Shown here: positions 1 through 64,000 of the stretch, one piece after another | How the letters are laid out: each line of letters begins with the position of its first letter | Position numbering within the stretch: the stretch's first letter is position 1 | Assembly: GCA_964606505.1 (NCBI GenBank) | Contig: CAZSGM010000001.1 | Location: forward strand, 18,859 to 82,858 | DNA: 64,000 nt | Source: an uncultured Lachnospiraceae bacterium | Lineage (GTDB): Bacteria > Bacillota > Clostridia > Christensenellales > UBA1242 | Reading direction: 5' to 3' | Made by a program: the position numbers and the translations under genes | Notes under the pieces: model-generated | Databases searched by the model: none | Seen by the model: only the letters and a program-made list of their open reading frames with translations | What the model was told of the DNA's origin: nothing

Positions 1-599
1 AGTTGAGGATAGGTTGCCAAACTCACCTCATGCAAATTTCCCTCACTATCAAAAGCCCTGTCAATATGCATTTCTCCGTGCAAAAATGCCTTAAAGTCTC
101 TTTCAGTTACAACAAAATTAGCCATTTTTGACACAAGTACCTCATCGTGTTCCGACAAAGTGTGCGGAATTTCCTCAATAAACTTCTCGAATTCCAACTT
201 AAAGTCCGTAAACTTAGGGTTTGCTACAATACTCTTAAGATAGTCGACGCCTGCCAGCTTAAGTTCCTCATCAACAAAGCTACCAATTTCCAAGTAATCC
301 TGATAAACCTGCGAAACTTCGTCGTAAAGTTTTAGCGCATCGCTGTCGTTTGTGTCTAAGTCAAGTTTCAAAGCTGCATACGCCTGCAACGCATCAAATT
401 TGAGACAAATTTCATCGTCAAGTTTTTTATACTCAAGCAGTTTATCCTGATTACTTAATTGACCCTTGTAATTTTCAATTTGCTCCATCTGTTCTTCAAC
501 TTCATCAAGCGCCTCATAACACTCATCATCATTTGCGAAAAATTGCGACAAATCACATCTATATTTTTCGTCAATCTCGTCGCGCGATTTTAATACCAT
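1..599 (-). CDS. pepF: oligoendopeptidase F (M3B family), N-terminal part; gene runs off the window
   Basis: Not in the ORF track because there is no stop in the window. Minus-strand ATG at 597-599, preceded by AGGAG. Translation MVLKSRDEIDEKYRCDLSQFFANDDECYEALDEVEEQMEQIENYKGQL... resembles the PepF N-terminus as recalled. Confidence 0.7.
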   Translation of the reverse strand, partial: MVLKSRDEIDEKYRCDLSQFFANDDECYEALDEVEEQMEQIENYKGQLSNQDKLLEYKKLDDEICLKFDALQAYAALKLDLDTNDSDALKLYDEVSQVYQDYLEIGSFVDEELKLAGVDYLKSIVANPKFTDFKLEFEKFIEEIPHTLSEHDEVLVSKMANFVVTERDFKAFLHGEMHIDRAFDSEGNLHEVSLATYPQ

Positions 600-662
600 A
601 ATAACTCCTATTCCTATAAACTTTGCTGGTTGCACTCAAAAATGTTAAATATTTACACAAAA

Positions 663-1952
663 CTAAGGCAGCAATCTGTTTGGTCCACGGAAGATAAACA
701 TTGCTTCCTTAATCGTTGGAATATCCAACAATAACATTGTAATTCTGTCAAGTCCTAAACCAAAGCCGCCGTGTGGAGGGCAACCATATTTAAAGAATTC
801 AAGATAGAACTCAACGTCTTTCTTCAAGCCCTTCTCTTCTGCCTGCTCTTTCAAAATCTCGTACCTGTGCTCACGTTGTGCGCCCGTTGTGATTTCGACA
901 CCGCGCCAAATCAAGTCATAACCTTGAGGAACGCCGTCCTTTCTCATATGATAGAATGGACGCTGCTTGATGTCGTAATCTGTTACAAACATAAACTCAC
1001 TATTAAATATTTCTTGCGCGAGTTTAAACACTAACTTTTCAGCTTCAGTTGTAAGGTCTCCCTTTTCAATATCGTCGACAATGTAGTCGTATCTTTCCTC
1101 GAGCTCTTGGTAAACATCCTTAAGTTTCATTCTTGGGAACGGTGTTGTAGGGACAACGACTTCCACTCCAAACTCTTTCGCAATAACTTCGCCGTACTCT
1201 TCCTTTACGCATTTGAGCATATAGGTCAAAAGTTCCTCTTCAAGTTTCATAACATCTTCAAACGACTCAATGTAACTAAACTCTATATCAAAGCCTGTAA
1301 ACTCTGTCGCATGCCTTGATGTGTAACTTTGCTCTGCGCGAAAAACTGGGGCACACTCAAATATGCGCTCAAGCCCGCTTGCCATAGCCATTTGTTTATA
1401 AAACTGTGGACTTTGTGCGAGGTATGCCTTTTTGTCAAAATACTTAAGTTCAAAAACATCCGCACCACTCTCACTAGCCGTTGCGATTATTTTTGGCGTG
1501 TGAATTTCAACAAACTTGCGTTCAAGTAAGAAGTTTCTCAAAGCCTTTGTGCAGCAGGTTTGGATTTTGAAAATCAGCGACTTCTTTTCATCTCTTAAGT
1601 CAATCCAACGATAGTCAAGACGCATATCAATTGCGGTCGTTTCGTCAATCGGCGAAACCTCCGCCGCACTCTCAACAACTACACTTGTTGGTAAAATCTC
1701 CTTTCCGCCTGCCTTAACTGCAGGGTTTTCAACAACCTTTCCCTCGATTGTAACAACTGAGTTAACGTTCAACCCAGCAAAAATTTCAGCAATCTCAGGT
1801 TGCTCAGGTTTAACAACCGTAACTTGGATTTTTCCAGTTGTGTCTCTGACAACGATAAACTGCATAGTTTTTTGGTCGCGAATTTTATCTACGAAACCTT
1901 GAATTTTTTGCGTTTCGCCCGCTTTTGTTTCACTAATATAAGTTCTTTGCAT
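663..1952 (-). CDS. aspS: aspartate--tRNA ligase, archaeal/eukaryotic type (about 430 aa class IIb)
   Basis: 429-aa ORF. N-terminal OB fold plus class II motifs (FRAE, GGFGLGLDRITMLLL); its size and C-terminus fit type-2 AspRS rather than the 590-aa bacterial type. Confidence 0.85.
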   Translation of the reverse strand: MQRTYISETKAGETQKIQGFVDKIRDQKTMQFIVVRDTTGKIQVTVVKPEQPEIAEIFAGLNVNSVVTIEGKVVENPAVKAGGKEILPTSVVVESAAEVSPIDETTAIDMRLDYRWIDLRDEKKSLIFKIQTCCTKALRNFLLERKFVEIHTPKIIATASESGADVFELKYFDKKAYLAQSPQFYKQMAMASGLERIFECAPVFRAEQSYTSRHATEFTGFDIEFSYIESFEDVMKLEEELLTYMLKCVKEEYGEVIAKEFGVEVVVPTTPFPRMKLKDVYQELEERYDYIVDDIEKGDLTTEAEKLVFKLAQEIFNSEFMFVTDYDIKQRPFYHMRKDGVPQGYDLIWRGVEITTGAQREHRYEILKEQAEEKGLKKDVEFYLEFFKYGCPPHGGFGLGLDRITMLLLDIPTIKEAMFIFRGPNRLLP

Positions 1953-1984
1953 TTTGTTCTCCTAAATTTTAAAAATCTACCATT

Positions 1985-2013
1985 ATTATACCACAAAACC
2001 ACCGTTTTGGCAA
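1985..2013 (-). promoter_or_regulatory. SigA-type promoter of aspS
   Basis: On the minus strand: TTGCCA (2008-2013), a 17-nt spacer, then TGgTATAAT (-10 at 1985-1990). Confidence 0.6.
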
Positions 2014-2058
2014 ATGTTTGCATTAATTTTGTGTTATTACATTTCGCCTATCTAACAT

Positions 2059-2090
2059 AAAACAAGGCGCAAACCTTTTGCGCCCTGTTT
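2059..2090. repeat. 32-bp direct repeat copy 1 (hairpin GGCGCAA-ACCT-TTGCGCC, terminator-like)
   Basis: AAAACAAGGCGCAAACCTTTTGCGCCCTGTTT is identical to 6866-6897. Stem-loop flanked by A/T runs. Confidence 0.9.
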
Positions 2091-2140
2091 TTAGCTTATT
2101 GTAATACTTACAATTTCATTGTTTCAGTCATTGTGCCGAC

Positions 2141-2200
2141 CTAATTAGTAGTTGTTTCACTTACTTGATTAGTGGCTGTTACATTTACTCGATTAGCATT
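2141..2200. repeat. three degenerate ~21-bp tandem repeats (..T(A/G)ATTAG..)
   Basis: ctaattagtagttgtttcac / ttacttgattagtggctgttaca / tttactcgattagcatttc. Confidence 0.5.
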
Positions 2201-2273
2201 TCTTCATAATAACACAAAATGACACAAACTGCCATTGCGCACATTTTACGTTTTCAATCTCAATGTCAACCAA

Positions 2274-3824
2274 TTATACTTTAATACTATCTAGGAAGTT
2301 TTTTAAATTAGTTAAATCGCTATACGACAACTGAAAGACAAAATTTTCAGCGCAATTCGCGACTTGACTTTCAAAAAAACTAGCCCGCGCTTCATTTTTG
2401 GTTATGCCCAAAATTTTAGTTGCTACTGACACAAATGCGTTTTTAATGTTTGAATTTCTATATATGAGGACGCTCTTCATTGAGTTCTTAACGCTTTCCT
2501 TTAACGTAAATCTAATTAATTTAATGTTATTCAAAGTGTATTCAGTTAAATCGTACAACTCAAGAATAACGTCAAACCTCCCCGAGTACAACTCTTTTGC
2601 TTGTTCGCCAGTAAATACCCCATATTGCACATCTTTATTTGCCATTATCAGCGTTCTTAAATTCAACACATCTTTTAGTTGATATGTAAAATCTATTACA
2701 TAAACGCAATCTTGCGAGTGGCTGAGGGTTTTATTTTCTTTTTGCTTAAGGTAGTTAGATACTGACATTGAGTTGCCATCTTTTTCTTGTTTGTTAAGTA
2801 TAAATAATAAATTATTCTCATTCACTGCATCGTTTTTACATATATGCGACGCTATATCATTAAAATTAACGGCAACTTGGCTGCTGGCCTCTAATGACTT
2901 TTTGCCATGCGTATAAATGTCATACTCCTCGCTATATTCCAGTTTATCAAACGCTTTAGGTAAAATGTTGCAAACATAAAGGTCGCTTCTATAGCCTAGC
3001 GCTTCCGCTTTTTTATAGACATTAAAGTTTGCTATTATTTCCTTAAAGTATACAGAAAGTTTTTGCATAGCGCGTTGCACCTTGTAACCAATCGCGGGAG
3101 AAAGTTCAGCAGACTTATAACACAAGTATATTGTCGCAAATTTATCTTTGGAACATTCAATTGCGCGCAATAAAAATAACGACATCCCAACAGGCGTATA
3201 TGGAGGGTCAGTAAATACAACATCAAAACTTCTTTGAGCAGAAAGTGGACATCCCAACCTAAAATCACTATACAAAACCTTAATATTTAACTTGAAATCG
3301 CGTGCTGCTTGCGCAATAAAATTTAAGACGTCATCATCTATATCTAAAACTTCAATTTTATAATCATTAAACCCCACCTTACTCAACGTATACGCTAAAG
3401 CGATACTTGAAAAATCGTGGTCTCCTAAAAATAAAATTTTGCAGTTTGCAACATCGTGATTGTCAATAATATACTTCGCTCTCTTTACCAATGTTTCTGG
3501 AACCGCAGACACGTGGTCTAAATTCATTTTATGTTTGTCGAATTTAGAAACAATTTTTTCTATTTCCCCGCAAATACTCTCAAAATCAATCTCCTTGCCA
3601 CTAGCAAAATCACTTTGCAATAAATAGTCATCCCTAAACATGTAATGCTCGCCGGAAATTTCGCAATAATCATCCAAAACATCTTTTATAAACTTATATC
3701 CAACCCCCAATTCAAAGCAAAGCGAATGAATATTGTTGTGCTTTTTTGCCTCAGTCAAAATATTGATGGCAACCTTACTTAAACTGCCAAACTTTTCATA
3801 ACATTTTTCTCTTACATTTTCCAT
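2274..3824 (-). CDS. BpsA/DUF43-like Rossmann-fold transferase with an uncharacterised ~210-aa C-terminal extension
   Basis: The ORF-track start is TTG at 3842; ATG at 3824 has GAGG 6 nt upstream. Motifs ILFLGDHDFSSIALA, FDVVFTDPPYT and FNVYKKAEALGYRSD parallel the GDDDLTS / TDPPYT / FN.Y..AE motifs of the DUF43 branched-chain polyamine synthase family as recalled. Confidence 0.55.
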   Translation of the reverse strand: MENVREKCYEKFGSLSKVAINILTEAKKHNNIHSLCFELGVGYKFIKDVLDDYCEISGEHYMFRDDYLLQSDFASGKEIDFESICGEIEKIVSKFDKHKMNLDHVSAVPETLVKRAKYIIDNHDVANCKILFLGDHDFSSIALAYTLSKVGFNDYKIEVLDIDDDVLNFIAQAARDFKLNIKVLYSDFRLGCPLSAQRSFDVVFTDPPYTPVGMSLFLLRAIECSKDKFATIYLCYKSAELSPAIGYKVQRAMQKLSVYFKEIIANFNVYKKAEALGYRSDLYVCNILPKAFDKLEYSEEYDIYTHGKKSLEASSQVAVNFNDIASHICKNDAVNENNLLFILNKQEKDGNSMSVSNYLKQKENKTLSHSQDCVYVIDFTYQLKDVLNLRTLIMANKDVQYGVFTGEQAKELYSGRFDVILELYDLTEYTLNNIKLIRFTLKESVKNSMKSVLIYRNSNIKNAFVSVATKILGITKNEARASFFESQVANCAENFVFQLSYSDLTNLKNFLDSIKV

Positions 3825-3851
3825 AATCGACCTCAAATACAATTAAATGCA

Positions 3852-3881
3852 ATCAAGGATTGCAAAACTGCAATCCTTGAT
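3852..3881 (-). terminator. perfect 13-bp-stem hairpin between the precursor gene and the downstream transferase (attenuator or transcript stabiliser)
   Basis: ATCAAGGATTGCA-AAAC-TGCAATCCTTGAT. The weak T tract on the minus strand suggests partial read-through. Confidence 0.55.
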
Positions 3882-3895
3882 ATCAAAAACACAAA

Positions 3896-4012
3896 TTAGT
3901 TATTGTCTTCTCCTTTCTCGCCATATTCAGCTGAACCATTACGCTCGCCGTCTTGCGGTTTAGATTTTTTACTCATAGTAATTATTTCGATTTTTCCTAT
4001 TTTTTTAATCAT
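3896..4012 (-). CDS. candidate lasso-peptide precursor (38 aa)
   Basis: Below the ORF-track size cutoff. GAGGAGG lies 8 nt upstream of the ATG. Peptide MIKKIGKIEIITM/SKKSKPQDGERNGSAEYGEKGEDNN has Thr at -2, Ser1 and Asp8. It sits directly downstream of the B1 gene. Confidence 0.55.
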   Translation of the reverse strand: MIKKIGKIEIITMSKKSKPQDGERNGSAEYGEKGEDNN

Positions 4013-4059
4013 ATTGTGTTCCTCCTCTTTAGAAAGTATATCACCTGAAAAATAATATG

Positions 4060-4287
4060 TCAAGCGCTTTTAGTAAATATATCACATTCATAAAGTTCTT
4101 CTAATAACTCAATATCTTGATTTTGAGCATTAAAACAAACCTCTCTGCCTTTTGATTTTATCAAAGTAAATATTGGCAAATATTCATCCCCCAACAAATA
4201 AAATTCCCCAGAGTTGAAATCTAATATTACAACATTTTTATCTATAATAACAAAGCTAATATTTGTTGCAATACAAAAATTATACAT
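4060..4287 (-). CDS. PqqD-like RiPP recognition element (lasso B1)
   Basis: 75 aa. FVIIDKNVVILDFNSGEFYLLGDEY fits the PqqD beta-strand pattern. The start overlaps the cyclase stop (ATGTATAA). Confidence 0.65.
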   Translation of the reverse strand: MYNFCIATNISFVIIDKNVVILDFNSGEFYLLGDEYLPIFTLIKSKGREVCFNAQNQDIELLEELYECDIFTKSA

Positions 4288-6214
4288 TAATCACCTCAAC
4301 TTCCGACCTATCTTGCACCTTACTATGTATTTTACACTGTTCCAACATCCATTCTCGCCCCAAATGAATTTCCTTAAGCCATATTTCCAAATAAATCAAA
4401 TTATACATATATTTCATTGCTAAATTAGGCACAAAATGAGGATCAAAAATATTTAACAAAAACACTTCTAATTCGCGCAAAAACTCATCTCTTTTTACGA
4501 TCCCATATTTTGCCAAAAATAGTTCTTTATCGTCCCCCATAAGTTCAGCAAGATTTTTGCTCTCTTTTTTAAATTTTAAAACTATTGAAGGTGCATAATT
4601 TGTTTTGAACTTTTGTTCTGTTATTATATCTGGCAAAATATCTTTGTATGCTTCTCGCAAAACTCTTTTTTGTACATAATATGACCCAACATCACCCTTG
4701 CTTATGTCATAATGTATGTATGGCGGTATTTGTTGAGCTAAAGTATAAATTGATATATCTAACAATGGATGCACAAATTCATATCCATCATTTCGCTCAT
4801 CATCAACAATCCCCTTAGGAAACATGAAATCATAAGCAAATCTTCTAGCCCAAAACTTCAACACTTTACTGTCTCTATAATTATTCCCCTTTTGACTTTT
4901 ATTCGTTTTTTGCATTTCTTTCGTAAAAAATGACGGATACCCTACTTTGTCATCTTCTTTCCAATAATTTTTTCTATAATAGTAGTTATTCAAAAATGGA
5001 ATAAATTGAGCATATTTGTATAAATAATTATCCTTCTTTTGCTGTTTCATTATAGTTTTATGTGCCATAGCCTCTGAACGATTTCCACAATATTTAAACA
5101 CATCTTGACAATACCTAGTGCCCATAAATAGGTAATCTCCGCCATCCCCACCAAACAATAAAGAAACATTGTCCTTTTCTAATTCAGCAGATAAATGATA
5201 CGAGAAACTATCATTTCCTATACAACAAGGTCCGTTAATATTTTTAATATAATCACGCCCCATGACTGCATTGCATATAGAATTGCCACTATTTTGATAC
5301 AAAATTTTGCATTTTACTCCAAGTTTTTTTACTAACTTGCGCACTATTTCAGAATCATTACAACTAAAATATAAAGGATTATTAGATGTTGCATGATAAC
5401 ATATCACCCTGTCTTTATATCCCAAATCAATTAAAGATGCAAGTATAACTGCGGAATCAATGCCCCCACTTAATGAAACGCCTATTGAACCATCACCATA
5501 TGAAAGTACGAACTGATTAACAACACGGTTTAAAGTATCCCGAAACTTTTTATAGTATTGCTCCTTATCCGAAAAATTTAAGAATTCTCCATTGTAAAAA
5601 ATTGCATTGTCATATATGCTTTTATATTGAATATTCCCTTCTTTAATCTTACATTTTACACCATTGGGGATTTTTTTTATTCCACTAAAGTAAGTTTGAG
5701 TATCAAAATTTTCATTATTAACAAATAATTCAGTGTTGGTTAACTTGCACTTGTCAACATTTACTTTAATTGCAACCTCATCGCATAGTAACAATAATCT
5801 TATATCATTTGAAAAGAAAATGCCATCTCCGTTTGTATAATAAAAAAATGCATTAAACCCGTAATAATCATTAAAAATAGTAATTGAATTATCTTTGCTC
5901 GCCATTAACACCGTGTATCTTCCACTGCAACCACCCGTTTCTAATATATGCTCAATATTTTCAATATGATCAATACTATCATTGTTATAAAATTGTTCAT
6001 TATAAAAAACGCACCCATCAACACACATTTGCACCGTACAAATGCTTGCCGTTGATTTTTTTATATTTATATTCATCAAAAAAAACGAACTTTCACATCT
6101 ATTCAACTCTGACATGTCTTCAACAGAAAAATTTAGCCATGCTTTAACTTTTTTAAGCCAATCATTTTCAATTTTGTTTTTATTACGCCCCATATATCCA
6201 AAATAAAGTTCCAT
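4280..6214 (-). CDS. asparagine-synthetase-like lasso peptide cyclase (C protein)
   Basis: PP-loop VSLSGGIDSAV. No N-terminal glutaminase Cys2. The preferred start is the ATG overlapping the B2 stop (TAATG), with GGAG upstream. Confidence 0.8.
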   Translation of the reverse strand: MELYFGYMGRNKNKIENDWLKKVKAWLNFSVEDMSELNRCESSFFLMNINIKKSTASICTVQMCVDGCVFYNEQFYNNDSIDHIENIEHILETGGCSGRYTVLMASKDNSITIFNDYYGFNAFFYYTNGDGIFFSNDIRLLLLCDEVAIKVNVDKCKLTNTELFVNNENFDTQTYFSGIKKIPNGVKCKIKEGNIQYKSIYDNAIFYNGEFLNFSDKEQYYKKFRDTLNRVVNQFVLSYGDGSIGVSLSGGIDSAVILASLIDLGYKDRVICYHATSNNPLYFSCNDSEIVRKLVKKLGVKCKILYQNSGNSICNAVMGRDYIKNINGPCCIGNDSFSYHLSAELEKDNVSLLFGGDGGDYLFMGTRYCQDVFKYCGNRSEAMAHKTIMKQQKKDNYLYKYAQFIPFLNNYYYRKNYWKEDDKVGYPSFFTKEMQKTNKSQKGNNYRDSKVLKFWARRFAYDFMFPKGIVDDERNDGYEFVHPLLDISIYTLAQQIPPYIHYDISKGDVGSYYVQKRVLREAYKDILPDIITEQKFKTNYAPSIVLKFKKESKNLAELMGDDKELFLAKYGIVKRDEFLRELEVFLLNIFDPHFVPNLAMKYMYNLIYLEIWLKEIHLGREWMLEQCKIHSKVQDRSEVEVINV

Positions 6215-6705
6215 TATATATTCTCCAAACAAAATTTTTTAATAATATGATATTCTTTGTAATCAGTAAAATAATTTAATATTTGTTTATCTCCTACTTC
6301 TAACCAAGAATGAGATAGCACCTTTCCGTTTTCAATTTTAACCCCAACGATAATTTGAGAATCCTTATTGGAAAATATACATAACAAATGCGCCAACAAC
6401 GTTATACTTATACAACTTGAAACAATATTATTATGTAAATCTTGCTGCTGGATATATTTTAATATTTTTTTTATTTTCTTAATAGATAATCTACACAAAA
6501 ACTTATATTTATCAACTTTTTTACATAAGTTTAGAGATAGCGATTTAATTGTTTCTATGTATCCCATATTATAGATGGATGCTCTAATTATTTGGTGCAA
6601 CAAAACGCACTGCATTAAACTTGTTTTTATGTATTTCATAAGATCAATTCTAGCATTTCTTTTGCTGTTTGTCAAGTATTTGCCTGCTTTAAGGGTTTTT
6701 AACAA
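6214..6705 (-). CDS. transglutaminase-like cysteine protease (lasso B2); start uncertain (TTG in the track)
   Basis: SSCISITLLAHLL ... SHSWLEVGDKQIL matches the Cys ... HAWVE pattern of lasso leader peptidases. Confidence 0.7.
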   Translation of the reverse strand: MLKTLKAGKYLTNSKRNARIDLMKYIKTSLMQCVLLHQIIRASIYNMGYIETIKSLSLNLCKKVDKYKFLCRLSIKKIKKILKYIQQQDLHNNIVSSCISITLLAHLLCIFSNKDSQIIVGVKIENGKVLSHSWLEVGDKQILNYFTDYKEYHIIKKFCLENI

Positions 6706-6865
6706 GGCATTTCCACAGCATAAACTAACATTCTCAATGCAACCTTATAAAAAACATTTTCGATATAAATGGCTTTTTGAGTTTTGCTATTTATATTGCC
6801 ATAGTACTATGTTTACTAAAGCACTTTTGTTTCTCGATTTAAGCGACCATTGTACTTATAAAAAC

Positions 6866-6897
6866 AAAACAAGGCGCAAACCTTTTGCGCCCTGTTT
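6866..6897. repeat. 32-bp direct repeat copy 2 (terminator-like hairpin downstream of the MMPL gene)
   Basis: Identical to 2059-2090. Confidence 0.9.
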
Positions 6898-7026
6898 AAA
6901 ACGAGAATGATTGTATTGCTTTATGTTGTATTTTATATTTTTATCTGTTTTGTATTTTGAAAACAATACTATATTTTGTTTTATTGCTTATCTACACTAT
7001 GCGTTAAGACAAGCCAAATTTATTTG

Positions 7027-10000
7027 TTATTTTTTATCTTTTGTTTTGCTTGCAGTCTTGCTATTTGCGGATTTCTTTGAGGTCGTTTTGCTTTCCGCTT
7101 TAGAAGCCGACGTTTCGCTTTCCGCTTTGGTGGTGGCTGCTTTACTGTTTGTCCTTGCGGCGACTTTCTTAGTTTCTGCTTTTGCGGATGTTTTTACAGC
7201 TCCGCCTTTGCTTGTGGAAGTTTTTACGGGTTTTACGTCCGCGGTTTTATCTGTTCCCTTTTTGGTTTCAGCTTCGACTTCCACTTTGTCAGTTTTATTT
7301 GTTTTCTCTTCTGCAGTAGGCGTGCTGTCGCCCACGAGTGCGATAGCGTCGCCGCTTTCAAGTTGTGCAACTTCACTGCTTGCTACAGTTGGCGCACTCA
7401 CGAGTGGCACAAACTTAGCCTTTAAGGTTGTTTTCTCAATAAGTTTATCGAAAATCAACAAACATTGCGGCAATACAAACAGGATTGTCAACACTGACAA
7501 CAATGCACCGCGTCCAATTAAGTTTCCGATTGACCTAAGCAATGGGATTGTCGAAACCCAACTAATTGTAAACGCTGCAAGAACAAGGATTGTTCCACTT
7601 GTGATGATTGTAGTGAACGAGTTCCCAATCGCGGTTTTGATTGCCTCAAACTTGTTTTGCTTGCGGCGGGCAGTGAGATACCTATCGGTAAGCAAGATTG
7701 CGTAATCGATAGTTGCGCCCATTTGAATTGCCATTGCAAGCAAGTAGCAAATGAAGTAAACGCTGTCGCCCATTATGCTTGAAAGCCCGAGGTTAATCCA
7801 AATCGCGCCTTGAATTGCAAGTACCAAAATAACTGGAATACTTGCCGACCTAAATGTCAACAACACGATAAGGAAGATTAGCAAAATTGTTATGAGGTCA
7901 GTCTTTAACTTATCCGTACTAAACACTTCCATTGTACTTATAACATTCTCAGAGTTGCTAACAATATATGCACTTTCAAAATTCTCATTCAAATAATCTT
8001 GCAAGTCTCTGATAAAATCAAGTGCTTTTTCGTCTGCAACATCCAAATTCATATTGAAGAGCATTCTGTCGCAGTTTTCGCTAACGAGCATTTGTTCTGC
8101 GCTTGAAAGTGTAGCGTAGTAACCGTCAATTGTCGCCTGCTTAAATACCCCAATTTGTGTGCGGATTTCTTGGTTATTGTGCGCGTATTCCACAAACTGC
8201 AAGTTGTAAATTGTGCTGCTTGCGCTGCTAGCGTCTTGCCCATAGTAGGTAAACATTGCGCCAACTTGCGCCTGCGTTAAGCCATACTCACTGCAAATTG
8301 CTTGCGCTGTCAACTTACTAAACGCAGCCGTATTGTATGCGTCTGAAATTACTTCAACTTGGCTTCTACCCTCAACATCGTTTTCATAAATGTACGCCAA
8401 AATCTTGTAGTTTTGGACAGTGTCAGTATCTTGCAATGTATCGACACCTAAAATTGCCTTAAAGACGTTATTCATTGCGTCTTGGCTTGATAGCGCGTAG
8501 GTAGCCTGCGCTTGCGCCGCTGTCAATGCCACATACAAGTTGTTTGCGGCAATCTGCGCATAGAGGTTGTTGACTGTGGCTTCCGCCGCTGCAGGTAAAA
8601 CCGTTCTCTCCAAGTGGAGTGCGGTTACCACATCGGCAAGGTAAACGCTGTCCGTTGCAGGGTTTTTACCAAGCAAAGTAAACAGTCTATCAATTTTTGT
8701 AACAACTTCCGTATCCGCTTCGGTTACGCCGAACATAACCATAATTTGCGCTTTTGTCATCGTTTGCGCATAGAAGTCAGTTGTTGCAAGCGCGGTGCTT
8801 GAGTTTATGTAGTTTTGCTCAAACTTATCGGCGTCCGCGAAGTAATTGTTGATATATTCAACAAGCGCCCTTTCAGCCGCAACACCTGCGTCTCTATCGT
8901 CGTTTTTGCCGACCATAACTACTAGCGCATTTTGTTTGCCAAATGTTTCCTCAATCTTCGCTTGGTCAGTCGCTACAACCCCTGCACTTGAGCCGCTTTC
9001 AACGACGTAAGTGAAGTTGACGTTGCTTTCAAAATATAGACCGACGGCAACAATGCACAAAAACAGAATTGGCATAACAAAGCGCGTCTTTTTAGCAAAA
9101 GTTCCAATCTTATCCATTTTTGGCATAAAGCTGCGATGACGAGTTTTTTCAATTCCTTTCGCAAGCATCATAATTACGCTTGGCATAAAGAACAGAACCG
9201 CCAAAACGCCTATGAACACACCCTTCGCCAAAACCATACCGATATCGAACCCGATTGTGAAGTCCATAAACATCAACGCGACAAGCCCCGCGATAACCGT
9301 CAATGAACTTGCGACAATCGCAAGGAACGACCCCGCGAGTGCTTTAGTCATCGCTGTTTTTGCGTCAACACCCTTCTCCATTTCCTCACGGTATCTGTGG
9401 CAAAGCACGATACAGTAGTCCATAACAAGTGCAATCAACATAATCGAACTTATCGACTGTGTAACGCACGAAATCTCGCCCATCACAAGGTTTGTACCCA
9501 TATTGATGACAATTGAGCAGCCGATAACAATCAGGTAAACAAGCGGCTCGAGCCACGAACGCGACGTTAGGAACAAAACCAAAATTACAATCGCAACCGC
9601 AATCAACAGGATAATCATCAACTCCGAGCCAATCGCCTCTTGACTGCCCACGGTTTCAACCGCCGAACCGCCGAGCGCAAAGTCGTACCCGTCGAGGAAC
9701 GCCTTTAAGCTGTCTATCGACTCCTTAGTTTCGGGACTGTAATCGCTCTTTTCAAAGAAAACGCTCAAAAGTGCCTTGTTGTCTTTGTAGCACGCTTCTT
9801 TTTCTGCGTCAAATGAAATGCTTGCAACACCTGTAACGTCATCACTAGCCAAAATATCTTTAACCAGTTGAGTCGCGCCCTCTTTAGTTATGTTTTCAAC
9901 CATAATGCAGGCGGTTCCGCTTGCCCCAAATTCGTCCTCCATAACCTCAAGCGCAACTTTTGTACTTGAGTCGTTAGGAAGATACTTGGTAAAGTCGTAG

Positions 10001-10110
10001 TTTATTCCAACGTGCGGAATCATAAAAACACTAGCAACCACCAACGCCATAAATAGCCCAAATAGGTAATATCTGAATTTTACAACAAATTCTGCTATCT
10101 TCTTAAACAT
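7027..10110 (-). CDS. MMPL/RND-superfamily membrane transporter with a Lys/Thr/Ser/Ala-rich C-terminal tail
   Basis: 1027 aa with two multi-TM bundles separated by large soluble regions. N-terminus ..FRYYLFGLF..DFTKYLP is typical of Firmicute MMPL proteins. The last ~100 aa are low-complexity and basic. Confidence 0.75.
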   Translation of the reverse strand: MFKKIAEFVVKFRYYLFGLFMALVVASVFMIPHVGINYDFTKYLPNDSSTKVALEVMEDEFGASGTACIMVENITKEGATQLVKDILASDDVTGVASISFDAEKEACYKDNKALLSVFFEKSDYSPETKESIDSLKAFLDGYDFALGGSAVETVGSQEAIGSELMIILLIAVAIVILVLFLTSRSWLEPLVYLIVIGCSIVINMGTNLVMGEISCVTQSISSIMLIALVMDYCIVLCHRYREEMEKGVDAKTAMTKALAGSFLAIVASSLTVIAGLVALMFMDFTIGFDIGMVLAKGVFIGVLAVLFFMPSVIMMLAKGIEKTRHRSFMPKMDKIGTFAKKTRFVMPILFLCIVAVGLYFESNVNFTYVVESGSSAGVVATDQAKIEETFGKQNALVVMVGKNDDRDAGVAAERALVEYINNYFADADKFEQNYINSSTALATTDFYAQTMTKAQIMVMFGVTEADTEVVTKIDRLFTLLGKNPATDSVYLADVVTALHLERTVLPAAAEATVNNLYAQIAANNLYVALTAAQAQATYALSSQDAMNNVFKAILGVDTLQDTDTVQNYKILAYIYENDVEGRSQVEVISDAYNTAAFSKLTAQAICSEYGLTQAQVGAMFTYYGQDASSASSTIYNLQFVEYAHNNQEIRTQIGVFKQATIDGYYATLSSAEQMLVSENCDRMLFNMNLDVADEKALDFIRDLQDYLNENFESAYIVSNSENVISTMEVFSTDKLKTDLITILLIFLIVLLTFRSASIPVILVLAIQGAIWINLGLSSIMGDSVYFICYLLAMAIQMGATIDYAILLTDRYLTARRKQNKFEAIKTAIGNSFTTIITSGTILVLAAFTISWVSTIPLLRSIGNLIGRGALLSVLTILFVLPQCLLIFDKLIEKTTLKAKFVPLVSAPTVASSEVAQLESGDAIALVGDSTPTAEEKTNKTDKVEVEAETKKGTDKTADVKPVKTSTSKGGAVKTSAKAETKKVAARTNSKAATTKAESETSASKAESKTTSKKSANSKTASKTKDKK

Positions 10111-10436
10111 CTCTATCTCCTTTGTATTGTTTTCAAAACTTCCCGCAAAGCAAGCGCTGTTATTTTTTAATAACCCTTACCAACTAAAGGTTATCAATAA
10201 AATTTATCAATAGACTTTCAAACTCATTAATAAAACGCTTCTGCTATACTAGCCAAAAACTGCAGTTTTGAATTATTAAAATAAAAAACACACGCAAAGT
10301 TTAGATTTTCAAAACCTCTTTGCGCTACTAATAGAATTATATTAGAAATTTGTCGAAAAATCAATGCTTTAAGTACTTATATTTTGAATTTCGTGTATAG
10401 TTAATCGACATTTATCTTTAAAATGTAGACAAAATA

Positions 10437-11051
10437 TCATAATTCCAGTTCATTTTCGTTATATTTTTTGAGTTTCCACTCATAAGCAAGCGTTTTTAGG
10501 ATAAGTCGCGCCTGCAAATCAAACACCTTTTCGTTTGTAAACTCCATTAGTTTATCCATTGGCACAAGTTCATAGGTTATGAACTCAGACGCTTCTAGGC
10601 ATGCGCCCTCAAATGTTTCGACCTCGGCGGCAAAGCATACAACGGTTTCGTCGCTCATTCCCACCGAAGAATAAGACGCATCGTCAATTTTGACAAGTTG
10701 CTTTACTTTTGCGCCCACCTCCTCAAGCAGTTCGCGTTCGGCGGCTTGTTCGGGCGTTTCCCCCGAGTCAATGTTCCCCGCAGGCGTTGAGTAGACGTAA
10801 TCGGCAATTGGAAAACGATACTCTTTTGTAACGACGGCGAAAGCTGTTCCGCCCATTTTTACGTATGGCGCAATTCGGACAACATCGGCACGTCTTTCGC
10901 TTGTGGTTGCCTTTAAGTCGGCCATATTGCGACGCGACACAACATAGTAGTCGACCTCGTTTCCGTTTACGTCAAACAAAATACGGTACAAATTCAAAAA
11001 CTTTGTGTCCGTCATTTTTTCTAGACTTGTGATTTTAATTTTATCTTCCAT
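10437..11051 (-). CDS. NUDIX hydrolase (ADP-ribose pyrophosphatase-like)
   Basis: Nudix box GNIDSGETPEQAAERELLEEVGA. Confidence 0.85.
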   Translation of the reverse strand: MEDKIKITSLEKMTDTKFLNLYRILFDVNGNEVDYYVVSRRNMADLKATTSERRADVVRIAPYVKMGGTAFAVVTKEYRFPIADYVYSTPAGNIDSGETPEQAAERELLEEVGAKVKQLVKIDDASYSSVGMSDETVVCFAAEVETFEGACLEASEFITYELVPMDKLMEFTNEKVFDLQARLILKTLAYEWKLKKYNENELEL

Positions 11052-11291
11052 AGCAATCTCCCATTCACTTATTGTAACTTATTTATTATATAACACTTTT
11101 AAGCAATTACAAATTAATTTTACCCCACTCAAGAAAATTATATTTTTTGTATTTACCCGCAAAAGTTCAAAAACTTAACAAAAAGCAAGTTGTATAATTA
11201 ATTCTATTCGGATGAGCAAAATTGCGCCTATTGCACCTAAATATATCTTACTCAAAAAGTCGCGCCACAACTCCCGCAACTTTTATGCAAC

Positions 11292-11320
11292 AAAAAAACC
11301 CGCGTACAAACGCGGGTTTA
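11292..11320 (-). terminator. intrinsic terminator after the zinc-ribbon gene
   Basis: ACCCGCG-TACAAA-CGCGGGT, followed by a T7 run on the minus strand. Confidence 0.7.
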
Positions 11321-11406
11321 AAATGCAAAACGCGGATAGGGTCAAAATGTCAGTTTTGCATTTTTCAATTTCTAGGGCTATTTTTTTTGAAACAAATTTG
11401 GGCACA

Positions 11407-11607
11407 TCAGCCGTTTCTAATGCGTCTAATTTCTTCCTCACCTTTTGCAGGCTCAAGTGTCTTACATCCACACATTGGGCATTCGTGTTTCTTGAATGGG
11501 TAATAAATAAGGTATGTACCACAAGATATCACAGCCCAAACTATAGAAAATTTCTTTTTGCCCTCGCAGTTTCTCATGCAGTTAGGACAATACAATCTTT
11601 TTGCCAT
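11407..11607 (-). CDS. small zinc-ribbon membrane protein (66 aa)
   Basis: CPNC ... CPMC pairs flank a hydrophobic segment. AGGAGG SD upstream and a terminator downstream. Competing overlapping ORFs lack these signals. Confidence 0.55.
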   Translation of the reverse strand: MAKRLYCPNCMRNCEGKKKFSIVWAVISCGTYLIYYPFKKHECPMCGCKTLEPAKGEEEIRRIRNG

Positions 11608-11782
11608 AGCGCTTCCTCCTTTTGTAATGACAACTTAATAATACCACAAAAAATAGTGAGAGTCAAGCGTTTTGTATATTTATTTGTATATATTTTATAT
11701 ATTTTTATGTATTTTTTGGGTTGCGCTATCCGCAATTGACAATGATAAATATTGATAAAATATTTGTTATGGAGGAACAATT

Positions 11783-12082
11783 ATGGAATTAACTGAAATA
11801 ATCGACCGAATTAGCCACATAAGAACAATAAAAGGATTGTCAGCCAGAGAGTTGAGCCTTTCAATCGGGAAAAATCCATCCTACATAAACCGACTTGAGT
11901 ACCGCAAGGACTTTGAACCGACAATTGGAGTCATAAACGACATCATCGAGGCGTGCGACTCAAGTTTTGAGGAATTTTTCCACTACGACATAGACGAGTA
12001 TAAGGCCGATAAAAAAATTTTGGAAATAATCAAAAATCTTTCACAAGAGAAAAAGGAGGCACTAATTAAATTGTTATCATAA
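11783..12082 (+). CDS. XRE-family helix-turn-helix transcriptional regulator
   Basis: IRTIKGLSARELSLSIGKNPSYINRLE is an HTH_3 pattern. GGAGG SD. Confidence 0.8.
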   Translation: MELTEIIDRISHIRTIKGLSARELSLSIGKNPSYINRLEYRKDFEPTIGVINDIIEACDSSFEEFFHYDIDEYKADKKILEIIKNLSQEKKEALIKLLS

Positions 12083-12185
12083 ATTAAAAAGTGCAAAGCA
12101 TATGCGCTATATTATTTTTTTTGTTTGTCATAACTGTTGACATATTTGCATAAATTTACTAAAATATTATCAATGAGGAGACATT

Positions 12186-13046
12186 ATGAACAAAGATAAT
12201 CTTGACAATACAGACGTTGTGGACGAAACGACCGAAAAGCGTGGAAACAATGCTTCGACACTGGCATTTATCTACGACTTGGACGGGACGTTGGTGGACG
12301 GATACCTTTACAATCAATGTTTTGACAAACTGCTAAACCTCAACCTTTCGGCTGAGTGGCCAAGCATTGTTGAAAAATCAATTGAATTTGACGCCATTCC
12401 AAATATGTACTTTACGTACAAACTCATTTGCGCGTTAAAACAAAAGGTTGTGGAAACGGGCAAAAGTTTGGGAGAAATTTACGACGAGTGCGTCAAAAAT
12501 GTAAGGTATTTTAAGGGCGTTGAAACGTGGTTTGACAACATCAATGTGTTTGCAAAAGAACACAATGTTGAAATCCAACATCACATCGTTTCGGCGGGAG
12601 ACAAAGAGCTGATTTCGCGCATCTCGATTGCGCCGTTCATTCAGCGAATTTACGGAAACACATTCATTTACGAAAACGGTGTTCCCATTTGGCCGGCAAA
12701 CACGATTACCGCTGTTGAAAAAACCGAGTACATTTACCGCATTTCAAAGGGGAAGTTTGCCCCTTACGACATCTCAATCTACGATAAATCAAACGACGAC
12801 GAGCGAAATGTTACGTTTGAAAACATTGTCTACTTCGGCGACGGGGAGACGGATGTTCCGTCAATGAAACTTGTAAAAAACAAGGGCGGACACTCTATTG
12901 CGGTTTACGGAGAGGACAAACGCGAAATCGCGCAAAAACTCGCCGACAACAACCGCGTCAACCACATCGCGCAAGCTGACTACCGCAAAGGAAGTGAACT
13001 TTACAACTACATCTGCTCACTCATAGAAACTGCCGCAAGTAAATAA
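12186..13046 (+). CDS. HAD-superfamily hydrolase
   Basis: Motif I is YDLDGTLVDG and motif IV is YFGDGETDVPSM. Confidence 0.75.
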   Translation: MNKDNLDNTDVVDETTEKRGNNASTLAFIYDLDGTLVDGYLYNQCFDKLLNLNLSAEWPSIVEKSIEFDAIPNMYFTYKLICALKQKVVETGKSLGEIYDECVKNVRYFKGVETWFDNINVFAKEHNVEIQHHIVSAGDKELISRISIAPFIQRIYGNTFIYENGVPIWPANTITAVEKTEYIYRISKGKFAPYDISIYDKSNDDERNVTFENIVYFGDGETDVPSMKLVKNKGGHSIAVYGEDKREIAQKLADNNRVNHIAQADYRKGSELYNYICSLIETAASK

Positions 13047-13477
13047 AACCGCTACGATCGGCAGCGAACAGCGCGAGCATTGCACTCACTAAAAAAAGAA
13101 GGCAAAATCTGAAGCGAACCGCCACAAAGTTCCTTTCAGTACATCTAGCCTTCTTTTTTATATTATTATAATCCAACTGCTTTTCCAACAACTGAGGAAT
13201 TTCCGCGTATGGATTTTTGTCTAATATCTTGCTTGCGAACAAAAAAAATTCCCCGTATTTTAGGAATGTTTTTGATAAATTTGTGAAATATACGCAAAAA
13301 CCATAAAAATAATTTAAGTTTTAAGGTTTTAATTATTCAAATCCAGCATTTATTATAACAACAATAAAAAACGTCGATGGTTAGGCTTTGCAAAACACGA
13401 AGCCCAATCAATCGGCGTTTGAATTATTTTTATAAAGATTTTAAGTCCAATTTGAAAACGTATTTTAATTCAAATGA

Positions 13478-13618
13478 TTACTTTCTAATAATATTAAATT
13501 TTTGTCTTGGGCACCTGCCACAGCATTGGCGCGCGCCCGTTTTGTAGGGGTCATAGTCAGGAATAAAACCCACAAAATATTGTCTTTGCTTATACTGCAA
13601 AATCTCGTTGATGTACAT
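13478..13618 (-). CDS. possible small Cys-containing protein (46 aa)
   Basis: Not in the track. AGGAG lies 6 nt before the ATG, 44 nt downstream of the Rho-like gene. MYINEILQYKQRQYFVGFIPDYDPYKTGARQCCGRCPRQKFNIIRK. Confidence 0.3.
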   Translation of the reverse strand: MYINEILQYKQRQYFVGFIPDYDPYKTGARQCCGRCPRQKFNIIRK

Positions 13619-13661
13619 AGTTCGCTCCTAAGCGAAACCCCTATTACATTATATGCGCAAA

Positions 13662-14816
13662 CTAATTTTCTTGTCTAACGCTTTTTGCCTCGCAAAGTTC
13701 TTTGTTTTCTTCAACCCAGACAACATTCATAAAGTTGCCAAAGTCCTTATGTTGTTCAATAAATTCACTAGAACAACCACCTATAACCGTGCAAGACCCT
13801 TGTTTTTCAAACCTGCGCGCCATAGCAAAGAACGACTTAATCGAGTAAAGCGCTTCTCTATCAAGTTTGTCAGGATAAACATCCTCTAAGTCAGGTATAA
13901 TCAACGCAACGTTGCGCCCGCTTTCCACAAGCCTTTTAACATAGCTAATGGCAACCTTAAGCGCAAAATATTGCAGATTTGGATTATCGCTAAACGTGCT
14001 ATGGAAAAGTTCAAACTTGCCTTGACTCTCATCCTTTAAAAGCGCAATTCTTTCCGGAGTTTCGTTCAGCGCAACAACAATTGTCCTCACATCCTTAGGC
14101 ATACTTGTCGCAACCGGCAAAGTGATTGCGCTCAATCTGCCGCGCTTGTCCCCAATAATTAACGCGCGGTCGCCATAGCACAATGGCGCTACCGTACTAA
14201 TTTGTTTAACAACCTCTGCATTGCCCGCAAGGTTAATCTTTTCTTTATCGAAAATTATTTTTTCTTCCTCAAAATTAGGTCTCTCTTTTCCATCAAACTT
14301 GCAGCCGTCGACTGTCAAAATGTTGACAACGTTAAGCATTTGAACTTCCCTGTTGTACTTCGCCTCGCAAGTAAGTTTACTCCCCTCACGAATTCCGTGC
14401 AACTCAATATATTCTTTAGACAAGTGCGCAATTCTTTCAACGCTCGCCGAGTTTTCAAACCCCACCAAAAAGTATTGGTAGTTGTTTTCCAACACAAACC
14501 CCTCAACCTTTACAAGTTCGCTCTCATTATATTTTGAAACATTCTTATTGAAAACAACATCGCCTTTGATGTCGCTTCCGCAAACTCCGTACACAAAGTT
14601 CACTTCACCATCCAGCGGCAAAAAGCAGCTCTTAGCAGGCCTGCCCTTGCTGTTTGCAGGATAGTATGGCTTACCGCGCCCACTCTGAATTTCCAAAATA
14701 CCTTTAATTAACTCGTCTCTTTTCTTTGTAGTTGGCGACCTAACGCCCACGTTTCTCGATAGAAACCTAAGTTGGTAAATACTGTACTTCTTTAATTGTT
14801 CTTCTGTATAAACCAT
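13662..14816 (-). CDS. Rho-like protein with a degenerate ATPase core (Rho_N domain retained)
   Basis: N-terminus YSIYQLRFLSRNVGVRSPTTKKRDELIKGIL is Rho_N-like. The C-terminal half is collinear with the Rho RecA domain, but the catalytic motifs are replaced (see findings). Confidence 0.65.
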   Translation of the reverse strand: MVYTEEQLKKYSIYQLRFLSRNVGVRSPTTKKRDELIKGILEIQSGRGKPYYPANSKGRPAKSCFLPLDGEVNFVYGVCGSDIKGDVVFNKNVSKYNESELVKVEGFVLENNYQYFLVGFENSASVERIAHLSKEYIELHGIREGSKLTCEAKYNREVQMLNVVNILTVDGCKFDGKERPNFEEEKIIFDKEKINLAGNAEVVKQISTVAPLCYGDRALIIGDKRGRLSAITLPVATSMPKDVRTIVVALNETPERIALLKDESQGKFELFHSTFSDNPNLQYFALKVAISYVKRLVESGRNVALIIPDLEDVYPDKLDREALYSIKSFFAMARRFEKQGSCTVIGGCSSEFIEQHKDFGNFMNVVWVEENKELCEAKSVRQEN

Positions 14817-15090
14817 ATACTCACCTGTTCTTCATTAGTTTTATTTTTAATAAAAATTCCCTATCCGACTTATTGTAACATAAAATTATTTTTTTTGCAA
14901 TATAATTTACAAATTTTTTACAATATTTTTTTCAATTGAAACAAAAGAGTTAAGTTTTTTTATTCTTAACTCCAGTTTTTATATTAATTTTAAAACCATC
15001 CTGACGTCAGCCTTTGAGATTTCCAAACAGCCTATTTAAAAACTGCAATTCCGTAAATTTAAAACTTACCACTTGACGCAACAATTGCTT

Positions 15091-15822
15091 TTAGCTGACA
15101 TATTGGACGTCCTTTTCGCCCTTTAGGTGTTCAGGGATTTCATCCGCCTCAATGTCAGCGTCGTCATCCATATCGTTTTTGATTTGCTGCAACTCTTCGT
15201 CAACCTCTTTCTCTTCGGTTTCGTCCTCTGCCTCGTCGCCGTCGCCAATGTCGTACTCGTTGTACATACTCTCTGTTGTGTTACCTACGTTCAAAATCTG
15301 TATGCGCTCAAGCAGTGTTTCGTAATTTGGCAAGTCGTCGAGCGCGGTCAGGTCAAAACGTTTTAAAAACTCGTCCGTCGTTCCAAACAACAGCGGCTTC
15401 CCGACAACGTCCTTTCTTCCAACGACCTCAATCAAGTTGTGCCCCAACAAAACCTGAATAGCGTAGTCGCTACTAACGCCGCGCACGCTCTCAATTTCGA
15501 GCCTTGTAATAGGCTGCTTGTACGCAATTATCGCCATCGTTTCAAGCGCAGCCTTTGTGAGCGCCTTTTCCTTAATTGGATTCAACACGTCGGCAATAAA
15601 GTCAGAATACTCAGGGTTAGAAGAAAGTTGAACCTTGTTTTTATATGTAATCACGTTTATGCCGCAAGGGGAGACGTATTTTTTCTTCAAACTCTCGACT
15701 GCACCCTTTACCTTGTCGACGCTAACGTTGAGTTTCGACGCAATATCGTCGACCTCAACGCCTTGCCCCGCCACAAATAATATCGACATAACTATTTCAT
15801 CTAAGTTATCCAATCTATCCAT
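15091..15822 (-). CDS. scpB: segregation and condensation protein B
   Basis: ITRLEIESVRGVSSDYAIQVLL..LIEVVGRKDVVGKPLLFGTT. Start trimmed to the ATG overlapping the scpA stop (ATGGATAG). Acidic tail. Confidence 0.85.
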   Translation of the reverse strand: MDRLDNLDEIVMSILFVAGQGVEVDDIASKLNVSVDKVKGAVESLKKKYVSPCGINVITYKNKVQLSSNPEYSDFIADVLNPIKEKALTKAALETMAIIAYKQPITRLEIESVRGVSSDYAIQVLLGHNLIEVVGRKDVVGKPLLFGTTDEFLKRFDLTALDDLPNYETLLERIQILNVGNTTESMYNEYDIGDGDEAEDETEEKEVDEELQQIKNDMDDDADIEADEIPEHLKGEKDVQYVS

Positions 15823-16741
15823 TGTTGTCCTCACTTTCCTCAGTTTTTTCTGTTGTTTGCCCTTCGACATAGTCAGGGTTTTTGATAATCAAAATATCCT
15901 CAAACAGTTCCGCCTGCGTAACCCTAATAAACTGCAGCTTCATAAGTTCGAGCATTGCTTGAAAGGTCGAAATTATTTCAGATTTTGAATAGTCGCTATC
16001 AAACATCTCGCTAAAGTGAACCTGCTCTCTTTCGTTCAACACGATTTTCAAGGTAAACATCTTCTCCGCGACGGTAAACCTGTCCTTTTCAATCTTTCTT
16101 TGCACGCTTACCGTCGTCTTTTGCTGCAACTTAATCATCATTTTAGTGAACGCGTTCAAAAGGTTGTCCATATTCATTTGCTTTAAGACGTACCTAAAGT
16201 CGTTGACTGACTCGTCAGGCTCCTTATAGAACCTGTCGATGTCCTCAATTTTTTGCAGTTCAACCGCCGCTTCTTTCATAATCTTGTATTCTTCAATCTT
16301 GCGCAACAATTCCTTTTCAGGGTCGACTTCATCTTCCTTAGGTTCTTCTGGCTTTGGCAAGAGCGCCTTAACCTTTATCTCAAGCAATGTCGCCGCAACC
16401 GCCAAAAACTCGCTCGCCTGCTCTAGGTCAAAACTTTCCGACTCACGGATATATTTTAGATACTCGTCCGTGATTTCACTCAAAATAACCGTTTTGAGGT
16501 CGACCTTATTGTCGTCCATAATTGCAAGCAGCAACTCATATGGGTTGTCAAAGTTTTTGATGTTATACTTATTCTCGTCGTCTGCCGCTGTTTGGGTTTG
16601 CTCATCTTGCGCCGCGCCCGCGGTTTGCGCGTCTTGCGTTACATCCTTATTTTGCTCAAGGAACTCCGCATTGGTAAGCATTACGTTTTTACTCTCGCTG
16701 TCGACCACTTTGTCGACTTCATTTTCTAAAACTTCGTCCAT
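15815..16741 (-). CDS. scpA: segregation and condensation protein A (kleisin)
   Basis: FDNPYELLLAIMDDNKVDLKTVILSEITDEYLKYI is the ScpA signature. Located upstream of scpB. Confidence 0.85.
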   Translation of the reverse strand: MDEVLENEVDKVVDSESKNVMLTNAEFLEQNKDVTQDAQTAGAAQDEQTQTAADDENKYNIKNFDNPYELLLAIMDDNKVDLKTVILSEITDEYLKYIRESESFDLEQASEFLAVAATLLEIKVKALLPKPEEPKEDEVDPEKELLRKIEEYKIMKEAAVELQKIEDIDRFYKEPDESVNDFRYVLKQMNMDNLLNAFTKMMIKLQQKTTVSVQRKIEKDRFTVAEKMFTLKIVLNEREQVHFSEMFDSDYSKSEIISTFQAMLELMKLQFIRVTQAELFEDILIIKNPDYVEGQTTEKTEESEDNNG

Positions 16742-16751
16742 TTTTTACTCC

Positions 16752-17408
16752 TTAGAAAATCAAATCCCAGAAACCACTAAACGCGCCCGCTGCGGCGTTG
16801 ACCACGTACCCCAATACAAGGCTCACAAGCCCCGAAATTACTAGGATAACGAGCAAAATTTGCCCGTAACGCATATTGAAATCAACAAACTTGTTGTCAT
16901 AGCGCATAAACGCATTCAAGAAGTTAAATCCATCAAGCGGATAAATCGGTAACAAGTTAAACACTGCAAGCGACAAGTTGATTGTCATCCCAAACATAAA
17001 CAAGTACGCAAGGAAGAACTTGAACGCGCCCTCAATCATATAGTTGATTACGCAAACATATAACCCCGCGCAAACAAACGCCAGCACAATGTTTGTAACA
17101 ATTCCTGCAAGCGAAACCGCTATAACGCCCTTTTTGTGGTTGCGGAAATTGAGAGTGTTAATCGGCACGGGTTTTGCCCAACCAAACCCAACTAACACAA
17201 AACATATAAGTCCAATCAAGTCAAAGTGCGCCAGCGGGTTAATCGTCAAACGCCCATACGCTTTAGGTGTATTGTCGCCCATTTTATACGCGACGTAACT
17301 ATGGCTAAACTCGTGCATAACAATCGCAGCCACGATTGCTATTAGGTACGCAACCAACAATAAGACTGCTTCCCCTGCACTCAAGCCACTTAATAAACTA
17401 AATATCAT
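16752..17408 (-). CDS. site-2 protease family (M50) membrane metalloprotease
   Basis: HEFSHSYVAYKMGD (HExxH) in a polytopic membrane protein. Confidence 0.85.
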   Translation of the reverse strand: MIFSLLSGLSAGEAVLLLVAYLIAIVAAIVMHEFSHSYVAYKMGDNTPKAYGRLTINPLAHFDLIGLICFVLVGFGWAKPVPINTLNFRNHKKGVIAVSLAGIVTNIVLAFVCAGLYVCVINYMIEGAFKFFLAYLFMFGMTINLSLAVFNLLPIYPLDGFNFLNAFMRYDNKFVDFNMRYGQILLVILVISGLVSLVLGYVVNAAAGAFSGFWDLIF

Positions 17409-17774
17409 ATAATTCCTTTCTTTAATTTAATAAAGTATTATAACAAAAAATTACTAATTTAACAAGCATTTTACGCATACTGCTTTGAGCCTAATTTATG
17501 CGTGCAAAGCGCAAACTATGCGCAAGGCAAACTTCGCAATCAATTCAAATATTGCCAAAAGTTGCAATTCTAACATTTGCTTTGCCTTATCCTGCCACAA
17601 AAGTTTTTATGGTTATTATCCACACTCTCAAAAACAGCCTCTCGTTTAAACCATTAGCGCCCCCAACCCGCAGTTAAAGTACCCCACCCTCGCAGTTTTA
17701 AAGTCTGCGGCTTAAGGCATCCCCAAATATGTTACCCTATTTATACAATAAAAATAAACTAACCTATACAAAAT

Positions 17775-17805
17775 AAAAAACCGCTGTGGAAAATCCACAA
17801 CGGTT
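17775..17805 (-). terminator. intrinsic terminator after rplL
   Basis: CCGTTGTGGA-TTTT-CCACAGCGG stem (one mismatch) followed by a T run on the minus strand. Confidence 0.6.
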
Positions 17806-17825
17806 ACTATAGAAGTAAGATGAAA

Positions 17826-18206
17826 TTATTTAAGTTCGATAGTAGCGCCAGCAGCTTCAAGCTTTTCTTTCATAGCCTTAGCTTCTTCTGTAGCAACATT
17901 TTCTTTGATTGTAGCAGGAGCTTCATCAACGATTTTCTTAGCGTCCATAAGACCAACGCCAGCAACTTCCTTAATTGTCTTGATTGTTTCAGATCTCTTA
18001 TCAGCTGCATATGCTTTCAATACAACTGTGTATTCTGATTTTTCTTCAGCAGCAGCTGGAGCAGCAGCGCCAGCAGCTGGAGCAGCAGCTACAGCTACAG
18101 GAGCAGCAGCGCTAACACCAAATTCTTCTTCAAGTGCTTTTACAAGTTCACTTACTTGTGTAAGAGTCATACCCTTAACTACTTCAACAATTTCTTTAAT
18201 TTCCAT
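17826..18206 (-). CDS. rplL: 50S ribosomal protein L7/L12
   Basis: 126 aa. Ala-rich hinge and a C-terminal domain ..[19 protein letters not shown].. Confidence 0.95.
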
Positions 18207-18256
18207 TTTAAATTTCCTCCAATTTTTATTGTTGTAATCATTATGCGCTTATGCGC

Positions 18257-18775
18257 TTAGTTTTTCTTTGCGATTGCATCCAATGCGCAAACCAAGTTTC
18301 TGCCAGTTGCAGACAATACTTGACAAAGTTGTGTTGCTGGAGCGTTGAGCATTCCAAGCAATTTTGCAACCAAAACCTCTCTTGATGGAAGTTCTGCAAG
18401 TGCTTTTACGCCTTCTTCGTCGATAAATTTCTTATCTACAAGACCAAATTTGATTGAGATTGTAGGATTGTCGGCAAGTGCGGACTTTGCAACCTTAGCT
18501 GCTGCAACTTCGTCGTCGTAACTAAATGCTACAGCCAAAGTGTTTTGTAATCTCTCTTCGTAACCCTCAATGCCAAGTTCGTTGAAAGCGCGCAAAACAA
18601 GTCTGTTCTTATAAACCTTATATTCGCAGTTGTTCTTTCTAAACTCTCTACGCAACTTCATATCGCTGTTTACGTTCATTCCGCTGTAGTCGATAAAGAT
18701 GATTGATTTTGCTCTTTGAGCCTTATCTTTAATTTCTTCTACAATCTGTTGTTTCTTTTCAAGATTAGCAGACAT
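18257..18775 (-). CDS. rplJ: 50S ribosomal protein L10
   Basis: Start moved to the ATG (MSANLEKKQQIVEEIK), 6 nt after AGGAGG. Lies upstream of rplL. Confidence 0.9.
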   Translation of the reverse strand: MSANLEKKQQIVEEIKDKAQRAKSIIFIDYSGMNVNSDMKLRREFRKNNCEYKVYKNRLVLRAFNELGIEGYEERLQNTLAVAFSYDDEVAAAKVAKSALADNPTISIKFGLVDKKFIDEEGVKALAELPSREVLVAKLLGMLNAPATQLCQVLSATGRNLVCALDAIAKKN

Positions 18776-18946
18776 TTCCATCCTCCTTACTATAGTATAC
18801 AAAAAACTCTATGCCTTGAGTGCATAGAGTATCATTGCGCAAAAACCCTGCGTTGTGCGCTTAATTTACCTACACATCTCCTCGGCAAGCTTGCTAGGCA
18901 ATTTGCGGGTAACCCCACTTGCTGTCTATGGCGATAGTTTCTTGTA
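18776..18946 (-). ncRNA. probable rplJ (L10) leader, an autoregulatory 5' UTR
   Basis: ~170-nt structured UTR between a near-consensus promoter and the rplJ SD (for example the hairpin CTCTATGCACTCAAGGCATAGAG). Family assignment rests on position only. Confidence 0.4.
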
Positions 18947-18952
18947 GGTAAT

Positions 18953-18981
18953 ATTATACAAGTTTTGTACCCTTTTGTCAA
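18953..18981 (-). promoter_or_regulatory. consensus SigA promoter of rplJL
   Basis: Minus strand: TTGACA (18976-18981), a 17-nt spacer, TATAAT (18953-18958). Confidence 0.75.
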
Positions 18982-19061
18982 GGGTTTTTATTAAATTATT
19001 TTTTTTGTCCACTTATTGGGTGCCAAGCGCCAACTTTTACGCACAACTCAACCTTAACCGC

Positions 19062-19721
19062 TTACTGATTAATGCAATCAATGATAAAATCTGCCGACGG
19101 AGAAGCGTACTTATGTTTAACTCCGACCGTTAAAATTCCTTGGTTTCGAGCGCTGTCAATATTCCTTTGCCCGTCCTCAAAAACAACGCATTCACTCTGC
19201 TTTAGGTTGAGACTCTTTTCATTGTACCCTGCCCTCGACGGAAGTTCGCAAACATTTTCATAGAAAAACGATTTGCCTAGCGTGCTATTTGTAAGCGAAA
19301 CAATATCTTTAAACAAGTCAGAAATACCCCATTTGTTTAAACACATCCTTATAATATCCAGATGTTGGTTTGACAAAATGTAGTATTCCTTCGTAGGGAA
19401 AGTTTCAAATATTTCCTTTGCGTAATCAAATAGCGGGATTTGTTCGTTTTTAGTCAACTCCATAAAACCCGCAACGTATTCATCTACCAATTTGTCAAAG
19501 TCAACTTTTTCGCCCGTAATTTCATCAATAATTTTCGCGTACTCAGGCACAGGTCTCCCAATGTATTTTTTGTAATCTTCCTCGGTTAAATCAATCCCAT
19601 ATTTTACTAAATTCTTTTTGTGCACAAGATAATTAAAGCGTTCCGTATCAGTAAGCGTCCCATCAAAATCAAAAATAAAAACCTTTTTATCCTTCAACAT
19701 CTCGTAAAGCAATTTGTCCAT
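19062..19721 (-). CDS. HAD-family hydrolase (beta-phosphoglucomutase-like subfamily)
   Basis: VFIFDFDGTLTDTE motif I; C-terminal FEDGQRNIDSA. Confidence 0.8.
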   Translation of the reverse strand: MDKLLYEMLKDKKVFIFDFDGTLTDTERFNYLVHKKNLVKYGIDLTEEDYKKYIGRPVPEYAKIIDEITGEKVDFDKLVDEYVAGFMELTKNEQIPLFDYAKEIFETFPTKEYYILSNQHLDIIRMCLNKWGISDLFKDIVSLTNSTLGKSFFYENVCELPSRAGYNEKSLNLKQSECVVFEDGQRNIDSARNQGILTVGVKHKYASPSADFIIDCINQ

Positions 19722-19772
19722 ATCGTTCTCCTATATATGTGAACATAATGTTACCAAAATTTTAAAAATTTG

Positions 19773-20459
19773 TCAACTCTGCTTTAGGTGCACGTCAAAG
19801 GTTTGTGTTTTGCCATTATAAAACGCCACTAAAATATTTTTTAAGTCGCGCTTGCTTTTTACGTTCAACTTTTCAAATAGCCACTCCTCACTCTTCCCAA
19901 GTTCCTGCAAAAAACTTTTATCTACTATCCCGTCAATAACCGCAAACTTCTTTAACTCCGCTTTGGGGTTCTCTAATTTTAAGTCGGCGGCAACCGTCGG
20001 CGCAAAATCCGACTTTGGTAAAATACTCATCTCCCCGCTAGTTTCAAAAATTGCGTATGCAACCCGCGACAGGTCAAAGTAGTTTTTACTTCGGCACATA
20101 GCGATGACGTCGCTAACGTCGAGCTTGGATTTTTTTAAGTTCGCGTAATCAATCTTGCCGTCCGATATAATTATGATTGGTTTGCCGCGCAAGGCCTTCT
20201 TCAAAAATGGCGTCGTTCGCTCTAGGTATGTTATCGTCAAACTAAGTAAAAAGAACACAACTATCGCAATCATATAAAAGTACCACGCCTTGTCTAGGTC
20301 GGTCGACCACTCTGCGGCGATACTGCCGATTGAAATGCCAACTGCATAATCCACAAAGTCAAGTTCCGCAATTTGCTTCTTGCCAAGTAGTTTCGCGACA
20401 ATAAACAACGCGACAAAACTATACACCGAGTTTAGTAATACAATAAATCCGTCAAACAT
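19773..20459 (-). CDS. DUF421 (YetF-like) membrane protein
   Basis: N-terminal TM pair with LLGKKQIAELDFVDYAVGISIGSIAAE, plus a soluble C-terminal domain. Confidence 0.65.
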   Translation of the reverse strand: MFDGFIVLLNSVYSFVALFIVAKLLGKKQIAELDFVDYAVGISIGSIAAEWSTDLDKAWYFYMIAIVVFFLLSLTITYLERTTPFLKKALRGKPIIIISDGKIDYANLKKSKLDVSDVIAMCRSKNYFDLSRVAYAIFETSGEMSILPKSDFAPTVAADLKLENPKAELKKFAVIDGIVDKSFLQELGKSEEWLFEKLNVKSKRDLKNILVAFYNGKTQTFDVHLKQS

Positions 20460-20746
20460 CCCCTCACTCCCTCGCGTTATTGTCTGCAGATTTTGTTTTT
20501 TTATGTAACTTTCCCAATGTTTTTACAACTATTTATAATTTTTCAAACTCACTTTTTTGCCTCAATTTTCAACAAAAATTTAACCTTTTTTCATTTTTCG
20601 ACATTTTTCTCCCAATTTTGTACAAAAATAATGCCATTTTTGTACAAAATTAGTTTTACTTTTACGCAAAGTGTGATAAAATCTCATTGTTTGACACGGG
20701 GCGGGTCATTCAAATAAAATTTTAAAAAGGCAAATAGGGTTATAGA

Positions 20747-21505
20747 ATGAAACAAAAATTACTTATCGCGCAAGACGAAGAAACTTGCCAAAACTTAAGC
20801 GCATACTTTTCGAGTATGCTTGATTACGAGGTTGTAGGTACAACCACTACCGCAGACGAAACAATCGACGCAGTTGTAAACTGTCAACCGGACATTGTTG
20901 TGCTTGACTTAATACTGCAAGGAAAGGATGGGTTTTCTGTAATTGATTACATACAGAACAATCTCGCGTCAAACAAACCAAAAATTATTGTACTCACGGC
21001 ACTTACGCACGAAACGTTTGTAACTAAGGCACTCAACAGTGGCGCAAACGATTTTGTTGCAAAGCCTTTCGACAATGATATTTTGAAAAGACACATCAAC
21101 GAACTGTTGCAGATCAATGACGGCGTTTTAACAATGTCAAAGCCAAAAGTACGCGGTTTTGACGAACGCATTACGAGCATATTCTTGACCGTTGGAATAC
21201 CCGCTCACATCAAAGGCTTCCAGTACTTGCGTGAAGCAATCAAATTGAGCATTAAAGAGCCTGACATTATCAACAGCATAACAAAGGAACTTTATCCTGC
21301 GATTGCGAGCAGGTTTGAAACTTCCCCTAGCAAAGTTGAACGCGCTATTAGGCACGCAATTGAAGTTGCGTGGAACAGGGGCAAGATTGAAAACATCAAC
21401 ACCATTTTTGGCATAAGAGTTTATGAGAACAACGAGAAACCAACAAACAGCGAGTTTATTGCACTTATCTCGGATAAACTTATACTCGACGCCGCACAAA
21501 ATTAA
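20747..21505 (+). CDS. spo0A: sporulation master regulator Spo0A
   Basis: Receiver domain plus the Spo0A_C signature GIPAHIKGFQYLREAI...ITKELYPAIASRFETSPSKVERAIRHAIEVAWNRG. Confidence 0.9.
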   Translation: MKQKLLIAQDEETCQNLSAYFSSMLDYEVVGTTTTADETIDAVVNCQPDIVVLDLILQGKDGFSVIDYIQNNLASNKPKIIVLTALTHETFVTKALNSGANDFVAKPFDNDILKRHINELLQINDGVLTMSKPKVRGFDERITSIFLTVGIPAHIKGFQYLREAIKLSIKEPDIINSITKELYPAIASRFETSPSKVERAIRHAIEVAWNRGKIENINTIFGIRVYENNEKPTNSEFIALISDKLILDAAQN

Positions 21506-21747
21506 GACTAATCGCCATAGCAACAAAAACGCGGGACTTTTGAAGTCCTGCGTTTTTTAATTGTTATAAATAAATCTTTGCGTGTTGCACAATAAACCTT
21601 TGAGTAAAAATAAAAAACTAAGCAATTCAATCGCTGGAATTGCTTAGTTAATAAAATAATCTACCTTTTAACTACAATGTTTTCTTATTTCATTTAACAT
21701 TGGGGCTTTAAATCAACAAGGCTGCCAATGTTAAACCGCTCACTTCT

Positions 21748-23352
21748 TTACTTTGTTACCCATTCGGCGATTTTTTCGGCAGACTTGACGCCGTCTTGCG
21801 CGCTGGTTATAATCCCGCCTGCGTAACCTGCACCCTCTCCGATTGGAAACAGTCCCGCAATGCTTGCCTGCGCCAACTCGTTGCGCGTTACTTGCACTGG
21901 ACAACTTGACCTACTTTCAATTGCGGTCATTATGGCGTTATCGCTCGCAAAACCCCTGATTTTCTTATCAAAAATCGGGAGCGCAAGTTTGAGGCTGTCG
22001 GCAACAAAAGGCGGCAGACATTCGCGCAAATCGGCATACTTAACTTGCGGCTTGTAGGTTGGCGCGCAAACGTCGTTTTTCGCGCCGTCCGCATTTGTAT
22101 CGCGCGCTTTGGTTGCACCACTCAAAAAGTCGCCAACTTTTTCGCACGGAGCACAATAGTTACCCCCACCCAAAATGTACGCTTTATGCTCCCACTCTCT
22201 TTGGAAGTAGAGTCCGTCGAGCGGGTTGTCGTTGTAAAAGTCGTCGGGCGAAACATTGACCAGTACTGCGGAATTTGCGTTTTCAAGGTCGCGCGCGAAA
22301 TTGCTCATCCCGTTAGTAACAATTGTTTCTTCTTCGCAACTGCTCGCGACGACTTGTCCCCCTGGGCACATACAAAAAGTGAACACGCTGCGCCCGTTTT
22401 CTAAATGCGCGACGAGCTTATAGTCAGCAGGCGGCAGGCGGTCGTCAAGCGTCCCGTACTGACTCAAATTAATGTCCTTTTGCTTGTGCTCAATTCGCAC
22501 GCCCATCGCAAATGGTTTTGGCTGCATAACGACGCCCTTTTTGTTTAGCAATTCAAAAACATCTATTGCACTATGCCCGACACCAAGCGCAAGCACGTTC
22601 GTTTGAAACTCGATAAGTTCGCCACTTGTTAGCGACTGCGCCGTAACGCTTTTAACTTGGTTTTCGTCCGTGCTAAAATCGACAAACTTATGTTGGAACA
22701 ACACTTGCCCGCCCAAACTTTCAATTTTGCGCCTAATATTTTTGACAACTTTGACAAGGTTGTCGCTGCCTATATGCGGTTTTGACTTGTAAAAAATTTC
22801 TTTAGGTGCGCCTGCCAAAATAAACTCGTTAATTACCTTTTTACAGATTTCATTGGTAATGTTAGAATTAAGTTTGCCGTCGCTGAACGTTCCCGCGCCG
22901 CCCTCGCCGAACTGCACATTGCTCGTTTTGCACAACTTACCCGTTTCCCAAAACTCCGCGACATCGCGCTGCCGTTCATCCACAGTTTTACCTTGCTCCA
23001 AAACAATTGGCTTGAGCCCCATTATACTCAAGGCAAGTGCGCAAAACATTCCGCTCGCGCCGAAGCCGACAACTACGGGGCGCGTTTGCCCTGACACTTT
23101 CTCGTACTGCAACCCTGAGTAGTCAACTAGGGTAGTCTGAAAATGCTTAAAGTTCTTGTAACTCTTTTTCACTTCTACCGCAACATTTAGCACATACTGG
23201 ATGTTCTGCTTGTTGCGCGCGTCGATTGCCTCTTTTATCTTGTGAATGCTCAAAATTTCGCCGTCGCGAGCGCGCATTTTCCTTTTGCACTCGCAAAATA
23301 GGTCGCGCTCAGTATAGCCAATATTGAGTTTTAAGCCTGTTATTAGTAACAT
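21748..23352 (-). CDS. FAD-dependent protein (COG2509-like uncharacterised dehydrogenase)
   Basis: 534 aa. Dinucleotide fold VVVGFGASGMF and a conserved C-terminus GLFPIGEGAGYAGGI. Confidence 0.7.
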   Translation of the reverse strand: MLLITGLKLNIGYTERDLFCECKRKMRARDGEILSIHKIKEAIDARNKQNIQYVLNVAVEVKKSYKNFKHFQTTLVDYSGLQYEKVSGQTRPVVVGFGASGMFCALALSIMGLKPIVLEQGKTVDERQRDVAEFWETGKLCKTSNVQFGEGGAGTFSDGKLNSNITNEICKKVINEFILAGAPKEIFYKSKPHIGSDNLVKVVKNIRRKIESLGGQVLFQHKFVDFSTDENQVKSVTAQSLTSGELIEFQTNVLALGVGHSAIDVFELLNKKGVVMQPKPFAMGVRIEHKQKDINLSQYGTLDDRLPPADYKLVAHLENGRSVFTFCMCPGGQVVASSCEEETIVTNGMSNFARDLENANSAVLVNVSPDDFYNDNPLDGLYFQREWEHKAYILGGGNYCAPCEKVGDFLSGATKARDTNADGAKNDVCAPTYKPQVKYADLRECLPPFVADSLKLALPIFDKKIRGFASDNAIMTAIESRSSCPVQVTRNELAQASIAGLFPIGEGAGYAGGIITSAQDGVKSAEKIAEWVTK

Positions 23353-23392
23353 TTTCTCTCCTTAATTATCCCCCAAAAAAAGTTAAATCATT

Positions 23393-24526
23393 TTACATCT
23401 TTTTCAAAATTTGATTACCAACAATCATTGCGCTTGTGCTCGCCCACTGCAAATTATATCCGCCGCAAAGTCCGTCCACGTCGAGACACTCGCCCGTAAA
23501 AAACAGGTTTTCGGTGGTTTTACTCATTAGATTTTCGTCAACGCTAGCTAGCGGAACGCCGCCGCTAAAAACTTGGTAATTATCCATTGGTTTTGAGGGG
23601 GTTATTTTGTAGTTTTTGATAAGGTGCGCTAGGTTTTCTATATCCGCCTTTGTGTTGCAACCATTTTTGCAGTTTGCCTTTTCCAGCAAGTTTCTTGCAA
23701 GCGCAGGATGAAAAATGCCAATTAAAATATTTTCAAGCTTTCCCTGCCTTTGTAGCAACATCCCTTCGATTTTATCACTGCTAAAGTTTGGCATAAAGTC
23801 AACTGTTATCGTTGCGTTGTAATTTTTGCGGCGCGCAAGATACGCTGACAGGTTAAAAATCAAAATCCCGCTAACCGCGTTTTCTTTGAACAGGATTTCA
23901 CCCTTTTCAGACACGCCCAACTCGTCGATTGTTGCGACAACATTATCAACGCGCACGCCGTTTAGTCCTTTGTTTGTTTGTGTTTGCAGGCTCACAAGGC
24001 TTGGGGAGCAGGGGATAAAGTTTGCGTGCAGGTTTTTAAACATTGCATGCGCAGGGTTGCCACCGACGGAGATAATGCAGGTTTTGCAACGTATGGTGCA
24101 GGTTGAAGTTTTTACGGAAAACACGTCCCCGCACTTAGCGATAGCGGTTGCCTCACTATCTAAAAACATTGTTACCTTACCGTCGATGCCGTTTCTAAGC
24201 ACATCGAGGACGCTCGTCGCTGTGTTACTGAACGGGTACACGCGCCCCTCGGAGTCTGCGTAAGTGAGGAGCCCTAAGTTTTCGTAGAAACGCAAGTTTT
24301 CATTAAGCCCGAAGCGCGAAAAGTAGCCCGACAAGTCGGCGTTATAAAAAGAACTATCAACCCTCAAATTCGTGAGGTTGCAACGGCCATTTCCCGTCGC
24401 CAAAATCTTTTTGCCGACCCTGTCCGCCTTTTCAATTACGGCGACCCTCATTTTGTCGCAAAGCAAGTTAGCGCAAACCAGCCCACTCGCGCCCCCGCCT
24501 ACAATCACAACATCAAATTCTTCCAT
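23393..24526 (-). CDS. HI0933/BaiN-family NAD(P)/FAD-dependent oxidoreductase
   Basis: FDVVIVGGGASGL at the N-terminus, GNGRCNLTN, and C-terminal FFTGECLDVDGLCGGYNLQWA. Confidence 0.8.
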   Translation of the reverse strand: MEEFDVVIVGGGASGLVCANLLCDKMRVAVIEKADRVGKKILATGNGRCNLTNLRVDSSFYNADLSGYFSRFGLNENLRFYENLGLLTYADSEGRVYPFSNTATSVLDVLRNGIDGKVTMFLDSEATAIAKCGDVFSVKTSTCTIRCKTCIISVGGNPAHAMFKNLHANFIPCSPSLVSLQTQTNKGLNGVRVDNVVATIDELGVSEKGEILFKENAVSGILIFNLSAYLARRKNYNATITVDFMPNFSSDKIEGMLLQRQGKLENILIGIFHPALARNLLEKANCKNGCNTKADIENLAHLIKNYKITPSKPMDNYQVFSGGVPLASVDENLMSKTTENLFFTGECLDVDGLCGGYNLQWASTSAMIVGNQILKKM

Positions 24527-24755
24527 TTCTTCTCCCCTTTGCCTAATTTCAAACTTTCACTTTACCAAAAACGCTCGATTACTCTTGTGCCTTTACTTAA
24601 CAGTGAATGTCCTACAATTTTTGCGCATTTAGTTTGCACAATATTCCCCTTTTACGTTCTCGCGCACACGCGCACATTATGCAATGCCTTTTGTGCGCTT
24701 ATCCGCGCGTTCGTGCCTAGAAAAATAAGACAGCAAAGCCGTCTTATTTTTGTAA

Positions 24756-25607
24756 CTATTTAACTATCTTGCTAGCAATAAACAAGACTCCGAGCGTACC
24801 CGCGCCACAGTGGCTTGCAATTGTTGCGCCCGCGCTTGTTTCGTAAATTGTCTCAAACTTGCCCTCTAGTTTACTTCTTGCAACGTCAACAATTTCTTTG
24901 TCGATAGGAGTATGTGTTATAAACACTCTCTTCCTGTCGTACTCAGGGTTACTTGCAAGCGTGTTATCGACATAGTTTTCGATAACTTTTTCCATCTTAC
25001 CAATGTACTTTTTACCGACAATCATTTCGCCGTCTTTAACCAAAATTTCCGGCTTAATGCGCAAGAACTTAGCGCTCAAGTTTGCTGCGCCGCTACATCT
25101 CCCGCCCTTGTGCATATAGTCAAGGTTTCCCAAAATAAAGGACGCTTGAACATACTTAACCAAATCCTCACAACTCTTTGCGATTATTGGCGGCTCAACT
25201 CCACGTTCTGCTAAGTCGCAAGCGTTAAGTGCAAGCAGTGCCATACCTGTACTAAGCGACTTTGTGTCGACAACAAACACCTTGTTCCCGTAATCCTCAC
25301 TCGCTTTGGTGGCGTTGTTGTAACAACTAGACATCTTACCCGAAACGACAAAGTGGATAACGCAGTCTGCGTCTTTGAGTAGGTTATCAAAATACTCTTG
25401 GTAAACCATTATGCTAGGTGAGGCAGTTTTGGGTAACTCTCCCGACTGTTTTACAAACTCAAAAAGTTCATCGGTCGTAATGTCGACCCCGTCGCGTCTT
25501 GTAATATCTTTTAAGGTAACCAATAGCGGCATAACAGCAATGTTGTATTTTTCAATCAACTCACTGTTCAAATCTGCCGTACTATCAACTGAAATTCTTA
25601 TTTTCAT
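24756..25607 (-). CDS. DegV-family fatty-acid-binding protein
   Basis: MKIRISVDSTADL start with a GGGAG SD. DegV pattern throughout. Confidence 0.85.
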   Translation of the reverse strand: MKIRISVDSTADLNSELIEKYNIAVMPLLVTLKDITRRDGVDITTDELFEFVKQSGELPKTASPSIMVYQEYFDNLLKDADCVIHFVVSGKMSSCYNNATKASEDYGNKVFVVDTKSLSTGMALLALNACDLAERGVEPPIIAKSCEDLVKYVQASFILGNLDYMHKGGRCSGAANLSAKFLRIKPEILVKDGEMIVGKKYIGKMEKVIENYVDNTLASNPEYDRKRVFITHTPIDKEIVDVARSKLEGKFETIYETSAGATIASHCGAGTLGVLFIASKIVK

Positions 25608-25764
25608 AATAACTCCCATAAACGTTTTCGTTCTATAATTATATAGTTTTTTCGCATTTAAGTCAAGTATATCAAATAAATACTTGTTTTTTTTGTACTT
25701 TTTATATATAATTATATATACTATTTTTTTTGAAAATCTTAAAATCTACAAAGGAAGGTCAAAT

Positions 25765-26550
25765 GTGGCTAAAAAAGAGTGTGTACACGCTGGGCATAGA
25801 GAAAGAATGCGTTCAAAGATATTAAACAACCACGTTAATGTTATGCTCGACCACGAATTGCTTGAGGTGTTACTCTACTATTCGTTGCCAAGGCAAAACA
25901 CTAATGAAATCGCACACGAACTCATCCAGTCGTTTGGGACACTTGCAAATGTTTTCAAGGCGGATGCAGACGAACTTCACTCGGTTTGTGGCGTATCTAT
26001 GAAATCAATTTCACTTATTAAACTATTTCAAGAACTATTCAATAGATACAACGAGTTAATACGCTTGCCAAGGACAAAAATCTCCTCTACAAGCACTATG
26101 CATTCATATTTTGAAAAGTTTATGAACGACGCACCTGAAGAAGAACTGTTTATTGCTTATATTGATGAATCGCTAGAGATTTATGCTTGCGAAAAAATCG
26201 CAACAGGCTCATCATCCGAAGTTGGGACAACTATGGATGACATCATCTTAAATATTCAAAGAAAACATCCTTCTAAAATTGCGTTATCACACAATCACCC
26301 TTTCACGTCTTGTATGCCGTCTAAGAGTGATGTTATTTCTACGTTTAGAATTAAACTGTTTTTGCGTCTTTTAAATATTGAACTGGTGGAACATATTATA
26401 TTTGGAAATGACGGCTATTGTAGTTGTATGGACGTAGTTAATAATTTGTGTATGCAATTTGACGACGCATTAAGCGATGTTTCAAAAAGTTTTGATTACA
26501 GGGTAAACGTACAACGCCACAAGGTGATTCAATATGTTGAAGATATATAA
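25765..26550 (+). CDS. radC: RadC-like JAB-domain protein
   Basis: GTG start 6 nt after AAGGAAGG. GHRERMRSK ... HhH region; JAB motif LSHNHP. Confidence 0.8.
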   Translation: MAKKECVHAGHRERMRSKILNNHVNVMLDHELLEVLLYYSLPRQNTNEIAHELIQSFGTLANVFKADADELHSVCGVSMKSISLIKLFQELFNRYNELIRLPRTKISSTSTMHSYFEKFMNDAPEEELFIAYIDESLEIYACEKIATGSSSEVGTTMDDIILNIQRKHPSKIALSHNHPFTSCMPSKSDVISTFRIKLFLRLLNIELVEHIIFGNDGYCSCMDVVNNLCMQFDDALSDVSKSFDYRVNVQRHKVIQYVEDI

Positions 26551-27196
26551 ATATGAAGAATTAAAGCCGTTTTCCTATTTCTCGATAGGTTGCTATGTTG
26601 CATTTTTAGTCAGTATGAGCACTTTGTTCATACCATTGTTTTTCAATAAAACTACAAAGACGTTTTACAGTTTAATTGACATTTTATCACTCAACTTTAC
26701 TTCGATTAATATTTTAGTCGGTGTGTTGCTGTTTTGTTTCTGTCTAATATTTTTGTTTAACTTTTTGTTTGAGCCGTCGTGGCTGACATTCTTTATTAAT
26801 GTTGCGATAATTATCTTTATGTTTATTTCGCCACTATTATTAAAGGGACAACTTGTACCACTGCTTCGCATTTACAACTCGACGCTTTCAATGCATATAG
26901 GGGCAATTTTGATTATGCTCTGCGCCGTTGCTTACATCGCGCTAGAGTTATACAAAATTAGCATACTGGACAAATTTGTAAACAGAAACATCCTAAACAA
27001 GCGCGACTTGCTTATGCAGAAATTTAAAAATGCAAAGAAATTCTACCTGCACCACTCACAATCAAAAAATGCTAAATTCAAAAAGCACTACCGCGTTAGA
27101 AAACCACGCGTAAAATGTAACGTTCGCTACAAGCGCGCTAATCTAGTAAAAACCGCTGAGTACCTAAAGTATCTTGAGGAAGTTTACAAGATTTAG
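26534..27196 (+). CDS. hypothetical polytopic membrane protein with a basic C-terminus
   Basis: 220 aa with ~5 hydrophobic helices. No recognisable family. Confidence 0.5.
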   Translation: MLKIYKYEELKPFSYFSIGCYVAFLVSMSTLFIPLFFNKTTKTFYSLIDILSLNFTSINILVGVLLFCFCLIFLFNFLFEPSWLTFFINVAIIIFMFISPLLLKGQLVPLLRIYNSTLSMHIGAILIMLCAVAYIALELYKISILDKFVNRNILNKRDLLMQKFKNAKKFYLHHSQSKNAKFKKHYRVRKPRVKCNVRYKRANLVKTAEYLKYLEEVYKI

Positions 27197-27266
27197 CCAA
27201 AACACCGCAGCGTGTAACAAAAAAAGCCAAAAGATTTAAACTTTTGGCTTTTTTATATTTTGAAGG

Positions 27267-28592
27267 TTATTCTTCGGAATCGTCATTTATTGAACCATCT
27301 AGCAACGTTACAGGCTCAACTTCAATAAGTTTGGTTCCGTCAACGACTGCAACGGCATCCAATTTCTTTTGTATACGCTTAGATTTCTTAGTTGCATCCT
27401 CAATTGTTGTACTTGCCTCGTCAAGTTTCTTTTGTGTTTTTGCAAGCAGTTCAACAAACTTGACAAACTCAGTCTTAAACGTTGACAGCAACGCCCAAAC
27501 TTCACTTGAACGCTTTTCAATTGCGACGCTCTTGAAGCCCATTTGCAGCGAGTTGATGAGCGCCGAAAGTGTTGTTGGACCACAAACGATTATGCGGTAG
27601 TTATCTTGCAAGTATTCAAGCAAGCCCGCGTTTTTGACGACTTCCGCGTAAAGTCCCTCGAGCGCAAGGTACATAACGGCAAAGTCGGTTGTGCGCGGCG
27701 GGTCAATATACTTTTCGTTAATCTTTTTCGCTTCATCTTTTATGCGCTTTTCAAGTGCTTTTTGTGCCTTCTCCACGTCCTCTTTTATGCCAAGCTCACT
27801 CGCTTCAACCAATCTTTGGTAATCCTCAAGTGGGAACTTTGCGTCGATTGGAAGCAGTACGGTTTCGTCGTCGTTTTTCCCCGGCATTTTGATTACAAAG
27901 TCAACCGCTTCTTTGGAGTTTTTCTTGATTTGCACTTGGCTATCGTATTGGATGTGGCTGAGCATTTGCTCAAGTATGTTTCCAAGTTGCACCTCGCCCC
28001 AAACGCCACGTATTTTGATGTTACTCAAGGTGTGTTTTAGGTCGTCAACGCCGGTCGCGAGGCTGCGCATTTCGCCTAATCCCTTATGCACTTTTTCAAG
28101 TCTTTCCGAAATAATTGCAAAACTATCGTTAAGGCGTTTTTCAAGCGATGTGTTAAGTTTTTCGTCAACTGTTTCGCGCATTTTGTCAAGTTTTTCGTTG
28201 TTATCCACATTGATTTTATACAGCATTTCGCGGATTGTTTTATCAATATTTGACAGGCGCGTTTCGGTTTCGGTCAACAAGTTTTTTACGCGCACTTCAA
28301 CGTTTTGCAAAATCTGCGTTTGCTCAGTTTTGAACGCGTGTATATTTTGGTTGGATTCCGACTTTGAGGCGTACAACGTGCGCATAATCTGCTCGTTGTT
28401 GGAGTCAATAATTTTCTCAAGGTTTTCGTTTATTAATTTAATTTTATTAAACTGCTCATTTAATTCCCTTTGCACGCTACCGCTGCCTTGGTTGCTCTTT
28501 TTAAAAAGCAATACGGCGAGCAAAATTAGGCACAGTACTCCTACAACTAATATTCCGTAATCAACCATTGTTGCTGCACACAATCTTACCAT
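27267..28592 (-). CDS. rmuC: DNA recombination protein RmuC
   Basis: N-terminal TM segment, coiled coil, and the RmuC nuclease core (IRGVWGEVQLGNILEQ ... LPIDAKFPLEDY). Confidence 0.85.
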   Translation of the reverse strand: MVRLCAATMVDYGILVVGVLCLILLAVLLFKKSNQGSGSVQRELNEQFNKIKLINENLEKIIDSNNEQIMRTLYASKSESNQNIHAFKTEQTQILQNVEVRVKNLLTETETRLSNIDKTIREMLYKINVDNNEKLDKMRETVDEKLNTSLEKRLNDSFAIISERLEKVHKGLGEMRSLATGVDDLKHTLSNIKIRGVWGEVQLGNILEQMLSHIQYDSQVQIKKNSKEAVDFVIKMPGKNDDETVLLPIDAKFPLEDYQRLVEASELGIKEDVEKAQKALEKRIKDEAKKINEKYIDPPRTTDFAVMYLALEGLYAEVVKNAGLLEYLQDNYRIIVCGPTTLSALINSLQMGFKSVAIEKRSSEVWALLSTFKTEFVKFVELLAKTQKKLDEASTTIEDATKKSKRIQKKLDAVAVVDGTKLIEVEPVTLLDGSINDDSEE

Positions 28593-30010
28593 ATATCATC
28601 ACTCCACTCAATAAATTTCTCCAGTTCTTCCAATAAAAACTCTTTGTTGTTGTTTCTCTTTTTTACTGCAAGTATCAGCGCCGTTCCAAGCAACGATGAA
28701 ATCTCGTCATTGTCAAGTTCCGGCCACTTGTCTTTAATGTCTTTTGATGTAATCGAAAGTTCGCCAATATAGCGCGGGATGTTGTTTGCCTTCATTAAAT
28801 CTGCGGTTATAAAAACACGCTCAAAAATTTCATCGGCAAATCCTCTGTGTAAAATATTGTTATAATACGAAATATCTGAAAGCACAGGAAAGAAATAGTG
28901 CACATACGCAACAAATTTGCTCTCGTCGGTCATTTTGTTTCGCGTGAATAAACCATCCAAAACTAGGGTATAATGGGCTTGCGCTTTCCTTCCCAACATT
29001 AACCCTTCTTCCCCAAAATAACTTCCAAGCATTAGTTCCGCACGCTCGCCCACCATACTCTCAGTAAGTAGCCCTATAAAATAGGAAAGTCCCAGCGCAA
29101 AGTCAGCAGAAAGGAGCGTCCCAAATTTGAACGGCGTATGGTAGGAATCATATAACAAATTAATATCAACAACCTCTGGCAACCTAGTGTAAATATGTTC
29201 TATAATTCGCAAAGAGAACAAGGCGTCAAGCAGTCGAAGTTCCCTAGCGTGTATCGTATCTTCATCTTGTGCGTAGTTGTAACTATCTAATTGTGCACGC
29301 AGTGTGCGTTCGTCAGTTTCATCGGAGTAATGCTCTGTAGGATATTCGCCTTCCGCTGCTTGACATTTAAAAATCTTGCGCATTTCTTCCGCAACTTTAA
29401 CGTGTGAAACATCTTTTAGTAGATGCCTATGCAAAGTTGCGCTGTCCATAACGTCTTTAGGTATGTACATTTTCTTTGTGTATGCGAGCCTAACAAGGCG
29501 CATAATACGCAAGCCGTCCGATTCAAAAACGCGTTCGTTAACCATTCGTATGCGGTGTTCCAAGCAATCTTGCAAACCATTACAAGGGTCAAACAACTTA
29601 CATTCCGACAAATCGTAATACATTGCGTCTATAGTAAAATCTCGCCTTTGAACATCCTTTTCAACTTCGCTAACAAAGGAAACTTCGCGAGGGGTATGCC
29701 CTTTGCCGTAGATTTCCTCGCGAAAGGTGGTATAGTCAAATGTGGCGGTCTTTCTGCCTGCGGATATTTTATATGAGCCGAGCGCAGTGTTAACAGGTTG
29801 TGCTGTAAATTTTGTGTTTGTTAAAATCCTCTCAACGTCGCTAGGCGTTGCTGCACTGCAAATATCAATATCATCCGTGTCAATATCAAGCACAAAGTCG
29901 CGAATGTATCCACCAACGATGTACAACTTAAACCCGTTGTCTGCAAATATCTTGCTAAGTTCCCAAATTTCGCTTGGGATTTTTCCCTTAAATTTCTCTA
30001 GTATATCCAT
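28586..30010 (-). CDS. cca: CCA-adding enzyme / poly(A) polymerase-family tRNA nucleotidyltransferase
   Basis: LYIVGGYIRDFVLD..DIDICS. Start trimmed to ATG (MDILEK), 6 nt after GGAAGG; the track start is TTG. Confidence 0.8.
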   Translation of the reverse strand: MDILEKFKGKIPSEIWELSKIFADNGFKLYIVGGYIRDFVLDIDTDDIDICSAATPSDVERILTNTKFTAQPVNTALGSYKISAGRKTATFDYTTFREEIYGKGHTPREVSFVSEVEKDVQRRDFTIDAMYYDLSECKLFDPCNGLQDCLEHRIRMVNERVFESDGLRIMRLVRLAYTKKMYIPKDVMDSATLHRHLLKDVSHVKVAEEMRKIFKCQAAEGEYPTEHYSDETDERTLRAQLDSYNYAQDEDTIHARELRLLDALFSLRIIEHIYTRLPEVVDINLLYDSYHTPFKFGTLLSADFALGLSYFIGLLTESMVGERAELMLGSYFGEEGLMLGRKAQAHYTLVLDGLFTRNKMTDESKFVAYVHYFFPVLSDISYYNNILHRGFADEIFERVFITADLMKANNIPRYIGELSITSKDIKDKWPELDNDEISSLLGTALILAVKKRNNNKEFLLEELEKFIEWSDDIW

Positions 30011-30154
30011 TGTAAACCTTCCTATAATTATACCAAAATTCGCTTTCATAAACAAGTGAATAACACCAATTAATAAAAACAGATTACATGATACAATACT
30101 GGCAAAATAATGCTGCGATAATAACAAACTTTTAAGTTATTAAAACAATTAAAT

Positions 30155-30163
30155 CCCCCCCCC
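30155..30163. repeat. C9 homopolymer tract
   Basis: Nine consecutive C in the jag-cca intergenic region, 145 nt upstream of the cca start. Confidence 0.9.
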
Positions 30164-30341
30164 TACTTAAAGCACTTTTGAGCACCAAAAAAACAACCTA
30201 CACGAACTCAAAATGAGCAGCATAGGTTGCTTTTAATCTTATATGTTTAAATATTTTACTATTGCGATACTTTGCAAAACCACTTACAACAATTATTACA
30301 GCAAAGCGATTGCAAAGTCTCTACATTAAAATACGCTTAAA

Positions 30342-31082
30342 TTAGTCGTTCTTATCATTAGGGCGAACCGTTATGTATCTATATGGTTCGACGCCAAACG
30401 ACTCCGCGATTACATCCTTCCTATTCGCCAAAAAGTCGTGGATAAGGTGGCGCTCAAAAGAATTCATTGGTTGCATACGAATTGTTTTACCCGAACTGAT
30501 AGCCTCGTCGGCGCATTTAATTGCTTGCTCGCACAAATCGGCTTCGCGTTTCTTTTCATAGTCGCCCACATTAACAATTATGCGCTTGAGCGAAACTTCT
30601 TTGTTGTGTCCGCGCTCAATAGTGTTTAAAATAGTTTGCAGGGCATTGACGGCGTCAGTGTTTCCAAACACTTCGCAGCCTTCGCCTTGTATTTCAAAGA
30701 CAACTACTTTGTTTTGCACCCTTTCGGTCGCGTAAACGTTAGGGTTGTATAGTTTTAGAATTTTGTTTAAGACGCTCAACGCATATGTTGTTCCGCTTTC
30801 GTTTTGCACGCGCGCTTCCTCAGTTTCGCCGCAGTTTGTTTGCAAGCAGTTTGTTTCCGCGCCCGACTCTTGGCTGCAGGGTTCCGCGCTTTGAGGCTTG
30901 GACGTCGCGTCAAAAAGTTCGGCAAAACTCTCAGTTTTTGTCAACTTTACCTTTGCTTTTTTAAACATCCCCCCTTCGCTCAAAATCTCAACTTTTACCT
31001 CGTCGAGTTTTGCCCCCAGTTGGCTCAACCCGCTCTCGATTGCCTCTTGAACGTTCTTACCAAAACTCTCTATGCTTTCCAT
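30342..31082 (-). CDS. jag: Jag/KhpB RNA-binding protein (Jag_N-KH-R3H)
   Basis: R3H motif MQPMNSFERHLIHDFLA. Conserved position after yidC. Confidence 0.85.
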   Translation of the reverse strand: MESIESFGKNVQEAIESGLSQLGAKLDEVKVEILSEGGMFKKAKVKLTKTESFAELFDATSKPQSAEPCSQESGAETNCLQTNCGETEEARVQNESGTTYALSVLNKILKLYNPNVYATERVQNKVVVFEIQGEGCEVFGNTDAVNALQTILNTIERGHNKEVSLKRIIVNVGDYEKKREADLCEQAIKCADEAISSGKTIRMQPMNSFERHLIHDFLANRKDVIAESFGVEPYRYITVRPNDKND

Positions 31083-31103
31083 TGCCTCACCTCAACTGAC
31101 ATC

Positions 31104-32216
31104 CTATTGTCTAACGTAATCAGGTTTTTTAACTTCAACTTTTGCCTTACCGCTAGATTTTACTAGGTCGTCTTTTTTGTTCCTCAAAATTAGGTTGAAA
31201 ATATAGTTAGCAAGCGCACCGAACGCTGATGTCGTAACGATGTACAACGCAAACGCCGCACTATATCCCAAAGTAATCAACACCATAACGATAGGCAGTA
31301 CCCATTTCATAACCTTCGTTGCAGCAGCCCCGCTGGCTTTAGGTTGTGGGTTTTCTTTTTCACCTTTAGCAGAAAGTATGCGCCCCTCGTCGGCAGGTTT
31401 CTCTTCTTTCTTCTTTTTGTCCTTGACCGCTGCTTGTCCTAATGAAACAGATAGGAACGAAACAACTGCAGCAAGTATAATCAAGATAAAGTATCCGTTT
31501 GACGAACGAACCTTTTCGCGCAATGGATCCATAACTGCATCATACTTAGCTTTTTCTGCTTCGTATATTGCTTTTTCTTCGTCAGTTCCATTTTTTAGAT
31601 TAATTGAATTTGCGTATGATTCAAAAGATGCGATTGGACTTGCAGTTGTATCTGGACGCCAAATATTTTCAATCCAAAGCCAACTTGTTTTGATTTCTTG
31701 ATATTTTTCAAATACTGCTTGCTCTTGCTTAGCGACATAATCAACTTCGGTAACACTTACTGAGTCGTACGCTTTCTCAAGTGCTTCATACTGTGATTTG
31801 ACGACATTGCTTGAGATATTGTTCATTCCTGCAAACAGTGTAAAGAACACAAAACAGGTAACAAATAGATACAGTATCATTATACCACACGAACCAAACA
31901 TCCCGACGTTTTCGCGCTTATATAGTTCCATCGTCTTTTGGTTGAGTGTGTTTTTATCGTTGGCGTACTTTTCCTTGAGTTTAGCAAGTTGCGGCGCAAT
32001 CTTTTCTTGTTGCGCGGTAGTTTTTGCGGTCGACTTTCTTTGGAAATAGTCAAGCGGCAACATCAAAAGTTTTACAGCTATACCAATTAGAATGATAGTA
32101 AAACCATAATCGCCAATCCAACTATAAAACCATTTGATTATGTCTTCCCAAACACCTAATCCTGCTGGAATTTCAAGTTGTGCAGATAATAGATTTATTA
32201 AACTAACCATTTGCAA
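31104..32216 (-). CDS. yidC: membrane protein insertase YidC
   Basis: 370 aa polytopic protein with a basic C-terminal tail. Synteny rnpA-yidD-yidC-jag. Confidence 0.85.
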   Translation of the reverse strand: MQMVSLINLLSAQLEIPAGLGVWEDIIKWFYSWIGDYGFTIILIGIAVKLLMLPLDYFQRKSTAKTTAQQEKIAPQLAKLKEKYANDKNTLNQKTMELYKRENVGMFGSCGIMILYLFVTCFVFFTLFAGMNNISSNVVKSQYEALEKAYDSVSVTEVDYVAKQEQAVFEKYQEIKTSWLWIENIWRPDTTASPIASFESYANSINLKNGTDEEKAIYEAEKAKYDAVMDPLREKVRSSNGYFILIILAAVVSFLSVSLGQAAVKDKKKKEEKPADEGRILSAKGEKENPQPKASGAAATKVMKWVLPIVMVLITLGYSAAFALYIVTTSAFGALANYIFNLILRNKKDDLVKSSGKAKVEVKKPDYVRQ

Positions 32217-32470
32217 TCTCCTTTGATATTATCTGGAACAGGATCGACGCCGCCCGAATGTCTAGGCGTGCACCTCAAAATCCTTTTTAATCCTAAATAC
32301 GACCCCTTAAAAACCCCGAACGATTTTATAGCTTTTAAAGTGTAGGTTGAACACGTCGGCAAATATATACACCCGTGCGGCAACAGTGGCGAAATCACCC
32401 ATTTGTACAAGTAAATAAGTCCTTCCGCTAGCCACTGCAGAGGCATAAGCAATATTTTAAAGATGTTCAT
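32198..32470 (-). CDS. yidD: membrane protein insertion efficiency factor YidD
   Basis: ISPLLPHGCIYLPTCSTYTLKAIKSFG...GGVDPVP. Confidence 0.85.
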   Translation of the reverse strand: MNIFKILLMPLQWLAEGLIYLYKWVISPLLPHGCIYLPTCSTYTLKAIKSFGVFKGSYLGLKRILRCTPRHSGGVDPVPDNIKGDCKWLV

Positions 32471-32484
32471 ACGTTACCCTTAAA

Positions 32485-32826
32485 TTAGTCTTTATCCTTA
32501 ACTTTATTCAATAAAAACTTCAAATTATCATATAGCTGTTGATAACTCATATTTTCTATTCCGCTGCGCGCAACAATGATAATATTTTTCTTGCCGATTG
32601 AATCGTTTTTTGTAATATCATAAATGCAGGCGCGGATACGCCTCTTGACTTTGTTGCGCACGACCGCATTACCAACCTTTGAGCCGATACTTATCCCGTA
32701 GCGCGCGTAAGGCTTGTACGATTTCGTTACAATTAGCGTTACACATTTTGCGTTTTGGCGTTTCCCATTGCGGAACATAAAGTTGAATTCTTTAATCTTT
32801 TTTATTCTATACTTTTTTTTAATCAA
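32485..32826 (-). CDS. rnpA: ribonuclease P protein component
   Basis: 113 aa and basic (GNAVVRNKVKRRIR). Located downstream of rpmH. Confidence 0.85.
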   Translation of the reverse strand: MIKKKYRIKKIKEFNFMFRNGKRQNAKCVTLIVTKSYKPYARYGISIGSKVGNAVVRNKVKRRIRACIYDITKNDSIGKKNIIIVARSGIENMSYQQLYDNLKFLLNKVKDKD

Positions 32827-32878
32827 AACTTCCTCGCATATTATAAAAAATGCTCACTAATAAATAATGAGCAATTAA

Positions 32879-33013
32879 TTATACAGTAAGTTTTGCTCTA
32901 CCGCGTGCTCTACGTCTTTTGAGAACACGTCTGCCTGCTGTCGTCTTCATTCTTTGACGAAAGCCGTGAACTTTGCTTCTGTGTTTTTTCTTAGGTTGAT
33001 AAGTCCTCTTCAT
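32879..33013 (-). CDS. rpmH: 50S ribosomal protein L34
   Basis: Not in the track (44 aa). [50 protein letters not shown]. Confidence 0.92.
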
Positions 33014-34059
33014 AATGCCATCTCCTTTACATATTCATCTTGAAAGATTTAAGTTTTAATATTATATATGAATTTCACTTTTTTGTCAAGTCATTTAGCG
33101 ATATTTTTAAGTAAATGCGCCAAACTTATTTTTTTGCGCCACCCCGCGCTAAAAAACAACCTCAATCGACGGCGCAAAACAGCCATCTTTTCTCACCTAA
33201 ACATTTGCAGTTTCTCCACCCTCAGGTTTTGCCAAAAAGTCAGTATTTTCGGGCTTTTTAGCGTGTAGTTATCCACAATTGTTCAACTTTTGTGGATAAC
33301 TTTACACGCTTTAAAAATCAATAAAGCTAACACTTTTAAAAAGCATTATTTAAAGCTCGCTAAACCTCGTAAAATCCACACTTTAAAACTCTTTCTTTCT
33401 TAAAAAATCAGTAAAAACATCAACGGCGAAGCAAGAAAAAACTCTGCCGTTTTATCCTTGCGTAGGTTTAAGTTTTAAATGTACTAACCACCCTCACGGC
33501 TTAGACTAAGTACAGGTAAAACCTGCTTTTTTTACATTCAAATGCACACGACTGAGTTTTTAAACTTTTTGTTGAGCGTTGCGCAAAACATCCAACGCGC
33601 CCAATGCCGCAGCCCTAATGCAGGCAAACTTCCCACACCACACCACAGTGGACAAACCCAACGCACAACGCCGCTGTGGATAAGTCCGAGCGCAAGACTT
33701 AACGCTACTGTGAACAACTCATAAAAGTATACTACACATTTATGAAACTACACAATTGTGGATAACCGCTAAAACACTCACTACAACCGCCTCTGCCCCT
33801 CCCTAAAGCTAGACAAGACGACCTCCCATTTCAAACATCACTCTCACTAATTTTATTATTTAGCAAGCTCAAATATTCACACTAAAAAGCTTCGCGATAA
33901 ACCACTACAAAAAAAAGCGGAAAAAGTCCGCAGCAACTAAAAAAAAACTTAGAAGCCTACACTCTTTCACGCTTTGAAACTTATGTTATCCGCTTAAACA
34001 GAAACTGCCCGATTTCCACAAATGTGGATAACTCAACTTTTTGCCCCACAAGAAAAATG

Positions 34060-34073
34060 GTTAAGTACTTAAC
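34060..34073. promoter_or_regulatory. perfect 14-bp palindrome GTTAAGTACTTAAC (unassigned binding-site candidate), copy a
   Basis: Minus-strand context is AAAAATAGTTAAGTACTTAACCATTTTT. A DnaA box lies 29 bp away. Confidence 0.6.
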
Positions 34074-34346
34074 TATTTTTGCCGCCAAAAAACATACGCG
34101 TATTACACAATTTACCCTATGATACTCTTGCAAAAACATAGTATTTATGCGGGGTGTAGGCATTTAGGCACAATACAAATTCTTATCTGCATCCACTGAT
34201 TGCGTTAACAAGTTTTTGGGGAGTTATCCACATTCTCAATAAAAACAGTCTTTTATACCCCCCTGTGGAAGAGATGTGAATAAATCGTCTACAAGTTTAA
34301 ATTGTAAACATTTTATTGCCTTCAAGTTTAAATATTTTAAAACATT

Positions 34347-34355
34347 TAGTAGTAG
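34347..34355 (+). other. TAGTAGTAG, a candidate DnaA-trio element next to an AT-rich direct repeat
   Basis: Three 5'-TAG-3' triplets 22 nt from the box pair at 34378/34400. Upstream, CAAGTTTAAAT occurs twice (34291-34345). Confidence 0.35.
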
Positions 34356-34516
34356 TGGTGTTTGTTACAAAAAACACTTATCCACAATTGTTTAACATAT
34401 GTGGATAAGTAATTTTAGAAAAATTTGCACCCAAAATTTTTGCCGCCAAAAAGCAGAAAATTCAAGAGAATGTTCCACTTTAAAACTGCAAAATATGAGC
34501 CTAACAAATGTGCATT

Positions 34517-35635
34517 TTAGTTAATTATGCGCACAGGAAGGATGAGGAAAAGATACCCGTCCCCTTCAAATGGCTTAATAATGCACGGAGCGATTGGAGT
34601 TGTAAAATTAAGTGTTATAAACTCGTCGTTTACCACCTTCAAGCACTCGATAAAATAGCGTGAGTTAAACGCCGTTGTCAAATCAACGCCATCCAAAGAA
34701 ATTGTAACATTTTCGTGGATGTTTCCAATTTCACTGTTCGACGAAATAGCCAAAGTTTTGTCCTTAATTTCAAACTTTGCTATGTTGTTTCTTTCGACGC
34801 GCGCAAGCAAACTTGTTCTGTCGAGCGCCTCTTCAAGTTGTTTTTTGTTTACGGTCGTAACCGTAGTAAAATCACCAGACGTAATGAGGTTATTATAATT
34901 AATAAACTCCCCGTCTAGCAAGCGAGAAATGATGACCGCGCCCTCTTGCTCAATCATCACGTATTGCTTTTGGAAAAATACTTTTATGCTCTCGTCTTTG
35001 TCGTCGATAACCTTGGTTATTTCAGACAAACTCTTAGCAGGAACGACAAACTGCGCCTCGCTAGTTGTGTACAAAATTGGCTTTTTAGCTATACTCATCC
35101 TGTACCCATCGAGTGCGACAACATTGACCTTATCGCTAAAAACTTCAAAGAAGCACCCCTTGAATAGTGGCCTTGCGTCGTCAAGCGAAACGGAAAAAAT
35201 CGTCTTGTTAATAGCGTCCACAAAGTCGTCTTTGCTAATCTCAAAGTACTGCTCGTTTGAAATCTTTTGTATATCAGGAAACTCCTCAGCATTCAAGCAT
35301 TGCATATAACCCACACTGTCAGTATATGCAAGCTTCAACTGATTGTTTTCACTAACTTCCAAAACAATTTGCTCGTTTGTAAGTTTTCTAACATACTCAC
35401 TAAAGAACTTACCGGGAACAACAACCGTTCCTTCAAGTTTTACGTCAGCCTTAATCTTTGTCTCAATCATCAACTCAAGATCTGTTGCGCTCAACTTCAA
35501 GCAATCAGCCTCAGCAACCAACTTAATTCCTTCCAAAATCGGATTAGTTGTTCTAGTTGCAGTTGCTTTGATAACCTTCAAAACTGCATCAGCGAGGTCA
35601 AGCCCATCGCATATTACTTTCATTCGGGTATTCAT
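34517..35635 (-). CDS. dnaN: DNA polymerase III beta sliding clamp
   Basis: Start set to ATG (MNTRMKVICDG), 5 nt after AGGAG. Three-domain clamp length (372 aa) with C-terminus LFLILPVRI. Confidence 0.9.
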   Translation of the reverse strand: MNTRMKVICDGLDLADAVLKVIKATATRTTNPILEGIKLVAEADCLKLSATDLELMIETKIKADVKLEGTVVVPGKFFSEYVRKLTNEQIVLEVSENNQLKLAYTDSVGYMQCLNAEEFPDIQKISNEQYFEISKDDFVDAINKTIFSVSLDDARPLFKGCFFEVFSDKVNVVALDGYRMSIAKKPILYTTSEAQFVVPAKSLSEITKVIDDKDESIKVFFQKQYVMIEQEGAVIISRLLDGEFINYNNLITSGDFTTVTTVNKKQLEEALDRTSLLARVERNNIAKFEIKDKTLAISSNSEIGNIHENVTISLDGVDLTTAFNSRYFIECLKVVNDEFITLNFTTPIAPCIIKPFEGDGYLFLILPVRIIN

Positions 35636-35795
35636 AGTTTCTCCTAAAAAATTCAAATCATTTTAGCATACTTTCGTTTTTCTGTAAAGCATTTTTGCCC
35701 AACTTTTCAAAATTTCTTCATTTTTTTTGGCGCTACAGGAGTTGAATTTTTTATTTTTTTTAAATAATAACCTGTATTATTATTGTCTGTGCAAA

Positions 35796-35956
35796 TGTGG
35801 ATAAATTTTGACGTAACCACAATATATTGTGTCATAACTCCTTAAAATCAACCACAGTATACAATATATAGTTTTTCAAAATGTGCATATCTCGGTGGAG
35901 AATTCCACATTTTTTGCACATTTAACTAACATTTTCAATTTTTCGGGTGTGGATAA
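35796..35956. promoter_or_regulatory. two perfect DnaA boxes (oriC part 2, dnaN-proximal)
   Basis: TGTGGATAA at 35796-35804 and 35948-35956. Confidence 0.75.
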
Positions 35957-35988
35957 CCCGATTTTGAACCGCGTTTTTTGGAAAAATA

Positions 35989-36002
35989 GTTAAGTACTTT
36001 AC
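35989..36002. promoter_or_regulatory. 13/14 variant of the palindrome (GTTAAGTACTTTAC), copy b
   Basis: Same 5' flank as copy a (GTTTTTTGG..AAAAATAGTTAAGTACT). A DnaA box lies 33 bp upstream. Confidence 0.5.
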
Positions 36003-36059
36003 GAAATTTGGCGAAAAATATTTTTTTTTGACTTTTTCAAAAAAATCAATTAAATTTGG

Positions 36060-36087
36060 TTGACTTATTTTTGAAAATCGCTATAAT
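36060..36087 (+). promoter_or_regulatory. orphan SigA-like promoter firing into the AT-rich array
   Basis: TTGACT (36060-36065), a 16-nt spacer, TATAAT (36082-36087). No ORF downstream. Confidence 0.4.
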
Positions 36088-36120
36088 ATAAAATTTTATT
36101 ATTTTTAGTTAATTTAGTTT

Positions 36121-36149
36121 TTAGAATTTAAAAAAATTTTAAATTCTAA
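36121..36149. repeat. 13-bp-arm perfect inverted repeat
   Basis: TTAGAATTTAAAA-AAA-TTTTAAATTCTAA. Confidence 0.85.
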
Positions 36150-36239
36150 ATTCGCGGAAGTTCGGCTCTTCAAAATAAACGGAACCTAAAATTGTAGCGT
36201 CTTTTAGTTGAACTCATCGCCAGTTGCGCAAGTTTTTTT

Positions 36240-37115
36240 GTGTGTTATTTAAGTACTAATAATATGTTAAGCTTGTTTATTTAATTGTTACTCATAATTT
36301 AGTAAGTAATTTTATTTTATTTCAGCACTTACTTATAATCATTACTTAAATACTATTAATACAATCTTTACTTAATTATAATATATAATATTGCAAATAA
36401 TAAGTCAAGTAATTTTATATTATTAATTAATAATTATTTATTGTCTAAATTATTTTGGTTATACTAATATAATATTAAGTACTTTTATTAATGTTATACT
36501 TATTTTATTATAAGTACTAACTTAATACACTTACTTATTTTTTTATTCGTACTAATTATAAGGGGTTGCATAATGCAGCGTGCTATCGCTTTTTATACTC
36601 ATACAATATAGTGAGTAATTATACTTATATTTTTTACTTATAATATTATAAGTTAATATTAATTTTTATATTTAAAATAATATGCATATATAGTACTATT
36701 ATATTATTACTAATACTATATTAAGTATTAATATGTTTTGTTTACTTTAATAATAGATATTACTAAAAATATTAAAGTACTTATAAAATGTTAAGTATTT
36801 TATATATTATTTTGTTATTATATAATTATATAACGTATATATATTAATACTTATTATATTATAAAAACTATATTATTTATTATACTCATAATATAATAAG
36901 TACTTAATTATTATACTACTTATAATATTATATAAACTAACATATTACTGTATTTATAATATTATAAGTTTAGATATATAATTATATCTTTACTTAATAT
37001 AAGTACTAAAATAGATAAGTACTTACAATATTATAAGTACTTATTTTATTTAAGTACTAAAATAATATAACGTATTTAAATATATATTTATTCTTATTAT
37101 ATTATTAGTACTAAA
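36240..37115. repeat. AT-rich AGTACT-core iteron array, block 1
   Basis: AGTACT starts at 36252, 36478, 36513, 36692, 36776, 36899, 37002, 37018, 37036, 37053 and 37107, mostly within (A/T)TAAGTACT(A/T)A. Confidence 0.8.
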
Positions 37116-37494
37116 ATAAGACAATGGGCAAACAAAATGCCGACTAAATTTTGCCTGATACAGTTTTATTTGGTTCATATGCTTATTTTGTGTCTACTGC
37201 ACCATACCCATTTGCAACGGCGCACACGATGTCGTGGCAGATTATACCATACTCCATTGCGGTTATGCAATTATTTTCTGCGTTGCAATCAATTGCTGCA
37301 TTGTAACCAATCAACATACTACAACTAATCGGCGTACCGCAACCAATTATGGCAGCACAACTGATAGCCGAACTGACAACTAAACCGACAGATGAACTAA
37401 CAGTGAACCGACAGCTAAGTTACAATCAACTCCATGTTGTTGTTAGCAATCAAACTTAAATTAACTATTATGCGACAATTAACTATTCCGCGAT

Positions 37495-38200
37495 ACTTAA
37501 TTAAAATTTACATGCAACTTATTTTATAAGTAATAATAAGTTATTAGGTACAAATATTATTTAAGTACTTAACATATTATTTGTATTAGCTAATAGTAAT
37601 AGTTAAAAATATTATATGTACTTATTATATATGAGTAAATAAAATATTGTAATACAAATATAATGTGTTAACATAAATTATTTTGAGTATTAAATTAATA
37701 TTAGTACTTAAAATATTATTAAAAATAAAATAATATGTATAAGTCTATTATATTATCATAAAATTATTGGAGTACTAATAATAAAGTAAGTACTATTATT
37801 AAGTATAATAAATATTATTAGTACTAAAAAATTTATGTACTAACAATTTAATAAGTACTAAATTATGTAAATACTGATAAATTAATAAGTACTTAAATTA
37901 TATAAGTAAAAAAATGTAAAACGTACGAATTATACATAAGTACAAAAAATATATAACGTAATAATATTATATGATTACGAATAATATAGAATGAACTAGT
38001 ATAAATAAGTACTAATAACTTAATAAGTACTAAAATATTGTAGTACTAATAATAAAATAAGTACTACAACTAAATAGGTACTAGAAATATATTGATATAA
38101 TAATATATTGTACGTAAAAATGTTGTTCGTACTAGAAATTATAACACTAAAAATAGTTTAAGTACGTATAAATTAAATTAGTAATAAAATTATAAGTGCC
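37495..38200. repeat. AT-rich AGTACT-core iteron array, block 2
   Basis: AGTACT starts at 37564, 37703, 37771, 37789, 37820, 37854, 37888, 38008, 38026, 38042 and 38060. The site at 37560-37573, TTTAAGTACTTAAC, matches the palindrome at 13/14 positions. Confidence 0.8.
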
Positions 38201-38435
38201 AATGTAAAAACAAAAGATGCGTAATTATATAATTTATTTTGAGTAGAAACAACAAGACAAGAACTGCATAAAAATTAATTGCGTACCATATGAAATTAAA
38301 TCACAAATGAAAGTTTAATACTCATCAAATAAATTTTAGACAATTAAGTAAAAAAAATATAGCATCACTAAAAACACACTATTTCAAATACAAAAATAAA
38401 AAGCAAAAAATCCATAATTCATTACAATTCTAGAC

Positions 38436-38464
38436 TTGACTAATTTGTGGATAAGTGGTATAAT
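38436..38464 (+). promoter_or_regulatory. dnaA promoter with a perfect DnaA box in the spacer
   Basis: TTGACT (38436-38441), a 17-nt spacer containing TGTGGATAA (38446-38454), then TATAAT (38459-38464). The dnaA ATG is 7 nt after the -10. Confidence 0.7.
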
Positions 38465-38470
38465 CAAGCT

Positions 38471-39829
38471 ATGGATAATAAGATTTTGAAAGGTTGGGAA
38501 AACGTCCTAACACGAATGGCTACAAACATTTCAGCCGTCAGTTTTGATTTATGGTTAAAACCGCTTGAGGTAATCGACTTAAAAGACAACGCAATCATTC
38601 TATCAGCACCAAGTGTTGTTACAAAAAGTCAAATTTTAAAAAATTTTAAGGAAGAACTTTTGAACGCAATTTCTGCAGAGTTTGAGAATGTTATGGGTTT
38701 TGAGCTGTTTACACCTGAAGAGAAGGAAGAGTACTTAAAATACAATAAACCGTTTGAAGAGGAAATACAGCAATCGACTGCGCCTAACTCGCTCGACAAC
38801 TTCAACCCAAAGTACACGTTTGATAACTTCGTCGTCGGCAAAAGTAACCAGTTTGTTTACACGGCGTGCAGGGCGGTTGCGGAAAACCCCGCAATGCGTT
38901 TTAACCCGCTGTTCATTTACGGGGGCGTTGGACTTGGAAAGACCCACTTGTTGCACGCGATAGGTAATTACATAAAAAACAACCTAAAAGACAAAAAAAT
39001 CGTCTACGTAACTTGTGAAAACTTTATCAACGACTATGTTTATGCGCTCAAATTCAACTCATCAAACGATACAATCATAACAAACTTTAGAGAGAAATAC
39101 CGCAACGTTGACGTTCTAATGGTTGACGACATACAGTTCATTTCTGAGAAAAAAGCGTTGCAAGAGGAATTTTTCCACACATTTAACGACCTTTACCAAA
39201 AAAACAAGCAAATTATCATTAGCTCAGACCGACCACCGCGCGAAATTTCAGCACTTGAGGATAGATTGAAATCGAGGTTTGGAAGCGGACTTATTCAAGA
39301 TATACAAAAACCTGACCTTGAAACCCGAATTGCTATCTTGGAGAAAAAGGCAACAATTGAAAATTACAACATCGAAAAAGACGCGATTAAGTTTATCGCA
39401 GAAAGAGTTGACTCAAACATTCGTGAAATGGAAGGGTTCCTATCAAAAGTTATTTTCTTTAGTTCGCTTCTAGGTAAAGATGTGGCAACAGTTGATGACG
39501 CTCAAGAAGCACTTAAAAATTACATTGAAACAAACAAAGAATCATTAAGCACTGACAGGATTATTCACGTCGTTTGTGATTACTTCAATGTTACAAAAGA
39601 CGACCTAATTGGCAAAAAGAAAACAAAAGAAATTGTAACCGCTCGCCAAATTTGTGTTTATCTCATAACAGAAATGATGGATTTACCATTGACGGCAATT
39701 GGTGAAATTTTCGGCGGAAGAGACCATACAACAATAATTCATTCACGCGATAAAATCGAAGAAATGGTTAGAAATAAGACAAACGTAAATGTTGCGGTTA
39801 ACGACCTTAAAGCAATGCTTGAAAACTAA
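38471..39829 (+). CDS. dnaA: chromosomal replication initiator protein DnaA
   Basis: Walker A GGVGLGKTHLLHAIG, sensor motifs, and C-terminal HTH ..GRDHTTIIHSRDKI. The ATG at 38471 is preferred over the track GTG at 38447, which lies inside the promoter. Confidence 0.92.
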   Translation: MDNKILKGWENVLTRMATNISAVSFDLWLKPLEVIDLKDNAIILSAPSVVTKSQILKNFKEELLNAISAEFENVMGFELFTPEEKEEYLKYNKPFEEEIQQSTAPNSLDNFNPKYTFDNFVVGKSNQFVYTACRAVAENPAMRFNPLFIYGGVGLGKTHLLHAIGNYIKNNLKDKKIVYVTCENFINDYVYALKFNSSNDTIITNFREKYRNVDVLMVDDIQFISEKKALQEEFFHTFNDLYQKNKQIIISSDRPPREISALEDRLKSRFGSGLIQDIQKPDLETRIAILEKKATIENYNIEKDAIKFIAERVDSNIREMEGFLSKVIFFSSLLGKDVATVDDAQEALKNYIETNKESLSTDRIIHVVCDYFNVTKDDLIGKKKTKEIVTARQICVYLITEMMDLPLTAIGEIFGGRDHTTIIHSRDKIEEMVRNKTNVNVAVNDLKAMLEN

Positions 39830-39909
39830 TGTGTAGACAAAATCCAAATTACACAAAAAAATATTACATCACTTAAAAATGGTAAAAATCTTAAAAAAAC
39901 ACTAAAAAG

Positions 39910-39931
39910 CACGTTTTTAACGTGTTTTTTT
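39910..39931 (+). terminator. intrinsic terminator after dnaA
   Basis: CACGTT-TTT-AACGTG followed by T7. Confidence 0.6.
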
Positions 39932-40196
39932 GATGTTTTTACACATATTTTTTGAAAATTACGCAATTTTTAATAGTAAAAAAATAATATGTAGACAATT
40001 TTTTTAAGGTGTTTACCACTAATTTCATTGCCATTATAAGTGCATTTAAATCAATTAAAAAATTCTTGTCGTTTTTTTTTGCTGTATTATTTTTTTTAAT
40101 AAGTATAAATTATCAATTAAAAGAATTAAAAATTATATTCAATATTTTTCATGAAAAATCTAGCTTAATTTCAAAAATAGAATATTCAAAAAAATA

Positions 40197-40225
40197 TTGT
40201 ATTTTTCTATAAAAAATGGTATAAT
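40197..40225 (+). promoter_or_regulatory. extended -10 promoter of mnmE
   Basis: TTGTAT, a 17-nt spacer, TGgTATAAT (40217-40225). The ATG is 7 nt after the -10 and there is no SD. Confidence 0.55.
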
Positions 40226-40231
40226 TTATTC

Positions 40232-41575
40232 ATGGAAAATAATGAAAAAACAATAGTTGCAGTTGCAACTCCAATTGGAAGCGCGGGCGTCGGGATTGTT
40301 CGTTTGAGTGGCAGTCAAAGTTTTGAGATTGCGCAACAAATGTTTAACAAAACAATTTCGCAGCCGCGTTATATGTATTTAGGAAAAATCAAAACAGAAA
40401 AACTTGATGAATTTGGTTTTGTAGTTTACTTTAAGGCGCCAAACTCATATACAGGTGAAGATGTTATCGAATTTCAAGTACATGGTGGTGTACTAATATT
40501 AAATGAAGTCGTTAAGCAATGTTTAAAACTTGGGGCGACGATGGCGGAGCGTGGAGAGTTTACAAAGCGGGCGTTTTTAAACGGCAAGGTTAGTTTAAAT
40601 GAGGCTGAAAGCTTGATGGATTACATCAATGCACAGTCGGATGCTGAATTAGTTGCAAGCAAAAACTTGTTAAATGGCGCATTTTCTACGCAAATCAATG
40701 ATTTTATCGACAATTTAAAGGATTGCTTGGCACAAATAAATGTAACACTAGATTATCCTGAGCACGATGATGAGCTAAAAACAGCACAAAATATCAAAAA
40801 ATTGCTGCAAAACCTTGAAATTAAGGTTGAAAAACTTATAAACTCATATAAATATGGGAAATTAATCAAAAACGGAGTCAATGTTTGTCTAGTTGGCGAA
40901 CCGAATGTTGGAAAGTCATCCATTATGAACGGGTTAATGAATCTTGACGTTGCAATTGTTACCGACATTGCGGGCACAACAACGGACGCCATTAAAGAGT
41001 CCTATATATATAAGGATATAAGATTTAACATTATTGATACTGCAGGCATACGCGAGAGCAAAAATGTTATTGAGCAAATTGGAATTGTAAGAACGAAACA
41101 AAATATTGATTTGGCTGACTTGGTTTTGTGTGTATTTGATTGCTCAAACATTTCTAACCTTGAGGCAATATTACAAGAAACTCAAAATAAATCGCGTTTA
41201 CTTGTTTTTAATAAAAAAGACCTTAAAAATGACCAAAATTTTGATAAAAACGCATTAAAAAACGAAAATTTCATTGAAATTAGCGCAAAAAACAGTGAGG
41301 ATATCGCCGCGCTAAAAGAAAAAATTTATTCAACAATTATTAGCGACAACTTCAACCTTGACTCGTTCGTGATTTTAAACCAGAGGCATTATGAAATGTT
41401 AAACTTGGCGCGTGAGGCAATTGAACGTGCGGTTAGCAACATTGATATTGTAACGCTTGATTGCACGGCTTGCGATGTTATGGACGCATATGGTGCGCTT
41501 GCTGGTATCGTGGGGCACGGCGATATAGAAGAAATAATTGACACTATTTTTTCAAAGTTTTGTTTAGGCAAATAA
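40232..41575 (+). CDS. mnmE: tRNA modification GTPase MnmE
   Basis: G1 motif GEPNVGKSS, DTAGIRE, and the C-terminal CLGK. Confidence 0.9.
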   Translation: MENNEKTIVAVATPIGSAGVGIVRLSGSQSFEIAQQMFNKTISQPRYMYLGKIKTEKLDEFGFVVYFKAPNSYTGEDVIEFQVHGGVLILNEVVKQCLKLGATMAERGEFTKRAFLNGKVSLNEAESLMDYINAQSDAELVASKNLLNGAFSTQINDFIDNLKDCLAQINVTLDYPEHDDELKTAQNIKKLLQNLEIKVEKLINSYKYGKLIKNGVNVCLVGEPNVGKSSIMNGLMNLDVAIVTDIAGTTTDAIKESYIYKDIRFNIIDTAGIRESKNVIEQIGIVRTKQNIDLADLVLCVFDCSNISNLEAILQETQNKSRLLVFNKKDLKNDQNFDKNALKNENFIEISAKNSEDIAALKEKIYSTIISDNFNLDSFVILNQRHYEMLNLAREAIERAVSNIDIVTLDCTACDVMDAYGALAGIVGHGDIEEIIDTIFSKFCLGK

Positions 41576-41696
41576 TTGATAAATATTCTTTTAAAATGCA
41601 AAAGCTGTAAAAATTCAAAAAAAACGATAAAAATCAAAGAAAAAGCATCAAAAAATGCGTTTTTTGATGCTTTTTATCGCAAAAACGGAGGAAAAT

Positions 41697-43574
41697 ATGG
41701 AAAATCTTATTGATTATGAAGATTATGATGCGATAGTTATTGGCGCGGGGCACGCAGGTAGTGAGGCGGGATTGGCACTTGCGCGGCTGGGACACAAAAC
41801 GCTTGTTTTAACAATCAATCTTGATGCTGTTGGGTTTTTGGCGTGTAACCCATCTATTGGTGGTTCCGCAAAGGGGCATTTGGTATGCGAAATGGATGCA
41901 CTTGGCGGGCAGATGGGGCGAACAGCGGATGAAACAATGTTGCAGATAAAAATGTTAAACCTTGGTAAGGGACCCGCTGTTCATAGTTTGCGCGCTCAGG
42001 TAGATAAGGTTGAATATCACAAAGCTACCAAACAAGTTATGGAAAATCAAGAAAACCTTTTCTTAAAACAAGGTGAAGTTAAGGAAATTTTGGTTGAAAA
42101 CGGCAAAGTTGTCGGTGTTGTAACTGCTACAAATGAAAAATTTACTTGTAAAACCATTGTTGTATGTACAGGGGTTTATTTAAAATCAAAAATCATTATC
42201 GGAGAATACATTGAAAATATTGGGCCTAGCGGGTTTAAACAGGCAAGTTTTTTGTCAGACTCGCTGCAAAAACTTGGTTTTGAGCTTAGGCGATTTAAAA
42301 CAGGAACTCCGCCGCGAATTGACGCGCGTACAATGGATTTTAGCAAAATGGAAATTCAGTTGGGCGATGACGATATTCAAAGTTTTTCTGTGCTAACCGA
42401 ACAAAAGAAAGAAAATGTTAGTCCTTGCTATTTAGTTTACACAAACAATAACTCACATAATACAATTAAAGAAAATATACATCGCGCGCCACTGTACAAT
42501 GGGTTGATTAACGGTGTGGGGGCACGATATTGTCCGTCAATTGAGGATAAAGTTATGCGTTTTGCGGACAAAGAACGCCACCAATTATTTTTGGAACCTG
42601 AAAGCGCGTCAACGAATGAATGGTATTTGCAGGGGTTTGGAACTTCGCTGCCAGTTGATGTTCAAAGAAAAACCGTTCAAACTATGGATGGGCTGGAGCG
42701 TGCGTTTATTATGCGCGATGGCTATGCAATTGAATACGATTGTATTGACAGCACGAAATTGTTACCGACACTCGAAAGTAAAGATATTGAGGGGTTGTAC
42801 TTTGCGGGACAGATTAATGGAACTTCTGGTTATGAGGAGGCAGGCGCGCAAGGATTGCTTGCGGGGATTAATGCGAGCCTCAAAATGAGAAGTGAAGAGC
42901 CGCTTGTTTTAAAACGCTCGGAAAGTTACATTGGTGTTTTGATAGATGATTTGGTTACAAAAGGGACAAACGAGCCATATCGAATGATGACCTCGCGTGC
43001 TGAGTTCCGCCTGCAGCTTAGACAGGACAACTGCGACTTGCGGCTTACAGAGTATGGGCATAGAGTTGGGCTTGTTGGCGAAAAACAGTACGAAATCTAC
43101 AAAAATAAGCAAAAAAACATTGAAAATGCAAGAAAAATCACAAAAAATACGATAAAACCCGATAAAATTATTAATGATTACTTAACGTCGGTTGGCGAAC
43201 CAGTCATTCAAACAGGAACAACAATTGAAAGTTTGTTGAAGCGAGCGCGCGTTGATATTTACTCGTTGAATGAATGCCTGCACGTGTTTGACGAGTTTGA
43301 CAAATCGGTTTTAGATGAAATCAATATTGAGATTAAATATGAGGGGTATTTAAAACGTCAATTGCAGCAAATTGAACAGCAAACGAAATCGGAAAATTAT
43401 AAACTTGACCCCAATTTGGATTATATGAACATTGAGGGGTTGAGAATTGAGGCAAGGCAAAAACTTGATAAAATTAAACCGCTCACATTGGGACAGGCGA
43501 GCAGAATTTCAGGAGTTAATCCTGCAGATATTTCGGTTTTACTGATTTATTTAAAGAAAAACGCAAAAAATTAG
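41697..43574 (+). CDS. mnmG: tRNA uridine 5-carboxymethylaminomethyl modification enzyme MnmG (GidA)
   Basis: YDAIVIGAGHAGSEA FAD fold. Start trimmed to ATG after GGAGG. Confidence 0.92.
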   Translation: MENLIDYEDYDAIVIGAGHAGSEAGLALARLGHKTLVLTINLDAVGFLACNPSIGGSAKGHLVCEMDALGGQMGRTADETMLQIKMLNLGKGPAVHSLRAQVDKVEYHKATKQVMENQENLFLKQGEVKEILVENGKVVGVVTATNEKFTCKTIVVCTGVYLKSKIIIGEYIENIGPSGFKQASFLSDSLQKLGFELRRFKTGTPPRIDARTMDFSKMEIQLGDDDIQSFSVLTEQKKENVSPCYLVYTNNNSHNTIKENIHRAPLYNGLINGVGARYCPSIEDKVMRFADKERHQLFLEPESASTNEWYLQGFGTSLPVDVQRKTVQTMDGLERAFIMRDGYAIEYDCIDSTKLLPTLESKDIEGLYFAGQINGTSGYEEAGAQGLLAGINASLKMRSEEPLVLKRSESYIGVLIDDLVTKGTNEPYRMMTSRAEFRLQLRQDNCDLRLTEYGHRVGLVGEKQYEIYKNKQKNIENARKITKNTIKPDKIINDYLTSVGEPVIQTGTTIESLLKRARVDIYSLNECLHVFDEFDKSVLDEINIEIKYEGYLKRQLQQIEQQTKSENYKLDPNLDYMNIEGLRIEARQKLDKIKPLTLGQASRISGVNPADISVLLIYLKKNAKN

Positions 43575-43595
43575 CAATTTTTGCGTTTTTTTTAT
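43561..43595 (+). terminator. intrinsic terminator overlapping the mnmG stop
   Basis: ACGCAAAAA-ATTAGCAA-TTTTTGCGT followed by T8. Confidence 0.7.
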
Positions 43596-43858
43596 TAAAT
43601 TTACTCATTTTTTAATAAAAAACGGCGTTGAATCCTAGTTTTTTGTGTTTTATAGTTTATTTTTTTTGTTGTAATAAGGATTATATTGTTAGTATTTTAT
43701 GTCGGTTTTTAAGTATATAATGAGGATAGTAGGGTTGTGACAGAATGTTTTTTTGTGAAAAGTTTAATTTGTGGAAGTTTAAAAAATATAAGTGCATTGT
43801 AAAGTAAACCCCAAAGGGGGCACTTCAATTGCTTGTTAGGCGCTTTTTATTTTTTATG

Positions 43859-43867
43859 TGTGGATAA
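43859..43867. promoter_or_regulatory. perfect DnaA box in the mnmG-parA gap
   Basis: TGTGGATAA. Confidence 0.6.
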
Positions 43868-44171
43868 TTCATGTTAGTGTATAAGTTGCAACTATAAGTT
43901 GTTTTTAAGTATATATTTCAGTTGGCAGGGAGTTCGAAGGCGTCTTTATTTGTAGAAAGAATGGTTTTACGTAAATTGGTATAATTTTATATTTTTTGTA
44001 TATTTTGTCGAAATTTCGCCGCAATTTGGGCGTTATAACCCGTCAAAAGTAGGGGTAAGGTTGCATTTTTTAGGATAAAGTCAAGTATTTGTGTGTCCGA
44101 GGGGTGCTTTGTGAATTTACCCCCACTTTTGTGCATTTTTTAACGCGATTTATCTTAATACACCTAAAATA

Positions 44172-44185
44172 GTTAAGTACTTAAC
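44172..44185. promoter_or_regulatory. perfect palindrome GTTAAGTACTTAAC, copy c
   Basis: Context AAAATAGTTAAGTACTTAACCATATTTTT. Confidence 0.6.
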
Positions 44186-44624
44186 CATATTTTTATAGGC
44201 GTTTCACGTTCTTGAGTTTATCGAACAAATGTTTTATAAAATATTTATATGAGTATGTGAATGAATAGGTGTGGTTTAGTTGGGGTAAAAGTAGTTTCTT
44301 AGTGTGAATTTTTTGTTGTTGTGGGTAAGTTATTTTGTGGTAATATTTAAGTTGTGCACAGTTGCTTTATTTGCGTTGCAGGGATGTTTTGTTTTTAGAC
44401 AAAATACAGGTTTAGAAAGTGTTGTGGGCTAGTGGGGAATGGGAACTTTGAAAAAGTTTTTGCGTGGGAGTTATTAGTGGATATATTAATATAGAATAAA
44501 AAAAAGTTAGGAAAATCATTTTTTTTTGAAAAAAATTTGCTCAATTTCATTTTTCTTGTGCAAATAAAGTGATTTTTTATTTAAAACGTGTTATAATATA
44601 AAAAATCAATATAAGGAGATGTGT

Positions 44625-45398
44625 ATGGGAAAAATAATTTCGTTCGTAAATCAGAAAGGAGGAGTTGGGAAAACGACAACGTGCGTTAATTTGTCTGCAT
44701 TTATTGCTGCGTCTGGTAAAAAAACGCTGCTCGTCGATATGGACCCTCAAGGGAACGCGTCTAGCGGCTTGGGAGTTGAGAAGGGTGGAAACCTAAAGAC
44801 GGTTTACAGCGTTTTGGATGGCGAGTGCCCAATTCAGGAAGCAATTTCGTCTACAATGATTAAAAACCTTTCAATTTTGCCTGCGACTGTTGATTTGGCA
44901 GGGGCTGAAATCGAGCTGGTTTCGGTTAATAATAGGGAAAAGGTGTTAAAGGAAAGCCTTTCAAATGTTAAAGATGAATATGATTACATTATGATTGACT
45001 GTCCGCCTTCGCTCGGATTGTTGACAATCAACGCACTGTCCGCCTCTGATACGGTTTTAATTCCTATTCAGTGTGAGTTTTATGCGCTCGAGGGATTAAG
45101 TCAGTTGATGAATACTATTAAACTTGTTAAAAAACACTTAAATCCAGAACTTGAGATTGAGGGTGTTATTATGACAATGAAAGATAACCGTTCAAACCTC
45201 GTGCAGCAGGTTTCGGAGCAAATTAGACAATATTTTGGCAAAAAAGTGTTTGAAACCACAATTCCAAGAAATATTAGGCTTGCAGAAGCGCCAAGCCATG
45301 GCGTTCCGGTTTATTTGTACGATAGTAAATGCTCGGGTGCGCTTGCTTACCGTGCTATGGCAGAAGAATTTTTGAAGAAAAACAAAAGGAGAGCGTAA
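44625..45398 (+). CDS. parA: chromosome partitioning ATPase ParA/Soj
   Basis: Deviant Walker A NQKGGVGKTTT. Start at ATG, 6 nt after AAGGAG. Confidence 0.9.
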   Translation: MGKIISFVNQKGGVGKTTTCVNLSAFIAASGKKTLLVDMDPQGNASSGLGVEKGGNLKTVYSVLDGECPIQEAISSTMIKNLSILPATVDLAGAEIELVSVNNREKVLKESLSNVKDEYDYIMIDCPPSLGLLTINALSASDTVLIPIQCEFYALEGLSQLMNTIKLVKKHLNPELEIEGVIMTMKDNRSNLVQQVSEQIRQYFGKKVFETTIPRNIRLAEAPSHGVPVYLYDSKCSGALAYRAMAEEFLKKNKRRA

Positions 45399-46315
45399 TG
45401 ATTAAAAAAGGATTAGGCAAAGGATTGGATGCGTTGTTTTCAGTTTACGACAACGACGACAGCAAACAAGATGAGCAAATTAAAAAATATGAAGCAAAAA
45501 ACAACATAAAAACGGTTGAAAATGGGGTTTTAGAGGTCGAATTAAGCAAAATTCAACCAAATCCTAATCAGCCAAGAAAGAATTTTGATAAAACGGCGCT
45601 TGAAGAGTTGCGCGATTCCATCAAAATCCATGGGGTTATTCAGCCAATTGTTTTGGCAAAACACATTGATGGTGGATACATAATTATTGCGGGCGAACGT
45701 CGTTTTAGGGCGAGCCAAATGGCGGGGCTTAAGTGCATTCCTGCAATAGTTAAAGACTACACAGAAAGGCAAATTAAAGAGATTGCGCTTATTGAAAACC
45801 TGCAAAGAGAGGATCTTAACCCGATTGAAACGGCAAGGGCGCTCAAAGAGGTTATGCTTGAGTACAATATGACGCAAGATGAACTTGCAGATAGAATAGG
45901 AAAGAGTCGCTCTGCAATTGCAAATACATTGAGATTGTTGTCTTTAAGTAGTGAAGTTCTCAAACTTGTCGAGATGGGCAAATTATCCGCTGGGCACGCG
46001 CGTACGTTGGTTGTTGTAACAGATAGTACAATGCAATATTCGCTTGCGCTTAAAGCTAGTGAGGACAAGATGTCTGTGCGCGACCTTGAAAAAGCCGTTA
46101 AAGATGCTTTAAATCCACCCGTAAAAAAGCGCAAACTTGAACGCGTGCAATCGTTGGAACTTAAAGAACTTGTAAGCGATATGCAAAAAGTATTCTCTAC
46201 AAAGGTTTCAGTGCTTGGAAGCGACAATAAAGGGCGCATTTACATTGATTATTTCAATCGCGACGACTTAAATAGAATTTGCGACTTGATAGATTACCTT
46301 AAAAACAGGTTATAA
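45398..46315 (+). CDS. parB: chromosome partitioning protein ParB/Spo0J
   Basis: GLGKGLDAL, IQPNPNQPRK, GERRFRA. The start overlaps the parA stop (TAATG). Confidence 0.9.
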   Translation: MIKKGLGKGLDALFSVYDNDDSKQDEQIKKYEAKNNIKTVENGVLEVELSKIQPNPNQPRKNFDKTALEELRDSIKIHGVIQPIVLAKHIDGGYIIIAGERRFRASQMAGLKCIPAIVKDYTERQIKEIALIENLQREDLNPIETARALKEVMLEYNMTQDELADRIGKSRSAIANTLRLLSLSSEVLKLVEMGKLSAGHARTLVVVTDSTMQYSLALKASEDKMSVRDLEKAVKDALNPPVKKRKLERVQSLELKELVSDMQKVFSTKVSVLGSDNKGRIYIDYFNRDDLNRICDLIDYLKNRL

Positions 46316-46365
46316 TATGCTCAATACCATTAATATGTATTCAATGTGTACTTATTTAAAGTTTA

Positions 46366-46395
46366 AAGATTGACAAATGTCAATCTTTTTTATTT
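46366..46395 (+). terminator. intrinsic terminator after parB
   Basis: AAGATTGAC-AAAT-GTCAATCTT followed by a T run. Confidence 0.75.
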
Positions 46396-46969
46396 TCGCC
46401 CCGTATTTATCATATAATACGCCTATGTGGGCGCAAATATATAAATACGGAAGCATTTAAAAAGCTTTTAAGTGAAATTATTTTAATAAGCAAAGAAATT
46501 TCAGTATGAGAACTAAATTCAATATAAATAAAACGCTGATTCTCATCAAAAAATAGCGTTTTATTTGTTGTTTTTTTTAAAAACTCACATTGTTATGCGA
46601 TACACCGTCAATTTGATTAATATCCTAACTTAAATGTATTATTGCTTAAATGGGACACCTAAGCAATAATAACCTATAAAAATAATAATTTAATTGATAT
46701 TTAAGGCAATGTCTGCCGGATTTGGATTGAATTCTAGTAAATACAACAAGAATGGCAACCGTGTTTGTTGAGCTGTTGTTTTAATGGGGGTAAAGCTACA
46801 TAGTGATAAACTTGTTAATATGTGTTGTGGACAACGACATTTCCTATAGTGCATTAACCACGTAGAGGCAAGATAATTAAATAAATAAAACATGTAGCAG
46901 TGGTGGCAATCAAGTAGATATTGCAGCAATTATGTGCTATAGTTAAGTAATTGCGCAGAGTTAATAGTT

Positions 46970-46985
46970 TGTTTCACGTGAAACA
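46970..46985. promoter_or_regulatory. parS site 1 (perfect consensus)
   Basis: TGTTTCACGTGAAACA. Confidence 0.9.
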
Positions 46986-47559
46986 ATGTTGATTGCGGTT
47001 GTAGGCGTTGGGTGTTTTCATATTAGAATAGGACAAACAGGTAGGGCTTGGCATTTTGTAAGGTGTTTTTATTGCGCAGTGTACACTGAGTGAAACATAT
47101 GTTTAATTAGAATAAGTATGCTTAATAGGACAATTACGCTATGTATACTATGAGTTCAAATAAAATAAATAGATTATACATAATAACATACACGTAGCAT
47201 GCGGCATATAGTGTATAGCACGCAATATAATACATAATGAATAATAGACAATACAAATAGAATATATAATATTTAATGTATAATATGTAATTTATAATAC
47301 ACATTATACAACATAGAGGATATAAAATGTAAAAATGCTACGCAGTAATGGCTGAATGCTATAACGTATATGGTATTGCTATGCTTACATTGTATTTTGC
47401 AAGTTATAAAACAATTGTTGTAATATGTAATATATAGCATATAGAACACACTATATTAAATAATCCGCTTTATATTATTACTACTGTTGTGTTTAATGGG
47501 TGAACACTGCTGATAATTGATTTTGCAATTGACTACATATTGTGCAGTTTTCGTGAGGA

Positions 47560-47575
47560 TGTTTCACGTGAAACA
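47560..47575. promoter_or_regulatory. parS site 2 (perfect consensus)
   Basis: TGTTTCACGTGAAACA. Confidence 0.9.
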
Positions 47576-48081
47576 AAAGAAATAAGAATGGATGTGTCTT
47601 TGGCAAAAAGTGTGCATTTATGCAGGTTTTATAGGTGTTTATGCTGCACTTATTCTGCATTTAAGATAAATACAATTGAAGTTTTGTAAAATAAACGCAT
47701 AGGCTAAGATAGTTTATATTAAAACAAATATATAAAATAAATAATGAAGCATTAATCATAAAAAATGTTTAATGTTAGTATCTAAACAGTTTGTCTTGCT
47801 GCGAGGTTTAAGTATTATATATTCTTTTATTGTTTGCGTGCTTTAATTGAATGCGTGCTCAACATAAATGATTAACCCGAGCATAAAAATGAATGCAATT
47901 TCAGTGGTATGTAAGTATATAAAGCGTTCGAGTGTTTAAGTAAAGAAAAAAGACGTTGCAAAATAGTCGCATAATGAGGTTTAAATGTGTTCCGCGATTA
48001 GTGTTTTTAATTACGAGTTGTATTACAGGTTGATTTGCCAAAATCGCATAAAATCTACCTTTTTGCGTCTTTTTTTAACCT

Positions 48082-48097
48082 TGTTTCACGTGAAACA
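48082..48097. promoter_or_regulatory. parS site 3 (perfect consensus)
   Basis: TGTTTCACGTGAAACA. Confidence 0.9.
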
Positions 48098-48949
48098 GTT
48101 GTTATTTGGGGTGTTATTTGAGAAAAAGTAGGACGATTTGACGTATATTTTTTTACTGTGGCTGTGGGTTCACTGCCCTATTTATATTGCGTCAAAACTT
48201 ACGTAAAAAATGTTGATAAGGTGTTCAAATTGTGCTTATCAACGGCGAAATAATTAATAAGCAGTAAATCGAATAAAAAATGACCTTAACAGGCTTTAAT
48301 ACATCAAGTGATGTTTGATTTTGTTGAAAGTTGCCAATTTGCAAACTATTTTTCTTGAAATATAGAAGTAATTTGCGATATTATCCCCCGCTATTCTTCA
48401 AAATAACCCCTAAAGTGGCAAAAATCAAGTTTTTAACAATTTAATCTAATTATATGACATATTTTGTTTTATTTGGCGGTAAGTTAGTATTTATTTCTGC
48501 TTTATATGGGGAATTATTCGCGTTATTTATTCATAATGGTGTTAATTTTATCTTATTTTGGGCTAATTTGCTTATTTTGAGTTTATTTTTTAAAAAAAAT
48601 AAACAATTACGCCATAATTTTATGCAAATAATCATATAAAACGAAAATTTAATAATTATTATAATTTTTAAATATATTTTTTATTATTTTATTATTTTTT
48701 TTGCATTTTAGTTAAAAAAAATGACATTTTTGATGTGGATTTGTTTATATTAAGTCTCAAAAATCGCAAATTATGGTAAAATTGGATATAATTAGCATTA
48801 TATTGCTTGAATAAACGGCTTTTGCATTTTTTATAATGCCCTTAGTCATGTGAATTGTGTTTCTATGCTTTATTGAGACGCATATTTTTGTGTTTTTGCA
48901 CTGGAATTTTGGCAAATTGCGCCTTTTTATTGTTAAAAAATAATAGTAG

Positions 48950-49013
48950 TTATCCACAATTATATGCACAATTTGGGTGGTTTCAGGATTATTAGTGGGC
49001 AAAGTTATCCACA
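48950..49013. promoter_or_regulatory. two perfect DnaA boxes, same orientation
   Basis: TTATCCACA at 48950-48958 and 49005-49013. Confidence 0.65.
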
Positions 49014-49377
49014 TTGAATTAATGAAAATGTGCATAAGTTTGAAATATGTTAATTACTTTTTAATAAATTTAGGTTTATTAATATGCGGAAATGGGTACA
49101 AAAAGTGCAGTGAAATGCTGCAAATGCTAGAATTTAATGATTTTTGTCCTATTTCAATATACTTATTGTTAATATTTGAAATATTTAATAAAAATGGCGT
49201 ATTTACTGACGTCTTTAATTGTTGAATTTTTCTATTTTTTATTATTTTTGGCAAATTATTGTATTAATTTATCATTAGATATGTGGAAAAATGGCTTTGA
49301 TTATGGCTTTTGTGTATGTATAAAGTTTTAGCTTTATTAATTTATCAACCATATGTTGACAAAATGGGCAAAAAATA

Positions 49378-49415
49378 GTTAAGTACTTAACCAAAAAAAT
49401 AGTTAAGTACTTAAC
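49378..49415. promoter_or_regulatory. tandem pair of perfect palindromes GTTAAGTACTTAAC, copies d1 and d2
   Basis: Located at 49378-49391 and 49402-49415, centres 24 bp apart. Context AAAAAATAGTTAAGTACTTAACCAAAAAAATAGTTAAGTACTTAACT. Confidence 0.65.
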
Positions 49416-49805
49416 TAAAATTGAGCGTAAAAATTCGCTGAGGGATGAAAATGTTGTCAACATAAGTTTTGGATGTGTTGATGTATTTGTAGGTTTAACA
49501 TTGTAACTGCGTTTTTGAGTACAATGTTGTAATTGCGTTAATCCGTGTCTAGATTGAGGCGATTGTTACTTAGATTTCAACAATTTACTCGCGTATTGTT
49601 GCAGTTAGGTGGTAGTTTATTCGTGTATTTAGCTCGATTATTTTGGTTTGGGGTTGGGTTACTTTACTCTTTGGTTTGGGTACACATTTTTTGCTATATT
49701 ATTACTGGACAGGATAATTTTGTTATAGTTTTAAACTAGATTGTGATGGTTTGGGGCTGCATAAGCGAGGCGCGGGCTCGATTGCGACAAGTAACATATA
49801 ATTAC

Positions 49806-49834
49806 TTGACATTTTTCAGAAAAACGCGTATAAT
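49806..49834 (+). promoter_or_regulatory. consensus SigA promoter of greA
   Basis: TTGACA, a 17-nt spacer, TATAAT. Confidence 0.75.
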
Positions 49835-50023
49835 ATATACGCAAAATATGGGCAGAGTTGCTTTTTGTGAGCACTTTTAATGGTAGTTGGTCAGTAGCAA
49901 ATCATTTTTTGTAATGAATGCGTATGTTTACGCGTTTCTTTGTAGCGGCGCAAATTTGAGGCGTTGGGTGGTTTGTGATTGAGTTTTGACTGGTGAGAGT
50001 TCCACAGCGGCGATGTTCGCGCA

Positions 50024-50049
50024 AGTGCCAGAACGGCACTTTTGTTTTA
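50024..50049 (+). terminator. terminator-like hairpin inside the greA 5' leader
   Basis: AGTGCC-AGAAC-GGCACT followed by TTTGTTTTA, ending 5 nt before the GGAGG SD. Confidence 0.5.
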
Positions 50050-50066
50050 TTATGGAGGTTATTTAA

Positions 50067-50534
50067 ATGGAAAGTTATTTAACGAGAGAGGGATTTGAGG
50101 CGCTGCAAAGCAGGTTAAACTATCTCAAAACTGATAGACGTAACGAGGTTGCTAAAAAATTGCAGGCAGCTAGAGAAATGGGCGACTTGAGCGAAAATGC
50201 TGAGTATGACTCGGCAAAAGATGAGCAAACTGTCATTGAAACCGAGATTGCTGAAATTGAGCACAAATTGCGTACTTCTAAGATTATTGACGAAGAAGAA
50301 ATTGATACATCTAAAGTTTCAATTGGCTGTACTGTTAAAATTTTGGATATGGAATTCAAGGAAGAATTGGAATACAAAATTGTTGGCTCGTCTGAAAGCG
50401 ACCCTAAAAACAAGTTGATTAGCAACGAATCCCCAGTGGGTTCCTCGCTACTTGGGAAAAGTGAGGGCGACGTTGTAGAAGTTCGCGCACCGTCGGGTAT
50501 GTTGAAATTTAAGATTATTTCAATCACAAGATAG
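50067..50534 (+). CDS. greA: transcription elongation factor GreA
   Basis: 155 aa. GDLSENAEYDSAKDEQ coiled-coil tip and C-terminal globular domain. Confidence 0.92.
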   Translation: MESYLTREGFEALQSRLNYLKTDRRNEVAKKLQAAREMGDLSENAEYDSAKDEQTVIETEIAEIEHKLRTSKIIDEEEIDTSKVSIGCTVKILDMEFKEELEYKIVGSSESDPKNKLISNESPVGSSLLGKSEGDVVEVRAPSGMLKFKIISITR

Positions 50535-50614
50535 GTTTGCTTGCAAACAACGTTTGTACGAGTTTTATAGTGTTAAATAGATAATAATGGTGGCGCATTT
50601 GCCGTGTTAGTATG

Positions 50615-50649
50615 TAGACAAATTCAAAAATGGATTTGTCTATTTTTTT
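50615..50649 (+). terminator. intrinsic terminator downstream of greA
   Basis: TAGACAAAT, a 10-nt loop, ATTTGTCTA, followed by T7. Confidence 0.65.
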
Positions 50650-50838
50650 GAAATGGGCTTGTCAAACTTTCTATAATGGTGCAAAATGCAAATGTGGCTT
50701 TCGGTAAAAAACAATAATAAAACAAAATAGATTTTAAATAACAATAATATATTTTAAGTAAAAATAAAATTTGATAGGCAGAGATTTTATGTCTAAAAAA
50801 TGGCAGTATTAGTTTTTTATGTGCAAAATAATGGCGTG

Positions 50839-50956
50839 AAAAAATATATTTTTTAAGGGCGAAAATTTAGTTTGAAAAAATATATTTTAACTATAAATAT
50901 TGTGCGACGAAAATATTTTTCAGTGTATAAATATCGTGCAAGGAAAATGTATTTTT
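50839..50956. repeat. A/T-tract palindromes and a ~33-bp direct repeat
   Basis: AAAAAATATATTTTTT (50839-50854). TATAAATATTGTGCGACGAAAATATTTTT (50891-50920) versus TATAAATATCGTGCAAGGAAAATGTATTTTT (50924-50956). Confidence 0.7.
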
Positions 50957-52007
50957 ATACAATAAAATTGTCAATGAAAATAGCGCAATAGGAATACAGA
51001 AATTGAGAAAAATAATAAGCAAAACGAGTAAAAAAAAGAGTAAAAAACATGCAAAAAATTTTAAGTGAAAAAATAGGTAAAATACAAGTAAAAAATTAAG
51101 TAAAATAATAAACGGAAAAAATGCAAAAAATATGTGTTTAAATTTAATTTTTTGCGTAAAATTATGGCGTAACTATATATAAAAAATTGAGTGTTCAATA
51201 ATTAAAAATGGCAAGAGAAAATACGGATAAATACAAATAAAAATCTGGAATATTTTTAATAAATAAAATTGGGATGAAATTTATTTTTTTAGTCTGCGAA
51301 AAATAGTTTTACAGTGGTTTATGTTGTATATATTTTAGTATTTTATTGAATAAATAAAACTATTTTATAAATCCATAAAAATGCAGTATAGCTGCAAAAT
51401 TATGCAGCTTACCTGTTAAAATTTGCGTGAAAGCTGTTAAAAATTGCGGGTATGCTGCATTTTACGTGCAAATAATTGTGTAAAATATAAATTTGATATA
51501 TATTTTAATTGTAAATTATATTTTTTTATAATATTTTTTAATTAAATAATAAATATTTTCGTTATATTTTTTTGACGTTGTAAAATTATATTTTTTTGCA
51601 GGTAAATTTATTAATTAATTTGTGATTAAAATAAAATGAATTAATGCGCAATTTTATTTGATTTTATCGGTTTATATTTTAGTGTTATTTTAGGTGTAAT
51701 TTTCAGTATTTTTTATTTTGCGGGGGGAATTGTGATTTTATTTATTTTTGACAGCGTTTATTCTTAATAAAAAGTGTTATTTCTTCGCCGCTTTAATTAT
51801 TTTTTTAGCGATGATTTTTCGCGGAAATTTTAATAAAAAAAATAAGGAATATTTTGTGTTAATAAAAAATAAAAAATCAATATTCATATGCATATTTATA
51901 TTTTGTTTATTTTTCAAATTTAATTATTTAAGGACGCAGAAATTTACTGCGTCCTTAAAAGTTGAAATGATAATTTTTTTTGCGAGTGCATTCAACTTGC
52001 GTGCACG

Positions 52008-52125
52008 GCAAACTAGCCCACTATTGTAAGTAGCGCACACAACAGATTAGTGTACACAGCAAACTAGCGCGCCGTGTTAAATGACGACCGCGACAAACTA
52101 GCGCGCGTAACTAACTAGCGCGCGG
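52008..52125. repeat. four dispersed copies of AACTAGC(G/C)C(G/A)C; the last contains the stop codon of the 427-aa ORF
   Basis: CAAACTAGCCCAC, CAAACTAGCGCGCC, CAAACTAGCGCGCG, CTAACTAGCGCGCGG. Confidence 0.7.
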
Positions 52126-53398
52126 CGTTAATTGTGCGTGCGGCAATAATGAGTAGCGCAACTAGAGAATGTAGTTCCTTGCTGAGTCGCGATTTTTCGT
52201 AAATTGAGCACAGCAACGCCATAAGTTTCGACAGCATCCTACTGCGACTTACAAAATACAAAAGCGGACGTTCAATAACTTTGACCTCGTCTAGGTATTC
52301 GCTAAGCCCAAAATCGTCCTTAAAATACTGGTTCAAGTCCTGCACTAAGTCGTTCAAAATTGCCGTCTCGTATTCATTCAGCCCCTTGTAAGAAACTTGC
52401 GGCGTTGGCTCAATAAGTGGTTGTACTTCGTCGGCACCGTGCCTCCCAAAACTCCCACTTTGCGCGCCAAAACTGTTTTCTTGCGCAAAATCACGTTCGG
52501 CGTGTGTCCCATAACCTTGAGACCCACCTGTGTGCCATCCTCTAAGGTCGTCGTTTCTCGCATTGCCTTGAAACTCATTCATTTCCCAAAACTCCTGTTC
52601 GTGTTGTGCCTCTTGGTTGCGTTGTGCCCCCTGTTTGCTGAGTATGTCTTGTTCGCGCTGTGTGCCTTGTTTAATGTCGTCTTTAATTGCGGGGCTGCGC
52701 TGTGAAGCGTCTTCTGCGCTTGCGTGCGAACTGTTGCTGTTTGGGGCGCTCAAATTGTTGCGGGTTTGAGCGTGCGGGTTTGCGTTGTCAACTACGCTGT
52801 CCGCGTTCGTAATAAATTTGTCGGGGTTACCTGTTGCGTCGGCCGTACTGCCAAAAAGTTTGCTAAAAAAACGCGAGCTACCTGTTGCGCTTGGAGTAGT
52901 GCCAGTGCGCAAATTATTTTGAGTGTGCGAGTTGTTAAATGCAGTGGGCGCACAACCGTCCTCGGGTGCGGACGCGCTTTGAGTTGGCTCAACCCCTTTG
53001 TTTTTGCCGAAAATTTGCGGGACAGGCGTTTTTTTAGTTGTGCTATTTGTTTGCAGGGTCGTGTTTTGTAAATCGTCGTCCTGTCGGGCGTTTCCCGCTT
53101 TTGTGTGCCAGTCGGTTGCCGCATTCTCGCGTTTTTCATTAGTGAGTTTGCCGTTAATTGGTTTGTTATTGGTGCACTCGCCATTAGCGTGGTCGCCGTT
53201 ATTGCCGCCGCCGCTAACCCTCGCGCTGTTTGTGTGCTCGCCATTAATCAGCTCGTCGTTAGTGTGCCCACAGTTAATTTGTCCGCGGTCAGCCCCCTCG
53301 CCGCTCGTGCAATCATTGCGTGCCTCAACGTACGCCTGCGCAAGCATTTCATACTCGCTTTTGTTGTAACCGTCAATTCTGTCGTCGTATTTTTCCAT
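52115..53398 (-). CDS. hypothetical low-complexity protein (N/G/H/T/Q-rich) with a short ordered C-terminal domain
   Basis: 427 aa with internal (I/A)NG.(H/C)TN repeats. Only the last ~90 aa look globular. Higher GC than its surroundings, and many overlapping alternative-frame ORFs. Confidence 0.5.
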   Translation of the reverse strand: MEKYDDRIDGYNKSEYEMLAQAYVEARNDCTSGEGADRGQINCGHTNDELINGEHTNSARVSGGGNNGDHANGECTNNKPINGKLTNEKRENAATDWHTKAGNARQDDDLQNTTLQTNSTTKKTPVPQIFGKNKGVEPTQSASAPEDGCAPTAFNNSHTQNNLRTGTTPSATGSSRFFSKLFGSTADATGNPDKFITNADSVVDNANPHAQTRNNLSAPNSNSSHASAEDASQRSPAIKDDIKQGTQREQDILSKQGAQRNQEAQHEQEFWEMNEFQGNARNDDLRGWHTGGSQGYGTHAERDFAQENSFGAQSGSFGRHGADEVQPLIEPTPQVSYKGLNEYETAILNDLVQDLNQYFKDDFGLSEYLDEVKVIERPLLYFVSRSRMLSKLMALLCSIYEKSRLSKELHSLVALLIIAARTINAAR

Positions 53399-53653
53399 AT
53401 TTTACCTCTTACAAAAATATATTTTAAAGGGGTTGTAATTATGCAAAAATTTAATTTTATGAATATTTTGCAAAGCGAAAGCATAATATGATATAGCCAC
53501 TAAGCACACAAAAACTCCAACATTTTACGATTTAATGCGGCGCTTTTATTTAAAATGCGTGTTTGAAAAGCCAGTAAAAACGTCATTTTTGCCCTAAAAA
53601 CCGCTGTTTTGAGAAAAAAAATTACTAAAAGTGTATTTTTTTGCTAAAAACTG

Positions 53654-53682
53654 TTGACAAATTTTTTATTATATAGTAAAAT
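53654..53682 (+). promoter_or_regulatory. SigA promoter of the tRNA operon
   Basis: TTGACA, a 17-nt spacer, TAAAAT. Confidence 0.7.
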
Positions 53683-53702
53683 AGTGGAGTCGTTAAGAAT
53701 AT

Positions 53703-53779
53703 CGCGGGGTAGAGCAGTTTGGCAGCTCGTCGGGCTCATAACCCGAAGGTCGTTGGTTCAAATCCAGCCCCCGCTACCA
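53703..53779 (+). tRNA. initiator tRNA-fMet (CAU)
   Basis: CGCGGGG acceptor with a 1-72 mismatch and three G-C pairs closing the anticodon stem (TCGGGCTCATAACCCGA). CCA encoded. Confidence 0.9.
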
Positions 53780-53789
53780 TTTTTTTTAT

Positions 53790-53866
53790 GGCGGTGTAGC
53801 TTAGCTGGTTATAGCGTCCGGTTCATACCCGGAAGATCAAAGGTTCGAATCCTTTCACCGCTACCA
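53790..53866 (+). tRNA. elongator tRNA-Met (CAU)
   Basis: GGCGGTGTAGCTTAGCTGG... with anticodon loop TTCATAC. Closely resembles Bacillus elongator tRNA-Met as recalled. CCA encoded. Confidence 0.8.
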
Positions 53867-53888
53867 GCGTGGGCGCATTGCCCAAGTT

Positions 53889-53963
53889 GGCCCTATGGTC
53901 AAGCGGTTAAGACACCACCCTTTCACGGTGGTATCGTGGGTTCGAATCCCGCTAGGGTCACCA
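53889..53963 (+). tRNA. tRNA-Glu (UUC)
   Basis: GGCCCTATGGTCAAGCGGTTAAGACACCACCCTTTCACGGTGG... Cloverleaf checked by hand. CCA encoded. Confidence 0.88.
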
Positions 53964-53967
53964 AATT

Positions 53968-53999
53968 CTCACTTTCTAAATAGAAAGTGAGTTTTTTTT
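53968..53999 (+). terminator. intrinsic terminator of the tRNA operon
   Basis: CTCACTTTC-TAAATA-GAAAGTGAG followed by T8. Confidence 0.85.
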
Positions 54000-54324
54000 A
54001 TATTTTAAGTTCTTGCGCTGCTTGGTTTATACCGCAGGTTGATATATTACTTGGCTTATATTATGGGTTGATGTGCTTGCAGTTTTATCTTCAAGCTGTT
54101 GCGCTAGTTGTATAACTGGAAATATTGGCAGCGAACAAACAAAGGAATTCAATTCTAAAGTGCTGCGCCTGCCTTGCTAGCTGCCTTTGTGGTTTGGGAA
54201 TTATGGTTGCGGCTAGTTTTACAAATTCGTTCCGCTTTGCGGTTTTGCAGGCAGGCAAAATGCTTGACTTTCGCGGCAATGTGGAGTAAAATGGAAATGG
54301 TTAAATGACCAAATGGAGTTAATA

Positions 54325-55146
54325 ATGGATATTACCGATTTAACTTGGAACCCTTGGCACGGCTGCCATAAGTGTAGCGAGGGCTGCCAAAATTGTTATG
54401 CGTATTTTTTAGACAAAAGGTACGGCAGAGATACTAATCAGGTTTGTAGGAATAAGTCAAACTTTGATTACCCAATAAAAAAGGACAAGAGCGGGAACTA
54501 TAAGTTGCCGAGTGGGTCGTTTGTCCGCGTGTGTATGACAAGCGACTTCTTTCTCGAAGAGGCCGACGACTGGCGCGGCGAGGCGTGGGATATAATTCGC
54601 AAAAGGTCAGACGTTACCTTTTCATTGCTTACTAAAAGGGCAAACAGAATTAAGGATAATTTGCCAGACGATTGGGGCGACGGCTGGGACAATGTCCAGT
54701 TTGCGGTTTCTGCAGAAAACCAAAAGCGAGTGGACGAAAGAATTCCGTACCTTTTGGACGTTCCTGCCAAGCATAGGTGGATAAGTGTAAAACCCTTTAT
54801 TGGCGAAGTTGATTTGGAGCAATACCTTTCAACCGGCGGAATAGAAGCTGTCCTTGCAGGCGGGGAAAACTATATGGGTTGTCGTCCGCTCCACTTTGAA
54901 TGGGTAAAAAAGTTGCACGACCAATGTGAAAAATATGATGTCCAATTAATTTTTGGGCAAACGGGAAACGTTTTTGTTAAAGATGGGGTTGAATACAAAA
55001 TTAGAAACAGAACCGACCAAATGATACAGGCGGTTAAGTCGGGGCTCAATTATCCGCACTTGGATATTGATAAACGCGTTAACGAGATTTTAGAAATTAG
55101 GGAAAAAATGAAAAACGCTAGGATGAAAAAGACTGATTGTGATTAA
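54325..55146 (+). CDS. DUF5131 (phage Gp37/Gp68 family) protein
   Basis: TWNPWHGCHKCSEGCQNCYA N-terminal Cys cluster is typical of the family. Start at ATG, 6 nt after GGAG. Confidence 0.75.
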   Translation: MDITDLTWNPWHGCHKCSEGCQNCYAYFLDKRYGRDTNQVCRNKSNFDYPIKKDKSGNYKLPSGSFVRVCMTSDFFLEEADDWRGEAWDIIRKRSDVTFSLLTKRANRIKDNLPDDWGDGWDNVQFAVSAENQKRVDERIPYLLDVPAKHRWISVKPFIGEVDLEQYLSTGGIEAVLAGGENYMGCRPLHFEWVKKLHDQCEKYDVQLIFGQTGNVFVKDGVEYKIRNRTDQMIQAVKSGLNYPHLDIDKRVNEILEIREKMKNARMKKTDCD

Positions 55147-55350
55147 AATATTAGAGTACATTACAACTAACAATAAAAAATGCGAAATTAACGGCTGCGA
55201 GATATACGAAAAAAGTATGTAAGCAGTCTTTTTTAATGGAAAAATAAAAAAAATAACATTTTTTTTATAAACAAGCAAAAAATATTTGGAATAAAATAAT
55301 AAATGTGTTAAAATTGCATAAAATACACACAGTAAGGAGTGATAAAAATG

Positions 55351-55364
55351 GTTAAGTACTTAAC
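55351..55364. promoter_or_regulatory. perfect palindrome GTTAAGTACTTAAC, copy e
   Basis: Lies 6 nt upstream of the G12 tract, with imperfect DnaA boxes 29-39 bp downstream. Confidence 0.6.
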
Positions 55365-55370
55365 TAAATT

Positions 55371-55382
55371 GGGGGGGGGGGG
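55371..55382. repeat. G12 homopolymer tract
   Basis: Twelve consecutive G in a low-GC genome, 240 nt upstream of the GLUG protein gene. Confidence 0.9.
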
Positions 55383-55392
55383 CGTCTCAGAC

Positions 55393-55411
55393 TAATCCAC
55401 AATGTGGACAA
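55393..55411. promoter_or_regulatory. inverted pair of one-mismatch DnaA boxes
   Basis: TAATCCACA-A-TGTGGACAA. Confidence 0.4.
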
Positions 55412-55621
55412 ACGCGAAAGGTAGAAACGGGCGAAAAAGCCAGTGTTTCTGCGGGTTGCAGCAACCGCGCCACCCGCAAAACAAACACGAGCGTTTGCAA
55501 ACAAACTCATATTACTAGATATAAAAACAGTTACTTAAATAGGAGTTGCCTCAAGGGAGCAACTAACAAGAAAACAGGTATAATTAAACAAAACAACCGC
55601 CGCGCTACATTAGGAATACTA

Positions 55622-57403
55622 ATGTGGCTTTTGGCGTTGCTGTCCTGCGTTGGACTAATGATTTGCGGAACACCTGTCCAAGGCGACCCGCCGAATCGCG
55701 ACGAACTCCAACTAACAACGCAACCCGTTGTTACTGCCGCCGCCGCGCCTCTTTTTTCGGGCGCGGGTACGGAGACCAATCCTTACAAAATCTCGTCAGG
55801 CGAAGATATGATAGCATTGTCAACGACAACGGACTATTCGACATACTGGGGGACTTCTAGCAAAACAGTTTACTACAAACTTACAAAAGACATTACGGTA
55901 ACAGCTGACACTTGGACGCCTATAGGGAATGGAACAAATAAATTTTATGGCGTTTTTGACGGCTGCGGAAAAACTATTACTATTCAAGCGCAATCAGGTT
56001 CAGACATCACAATAAACACTGTTGATACGGGAAATATTCAATATGTGGGACTATTTGGCTGCGCCGACGAAAATAGGTCATTGATAGCAAATCTAATTAT
56101 TAGCACCACGACATCCCTAAACTATACGTTAAAAAATTGTAGCAACTCATATAATCCTAGTGATAATAACATCGCTTATATTGGGTACCTTGGGGGCTAT
56201 TTGCCTTCGATTTACAATATATCTATTGACTATGTGAAACTAAGCATTTCTGGTCCATCAAGTGATGTCTATTTTGGAAAAATAGTTGAAGGTTTGGTTG
56301 CGGGTTATGGGGGAGGGTGCGAAGACAAGAATAATGAACTATGTAATATTTCTGCATATGGGAGTTTGTATGGAAGTGGTATATCATCAACTCTTAGTGT
56401 GTATTATTTATATTTTGGTGGAATTGTTGGGGAATTGGAGCCAACAAGTTCAAATACATTAACAATCAAAAATTGTGTAGTTAGAAATTTTTGGGAGATC
56501 TGCAATGGTATTTATATTACAGCTTACGTTGGGGGATTAGTTGGGTATGTAGGAACTACTGGAACTAAAATAATGGTTTCTAATTGTCTTGTTGATGATC
56601 TTGATGTGAGTAATACTTACTCATCTCATACCACTTGGCTTTATGCAGGTGGGATTATTGGGTACTGTGATCTTCAGTCAGGGAGTTCATTTAAGCACTG
56701 CTATCTTACTGGGAGCATTAACTTAGACATCGACTCACGGGGATATGCTCAGGGCAAGTTGGCTACAATTGCTGCACCCTATGGAGTAGGTGCTACTATT
56801 ACCATCGAAGATTGCTTGTATGCGTTAACCTATAGTGTTGGCAATGATACTGATGCTGCTTTAATAGAGGGTACATATGATTCAGCTATGGATTTTTGTG
56901 ATGTAGATTGGGTGCCTGAGCATTTTACTAGCGAGAATGAGTGGAGTACGGACATTTGGTTAATTGAACCAGATGACCCTGATTCGCCAGAGGAGTATAC
57001 TATTTCCTTAAATGTCGCAGGAATTTATAGGACGGAACATCCAGTGGTTGGCACGGCGTTCACTGTAACATTTTCAGCTGACACGCCAAAGGGTGGGTTG
57101 TTCCTTTATGTGCTTTGCATAGACAGCACAGGTGCAAGCAAGTACTCCGAAATCCGTCAGTACTACTTTGAGGGGGCAAATGAAACCGAAACTATTTACT
57201 ACGAACTCACGCAAGGCGCAACCTACAAAGTACTAATAAGCAAACCTTATGTTTGGGAGTTTACAATTGAAGGAACGGACGGTATATCGGGGACAGCGGC
57301 AAACGGGCAATTCACTTTTACCGCGCCTGCTCCTGATGTAGGCGGAACTGTTACAATAGAAGCCTCAGGGGGTACATCACCAAACAACTTCGCTGTCGTG
57401 TAA
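55622..57403 (+). CDS. secreted or lipid-anchored GLUG-motif repeat protein
   Basis: Signal peptide MWLLALLSCVGLMICG. Repeated G(L/I)(F/V/I)G motifs (YVGLFGCAD, FGGIVGEL, VGGLVGYVG, AGGIIGYC). Beta-rich C-terminus. Confidence 0.7.
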   Translation: MWLLALLSCVGLMICGTPVQGDPPNRDELQLTTQPVVTAAAAPLFSGAGTETNPYKISSGEDMIALSTTTDYSTYWGTSSKTVYYKLTKDITVTADTWTPIGNGTNKFYGVFDGCGKTITIQAQSGSDITINTVDTGNIQYVGLFGCADENRSLIANLIISTTTSLNYTLKNCSNSYNPSDNNIAYIGYLGGYLPSIYNISIDYVKLSISGPSSDVYFGKIVEGLVAGYGGGCEDKNNELCNISAYGSLYGSGISSTLSVYYLYFGGIVGELEPTSSNTLTIKNCVVRNFWEICNGIYITAYVGGLVGYVGTTGTKIMVSNCLVDDLDVSNTYSSHTTWLYAGGIIGYCDLQSGSSFKHCYLTGSINLDIDSRGYAQGKLATIAAPYGVGATITIEDCLYALTYSVGNDTDAALIEGTYDSAMDFCDVDWVPEHFTSENEWSTDIWLIEPDDPDSPEEYTISLNVAGIYRTEHPVVGTAFTVTFSADTPKGGLFLYVLCIDSTGASKYSEIRQYYFEGANETETIYYELTQGATYKVLISKPYVWEFTIEGTDGISGTAANGQFTFTAPAPDVGGTVTIEASGGTSPNNFAVV

Positions 57404-57487
57404 CCAATACTCTTTCTTGAATTAGTTTTGCAATGTGGGAATGTAAAAATAAGGCTGCATTAATTATATTCTCATAAAAATGCGCTA

Positions 57488-57605
57488 CTTTGAAAACTTT
57501 CTAAAATCAACTAGTTTTCAAAGCACGTTTTGAAAACTCTATATTTTCAACCACTTTTCAAAGTGTATTTTGAAAAGTGGTTGACTTTTTTATTTTTCAA
57601 AGTAT
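57488..57605. repeat. array of seven TTTTCAAAG / CTTTGAAAA elements in alternating orientation, overlapping a promoter
   Basis: CTTTGAAAACT (57488) pairs with AGTTTTCAAAG (57513), which also pairs with TTTGAAAACT (57529). A perfect 12-bp-arm inverted repeat lies at 57551-57580. TTGACT (57581), 16-nt spacer, TATAAT (57603). Confidence 0.8.
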
Positions 57606-57627
57606 AATATTGGTAATAAGGTGCAAA

Positions 57628-58062
57628 ATGATAGCGAGAAAGAGTTATATTGACAGAATAAAATCGTATAAAGATATGCAGTTAATAAAGGTTATTACGG
57701 GGATAAGAAGATGTGAAAAGTCTACGCTGCTGAAGTTATACAAGGATGAGTTGATAGCGAGCGGGGTTGACGAAAGTCAAATCACGTTTATCAACTTGGA
57801 AGAGAAAGAAAACGAGGGGTTGAAGCAGGTTGACGCTTTGTATGATTACTTGAAAGGTAGGCTTGTTGCGGGCAAAATGAATTACATTTTTGTTGATGAA
57901 GTTCAGGAGTGTGCGAATTTTCAAATTGCGGGAGATAGTTTGTTTGTCAAGGATAACGTGGATATATACGTAACGGGGTCTAACGCGCATATGTTATCTG
58001 GCGAACTTGCAACTCTCCTTTATTTTGGATTTTTTGTTAAACAAAAGGAATATTTAATTTAG
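57628..58062 (+). pseudogene. truncated and decayed AAA_14/DUF4143-family ATPase
   Basis: N-terminal ~130 aa match the family (IKVITGIRRCEKSTLL ... FVDEVQ ... YVTGSNAHML). The Walker A GKS is changed to EKS, and the ORF ends where ~270 more residues are expected. Confidence 0.6.
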
Positions 58063-58073
58063 TGAGGTAAAAA

Positions 58074-58433
58074 ATGGAATACGAAATGAAGCTGCGGGCG
58101 GTGTATTTTGAGAAAATTAGGAGTGGGCAAAAAGTTTACGAGATTAGGCTCAATGACGAGAAACGCCAGTTGCTCAAGGTGGGGGATGTCATTATTTTTA
58201 GAAAAGAGGAAAACCTTGAAGAAGCGTTGCGGGCAAGGGTTGCTGACTTAATTTATTTTGAGTCGTTTGAGGCGATGGTTGGCGCGCTCGGAACGCGAGA
58301 GATTGGGTTTGGCGATAGTGCTGCGGGCGAAGTCGTGGATGTTTATCACGGATTCTACTCGGTTGAGGATGAGCGCAAGTTCGGGGTTGTTGCGATAAAG
58401 GTGGAGGTTGAAACGAGCACGGGTGGCGCGTAG
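58074..58433 (+). CDS. ASCH-domain protein
   Basis: MKLRAVYFEKIRSGQKVYEIRLNDEKRQLLKVGDVIIF is a typical ASCH N-terminus. Confidence 0.75.
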   Translation: MEYEMKLRAVYFEKIRSGQKVYEIRLNDEKRQLLKVGDVIIFRKEENLEEALRARVADLIYFESFEAMVGALGTREIGFGDSAAGEVVDVYHGFYSVEDERKFGVVAIKVEVETSTGGA

Positions 58434-58511
58434 GTAGGTACGCTTACGGTGGCGCGGATAGTTGGTGGTGCGGGCATTTATTGCGGTGCGGGGGGATTTA
58501 AAGATAAAAAA

Positions 58512-58539
58512 AGCGAGTTCCACAAGAACTCGCTTTTTT
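58512..58539 (+). terminator. intrinsic terminator after the ASCH gene
   Basis: AGCGAGTTC-CACAA-GAACTCGCT followed by a T run. Confidence 0.8.
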
Positions 58540-58563
58540 AGAAACAGAAACAGAAACAGAAAC
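58540..58563. repeat. (AGAAAC)x4 hexanucleotide microsatellite
   Basis: Four perfect tandem units immediately after the terminator. Confidence 0.9.
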
Positions 58564-58624
58564 GGGTTGAGGCGCAGGGGTTAGGTGGTAAAACTGGAGC
58601 GTGCCAAATTTTGGGTTAGGGGTG

Positions 58625-59176
58625 TTAGTTATTTAGGGAGAAGTCGTTAAACTTTAGGGACGAGTCGGAGTTTGGGTTTGTGTCGGCGTTGGTGTTGGAT
58701 GTCGATTTTGAGTCAGTGGTTGTGTTTGGTGTAGTGTTGGAGCTTGGCGCGGCGTTGGCGTCGGTCGGAGAGTTTTCGGCAAGTATGGGTTTTGCGCGAA
58801 ACGCAAAGATTGTGGCAAGTAAGAACATCGCAAAACTAGGGATAAAGGCGGCAATTCCGAGCGAAAACTCTTGCAGCGAGACAAGTAGGTCAATAAAGAC
58901 GGCAAACGAGAGGACGGTTGCGGTCAAGTAGAGAAACGCCGAAATGCGGGCGCGCCTGAGTACATATGCCGACGCGACAATGCCGATGATGACGCTCGCG
59001 AGTGTAACAGCCATTAGCGCGACAACCGAAATGACAAACAGTGCGCTGCCGTCGCCGAGGTCTGCGCTGATACTGCCGACGATGTAAAGGAAAATCAAAA
59101 TCAATATGCAGCCCAAGCTGAAAATACTCCCTAAAATGCCAAGCACGAGCGCGGGAATGCTCTTTGTTTTTTGCAT
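58625..59176 (-). CDS. hypothetical 4-TM membrane protein with a Thr/Asn/Pro/Ser-rich tail
   Basis: Start at ATG (MQKTKSIPALVLG), 4 nt after AGGAGG. Confidence 0.6.
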   Translation of the reverse strand: MQKTKSIPALVLGILGSIFSLGCILILIFLYIVGSISADLGDGSALFVISVVALMAVTLASVIIGIVASAYVLRRARISAFLYLTATVLSFAVFIDLLVSLQEFSLGIAAFIPSFAMFLLATIFAFRAKPILAENSPTDANAAPSSNTTPNTTTDSKSTSNTNADTNPNSDSSLKFNDFSLNN

Positions 59177-59550
59177 AACGCCTCCTTGTTTAATGGTTAT
59201 CATTAAATATTTACAATTAGATTGTAACATTTTATTTTATTTTGCGCAACTAATTTTGTTACTATTCGCGGGCTTGTGTTGTTTTTCGTGGGTGGCTTCT
59301 GTTGCGGTAGTTTGTGCGTGTTTTGCCCGCGTATGTGTGGGCTTTGCGAAAAAATGCTCGGGTTGTTGCGTTTGCAAAATATTTGAGTTTCCGCGTGTGA
59401 AATTGCGGCACGCGAAGTTTTGGTTTGTTGCTGCAGTGGCAACCTTTTTCGGTGGAGTTGAAAAACTTTTTTTGACAGCAACCGAGTTTGCACGCGGTTT
59501 AGCTGTGTTTGAGGTTGAGCGAGTGGGGCGGGAACAACGGGCGGCGATGC

Positions 59551-59577
59551 AAGGCGCAAAGTAACAAAGTTTGCGCC
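59551..59577 (+). other. third hairpin with the AAGGCGCAAA ... TTTGCGCC stem, upstream of the collagen-like gene
   Basis: AAGGCGCAAA-GTAACAAAG-TTTGCGCC followed by TTTATAAT. Same stem as the 32-bp repeat but a different loop. Confidence 0.6.
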
Positions 59578-59611
59578 TTTATAATAAAATGACAATAGGA
59601 GTATCATTTAA

Positions 59612-61441
<1,830 letters not shown>

Positions 61442-61568
61442 AGAGTAAAAGTGCGGTCTTAGTAAGTGTTAAGGATAAATGTTTTAAATGGTTTAATTTA
61501 AGAAATGCCGTTATATTTGTTGTTTTGCCTTAAATGGTTATATAAATATAAACGCTTATTTTTGCAAA

Positions 61569-61594
61569 GACGACACTATGTTGTCGTTTTTTTT
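61569..61594 (+). terminator. intrinsic terminator after the collagen-like gene
   Basis: ACGACA-CTATGT-TGTCGT followed by T8. Confidence 0.7.
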
Positions 61595-61717
61595 GCGAAA
61601 CTTTTTGAGCGAGGCGAAAAGGCGCAACAAATCTTGAGGCTGGGATAGACGCGCGGGCGTTTGTGCGGCAATCGACAAAACTTGCCAGAGCAGCGCAAAA
61701 ATTGTCTTACGTAACGC

Positions 61718-61746
61718 TTGACTCAAAATGTAAAAACTTGTATAAT
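61718..61746 (+). promoter_or_regulatory. consensus-like SigA promoter of the transglutaminase-like gene
   Basis: TTGACT, a 17-nt spacer, TATAAT. Confidence 0.7.
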
Positions 61747-61773
61747 AGTTTGATTTTAATTTGGAGGGACAAA

Positions 61774-64000
61774 ATGACAAAACAACAAGTTGGTTTTATG
61801 AAATATGTTGCGGTCGTTGTAGTGTGCTTGTTTGCGCTGCTTATTGTTGCAGGCAATGCAAGGGCTAACGCTTCTTGCGTGCAGGCGGCGAGTGCTGAGA
61901 GCACATTTAGTTACTATTCACAATTGAGCGACAACGCGAAAAAGTTTTATGACGCAATCGGGAAAATGAACAAGAACGGGGCGCTTTTGAGCGGGAATGA
62001 AAAGTTTGACTTGATTGCAAATAAGGTTTTGACTGAAAGTCAGGTTAAGAATTTTCAAAACGGGTCAAGCAAACTGCTCAAGGAATTTGGCGCAGGTAAG
62101 GACGCGTTTTACCTCGACCACCCCGAGATTTTCTACATAAATTTCGACAACCTCTCGCTTAGTTTTGCCACCCAAAACGGTAAATACACGGCGCACATTG
62201 ACGCGGGGCGTCGCGCAACTTACTATTTAGATGGTTACACAACGGAAGTGGGTGTTGAGGCGGCGAAAACAGAGTTAAACAACGTTTTAACTGGCAGAGT
62301 TAACGCACTAAACGCAGTTGCGGGCGCGGACGAAAAGGTTAAGGTTGCAAACGAAATTGTTTGCGACGCTGTAACTTACGATTTCTGCGCAAGCGAGCCA
62401 GACAAGGCGGCTGCAATTCGCACGGCTTACGGCGCGCTTGTTAACGGCAAGGCAGTGTGCGAGGGTTATGCGCGCGCGTTCAAAACACTTATGGACTCAC
62501 AAAACATTGAGTGCGTCATTGTTGTTGGTTATTTCTACAACGATAACGGGCAACTTGAGCCTCACGCGTGGAACAACGTTAGGCTTGACGGCAAGTGGTA
62601 CTTGGTTGACTGCACGATGAACGACAGTGCAAAAGCTACGGATACATACACATTGTTGGGGTCTGAAAGTGCGATTGAGTACGAGCCAAACGGCGTGATT
62701 TCGTCGTCAGGGTTTGAGTTTGAATACCCAGTTTTGGCGACCTACAACTACGGGCTTGAGGCGTTGCAAACTCAAGTGAATTATGATAACGGCACAATCT
62801 CTGCAAAGTATGAGGGCAAAACCGCTCTTGAGTTAGTAGAAGAGGGTAAGTATATTTTGTGCGCTCACGAAACGGATGAGGGTTGGTCAAACTACTATTC
62901 GTTGGCGGTTCAAAATTTAACCGAGGCACATTTTAATGTGCATTGCTTGAGTACAAAATTTATTGCGACAACACAGGCTCCAACAGATACTACGGGGATT
63001 TACGCGTCAATTGAAGAAGATAAAATCTTTGCAAAAAGCGACGTTATCTACAATGAGCAATACGACGTAACTGCTTATACTCCAAATGTGAGAAGTGTAA
63101 GTCCGTCAAACACTGCGATTCTTGACGCGCGCAACACTTACTTAATTACGATTGAATACGACAGCGTGCTCCAAAAGGAAGATGAAAGCAAACCTGTCGG
63201 CATTAAAGTTTATAGTGAAAAGGATAGCGAGTTGCAAAAGTATGTAACAATTGAGGATGTAACTTTTGACGGCGCTAAAAAGGTAAGTTTTAAGATTACG
63301 CCAAGTAAAATGTACAAGCACGACACACTTTCTTACCACATGACACCTACTAACCTAGTTAGTTCGGCAAACGGGGCAAATCCGCGTACTGTTTCGTACG
63401 TGTTTGCAAAACCGTGGTCAGTGTGCAGCAAGGTTTACGACAACGGCAGATTGTATATGGATGTTTACGGCGAGCCAACATTGATTGACAACCAAGATTT
63501 GAGTTTGACAGGATTTGTCGACGAGAGTGGCAAGCAAATTGCAGAGTCGCAAAGAAGCCAACTTGTTATGGTAGCTTCCAAGCCAAGCGACGAAACGGCT
63601 AGTGATATGATGGATAGTTCGCTTGACAAGGCAGGCGTAACGGAGAAGGACGTTAAGGCAAGTGCGACTTACGAACTTGACCTGCACGTTTGCGGCGTTG
63701 TACAACAAATTCCTGAGGGGTCTTACTTAAAACTCGCGTTTGGGTTCCCTGATGGATTTAGCGCAAAGGATAAGGGGACGACCTTTAAGGTTTACCACTT
63801 TAAGCGTGGTGCAGACGGCAAGATTGACCCAACGAAAACTGAGGAAATCCCTTGCGTTGTTACCGAGTATGGGTTGGTTGTTGTTGTGAATAGTTTTAGT
63901 CCGTTTATGGTTATGGCACTTGACAGCAGTAAGGCTACAAGTGGGGACGCAAGCGAGAGCAAGAGCGTTTACGCATACGTTACAAGCACGGGCGGAAAGG
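61774..64000 (+). CDS. secreted transglutaminase-like (Transglut_core) domain protein, partial (runs off the window)
   Basis: Not in the track because there is no stop in the window. GGAGGG SD, signal peptide MTKQQVGFMKYVAVVVVCLFALLIVAG. Catalytic pattern GKAVCEGYARAF ... EPHAWNNVRLDGKWYLVDCT. Frame checked open at several points through to 64000. Confidence 0.75.
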   Translation, partial: MTKQQVGFMKYVAVVVVCLFALLIVAGNARANASCVQAASAESTFSYYSQLSDNAKKFYDAIGKMNKNGALLSGNEKFDLIANKVLTESQVKNFQNGSSKLLKEFGAGKDAFYLDHPEIFYINFDNLSLSFATQNGKYTAHIDAGRRATYYLDGYTTEVGVEAAKTELNNVLTGRVNALNAVAGADEKVKVANEIVCDAVTYDFCASEPDKAAAIRTAYGALVNGKAVCEGYARAFKTLMDSQNIECVIVVGYFYNDNGQLEPHAWNNVRLDGKWYLVDCTMNDSAKATDTYTLLGSESAIEYEPNGVISSSGFEFEYPVLATYNYGLEALQTQVNYDNGTISAKYEGKTALELVEEGKYILCAHETDEGWSNYYSLAVQNLTEAHFNVHCLSTKFIATTQAPTDTTGIYASIEEDKIFAKSDVIYNEQYDVTAYTPNVRSVSPSNTAILDARNTYLITIEYDSVLQKEDESKPVGIKVYSEKDSELQKYVTIEDVTFDGAKKVSFKITPSKMYKHDTLSYHMTPTNLVSSANGANPRTVSYVFAKPWSVCSKVYDNGRLYMDVYGEPTLIDNQDLSLTGFVDESGKQIAESQRSQLVMVASKPSDETASDMMDSSLDKAGVTEKDVKASATYELDLHVCGVVQQIPEGSYLKLAFGFPDGFSAKDKGTTFKVYHFKRGADGKIDPTKTEEIPCVVTEYGLVVVVNSFSPFMVMALDSSKATSGDASESKSVYAYVTSTGGK

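Follow-up and report, generated by a model that had tools for sequence, protein, structure and literature searches.

The window analysed here is a stretch of 64,000 nucleotides from the genome of an uncultured gut Clostridia (1.34 Mb, 41.5% GC, 13 contigs), and its segment 33014-55621 carries replication and partition genes set among long gaps. The left border of this sparse zone is rpmH, encoding ribosomal protein L34 (32879-33013, minus strand), which was read from the sequence as 44 codons with an L34-type basic N-terminus on the reverse strand; tblastn synteny places rnpA just upstream. Pfam domains identify dnaN (34517-35656, minus strand; DNA_pol3_beta domains 1-3), which is inverted relative to dnaA (38447-39829, plus strand; Bac_DnaA, Bac_DnaA_C and DnaA_N), as well as mnmE (40232-41575), mnmG (41655-43574), parA (44619-45398; AAA_31/CbiA) and parB (45329-46315; ParB_N, HTH_ParB and ParB_C), all on the plus strand. 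Further to the right are greA and three tRNA genes (tRNA-Met, tRNA-Met and tRNA-Glu; 53703-53963, plus strand), the tRNAs being found by ARAGORN and Rfam. The nine gaps, numbered here from left to right, are 33014-34516, 35636-38470, 39830-40231, 43575-44624, 46316-50066, 50535-52114, 53399-53702, 53964-54324 and 55147-55621.

A first-pass annotation had put the non-coding share of these 22.6 kb at about 54 percent and had described the first 33 kb of the window as tightly packed. Both statements were confirmed, as the nine gaps sum to 12,261 of 22,608 bases (54.2%), and coverage by open reading frames (ORFs) of at least 100 aa drops from 85% in the first 33 kb to 46.5% in 33014-55621. Coverage by such ORFs is 83.5% for the whole genome, with a median of 84.6% among 1,056 sliding 22.6-kb windows across all 13 contigs; segment 33014-55621 ranks as the sparsest of these, and the sparsest ones away from the origin locus still reach approximately 70%. 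Moreover, the two longest ORF-free stretches of the genome (3,751 and 2,780 bases) both fall within this segment, while the median length of such stretches elsewhere is 198 bases, with the 99th percentile at 1,185 bases. Low density is thus peculiar to the origin zone: the sparsest ~22 kb of the genome are the surroundings of the replication origin and are truly gene-poor.

Neither hidden genes nor recognisable broken genes were found in the gaps. Alternative genetic codes left them unfilled, six-frame Pfam searches with X at stops found no domain across the five large gaps, and an Rfam search of the region returned only the three tRNAs, with no match in a gap even at E values up to 1. Frame-specific conservation was not found by tblastn or tblastx against the sister genomes, and ORFs from the same neighbourhood of relatives had no match in any gap. 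Among the 84 gap ORFs of at least 30 aa, 83 were scored as non-coding, although ORF and Markov scoring may overlook atypical or very short genes as well as novel non-coding RNAs. The idea that numerous small proteins or novel non-coding RNAs escape these cut-offs, so that the true functional density would be normal, draws on the one coding-like small ORF (37183-37317, minus strand, 44 aa, coding score 0.181), on a conserved, predicted orphan promoter pointing into gap 2, on the open 5' gene extension that makes up ~274 bases of gap 9 and on the greA leader of ~230 bases. However, the island that holds the 44-aa ORF is unique to this species, conservation among sister species is not frame-specific, and repeat-rich DNA of 18-30% GC is a poor substrate for structured RNAs; together with the coding scores and the Rfam result, this makes such hidden content improbable.

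What the gaps do contain are origin sites. DnaA boxes had been proposed as a shared feature, and 14 perfect boxes were found where 0.9 would be expected, distributed over gaps 1, 2, 4 and 5. Gap 1 (33014-34516), beside rpmH, is the positional homologue of oriC1 and has eight of these in the box census, including the inverted pairs 33269/33291 and 34378/34400, along with one copy of a 14-base palindrome at 34060; six-frame Pfam searches found no match and no coding-like ORF was seen in this gap, and its alignment to sister genomes G008 and G004 is limited to short islands. On the other side of dnaN, a core homologous to oriC2 (35736-36149) carries two DnaA boxes (35796 and 35948), a copy of the palindrome with one mismatch (35989) and an inverted repeat, together with an invariant TTGACT-17-TATAAT promoter, and a further perfect box is found at the start of dnaA (38446). 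The inverted dnaN is flanked by two DnaA-box clusters, and the cumulative GC skew has its minimum at 37518. The ~400-base oriC core is 73-77% identical in G008, G003, G006 and G004, and its first 70-100 bases are present in the remaining five species of the genus, so that conservation extends to all 9 sister species. As tblastx matches to the core occur in several frames and on both strands, this conservation is non-coding.

The oriC spacers in model organisms are much shorter than the 1.5 and 2.8 kb found here. A bipartite oriC that flanks one gene is a known Firmicute pattern, as in incAB/incC of Bacillus subtilis and oriC1/oriC2 of Clostridioides difficile (PMC7561715). The present locus resembles this pattern in having box clusters in both intergenic regions around one gene, in lying beside rnpA-rpmH/dnaN and at the GC-skew switch, and in having its conserved core next to the dnaN start, the position of oriC2. 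It differs in that the gene predicted to be looped out is an inverted dnaN rather than dnaA, and in that the second spacer has 2.3 kb of repeat arrays between core and dnaA.

These arrays consist of TwAGTACTwA cores. The left array (36240-37115), at approximately 20% GC, has periods of 16-18 and 34 bases, and the right array (37496-38200) is partly inverted relative to it (inverted repeats I1-I3). They are separated by an island of normal composition (37116-37495), for which, as for its 44-aa ORF, no homologue was found in the 9 sister genomes. AGTACT occurs 23 times in the whole spacer, whereas a Markov-1 simulation gave 1.3 on average and never more than 8. Since the oriC core adjoins dnaA in G004, the 2.3 kb of arrays and island represent an insertion or expansion here, and the arrays were apparently amplified from a single palindrome-like site inside the oriC core. 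Judging from the genomes compared, TwAGTACTwA arrays are restricted to this genus, and, of 61 family genomes, this is the sole one in which the strict 16-18-base triplet was found.

The palindrome, GTTAAGTACTTAAC, had also been named as a feature common to the gaps, and five perfect and two one-mismatch copies do occur in gaps 1, 2, 4, 5 and 9. It is possible, though rather doubtful, that arrays and palindrome constitute a dedicated protein-binding or methylation-reading system of the origin, whose expansion would be adaptive rather than passive filler by controlling initiation or anchoring the origin. This could account for the near invariance of the palindrome-like site in the oriC core, for the TwAGTACTwA core that this site shares with the arrays in four species, and for the confinement of array clusters to the dnaA/dnaN flanks: the whole genome has just two places where at least four AGTACT cluster, gap 2 holding both, and AGTACT clusters also lie beside dnaA/dnaN in G008, G006 and G001, where the origin-region stretches were read. 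Furthermore, all 16 perfect palindromes of the genome are intergenic, and the origin-gap copies keep their positions in G008 and G005. On the other hand, about half of the sister species (G004, G002, G007 and G009) lack the arrays, and since the strict triplet is also confined to one of the 61 genomes, the arrays are dispensable for origin function. No cognate gene was found, plasmid and phage iterons gave no match, and the flanks of the cores have no specificity beyond AT-richness. The palindrome is not specific to the origin, since most of its copies outside the origin are part of the 5' module found in a family of surface-protein genes. Origin-enriched short palindromes with dedicated readers, such as the GATC sites of Escherichia coli oriC with SeqA and the ram sites of B. 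subtilis with RacA, are functional analogies only; they share over-representation at or near the origin and close spacing of copies, but the sequences are not related, neither a reader protein nor a methylase was found, half of the sisters lack the arrays and the palindrome also heads the surface-protein family.

The partition genes are followed by a second group of sites. Three perfect parS sites, TGTTTCACGTGAAACA, start at 46970, 47560 and 48082 (cluster 46970-48097); they are the only ones in the genome and all lie downstream of parB. Sister genomes G008, G004, G005 and G017 likewise have parS arrays directly downstream of parB, with 4-7 sites in the sisters, and the spacing is 0.52-0.59 kb here versus ~40-200 bases in most sister species. 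Origin-proximal parS clusters have been described for Pseudomonas aeruginosa (parS1-4) and Myxococcus xanthus (22 sites) (PMC7022226). Shared with these are the perfect 16-base consensus, the position ~10 kb from the origin beside parAB and the retention of the cluster in relatives; distinct are the placement of all sites in one gene-free block downstream of parB, the wide spacing and the lack of parS elsewhere in the genome. Gap 5 contains another conserved island (48950-49420), in which two DnaA boxes (48950 and 49005) are accompanied by a tandem of palindromes at 49378/49402, of which 49341-49420 is 82% identical to G008. It ends with the greA promoter and leader (49806-50066, plus strand): TTGACA-17-TATAAT at 49806-49834 and a leader of ~230 bases, with promoter and ribosome-binding blocks that align with G004.

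Synteny with G008 and G004 stops after greA, and gap 6 (50535-52114), on the margin of a variable region, is filler of 24% GC without a conserved island. At the right end, ~274 bases of gap 9 (55348-55621, plus strand) are not plain gap but the open 5' extension of the next gene, a module with a Shine-Dalgarno sequence, ATG, 14-base palindrome and G12 tract that recurs at nine genome loci; past the G12 tract, an open frame offset by one base from that of the ATG continues into a 593-aa ORF.

Gap 4 (43575-44624), which has a single DnaA box at 43859 and a single palindrome at 44172 whose position is kept in G008 and G005, is where a lost gene can be named. Elsewhere rsmG sits between mnmG and parA, and it is absent from 10 of 10 genomes of this genus; no remnant was found in gap 4 by six-frame Pfam searches or by RsmG similarity against a reversed-sequence null. 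The earlier proposal that many genes close to the origin have decayed can thus be retained for this one slot and not for the remaining gaps, and gene decay is supported for gap 4 only. A broader version, in which genome reduction left eroded, undeleted genes without present role (candidates being rsmG, noc-like genes, recF/gyrB neighbours and mobile elements), would fit the small genomes of the family (0.7-1.6 Mb versus 1.4-3.2 Mb in other families of the order), the one or two small genes between dnaA and mnmE that G008 and G004 keep and this species lacks, and filler that is unconstrained, AT-rich and equilibrated in skew. It is nevertheless unlikely, as Pfam remnants are absent from every frame of the five large gaps, the RsmG trace does not exceed the null, the relatives' ORFs have no match, and the AGTACT arrays, which make up the largest blocks, arose by repeat expansion and not from former genes. 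Long gaps also keep their positions across species whose genomes otherwise delete efficiently, and, with normal coding density genome-wide, decay would need to be confined to the origin. Pseudogene-rich reduced genomes such as those of Mycobacterium leprae and recent insect symbionts are comparable in small size, AT-rich non-coding DNA and, at this locus, the demonstrable loss of rsmG, but differ in that low density is limited here to one 22-kb zone of a genome of normal density, without recognisable remnants.

Comparison with relatives showed the same layout in sister species, with gap lengths differing about twofold; the non-coding share between rpmH and greA is estimated at ~56% here, ~47% in G008 and ~36% in G004. 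The DnaA proteins of species that share the layout are only 82% identical, and the AT-rich filler cannot be aligned between species and is under no detectable constraint. By comparison, origins are compact and canonical in G022 and G027, the two GC-rich outgroup families of the same order that were checked. The strand skew that had been emphasised for the gaps is real (+0.225 right of the origin and -0.174 left) but not special to them, as non-coding DNA elsewhere on the same arms has +0.207 and -0.229, respectively; this match indicates that the gap DNA has long been resident in its present orientation. An assembly or binning artefact, with chimeric joins or mis-collapsed repeats producing AT-rich gaps in a metagenome-assembled genome, could be suspected from the 13-contig assembly, from the breaks between oriC core and dnaA in the G003 and G006 assemblies and from G006 contig ends inside AGTACT arrays. 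It is scarcely credible, given that the region lies inside a 321-kb contig and is free of N bases, that the layout recurs in independent assemblies of other species, that the skew passes smoothly from one sign to the other over the region, and that the stretch is present in gut metagenome runs of 4 studies, which matched 70-100% of sampled words of 43500-52200.

Taken together, the sparsity, the missing coding signal, the location of the sites, their conservation and the comparison with relatives are the basis for reading this zone as probably the origin and partition neighbourhood of a reduced-genome genus of gut Clostridia, in which conserved short sites are embedded in fast-evolving AT-rich filler. 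Of the two possibilities raised initially, an expanded non-coding origin domain is the one borne out, as the gaps show no coding signal and contain sites of the origin and of partition, and as the layout is shared by sisters and missing from the two outgroup families; that the organism maintains this domain holds for the short sites, which are conserved, and not for gap lengths and AGTACT arrays, which vary across species. One layer would comprise the cis-sites, namely the bipartite oriC with its ~400-base core of boxes, promoter and hairpin, the three parS, the palindromes and ordinary promoters; the other would be filler evolving too fast for alignment, including the AGTACT arrays in this species and some sisters. 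We infer from this arrangement how proteins may bind, where unwinding may start and what role filler or arrays might have. DnaA would bind both box clusters with dnaN looped out, the duplex would open at the conserved oriC core, and ParB would load on the parS cluster ~10 kb to the right and spread over mostly gene-free DNA. The zone probably grew as segments flanking the origin were inverted, rsmG was lost and repeats expanded, rather than via many decayed genes, and its filler could serve as a spacer or buffer that is tolerated or favoured next to indispensable sites.

The zone at window positions 33014-55621 was found to be sparse in genes to an extent not seen elsewhere in the genome under study. 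The nine gaps between its accepted genes total 12,261 of 22,608 bases (54.2%), in line with the value of about 54% non-coding DNA given by the first-pass annotation. When coding density was gauged as cover by open reading frames (ORFs) of 100 aa or more, cover was 46.5% in this zone, 85% in the first 33 kb of the window, which had been described as densely packed, and 83.5% across the 1.34-Mb assembly (13 contigs, 41.5% GC, 98.7% complete); the low density is thus confined to this zone and not genome-wide. Because the zone is the sparsest of 1,056 sliding windows of equal size across all contigs (median 84.6%, sparsest elsewhere about 70%) and also holds the two longest ORF-free stretches of the genome (outside the zone, the median length of such stretches is 198 bases and the 99th percentile 1,185 bases), it is real and unique within this genome. 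The genes found in it by Pfam are dnaN (34517-35656, minus strand), dnaA (38447-39829), mnmE, mnmG, parA, parB, greA and a gene for a DUF5131 protein, together with two ORFs without a family; rpmH (32879-33013) was read directly from the sequence and three tRNAs lie at 53703-53963. The nearest named relatives of the DnaA protein, at 53-59% identity, come from uncultured Clostridia and 'Christensenella sp.' metagenome-assembled genomes (MAGs), and word matches of the stretch were to animal gut metagenomes from four studies.

Several searches for hidden coding content left the gaps empty. Other genetic codes, which the first-pass annotation had named as a way in which its observation could be refuted, do not fill them, as reading TGA as tryptophan and reassigning TAG lifted ORF cover only from 46.5% to 49-54%; read-through of TAA is uninformative, since it fills any AT-rich DNA. 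When the five large gaps were translated in all six frames, with stops written as X, and searched against Pfam, only two hits emerged, both at chance level (E 0.017 and 0.081); Rfam, whether applied at gathering scores or with E relaxed to 1, returned only the tRNAs. An order-4 three-periodic Markov model trained on 380 long ORFs of this genome, which resolves pieces of real genes (averaging 0.27 bits per codon) from those read off-frame or antisense (averaging -0.50), scored one of the 84 gap ORFs of 30 aa or more as gene-like. This ORF (44 aa, minus strand, 37183-37317) lies in a central island of the dnaN-dnaA gap (37100-37500), which is single-copy in the genome and has no homologue in the nine sister genomes. 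No matches to the gaps were found by tblastn with ORFs of at least 50 aa from the origin neighbourhoods of six relatives, and tblastx against sister species gave matches only where blastn did, in several frames and on both strands, which indicates that this conservation is non-coding. One correction to the gap list concerns the gap at 55147-55621, whose last 274 bases form an open extension at the 5' end of the following gene, behind a G12 tract.

Decay of a large set of origin-proximal genes had been proposed as one explanation, and this is supported for a single gap. Neither this genome nor any of the nine sister genomes has the gene rsmG (PF02527); it was found in 7 of 9 further genera of the family and in 12 of 12 other families, and sits between mnmG and parA wherever its position was compared (G010, G012, G017, G022, G027 and G030). 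Therefore, the mnmG-parA gap (43575-44624) occupies the slot of a gene lost in the genus; a tblastn search of this gap for an RsmG remnant revealed no residual similarity, with a best E of 0.76 as against 0.37 for the reversed sequence. For the other gaps no comparable evidence was found, and in the genomes examined no intact orthologues were found at the positions corresponding to the rpmH-dnaN gap (33014-34516), the dnaN-dnaA gap (35636-38470), the parB-greA gap (46316-50066) or the gap at 50535-52114. A field of pseudogenes left by reductive evolution is the less likely reading, as no residual similarity was found to Pfam families in the five large gaps or to RsmG in the mnmG-parA gap, and coding density is not lowered genome-wide.

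The zone is best read, from its sequence, as a putative bipartite oriC together with a parS centromere, in which conserved short sites are set within fast-evolving AT-rich filler. The shared DnaA boxes reported by the first-pass annotation were recovered as 14 perfect copies in the zone, where 0.9 would be expected: eight in the rpmH-dnaN gap (within 33269-34400), three in the dnaN-dnaA gap (within 35796-38446), one upstream of parA and two in the parB-greA gap. The clusters of the first two gaps stand on either side of dnaN, and the cumulative G-C minimum of the 321-kb contig falls at window position 37518, within the dnaN-dnaA gap. Boxes in two intergenic regions flanking one gene, along with a switch in GC skew, are features of Firmicute-type bipartite origins, which are an established pattern (PMC7561715). 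The canonical rnpA-rpmH/dnaA-dnaN context, with dnaA between the two halves, was not matched; the order here is rpmH(-), dnaN(-), dnaA(+), mnmE, mnmG, parA, parB, so that dnaN rather than dnaA separates the clusters. In Clostridioides difficile, the rpmH-dnaA spacer contains oriC1 and the dnaA-dnaN spacer oriC2, and unwinding requires both (PMC7561715); by comparison, the putatively looped-out gene in the genome under study is an inverted dnaN. This putative looped-out inverted dnaN, the long spacers and the repeat arrays described below are what is new relative to known bipartite origins. Sequences that may belong to an AT-rich unwinding element with a DnaA-trio are TAGTAGTAG at 34347-34355 and AT-rich runs in the oriC core. 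The strong strand skew attributed to the gaps is real (+0.225 and -0.174) but is matched by the remaining non-coding DNA of the two arms; it marks long-resident non-coding DNA and nothing specific to the origin.

The partition genes parA and parB (44619-46315) encode a ParA-type ATPase and a protein with ParB_N, HTH_ParB and ParB_C domains by Pfam, and lie about 7-9 kb from the skew minimum, that is, close to the origin. Perfect copies of the 16-base parS consensus TGTTNCACGTGAAACA start at 46970, 47560 and 48082, inside 1.1 kb downstream of parB, and were not found elsewhere in the genome; the relatives G008, G004, G005 and G017 carry arrays of 4-7 parS sites each immediately downstream of parB. 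The three copies are putative ParB sites of a chromosomal ParABS system. Origin-proximal parS clusters are already known (PMC7022226); what is unusual in the genome under study is that all of the sites are in gene-free DNA and are widely spaced.

Comparison with the nine sister species (DnaA 82-93% identical) and with other genera and families showed that only small islands of the gaps align between relatives; short sites are conserved and the filler is not. The main aligning island (35736-36149, 73-77% identity), the oriC core, is present in 9 of 9 sister genomes and contains two DnaA boxes, a palindrome-like site, an invariant TTGACT-17-TATAAT promoter and a hairpin. In five more distant species, in which dnaA is followed by dnaN, the first 70-100 bases of this core lie in the dnaA-dnaN spacer and adjoin the start of dnaN, which identifies the core as the oriC2 homologue. 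An exact scan of metagenome contigs for a 30-base piece of the core gave 0 matches. The order rpmH, dnaN(-), dnaA(+), mnmE, mnmG, parA, parB, greA is common to the genome under study, G008 and G004, in which the gaps recur with different lengths: the dnaN-dnaA gap measures 2.8, 2.3 and 0.85 kb, respectively, and the parB-greA gap 3.75, 2.1 and 1.7 kb. The non-coding share from rpmH to greA is about 56%, 47% and 36%, these values being approximate, as gene lengths were subtracted from tblastn coordinates. Since the core abuts dnaA in G004, the arrays and island of the genome under study (2.3 kb) represent an insertion or expansion. The arrangement is canonical and compact in two outgroup families (G022 and G027), with 90-96% ORF cover, and three others (G024, G020 and G030) have one AT-rich gap of 1.1-2.0 kb adjoining dnaA or rpmH.

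Within this one genus, dnaA and dnaN are co-directional in five sister species (G005, G002, G007, G009 and G001) and divergent in at least three species (the one under study, G008 and G004), and the conserved oriC core stays beside dnaN in both orientations; such a pattern suggests that inversions with one breakpoint in the origin spacer have happened more than once. Between dnaA and mnmE, where the genome under study has merely 402 non-coding bases (39830-40231), G008 (stretch L094) and G004 (stretch L097) share a conserved gene of 166-168 aa, and G004 has an extra 296-aa gene whose N-terminal sequence resembles that of a DNA-binding protein. The zone was probably enlarged in the genus through origin-flanking inversions, loss of rsmG and repeat amplification. 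Of the two explanations first put forward, the expanded non-coding origin domain fits the gaps, which lack coding signal and carry putative origin and partition sites, the role of the filler and arrays aside. Other ORF-poor stretches were observed among relatives. In a sister genus, a stretch of 13.5 kb that is average in composition (32% GC) and lies some 21 kb from dnaA (G013:C3:115160-128666; L101:5160-18666) has a single ORF of at least 100 aa (117 aa, 3% cover); recoding of TGA or TAG does not fill it, it is without tandem repeats or an Rfam match, and six-frame Pfam searches of its first 5 kb gave no hit. A 5.2-kb stretch without an ORF was found in G005 (C46:10001-15257).

The arrays in the dnaN-dnaA gap are two blocks of AGTACT repeats flanking an island of normal composition. 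This gap contains 23 copies of AGTACT (Markov-1 simulation mean 1.3, maximum 8) with 16-18 and 34-base periodicity, and nowhere outside the two blocks does the genome have four or more copies clustered together. The units are degenerate tandem repeats of 17 and 34 bases (64-82% matches), as in iteron arrays, and their core, TwAGTACTwA, is the centre of the 14-base palindrome GTTAAGTACTTAAC. The sharing of this palindrome among the gaps was borne out by five perfect copies in the zone and two one-mismatch copies in the dnaN-dnaA gap; the 16 perfect copies genome-wide are all intergenic. A plasmid- or phage-type iteron or centromere array (Rep iterons, parC, tubC) was considered and rejected, as the only neighbours are dnaN and dnaA, with no cognate rep/parR/tubR-type gene; blastn of the arrays and island against 72,556 plasmids and 50,697 phages found no match. 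AGTACT arrays also adjoin dnaA or dnaN in G008, G006 and G001, with contigs of G006 terminating within them, and were not found in G004, G002, G007 and G009. A strict AGTACT triplet of 16-18-base spacing is not a family trait, being seen only in the genome under study among 61 family genomes. While the patchy distribution of the arrays argues against an essential role, their confinement to the surroundings of dnaA and dnaN and their apparent descent from a conserved site of the oriC core keep a regulatory role under consideration.

A module common to nine loci consists of AGGAG, 7-8 bases, ATGGTTAAGTACTTAACTAAAT(T) and then G12-13, with the 14-base palindrome forming codons 2-5. The loci are at window positions 55332-55621 and at C1:249168, C2:30435, C2:202516, C4:27038, C4:49624, C4:62897, C5:25897 and C6:14832 of the same genome. 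At eight of them the frame one base off the ATG register is open for 391-1023 codons into a large ORF, and the ninth is truncated at a contig end. Among these large ORFs is the one of 593 aa at 55622; this was the one locus checked for start codons, and its open frame contains none ahead of the annotated ATG. The module looks like a multi-locus poly-G slippage switch, by phase variation or programmed slippage, for a surface-protein family. We regard as speculative, and probably incorrect, the idea that the arrays and the palindrome-like site of the oriC core are the target of an undescribed origin-associated reader, DNA-binding or methylation-dependent, which would time initiation or tether the origin while the same palindrome gates the poly-G surface-protein genes. 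Such a reader would act similarly to GATC/SeqA and ram/RacA and be unrelated to them. The 99-aa ORFs beside two palindrome copies were rejected as candidate palindrome-binding repressors, as they look spurious and overlap a duplicated GC-rich repeat flanking a phage-like island. At C1:153070-157290 (L125:1571-5787), a 3.5-kb island with a ParB-like gene and other phage-like genes stands between two identical repeats of about 420 bases, both of which have a palindrome copy after them; the island is probably an integrated element with duplicated attachment flanks.

The frequency of AGTACT also differs within the family. It is absent from 60 kb around dnaA in G013 and from 33 kb in G010, where roughly 10-20 copies would be expected, whereas in the genome under study its overall count is close to expectation, with a concentration at the origin, which suggests differing restriction-modification histories. 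GATC occurs only 213 times in the 1.34 Mb of this genome, compared with roughly 5,000 predicted from base composition; avoidance this strong is typical of genomes that have faced a restriction system cutting at GATC.

Bacterial genomes of about 1 Mb normally retain very little non-coding DNA, and here about 12 kb of it lies around the origin and persists from species to species in a gut-dwelling genus. Annotation pipelines and MAG quality checks are bound to meet such zones, and sister assemblies break inside them. The recognisable parts are all of known kinds, so the surprise is moderate and not high. The origins of the genus form a natural series, alike in their short sites and different in spacing, repeat load and gene orientation; this series would be useful for separating the share of sites from that of spacers in an origin and partition zone, and for asking whether ParB and DnaA complexes prefer gene-free surroundings.

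What the first reader, a model, noticed from the sequence alone, without database searches (positions are those of the whole stretch)
34060..55364. A 14-bp palindrome, GTTAAGTACTTAAC, recurs six times in long intergenic regions that also carry DnaA boxes
Perfect copies lie at 34060, 44172, 49378, 49402 (a tandem pair, centres 24 bp apart) and 55351. A 13/14 copy lies at 35989 and another 13/14 copy sits inside the array at 37560. The copies share an asymmetric extended consensus, AAAA(A)TAGTTAAGTACTTAACCA-T-rich. Each lies tens to a few hundred bp from perfect or near-perfect TTATCCACA boxes. The core is the high-affinity-looking version of the AAGTACT half-sites that fill the dnaN-dnaA array. 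Five exact copies of a 14-mer in 22 kb cannot be chance. The 16-bp extended form, AGTTAAGTACTTAACT, has the same length and symmetry class as parS (TGTTTCACGTGAAACA) and Noc-binding sites. One hypothesis is therefore a ParB/Noc-like paralogue or another dimeric HTH protein that decorates the origin domain. An origin-linked regulator acting with DnaA is another.
Basis: partly seen in the sequence, partly recalled or inferred. Interest (0 to 1): 0.8.

Follow-up and report, generated by a model that had tools for sequence, protein, structure and literature searches.

The report
MarR-type operator sites decorating a replication origin
A 14-bp palindrome repeated around this gut Clostridia replication origin is a real, conserved protein-binding site that elsewhere sits next to MarR-family regulator genes, so an ordinary regulator seems to have been recruited here to the origin and the chromosome-partition genes.

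Summary
GTTAAGTACTTAAC occurs five times exactly and twice with one mismatch (0.04 expected by chance). All copies are non-coding and lie within 21 kb spanning the GC-skew switch. The copies sit at the same syntenic places in at least two other species of the genus. An outgroup keeps only the copy upstream of parA.

The ParB/Noc reading is not supported. Three perfect canonical parS sites lie just downstream of parB.

In 173 unrelated loci carrying the exact 14-mer, the only regulator family that recurs within 300 bp is MarR (16 loci). Operator positions are conserved beside orthologous marR genes. In one Ruminococcaceae genome, arrays of the palindrome flank a marR gene.

The best reading is an operator for a dimeric MarR-type winged-helix protein. 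Its conserved target here is the parAB upstream region. In this genus its sites spread to DnaA-box clusters, to upstream of greA, and into a roughly 2-kb array between dnaN and dnaA. That array has a 17-bp period and carries 22 AGTACT (1.3 expected).

The regulator gene was not found in the about 80 kb available, so the binder and its effect are inferred. Novelty: new variant of a known kind.

The parts
34060..34073 (.). Exact palindrome in the rpmH-dnaN intergenic region, 40 bp from a perfect DnaA box (34023-34031)
   Evidence: Orthologous copies at L202 1639 (1 mismatch) and L243 1866 (GTTAAGCACTTAAC) lie among DnaA boxes. It sits in the conserved island 34015-34079.
35989..36002 (.). 13/14 copy (GTTAAGTACTTTAC) upstream of dnaN, 44 bp from a perfect DnaA box (35948-35956) and about 60 bp upstream of a conserved promoter
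   Evidence: The flank TTAAGTACTTTACGAAATTTGG is identical in L202/L205. It sits in the conserved block 35736-36148.
36060..36087 (+). Conserved sigma-70-type promoter (TTGACT-16-TATAAT) that fires into the array toward dnaA
   Evidence: It is conserved in L202 4369-4396.
36250..37112 (.). Left block of the AT-rich array: degenerate repeats with a 17/34-bp period that carry the palindrome core (T)AAGTACT(T/A)A
37527..38168 (.). Right block of the array. It includes the 13/14 copy at 37560-37573. A GC-richer spacer (37120-37450) separates it from the left block.
   Evidence: Arrays with the same core sit in the same place in L202 (3480-3620 and 4860-5360) and L242 (215-1160).
44172..44185 (.). 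Exact palindrome 447 bp upstream of parA. This is the most widely conserved site.
   Evidence: Orthologues: L202 12172 (exact, 214 bp upstream of parA), L242 6804 (GTTAAGCACTTAAC, 247 bp upstream) and outgroup L207 4185 (exact, 108 bp upstream). The perfect 18-mer occurs only at this place in the two related representative genomes.
49378..49415 (.). Tandem pair of exact palindromes, centres 24 bp apart, about 1.3 kb beyond the last parS and about 650 bp upstream of greA
   Evidence: Orthologous pairs with the same 24-bp spacing lie at L202 15722/15746 and L242 10923/10947. It sits in the conserved island 49288-49431.
55351..55364 (.). Exact palindrome between a DUF5131 gene and a 593-aa ORF. 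A one-mismatch DnaA box lies 40 bp away and a G12 run follows directly.
   Evidence: No orthologous region is available in the relatives.
46970..48097 (.). Context, not part of the element: three perfect canonical parS sites (46970-46985, 47560-47575, 48082-48097) in gene-less DNA downstream of parB. The palindromes at 44172 and 49378/49402 bracket this stretch.
   Evidence: Pfam for ParA/ParB.
44625..46315 (+). parA (soj)-parB operon, the conserved neighbour of the ancestral site
34517..35635 (-). dnaN, transcribed divergently from dnaA across the array
38471..39829 (+). dnaA. The GC-skew switch lies at about 36-38 kb.

Best explanation
GTTAAGTACTTAAC (extended TAGTTAAGTACTTAACTA with A/T-tract flanks) is most likely the operator of a homodimeric MarR-family winged-helix regulator encoded outside the window.

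In this gut Clostridia lineage the conserved target is the region upstream of parAB. In the window's genus the sites have multiplied across the origin region:
- next to DnaA-box clusters on both sides of dnaN;
- as a tandem pair beyond the parS cluster, upstream of greA;
- as about 35 weaker core sites (AAGTACT, 17-bp period) filling the 2.8-kb dnaN-dnaA spacer.

Proposed mechanism:
- The dimer occupies the isolated strong sites.
- When abundant or ligand-free, it also coats the array cooperatively.
- This changes DnaA-box accessibility, transcription (including the conserved promoter that fires into the array) and parAB/dnaN/greA expression.
- Replication and segregation would thereby be coupled to whatever signal the regulator senses.
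- The array could equally act as an origin-linked reservoir for the protein.

Shown: the sites are non-random, selected and syntenic. They are not parS. The same sequence is a MarR-associated operator in many genomes.

Inferred: that a MarR protein binds here, and everything about its effect.
For: Non-random and conserved:
- 7 matches against 0.04 expected.
- The palindromes are short conserved islands in otherwise diverged intergenic DNA, at the same syntenic positions in L202/L205, L242 and L243.
- Outgroup L207 keeps exactly one copy, upstream of parA.

Binder family:
- An HMM built from adjacent ORFs found 15 MarR-like ORFs in 1.04 Mb (139 loci carrying the exact 14-mer). All 15 lie within 340 bp of the palindrome.
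- Unbiased clustering of every ORF within 300 bp of the motif in 173 loci gives MarR as the largest family, 16 loci from Paenibacillus, Pedobacter, Arthrobacter, Mesorhizobium, Clostridium and others.
- Pfam MarR/MarR_2 domains are confirmed, and the proteins match solved MarR structures.
- These MarRs share a recognition-helix signature [VI][ST]K[PAS][AN][IV][ST]Q.
- Orthologous marR-GH3 operons keep one site upstream and two downstream of marR.
- Symmetrised half-site profiles of the genus sites (n=18) and the MarR-adjacent sites (n=41) agree, including the TA flank and the tolerated central T/C.

Precedent for arrays:
- In Ruminococcaceae RUG14020, 6 + 7 palindromes (44-bp period) flank a marR gene and 6 more lie on another contig.
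- Two further arrays occur in metagenome contigs.

The array here:
- 22 AGTACT against 1.3 expected, with a period of about 17.3 bp.

Link to DnaA:
- Boxes sit at -40, -44 and +40 bp from three sites, and the two perfect boxes are conserved in L202.
Against: - No MarR-like ORF exists in the window, in about 17 kb of added flanks, or in the fetched loci of relatives. The binder is assigned only by association in other genomes.
- In the metagenome scan only 1 of 36 loci had an adjacent marR. Many single hits are chance, coding coincidences or regulon sites.
- The distance from the site to the parA start varies between species (447, 214, 247 and 108 bp). This does not fit a classical promoter-overlapping operator.
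- Array units keep only the central 8-10 bp and have a 17-bp period, unlike the full-length 41-44-bp-period arrays seen beside marR genes. Their link to the same protein is weaker.
- Genome-wide distribution is unknown.
Confidence: 0.55

Rival explanations
1. A different dimeric DNA-binding protein recognises the palindrome. Candidates are a TetR-type factor like SlmA or RefZ, an XRE-type repressor, or a RacA-like origin anchor in this Spo0A-encoding lineage. It would act as an origin-domain organiser, or as a roadblock that confines ParB sliding from parS. It would not act as a transcription factor of the MarR type.
For: - The sites bracket parAB and the parS cluster in three species: one site 2.0-2.8 kb before the first parS and a tandem pair 1.3-1.6 kb after the last.
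- The site-to-parA distance is not fixed.
- All sites in about 80 kb lie from about 4 kb before to 17 kb after the array.
- The window encodes Spo0A, ScpA and ScpB, so developmental chromosome handling is plausible.
- From memory only: the SlmA site GTGAGTACTCAC shares the AGTACT centre, and RefZ and RacA use origin-proximal palindromes.
Against: - No TetR, XRE or MerR family recurs beside the motif in 173 loci; only MarR does.
- No such gene is conserved next to the sites in the window or in relatives.
- The resemblance to the SlmA, RefZ and RacA sites was not tested.
Confidence: 0.25
2. One reading: a ParB/Noc-like paralogue binds the palindrome as a second centromere-like or nucleoid-occlusion site.
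For: - The 16-bp length and the dyad symmetry fit.
- The outer GTT...AAC is shared with parS.
- The location is beside parAB and oriC.
- The usual rsmG-noc genes are missing between mnmG and parA.
Against: - Canonical parS x3 is present for the only ParB in the window.
- The inner 10 of the 16 positions differ from parS.
- No second ParB-family ORF exists in the window or in related loci.
- No ParB-like gene recurs beside the motif elsewhere.
Confidence: 0.05
3. AGTACT is the target of a DNA methyltransferase. The origin array and palindromes would then work like GATC clusters with SeqA: hemimethylation-dependent sequestration.
For: - AGTACT is strongly clustered at the origin, 22 in 2 kb.
- It is mildly under-represented elsewhere in the window: 10 in about 60 kb against about 19 expected from composition (expectation is my own calculation).
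Against: - Conservation extends over 14-18 bp beyond the hexamer.
- Functional variants change the hexamer itself (GTTAAGCACTTAAC, GTTAAGTATT...).
- No methyltransferase gene lies in the window.
Confidence: 0.05
4. The copies are structural or selfish DNA: intrinsic terminators or hairpins, or ends of a MITE-like dispersed repeat.
For: - A/T-tracts flank the palindrome.
- The tandem pair can fold into a -24 kcal/mol hairpin followed by a T run on the minus strand.
Against: - Single sites fold weakly (-2 to -8.7 kcal/mol) and the 35989 copy does not fold at all.
- The stem sequence itself is conserved across loci and phyla, which terminators do not require.
- Flanks are not shared between copies.
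- The copies are syntenic between species.
- The 18-mer is absent from viral contigs.
Confidence: 0.04

Closest known systems
MarR-family repressor operators (e.g. MepR, OhrR, SlyA, ST1710: a dimeric winged helix on a 16-20-bp pseudo-palindrome, usually autoregulatory)
   Same: - The 14-18-bp dyad has A/T-rich flanks.
- The identical sequence lies directly upstream of, or between, marR and target genes in 16 unrelated genomes.
- Positions are conserved in orthologous marR operons.
- The adjacent proteins carry Pfam MarR domains and match solved MarR structures.
   Different: - No marR gene lies next to any site here.
- The targets are oriC DnaA-box clusters, parAB and greA rather than efflux or detoxification genes.
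- The distance to the parA promoter is variable.
- About 35 core sites form an array at the origin.
Operator arrays flanking a marR gene in Ruminococcaceae RUG14020 (L233/L099) and metagenome contigs L265/L274
   Same: - The palindrome and the AAAATA flank are the same.
- The central T/C variant is the same.
- The sites are multiplied into regular arrays.
   Different: - Those arrays use full 14-bp sites at a 39-44-bp period.
- In L233 they surround the regulator gene.
- The window's array uses 8-10-bp cores at a 17-bp period and lies between dnaN and dnaA.
ParB-parS and Noc-NBS
   Same: A 16-bp palindrome class, an origin-proximal location, and the outer GTT/AAC of parS.
   Different: - Canonical parS is present separately.
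- The inner positions differ.
- No second ParB paralogue was seen.
- There is no ParB association in other genomes.
Accessory origin binders that act with DnaA (Spo0A boxes in Bacillus oriC, CtrA in Caulobacter, SeqA, IciA, Rob in E. coli) and titration loci such as datA. This comparison rests on my own knowledge.
   Same: Specific sites interleave with DnaA boxes at the origin, and many sites are concentrated there.
   Different: - The family would be MarR. I found no paper describing that for a chromosomal oriC.
- The array is far larger than the known accessory-site clusters.
Plasmid centromere or iteron arrays (e.g. parC of R1, tubC, sopC). This comparison rests on my own knowledge.
   Same: - Two blocks of short, regularly spaced repeats flank a central spacer.
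- The array lies next to partition genes.
   Different: - The location is chromosomal.
- The repeat core is a palindrome identical to a transcription-factor operator.
- No dedicated adaptor gene lies adjacent.

Membership tests
MarR-family operator / regulon site | Dyad-symmetric site of about 14-20 bp, suited to a winged-helix dimer, with A/T-rich flanks | tested here: met
   The 14-bp perfect palindrome has the extended symmetric consensus aaATAGTTAAGTACTTAACTATtt.
MarR-family operator / regulon site | The same sequence is associated with marR genes, as autoregulatory sites, in other genomes | tested here: met
   15 of 15 MarR-like ORFs in 1.04 Mb lie within 340 bp of the motif. MarR is the largest adjacent family, 16 of 173 loci. 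Site positions are conserved in orthologous operons.
MarR-family operator / regulon site | A MarR-family gene lies adjacent to a site in this genome | tested here: not met
   There is no MarR-like ORF in the window, in L235/L236 (flanks), or in L202, L207 or L242.
MarR-family operator / regulon site | Physical binding by a MarR dimer, with ligand- or oxidation-dependent release | not testable with these tools
   This needs EMSA, DAP-seq or ChIP-seq.
ParB-parS / Noc-NBS | Match to the parS (TGTTNCACGTGAAACA) or NBS consensus | tested here: not met
   Only the outer GTT/AAC are shared. True parS x3 lie at 46970, 47560 and 48082.
ParB-parS / Noc-NBS | A dedicated ParB-family paralogue | tested here: not met
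   The window holds one ParB only. No ParB family recurs beside the motif elsewhere. The whole genome was not available.
MITE / dispersed repeat | Conserved flanks, terminal inverted repeats or target duplications, and non-syntenic dispersal | tested here: not met
   Flanks differ between copies apart from the A/T tracts. The copies are syntenic in 3-4 genomes.
Intrinsic terminator | A stable G+C-rich hairpin followed by a U tract at gene ends | tested here: not met
   Single sites fold at -2 to -8.7 kcal/mol or not at all. Only the tandem pair gives a strong hairpin, as a by-product of the repeat.
TetR-type origin/division factors (SlmA, RefZ) | Association with a TetR-family gene, and a match to the SBS or RBM consensus | tested here: inconclusive
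   No TetR family recurs near the motif. The AGTACT centre shared with the SlmA site is recalled from memory and was not tested.
Centromere- or iteron-like array | A regularly spaced array of short protein-binding repeats | tested here: met
   The period is about 17.3 bp (also 34 and 51) in two blocks. The 10-mer core occurs 35 times against 9.7 +/- 3.2 expected. The binding partner and any function in partition are untested.

The most novel reading that the evidence does not exclude
A MarR-family protein has been co-opted in one gut Clostridia genus as an origin and centromere architectural factor. It would coat a 2-kb array between dnaN and dnaA. It would sit in fixed register beside DnaA boxes. 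It would bracket the parAB-parS locus, for example as a boundary for ParB sliding or as a gate on origin firing. This would put replication initiation and segregation under the control of a small-molecule-sensing regulator family not previously linked to oriC.
Probability: 0.25. Interest if true: 0.8.

Novelty: new variant of a known kind. Interest (0 to 1): 0.6.

Why it matters
If a MarR-type sensor really occupies DnaA-box clusters, a 2-kb origin array and both flanks of the parAB-parS locus, it would be a new way to couple chromosome replication and segregation to an environmental or metabolic signal in Firmicutes. It would also be an example of an ordinary transcription-factor operator being amplified into an origin-resident array.

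The finding is directly testable. The motif is sharp, and the candidate protein family and its recognition-helix signature are defined. Related genomes give natural controls: L207 has only the parA site and no array.

The session also defines an operator for a widespread, uncharacterised MarR subgroup.

Tried and rejected
It returned mostly single chance hits. It became useful only later, as a background set.

2. DnaA-based search for related loci gave only distant relatives (at most 59% identity) with no motif. Closer relatives had to be reached through MnmG and DnaN homologues and their contigs.

3. parS hypothesis: rejected after finding canonical parS.

4. A small regulator gene hidden upstream of parA: tblastx found no conserved peptide.

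5. Finding the lineage's own marR:
- tblastn and HMM searches over all loci held were negative.
- A profile search hoping to recognise the window's contig by its length was negative.
- The window's species is not among the representative genomes.

6. Extending the window by 9.2 kb and 7.4 kb gave no further sites.

7. Literature: no paper holds TTAAGTACTTAA in a relevant context, and none describes MarR at oriC.

8. Viral contigs: no hit.

9. Terminator reading: rejected on folding energies.

10. The NCBIfam scan gave no named equivalog for the adjacent MarRs.

11. The metagenome scan gave few marR-adjacent hits (1 of 36), but two more arrays.

Full report
**1. The observation**

- GTTAAGTACTTAAC occurs exactly at 34060, 44172, 49378, 49402 and 55351. 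One-mismatch copies lie at 35989 and 37560.
- That is seven matches against 0.04 expected, and none of 100 shuffles reached seven.
- All copies are non-coding.

The region is the chromosomal origin.
- GC skew changes sign at about 36-38 kb.
- The gene order is jag, yidC, yidD, rnpA, [rpmH] and dnaN on the minus strand, then a 2.8-kb spacer with 20% GC.
- After the spacer come dnaA, mnmE, mnmG, parA and parB on the plus strand, then 3.7 kb without genes, then greA.
- About 55% of the stretch 32.8-55.6 kb is non-coding.
- Sixteen perfect DnaA boxes lie in the window, mostly here.

**2. The array**

- The dnaN-dnaA spacer holds 22 of the window's 38 AGTACT. A first-order Markov model of the same DNA gives 1.3.
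- It holds 35 matches to TAAGTACTTA with at most two mismatches, against 9.7 +/- 3.2.
- Pairwise distances peak at 17, 34-35, 51-53, 69-70 and 86-88 bp. Tandem Repeats Finder reports periods of 17, 34 and 51.
- There are two blocks, 36250-37112 and 37527-38168, around a GC-richer spacer.
- The repeat core equals the central 8-10 bp of the palindrome.

**3. Not parS**

- TGTTTCACGTGAAACA occurs perfectly at 46970, 47560 and 48082, downstream of parB.
- Relatives carry 3, 4 and 7 copies at the same place.
- The single ParB therefore has its normal sites. The palindrome shares only the outer GTT/AAC with them.

**4. Conservation**

The organism is an uncultured gut Clostridia lineage. The best DnaA matches among species representatives are only 53-59% identical, and those loci lack the motif. 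Closer relatives came from MnmG and DnaN homologues.

*L202 (the same species as L205, contig CAKVOD010000001.1; MnmG 88%)* has the same gene order. It has the motif at every orthologous place:
- the rpmH-dnaN spacer (1639);
- upstream of dnaN, with an identical 22-bp flank (4289);
- inside the array (5348);
- 214 bp upstream of parA (12172, exact);
- a 24-bp-spaced pair upstream of greA (15722/15746).

*L242 (MnmG 87%)* has:
- an AGTACT array upstream of dnaA;
- GTTAAGCACTTAAC 247 bp upstream of parA;
- three parS;
- a 24-bp-spaced pair before greA.

*L243* has GTTAAGCACTTAAC among the DnaA boxes between dnaN and rpmH.

Whether L242 and L243 come from one species or two could not be determined, so the motif is positionally conserved in at least two other species of the genus.

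In a window-versus-L202 comparison, the palindromes lie in short conserved islands inside otherwise diverged spacers. The islands are 34015-34079, 35736-36148, 44025-44185 and 49288-49431 (alignment).

*Outgroup L207 (GCA_949283525.1; DnaN 83%)* has co-directional dnaA-dnaN and no array. It carries exactly one exact copy, 108 bp upstream of parA.

More distant relatives have none (L208 at 69% DnaN identity, and L001-L006).

So the parA-upstream site is the oldest. The other sites and the array arose in the genus that also inverted dnaN.

**5. Who binds it**

A scan of about 186,000 representative genomes for the 18-bp form TAGTTAAGTACTTAACTA gave 28 loci in many phyla.

Many of these sit immediately upstream of homologous genes of 145-165 aa. 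The genes carry Pfam MarR/MarR_2 domains and match solved MarR structures such as MepR, ST1710, AdcR, FabT and SlyA. None reaches an NCBIfam equivalog cut-off.

Quantitatively:
- In 139 loci (1.04 Mb) carrying the exact 14-mer, an HMM of these proteins finds 15 ORFs. All 15 lie within 340 bp of the palindrome.
- I clustered every ORF within 300 bp of the motif in 173 loci without prior assumption. MarR was the largest family, with 16 loci.
- The next family (7 loci) is UppS, where the 14-mer simply encodes V-K-Y-L-T.

Further support:
- The MarRs are only about 20-35% identical to each other, but they share a recognition-helix signature [VI][ST]K[PAS][AN][IV][ST]Q.
- Orthologous marR-GH3 operons (L214, L238, L240) keep one site upstream of marR and two sites 51 bp apart downstream, even as the sites drift.
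- Symmetrised half-site frequencies of the 18 genus sites and the 41 MarR-adjacent sites agree. This includes T and A just outside the 14-mer, A-rich outer flanks, and tolerance of C at the central T.

**6. Arrays elsewhere**

- In Ruminococcaceae RUG14020 a 152-aa MarR gene (L233 5317-5775) is flanked by 6 and 7 copies at a period of about 44 bp. Another contig (L099) has 6 more.
- Close homologues of that MarR sit on contigs of about 720 bp, as expected if arrays break assemblies.
- Two metagenome contigs end in arrays with a 39-41-bp period.
- Multiplication of this operator into arrays is therefore a recurring event.

**7. What remains inferred**

- No MarR-like ORF exists in the window, in 9.2 kb + 7.4 kb of added flank, or in the relatives' loci.
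- The remaining homology search could not pick out the lineage's own gene.
- The distance from site to parA varies (447, 214, 247 and 108 bp). The proximal parA promoter is conserved separately. A simple promoter-occluding operator is therefore unlikely at parA.
- Three sites lie 40-44 bp from a DnaA box: two perfect and conserved in L202, one with a single mismatch. About 13% of non-coding positions in the region are that close to a box, giving a binomial p of about 0.016 (my own calculation).
- In three species a single site and a tandem pair bracket parAB plus the parS cluster. This admits an architectural or roadblock reading.

**8. Rivals**

- *ParB/Noc paralogue:* no support (sections 3 and 5).
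- *Another HTH family acting as an origin organiser:* possible, but no such family recurs beside the motif.
- *AGTACT methylation:* conservation extends well beyond the hexamer, and functional variants alter the hexamer.
- *Terminator or hairpin:* single sites fold at -2 to -8.7 kcal/mol or not at all.
- *MITE:* flanks are not shared and the copies are syntenic. There were no viral hits.

**9. Verdict**

This is a real, selected cis-element. It is most likely the operator of a MarR-type dimer. It appears to have been recruited from an ancestral parAB-upstream site to the whole origin region of one genus, including a large core-site array.

I found no paper on this motif or on MarR proteins at a chromosomal oriC.

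It is a new variant of a known kind, of moderate to high interest. The identity of the binder and its effect on initiation and segregation remain to be shown.

Noticed in passing
window 46316-50066 (parS at 46970, 47560, 48082): A 3.7-kb stretch without genes lies downstream of parB. It holds three perfect parS spaced about 520-590 bp apart, AT-rich ATATAAT-like runs, and two perfect DnaA boxes (48950, 49005). Relatives have 3-7 parS in the same place.
   Followed up: partly
window 34517-39829; compare L207 7776-10947 and L209: dnaN is inverted, so that dnaN and dnaA diverge across a 2.8-kb spacer with 20% GC. Relatives at 83-86% DnaN identity keep co-directional dnaA-dnaN-rpmH and have no array. 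The inversion and the array appear together.
   Followed up: partly
window 38436-38473: The dnaA promoter is TTGACT-17-TATAAT with a DnaA box in the spacer. It ends 6 nt before the ATG at 38471, so dnaA looks leaderless and autoregulated. The same layout occurs in L202 (TTGACT-17-TATACT-6-ATG).
   Followed up: no
window 36060-36150; L202 4369-4445: A conserved strong promoter points into the array. About 30 nt later comes a conserved AT-rich inverted repeat (TTTAGAATTTAAAA-AAA-TTTTAAATTCTAAA at 36120-36150). In L202 the arms differ but remain complementary. The transcript or binding site is unknown.
   Followed up: no
window 44045-44059 (-) and 44116-44130 (+); L202 12044/12115; L207 4310; L208 383: A second conserved element, TTTACCCCCACTTTT, lies near the parA-upstream palindrome. 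It forms an inverted pair about 71 bp apart in two species. A copy is also present upstream of parA in the more distant L208, which lacks the palindrome.
   Followed up: partly
window 20616-20627 and 20638-20649: Two copies of another palindrome, TTTTGTACAAAA, lie 22 bp apart about 100 bp upstream of spo0A (20747-21505).
   Followed up: no
window 55371-55382: A run of 12 G begins 7 bp after the palindrome at 55351 and lies upstream of a 593-aa ORF with no Pfam match. It could be a slipped-strand phase-variation tract.
   Followed up: no
window 34347-34355: TAGTAGTAG lies next to the DnaA-box pair at 34378/34400 and an AT-rich stretch (34280-34345). It looks like DnaA-trios plus an unwinding element. 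The actual unwinding site may therefore be in the rpmH-dnaN spacer rather than in the array.
   Followed up: no
L233 4991-6161 and L099 426-670 (Ruminococcaceae RUG14020); L265 2941-3187; L274 1824-2119: Arrays of the same palindrome (39-44-bp period) occur in other genomes. In L233 they flank a marR gene on both sides. Close homologues of that MarR sit on contigs of about 720 bp.
   Followed up: partly
L208 200-260: In a 69%-DnaN relative, the parA upstream region carries an inverted pair of Spo0A-box-like heptamers (TTCGACA ... TGTCGAA) instead of the palindrome.
   Followed up: no
L202 1930-2230, 3780-4030, 4440-4800, 5400-5620: The relative's origin spacers contain GC-rich REP-like repeats (e.g. 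CAGCAGCGGGCTATCCCGCC) in both orientations. These are absent from the window.
   Followed up: no
window 40067 and 53748: Independent short-read assemblies of the same species (L197, L198, L200) all break at these two points. The second is inside the first of two tandem tRNA-Met genes. dnaN contigs of relatives also end at the array.
   Followed up: no
L227, L244, L248, L259, L268, L271: In an AT-rich (25% GC) Clostridiales lineage, a 22-bp perfect form, AATAGTTAAGTACTTAACTATT, sits exactly at the stop of a conserved 391-aa gene and before a 387-aa membrane-protein gene. No marR gene is nearby.
   Followed up: partly

Follow-up and report, generated by a model that had tools for sequence, protein, structure and literature searches.

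A strain-variable array of AGTACT-core repeats between oriC and dnaA in uncultured gut Clostridia: a possible landing pad for a DNA-binding protein

Bacterial origins are viewed as compact sets of DnaA boxes together with an unwinding element. Accessory sites that lie among the DnaA boxes and influence initiation are known at oriC, such as the Spo0A boxes of B. subtilis, the CtrA sites of Caulobacter, SeqA/GATC, the sites for IHF and Fis, and titration loci of the datA type. Plasmids and phages carry iteron and Rep-titrating arrays, i.e., P1 incA, the 17-bp iterons of RK2 and the λ ori iterons inside gene O, as well as centromere arrays, which include sopC of F (12 repeats of 43 bp), parC of R1 (two sets of five iterons flanking a core) and parC of pSK41. 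Other sites serve chromosome organisers, i.e., the Noc NBS, the RacA ram and the SlmA SBS (GTGAGTACTCAC). The RBMs of RefZ are also origin-proximal sites of a chromosome-organising protein (10.1101/459685).

The locus described here is the dnaN-dnaA spacer of a 64-kb stretch of DNA, which was analysed as a whole and is referred to as the window. The gene dnaN (34517–35635, minus strand; DNA polymerase III beta clamp, Pfam DNA_pol3_beta domains 1–3) is transcribed away from dnaA (38471–39829, plus strand), which is inverted relative to the sister species, where the order is dnaA> oriC2 dnaN>. Both genes are supported by Pfam and the cumulative GC skew has its minimum at 37–38 kb, in agreement with the flanking genes and the skew flip described in the initial annotation. 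That annotation also counted only three perfect DnaA boxes in this spacer. The count is correct (35796, 35948 and 38446), but the apparent scarcity is an artefact of considering a single spacer, since the rpmH-dnaN spacer carries an oriC1-like cluster (33269–34408) with eight perfect boxes and one with a single mismatch to TTATCCACA; the rpmH-dnaN spacer of the sister species also has DnaA boxes. On the other side of dnaN, the oriC2 core (35740–35804) is formed by an A+T tract (35744–35770), a DnaA-trio-like GTATTATTATTG triplet repeat (35774–35785) and a DnaA box (35796–35804), and it shares homology with the spacer between dnaA and dnaN in the sister species (L093 and L098) up to 35809–35835. 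Its assignment as a trio/DUE is made by analogy with the clostridial oriC2 (PMC7561715). The whole module of box, triplets and AT tract that is homologous to the sister oriC2 lies at 35740–35960. Given that the trio/DUE module adjoins dnaN, the bipartite oriC flanks this gene; from the rpmH-dnaN boxes and the oriC2-homologous module, the array described below is an accessory next to a normal bipartite oriC, and not the origin itself.

Several elements lie between this module and dnaA. The DnaA box at 35948–35956 is 32 bp away from a one-mismatch palindrome, GTTAAGTACTTTAC (35989–36002), and in the related locus L158 the box-palindrome pair is repeated, at 8601 and 8642, with its spacing unchanged. 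A strong promoter-like site on the plus strand (TTGACT-16-TATAAT, 36060–36087) is directed into the array and is followed by a palindrome or hairpin, AGAATTTAAAAAAATTTTAAATTCT (36123–36147); the promoter-like site and hairpin (36060–36147) are kept in strain L084 and in the other species L158 and L100. Homology with the sister species picks up again at 38434, next to the dnaA promoter (38436–38470, plus strand; TTGACT-17-(TG)TATAAT), which has the DnaA box 38446–38454 in its spacer and a -10 that ends 6 nt before the ATG. No TTATCCACA box with up to one mismatch was detected between 35957 and 38445, and a DnaA-box cluster or datA-like titration locus was therefore rejected as the identity of the array.

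The array consists of two AT-rich blocks, neither of which has an ORF of 40 aa or more, so that these parts of the spacer are gene-free as had been proposed. Block A (36240–37115, plus strand, GC 14.0%) contains 11 AGTACT and one CGTACT, within TAAGTACTWA cores in one orientation; it is a degenerate tandem array on a 17.1-bp register, with a small and conserved GC-normal patch at about 36555–36600. Block B (37495–38200, plus strand, GC 15.6%) has 11 AGTACT and nine variants with the register and orientation of block A, and includes the one-mismatch palindrome TTTAAGTACTTAAC at 37560–37573. The island between them (37116–37494) is of normal composition (GC 39%) and shows its own short direct repeats; it lacks a homologue in all other loci and databases searched, and has no Rfam match and nothing unusual in its fold. 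One further AGTACT is located at 35993, outside both blocks.

The 11 hexamers per block claimed initially were recovered at exactly the same positions, whereas dinucleotide-preserving shuffles of each block averaged about 0.95 copies and never exceeded 5–6, i.e., an enrichment of approximately 11-fold over composition-matched sequence. In the entire window AGTACT is found 38 times versus 9.3 expected, and the 15 copies located in the 61 kb outside the spacer represent the chance level. The roughly ten one-mismatch versions also stand, as ten NGTACN variants were counted, giving at least 32 GTAC cores across about 1.6 kb. Aligned on the core, these 32 sites have T at -3 in 26, A at -2 in 23 and A at -1 in 24; downstream, T is found at +4 in 27, A or T at +5 in all 32, and A at +6 in 26. 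The information is confined to about 10 bp per unit (TAAGTACTWA), and the spacers, with about 0.1 bit per position, are at the level of small-sample noise. Spacing is more regular than had been claimed: all pairwise core distances of up to 125 bp are multiples of about 17.1 bp, with a Rayleigh R of 0.85 versus a maximum of 0.45 among 500 random placements. The repeats are biased in orientation (13 GTACTAA versus 3 TTAGTAC), and TRF detected periods of 17, 34 and 51–53 bp. The assembly of the region was reproduced independently: the Logan contig L085 is 100% identical over the entire spacer, contigs L081–83, L086 and L088–90 match up to their breaks within the blocks, and strain L084 (97% identical) has the same architecture with indels. 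These data show a genuine, non-random array of regular spacing that is restricted to the origin spacer.

AGTACT is also the centre of a longer palindrome, of which the full site is TRGTTAAGTACTTAACYA (14–18 bp). The 14-mer is present in the window in five perfect and two one-mismatch copies, versus 0.04 expected. None of the seven falls inside a gene, and each has a DnaA box or a box-like sequence no farther than about 400 bp away (about 40 bp in three cases); two of the seven fall inside the dnaN-dnaA spacer. The perfect palindrome GTTAAGTACTTAAC (34060–34073), whose extended context AAAATGGTTAAGTACTTAACTATTTT is also palindromic, is 28 bp from the DnaA box 34023–34031, and its ortholog in L157, L158 and L159 has one mismatch and is likewise beside DnaA boxes. 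A perfect copy upstream of parA (44172–44185) constitutes a phylogenetic footprint: it is identical in L157, L158 and L093 and has a single central change in L100 (GTTAAGCACTTAAC), i.e., it is unchanged in four of five loci that span four species-level lineages, while the surrounding AT-rich DNA has diverged. Upstream of greA there is a tandem pair of perfect palindromes (49378–49415) with centres 24 bp apart; both copies and the distance between them are kept in L100 and L157, that is, in three lineages including the window, and only the central base varies. The remaining perfect copy (55351–55364), in a probable integrated island, is about 30 bp from a DnaA-box-like pair (TAATCCACA and TGTGGACAA), so that the pairing of box and palindrome at about 30 bp recurs. 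In the conserved single-copy sites the variable base is the central C of GTAC, and the outer GTT/AAC positions, missing from the array units, are invariant. No record of the motif was found in the literature or databases searched, and Pfam/PHROG annotation of the ORFs of the 64-kb window revealed no gene for a DNA-binding protein of the palindrome. In a metagenomic contig, L122, the perfect 18-mer was observed four times at a 42-bp period.

Arrays are present in three species-level lineages, all with dnaA inverted and in the same spacer, and sister species replicate without any array. In the comparison with relatives advised by the initial annotation, the same core is found in the spacer of two further lineages. 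The arrays are genus-specific. Significant enrichment was found for AGTACT in L100 and L158 and for GTAC in L100, L157 and L158; the arrays of L157 and L158 again follow a register, of about 16.9 bp (R 0.75–0.80), and those of L158 are much shorter. Third codon positions differ by 0.39–0.50 among the three array-bearing lineages and the arrays are not alignable between them; L157 and L158 arrays differ by 11% plus indels. The preferred flank is GTACTAA in the window and GTACTTA in L158, where the orientation bias is reversed or absent. Since the flank differs between lineages, the shared feature is the palindrome core and not one ancestral unit.

Divergence within the species was evaluated by comparing the window with a single strain, L084, i.e., two strains only. 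In the AGTACT cores 4 of 83 positions have changed, compared with 69 of 1177 elsewhere in the blocks. Overall block divergence is 5.8%, and that of the third codon positions of neighbouring genes 3.5–7.8%; on the other hand, the truly constrained neighbours have changed far less, the island by 0.26% (one change in 379 bp) and the left part of oriC by 0.66%. Strain L084 has a 141-bp insertion, and a deletion of 322 bp (positions 37776–38097) in which nine AGTACT sites were lost. Changes from AT to GC and from GC to AT are balanced (35 versus 30), as expected for unconstrained DNA. Individual array sites are not under constraint in this comparison, in which, with two strains, a constraint of up to about two-fold is still compatible with the data. 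About 13% of the G/C positions in the blocks have turned over even between strains that are 97% identical; because of this turnover, persistence of the core across species would need selection or continual regeneration.

These results suggest that the array is a high-capacity, low-affinity binding platform for a putative palindrome-binding protein, a reading to which we assign a probability of approximately 0.45. A landing pad for a protein had already been proposed, and it is the most economical reading because AGTACT turns out to be the core of a 14–18-bp palindrome near DnaA boxes that is kept at orthologous positions; an array built from the core of a conserved site that marks DnaA-box clusters is probably a multi-copy pad. 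The two blocks form a single, fast-turnover tandem array, in which at least 32 units reproduce only the core (TAAGTACTWA) of the full site, and which is located in the gap that the inversion of dnaA away from the oriC2-dnaN module may have opened in this genus. Full-length sites lie singly beside DnaA boxes in both halves of oriC, and further ones precede parAB and, as a tandem pair, greA. The factor may be a dimeric sequence-specific protein, presumably with a helix-turn-helix and encoded outside the window, that would grip the perfect palindromes tightly and the many core-only repeats weakly. The array could then act as a high-capacity store or nucleoprotein pad for this factor, concentrating or buffering it in the stretch from the unwinding site to the dnaA promoter. 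Selection would act on the overall number of copies and on their register rather than on any one site, and upkeep of the array by slippage or unequal exchange would explain the drift of the copies at a neutral rate and the large indels between strains. Counting against the landing pad are the lack of per-site constraint, the tolerance of large indels, the missing outer contacts of the palindrome, the lack of a candidate protein and the existence of relatives without an array.

The same observations can be read without a binding protein. The palindrome, or its core, could have been caught in the gap left by the dnaA inversion, and a unit of about 17 bp amplified by slippage or unequal crossing-over into a functionless VNTR that persists through ongoing expansion and contraction, enrichment and register being the result of common descent. 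Because the cores mutate at the synonymous-like rate of their spacers and nine sites were lost at once, a purely neutral minisatellite is the main rival, although we regard it as somewhat unlikely. Tandem periodicity with copy-number polymorphism between close strains (+141 and -322 bp in L084; L157 versus L158), a neutral-like substitution rate in the two strains, cores kept no better than spacers, a consistent strand orientation, higher-order units of 34 and 51–53 bp, a composition at mutational steady state and the absence of the array in the sister species all agree with it, as do the perfect and evidently young TAAGTACTTATAA or AATAAGTACTATAAATA arrays in unrelated AT-rich viral genomes (L184 and L210). 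Nevertheless, the motif has outlived the time of neutral decay, with the core enriched in three lineages and the register in two, in spite of near-saturated synonymous divergence, non-alignable sequence and a different preferred flank. Descent should preserve the units evenly and indels should destroy the phase, yet the spacers are randomised while core and register are kept, and the very same core is found in a palindromic site that is conserved independently. Moreover, functionless DNA of 1.6 kb is rarely retained in bacterial genomes, least of all between oriC and dnaA. A structural role, as an easily melted auxiliary unwinding zone or a sink of superhelical stress beside the DUE, with the GTAC cores incidental or a phasing punctuation, seems to us highly unlikely. 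The blocks contain the least stable duplex of the window (9 of the 15 least stable 60-bp segments of the 64 kb, with means of -0.98 to -1.00 kcal per step, compared with -1.30 overall and -1.12 in the DUE-like tract), they begin about 450 bp from the trio/DUE module, and the analogous phage repeats sit in the A+T-rich part of the origin. However, a specific 10-bp core on a fixed lattice and the full palindromes elsewhere would be left unexplained, other gene-free stretches of the window that are equally AT-rich (48.5–49 kb and 50.5–52.1 kb) are without the motif, and the L158 arrays are much shorter. For these blocks, low helical stability is accompanied neither by an adjacent DnaA-trio and box nor by positional conservation. 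The giant unwinding region raised in the initial annotation is likewise not favoured, given that the DUE-like module conserved with the sister species is a separate element and that sister species do without an array.

Two further explanations depend on who would read the repeats. The array could be the hyper-amplified chromosomal counterpart of the AAGTACT triplets of λ-O-like phage origins, recognised by an initiator or loader of winged-helix or DnaD-like type whose gene is elsewhere (in the host or a prophage), or a decoy that titrates phage initiators as in iteron incompatibility. AAGTACT occurs three times inside, or up to 70 bp from, the phrog_270 replication-initiator gene in 26 viral contigs; this initiator has an HTH_36 domain and a DnaD-like C-terminal part, and the triplet lies in the linker between domains, just past GC-rich iterons. 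Most triplets have a 17+16 spacing, which puts the copies in three reading frames and points to conservation at the DNA level, and when 80 members of the family were sampled on protein similarity only, 13 had the triplet. The phage repeats share with the window the AGTACT(A/G)A flank and the 16–18-bp spacing, and the full sites of the window adjoin DnaA boxes as the phage repeats adjoin iterons. On the contrary, hmmsearch detected no initiator homologue in the window or related loci (best E 0.8) and no rep gene is adjacent; phage origins have three or four copies, not more than 30; the triplet probably belongs to the A+T-rich part of the origin and not to the initiator iterons, and its core varies within the family. 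The phage contigs checked have mostly a GC of 45–60% and are therefore probably not from Clostridia phages, and the motif itself served as the seed of the viral scan, so that the resemblance is partly by construction; we consider this explanation improbable. Even less credible, and the weakest of those considered, is that GTAC or AGTACT is a methyltransferase target in a sequestration cluster of the SeqA type, comparable to the GATC cluster in the oriC of E. coli, or that transcription of the array from the 36060 promoter yields an extended leader of dnaA or a sponge RNA in which UAAGUACUAA motifs recur. The excess of a short palindromic core at the origin and close to the dnaA promoter, a strong conserved promoter aimed into the array and repeats in one orientation on that strand would fit. 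But the window has no methyltransferase or SeqA-like gene, the conserved unit is of 10–18 bp rather than 4–6 bp, and the variable central C of the single-copy sites is the opposite of the prediction for methylation; for the RNA version, the orientation bias is reversed or absent in L158 and the analysis gave no sign of transcription or RNA structure.

If the array does bind a protein, this would be a chromosomal origin with a plasmid-like array, in the style of iterons or centromeres, which varies strongly from strain to strain and is nonetheless kept across species. It would imply an origin-region factor with high-affinity sites beside the DnaA-box clusters and the parAB operon, and the 14–18-bp site would be a handle on the control of initiation or on origin positioning in the uncultured and little-studied Christensenellales-like gut Clostridia. 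A bolder and rather doubtful proposal is that the genus has a new origin accessory, either a second sequence-specific layer of origin recognition or a chromosomal decoy for the initiators of phages with AGTACT origins. In the first version, a putative factor, possibly DnaD-like or winged-helix (kin of the λ-O type), would read GTTAAGTACTTAAC about 30 bp from DnaA boxes and would load onto the strain-variable array beside the unwinding site; in both versions, the array would be a satellite-like protein pad selected for copy number and not for sequence. The AGTACT repeats of phage origins lead to the testable idea that the initiation of phages and that of the chromosome may interfere with one another or be linked by cross-talk. 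Should it prove neutral, the array would still be one of the few documented satellites of kilobase size to be tolerated between oriC and dnaA, useful as a VNTR for strain typing.

Among the described systems, iteron arrays resemble this locus in having short direct repeats of regular spacing (about 17–22 bp) and one orientation near an A+T-rich region and DnaA boxes, and in that a multi-copy array could titrate a binding protein. They differ in copy number (three to nine, versus at least 32 here) and in their setting, since the array is chromosomal, beside a DnaA-dependent bipartite oriC, with copies that evolve neutrally and conserve a 10-bp core only, not the whole unit; a Rep gene is present neither nearby nor among the ORFs of the window according to Pfam/PHROG annotation, where the profile of the phage O-like initiator gave a best E of 0.8. 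The PHROG 270 triplet shares the hexamer core, the 16–18-bp spacing, the 3' flank (A/G)A and the position beside initiator-binding repeats; it consists, however, of three copies in a coding linker with a core that varies, in contrast with more than 30 non-coding copies in a window where no matching initiator was found. Centromere arrays are similar in their tandem palindromic or short sites, in the two blocks around a unique segment and in the location near the origin, here 6 kb from parAB, with clustered origin-near repeats also in related genomes; the four 18-mers of L122 at 42 bp are reminiscent of sopC. Unlike the exact repeats of centromeres, the units here are degenerate on a 17-bp register, and they do not match the site of the adjacent ParB: the canonical parS TGTTTCACGTGAAACA is present three times (46970, 47560 and 48082) downstream of parB and is absent from the array. 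The only ParB of the window has standard ParB_N and HTH_ParB domains, and no gene for a second partition protein was found in the window. The sites of RefZ, Noc, RacA and SlmA are also 12–20-bp palindromes with an origin-proximal scatter and positions conserved across a genus, and the SlmA consensus has the AGTACT centre in common. These sites differ in sequence and occur one by one across hundreds of kb, the present analysis identified no homologous protein, and we know of no case in which they are amplified to a dense array at oriC. To our knowledge, oriC accessory sites comprise a handful of sites within a few hundred bp, with no 1.6-kb hypervariable satellite; the present locus resembles them in its extra specific sites among the DnaA boxes, paired with these at a recurrent distance.

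The spacer between dnaN (34517–35635, minus strand) and dnaA (38471–39829, plus strand), two genes confirmed with Pfam, includes blocks A (36240–37115) and B (37495–38200), with GC contents of 14.0% and 15.6%. Each block contains 11 copies of AGTACT, and the GTAC cores of the two blocks amount to 32 once ten NGTACN variants are counted in; a single AGTACT at 35993 lies in the spacer but outside both blocks. Dinucleotide-preserving shuffles of each block yielded about one copy, with a maximum of 5–6, and the 15 copies in the 61 kb of the window outside the spacer correspond to the chance level. Neither block has an ORF of at least 40 aa, and the cumulative GC skew of the window turns at 37–38 kb. 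Pairwise distances between GTAC cores of up to 125 bp fall only within 16–19, 31–35, 47–54, 65–71, 83–89, 99–105 and 117–123 bp, and a Rayleigh-type score revealed a lattice with a peak at 17.1 bp (R=0.85, against a maximum of 0.45 over 500 random placements); TRF detected degenerate periods of 17, 34 and 51–53 bp. The initial annotation had described the number of repeats and variants, their excess over composition, their rarity in the flanking DNA, their regular spacing, the gene-free character of the blocks and the skew flip at this place, and all these features hold. Only about 10 bp are conserved per unit, with the consensus T-A-A-G-T-A-C-T-(A>T)-A (32 sites), and the positions between cores carry approximately 0.1 bit, the noise level for 32 sites. 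Both blocks share a common orientation (GTACTAA 13 versus TTAGTAC 3). An assembly artefact, which that annotation had asked to be checked, is ruled out by agreeing independent assemblies and by strain variants of the same architecture: an independent contig of the locus (L085) is identical to the window over the entire spacer, several short-read contigs match it up to their break points inside the blocks, and a 97%-identical strain (L084) shows the same layout.

The origin that surrounds this array has a familiar design. The rpmH-dnaN spacer (33269–34408) contains eight perfect DnaA boxes and one with a single mismatch, so the puzzle of an origin with only three boxes was a product of viewing one spacer. 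On the other side of dnaN, the region 35740–35804 is formed by an A+T tract, a GTATTATTATTG triplet repeat and a DnaA box; clostridial oriC2 regions consist of boxes, a DnaA-trio and a DUE (PMC7561715), and this module matches that design, with its trio and DUE assigned by analogy. From the box cluster and the oriC2-like module it is therefore concluded that this is an ordinary bipartite oriC, unusual in flanking dnaN instead of dnaA, with its halves (boxes at 33269–34408; trio, DUE and boxes at 35740–35956) on either side of that gene. The spacer up to approximately 35809–35835, oriC2 module included, shares homology with the dnaA-dnaN spacer that contains the origin in the sister species. 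In three of these (L093, L098 and L099, with DnaA 71–83% identical) the order is dnaA> oriC2 dnaN> rpmH>, and the AGTACT repeats are absent. In the genus of the window dnaA and its promoter are inverted (<mnmG <mnmE <dnaA ... oriC2 dnaN>), so that dnaN and dnaA are divergent, and the array fills the new gap that this inversion left between the dnaA promoter and oriC2.

Arrays were also found in related lineages of the same genus. L100 has a DnaA 94% identical to that of the window, a third-codon-position divergence of about 0.48 and dnaA-mnmE-mnmG as in the window, and its contig ends before dnaN; its AT-rich stretch (GC 18%) holds 7 AGTACT versus 0.5 expected and 12 GTAC versus 2.9 expected. 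In L157, L158 and L159 (DnaA 94%, third-position divergence 0.39–0.49) dnaN and dnaA are divergent, and the AT-rich stretch, also with 18% GC, shows 8 AGTACT versus 0.8 in the main array of L158, and 12–14 GTAC versus 2.7. The third-position divergence between L100 and L158 is 0.50, which places them as far apart as each is from the window. The arrays of different lineages are not alignable; the register is 16.9 bp in L157 and L158 (R 0.75–0.80), and in the sparser array of L100 it is below significance. Because the favoured flank is GTACTTA in L158 and GTACTAA in the window, the lineages share the core of the palindrome and the period rather than a single ancestral unit. In L158 a further, small cluster is present between dnaN and the DUE, and GC-rich inverted repeats of 87–112 nt that are 80–94% complementary (8829–9010 and 9769–9936) enclose the main array; this enclosed segment could be invertible or form a foldback.

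Scanning the window with the best array variant revealed the 14-mer palindrome GTTAAGTACTTAAC, with five perfect copies (34060, 44172, 49378, 49402 and 55351) and two one-mismatch copies (35989 and 37560), where 0.04 copies are expected by chance. All seven are intergenic, and shared context lengthens the palindrome to TRGTTAAGTACTTAACYA, and often to a 26-bp A-run/T-run palindrome. No copy is farther than about 400 bp from a DnaA box or a box-like sequence: a perfect box is found 28 bp from the copy at 34060, 32 bp from 35989 and 304 bp from 44172, a box-like pair about 30 bp from 55351, and for the tandem copies 49378/49402 two perfect boxes are present, the nearer at about 365 bp. The parA-proximal palindrome is identical in four of five loci, which cover four species-level lineages, and differs at one central base in L100 (alignment A1), while the surrounding AT-rich DNA has diverged. 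In the greA-proximal tandem pair, sequence and 24-bp spacing are preserved across three lineages, with only the central base varying (alignment A2), and the oriC2 box-plus-palindrome pair has identical spacing in L158. Among the sister species, L093 exemplifies genomes that have single sites but no array, and L098 genomes that have neither. Judged from these alignments, the palindromes are phylogenetic footprints and bear the signature of a predicted binding site of a dimeric sequence-specific protein; AGTACT forms the core of this longer conserved palindrome. A role as RNA hairpins or intrinsic terminators is unlikely, since their stems contain only A-U pairs and no U-run follows the tandem pair.

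Several other features were observed around these sites. The element AATACCCCCACTTTTT (44120–44135), located some 50 bp upstream of the palindrome near parA, is conserved in the window, L100, L157 and L158 (alignment A1), and occurs in L093 in an inverted, weaker form. Downstream of parB, a gene-free stretch of 3.7 kb (46316–50066) contains three perfect parS sites (46970, 47560 and 48082), perfect DnaA boxes at 48950 and 49005 and the tandem palindrome pair; four parS sites are present at the equivalent place in L157 and L158. A second AT-rich gene-free region (50535–52114, GC ~0.21) has no AGTACT motif and includes a 35-bp tandem repeat at 51492–51597. An ORF of 15 codons at 55348–55395 has a good Shine-Dalgarno sequence; its start coincides exactly with the palindrome (ATGGTTAAGTACTTAAC...), and it extends into a G12 homopolymer (55371–55382), a possible phase-variable tract. 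This ORF sits in a probable integrated island located after tRNA-Met/Met/Glu (53703–53963) that also encodes DUF5131, AAA_14, ASCH and a collagen-repeat protein.

A hidden gene or a known RNA in the dnaN-dnaA spacer was discarded, given the lack of ORFs in the blocks and empty Pfam and Rfam searches: the ORF of the island between the blocks (37116–37494, 379 bp, GC 39%) has no Pfam match, the spacer has no Rfam match above noise, and the island shows no unusual fold. Promoters and terminators are not in significant excess in the spacer (38 versus 31±6), comparison with phages gave no matches, and the sole plasmid match (C. perfringens, upstream of parM) is an AT-rich chance similarity with a different repeat and no AGTACT. 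The island has hardly changed within the species (one difference over its 379 bp), and neither the related species nor any of the databases searched yielded a homologue. It contains three sets of short direct repeats (18 bp x2.6 at 37266, ~11.5 bp x5 AACYGACAG at 37370–37420, and 18 bp x2 at 37459), together with a minus-strand extended -10 near 37243–37251. A strong promoter-like site directed into block A and a subsequent AGAATTTA...TAAATTCT hairpin or palindrome are kept in three species-level lineages (window 36060–36147; L158 8713–8797; L100 1–28), and the segment 36094–36244 folds better than shuffles (z=-2.7); this element could represent a small RNA, a further protein site or a distal promoter of dnaA. 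In the dnaA promoter (38436–38473) the extended -10 TGGTATAAT ends 6 nt 5' of the ATG, hence the dnaA mRNA is probably leaderless, and a perfect DnaA box within the promoter spacer suggests that dnaA is autoregulated.

Evolutionary rates bear on what the array does. Between the window and L084, blocks A and B diverge by 5.8% and 5.7%, third codon positions of five neighbouring genes by 3.5–7.8%, the island by 0.26%, the oriC-left segment by 0.66% and the dnaA-mnmE spacer by 0.75%. Within the blocks, 4 of 83 positions changed in the AGTACT cores and 69 of 1177 in the rest, and AT-to-GC and GC-to-AT differences are balanced (35 versus 30). In addition, block A of L084 contains an insertion of 141 bp, and its block B has lost nine AGTACT sites through a deletion of 322 bp; L157 and L158 differ by 4% at third positions, but by 11% plus indels in the arrays. 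This synonymous-like divergence and the large indels therefore indicate that the arrays are hypervariable and that, in the two strains compared, single copies are without detectable purifying selection. Such rates favour the main rival explanation, a functionless minisatellite seeded by one palindromic site in the gap from the dnaA inversion; nevertheless, core and period persist across species while the spacers are randomised, and we regard this explanation as doubtful. Since the G/C positions of the blocks already differ at ~13% between the strains, the core could not have survived the approximately nine-fold larger distance between species other than by ensemble selection or continual regeneration by amplification. 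Our tentative proposal, with a probability of roughly 0.45, is that the array is a multi-copy, low-affinity platform for a protein that recognises the full palindrome. Lying between the dnaA promoter and the unwinding site, the platform would concentrate or buffer this factor there; copy number and register would be the targets of selection, and slippage or unequal exchange would maintain the array.

Repeats of this kind were also found in viruses. A scan of viral contigs for three AAGTACT 16–20 bp apart, seeded with the motif itself, returned 101 stretches, most of them coding hexapeptide repeats; 26, including those in L171, L192 and L222, are inside or at most 70 bp from genes for λ-O-like replication initiators (PHROG 270), proteins whose N-terminal part is an HTH_36 winged helix and whose C-terminal part is DnaD-like. 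The origin of these phages is contained in the initiator gene itself, in the stretch for the inter-domain linker. The triplet is located in this linker, directly after 3–7 GC-rich iterons of 15–16 bp, and its spacing is mostly 17+16, which puts the copies in three different reading frames. Among 80 PHROG 270 relatives retrieved by protein similarity alone, 13 (~16%) carry the AGTACT triplet, and other members have variant cores at the same position in three 16–18-bp repeats. AGTACT repeats at 16–18 bp are thus a genuine origin module elsewhere in nature, and in the phages they probably belong to the A+T-rich part of the origin. As the window and the related loci encode no PHROG 270-type initiator homologue, and the scan was motif-seeded, the link is one of mechanistic analogy and not of membership; it is improbable that the array is an origin module of phage type or acts as a decoy for the initiators of phages. 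Blocks A and B form the least stable duplex of the whole window, and their use as an auxiliary unwinding region or superhelical sink is judged somewhat less probable still; the lowest probability goes to a methylation or sequestration cluster, or to an RNA-level element driven by the conserved 36060 promoter. Two further viral arrays were noted: 16 perfect TAAGTACTTATAA units with a 14/19 period in an intergenic region (3775–3995) of a 222-kb phage (L184), and AATAAGTACTATAAATA at a 17-bp period in a giant-virus MAG (L210).

Regarding the protein that the proposed platform would bind, no candidate was found among the window genes with Pfam and PHROG; the annotated genes include Spo0A, ParA/ParB, ScpA/ScpB, Jag and GreA, and several ORFs have no match in either collection. 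To our knowledge, none of the consensus sequences of CIRCE, FapR, PrfA, SlmA, KorA or parS matches the palindrome. A literature search for the motif gave nothing relevant, and the 33-nt context of the palindrome showed only chance-level matches in plasmids and phages. Metagenome scans with the 18-mer returned mostly unrelated single matches. In two contigs (L111/L125) the site lies beside six DnaA boxes, in an unrelated element with 48% GC. Termite-gut contigs (L106, L108, L110, L114, L116–L119, L144, L146 and L149) contain a 47-bp satellite with CTGGTTAAGTACTTAACCA, placed within a foldback element that has long inverted flanks; this is probably DNA of the insect host, and the match coincidental. 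The only match that looks possibly related is L122, which has 23 nt (AAAAATGGTTAAGTACTTAACTA) in common with the window sites 34054–34076 and 55345–55367. At its contig end (1–165), L122 carries four perfect 18-mers at a 42-bp period, an arrangement that resembles sopC of the F plasmid.
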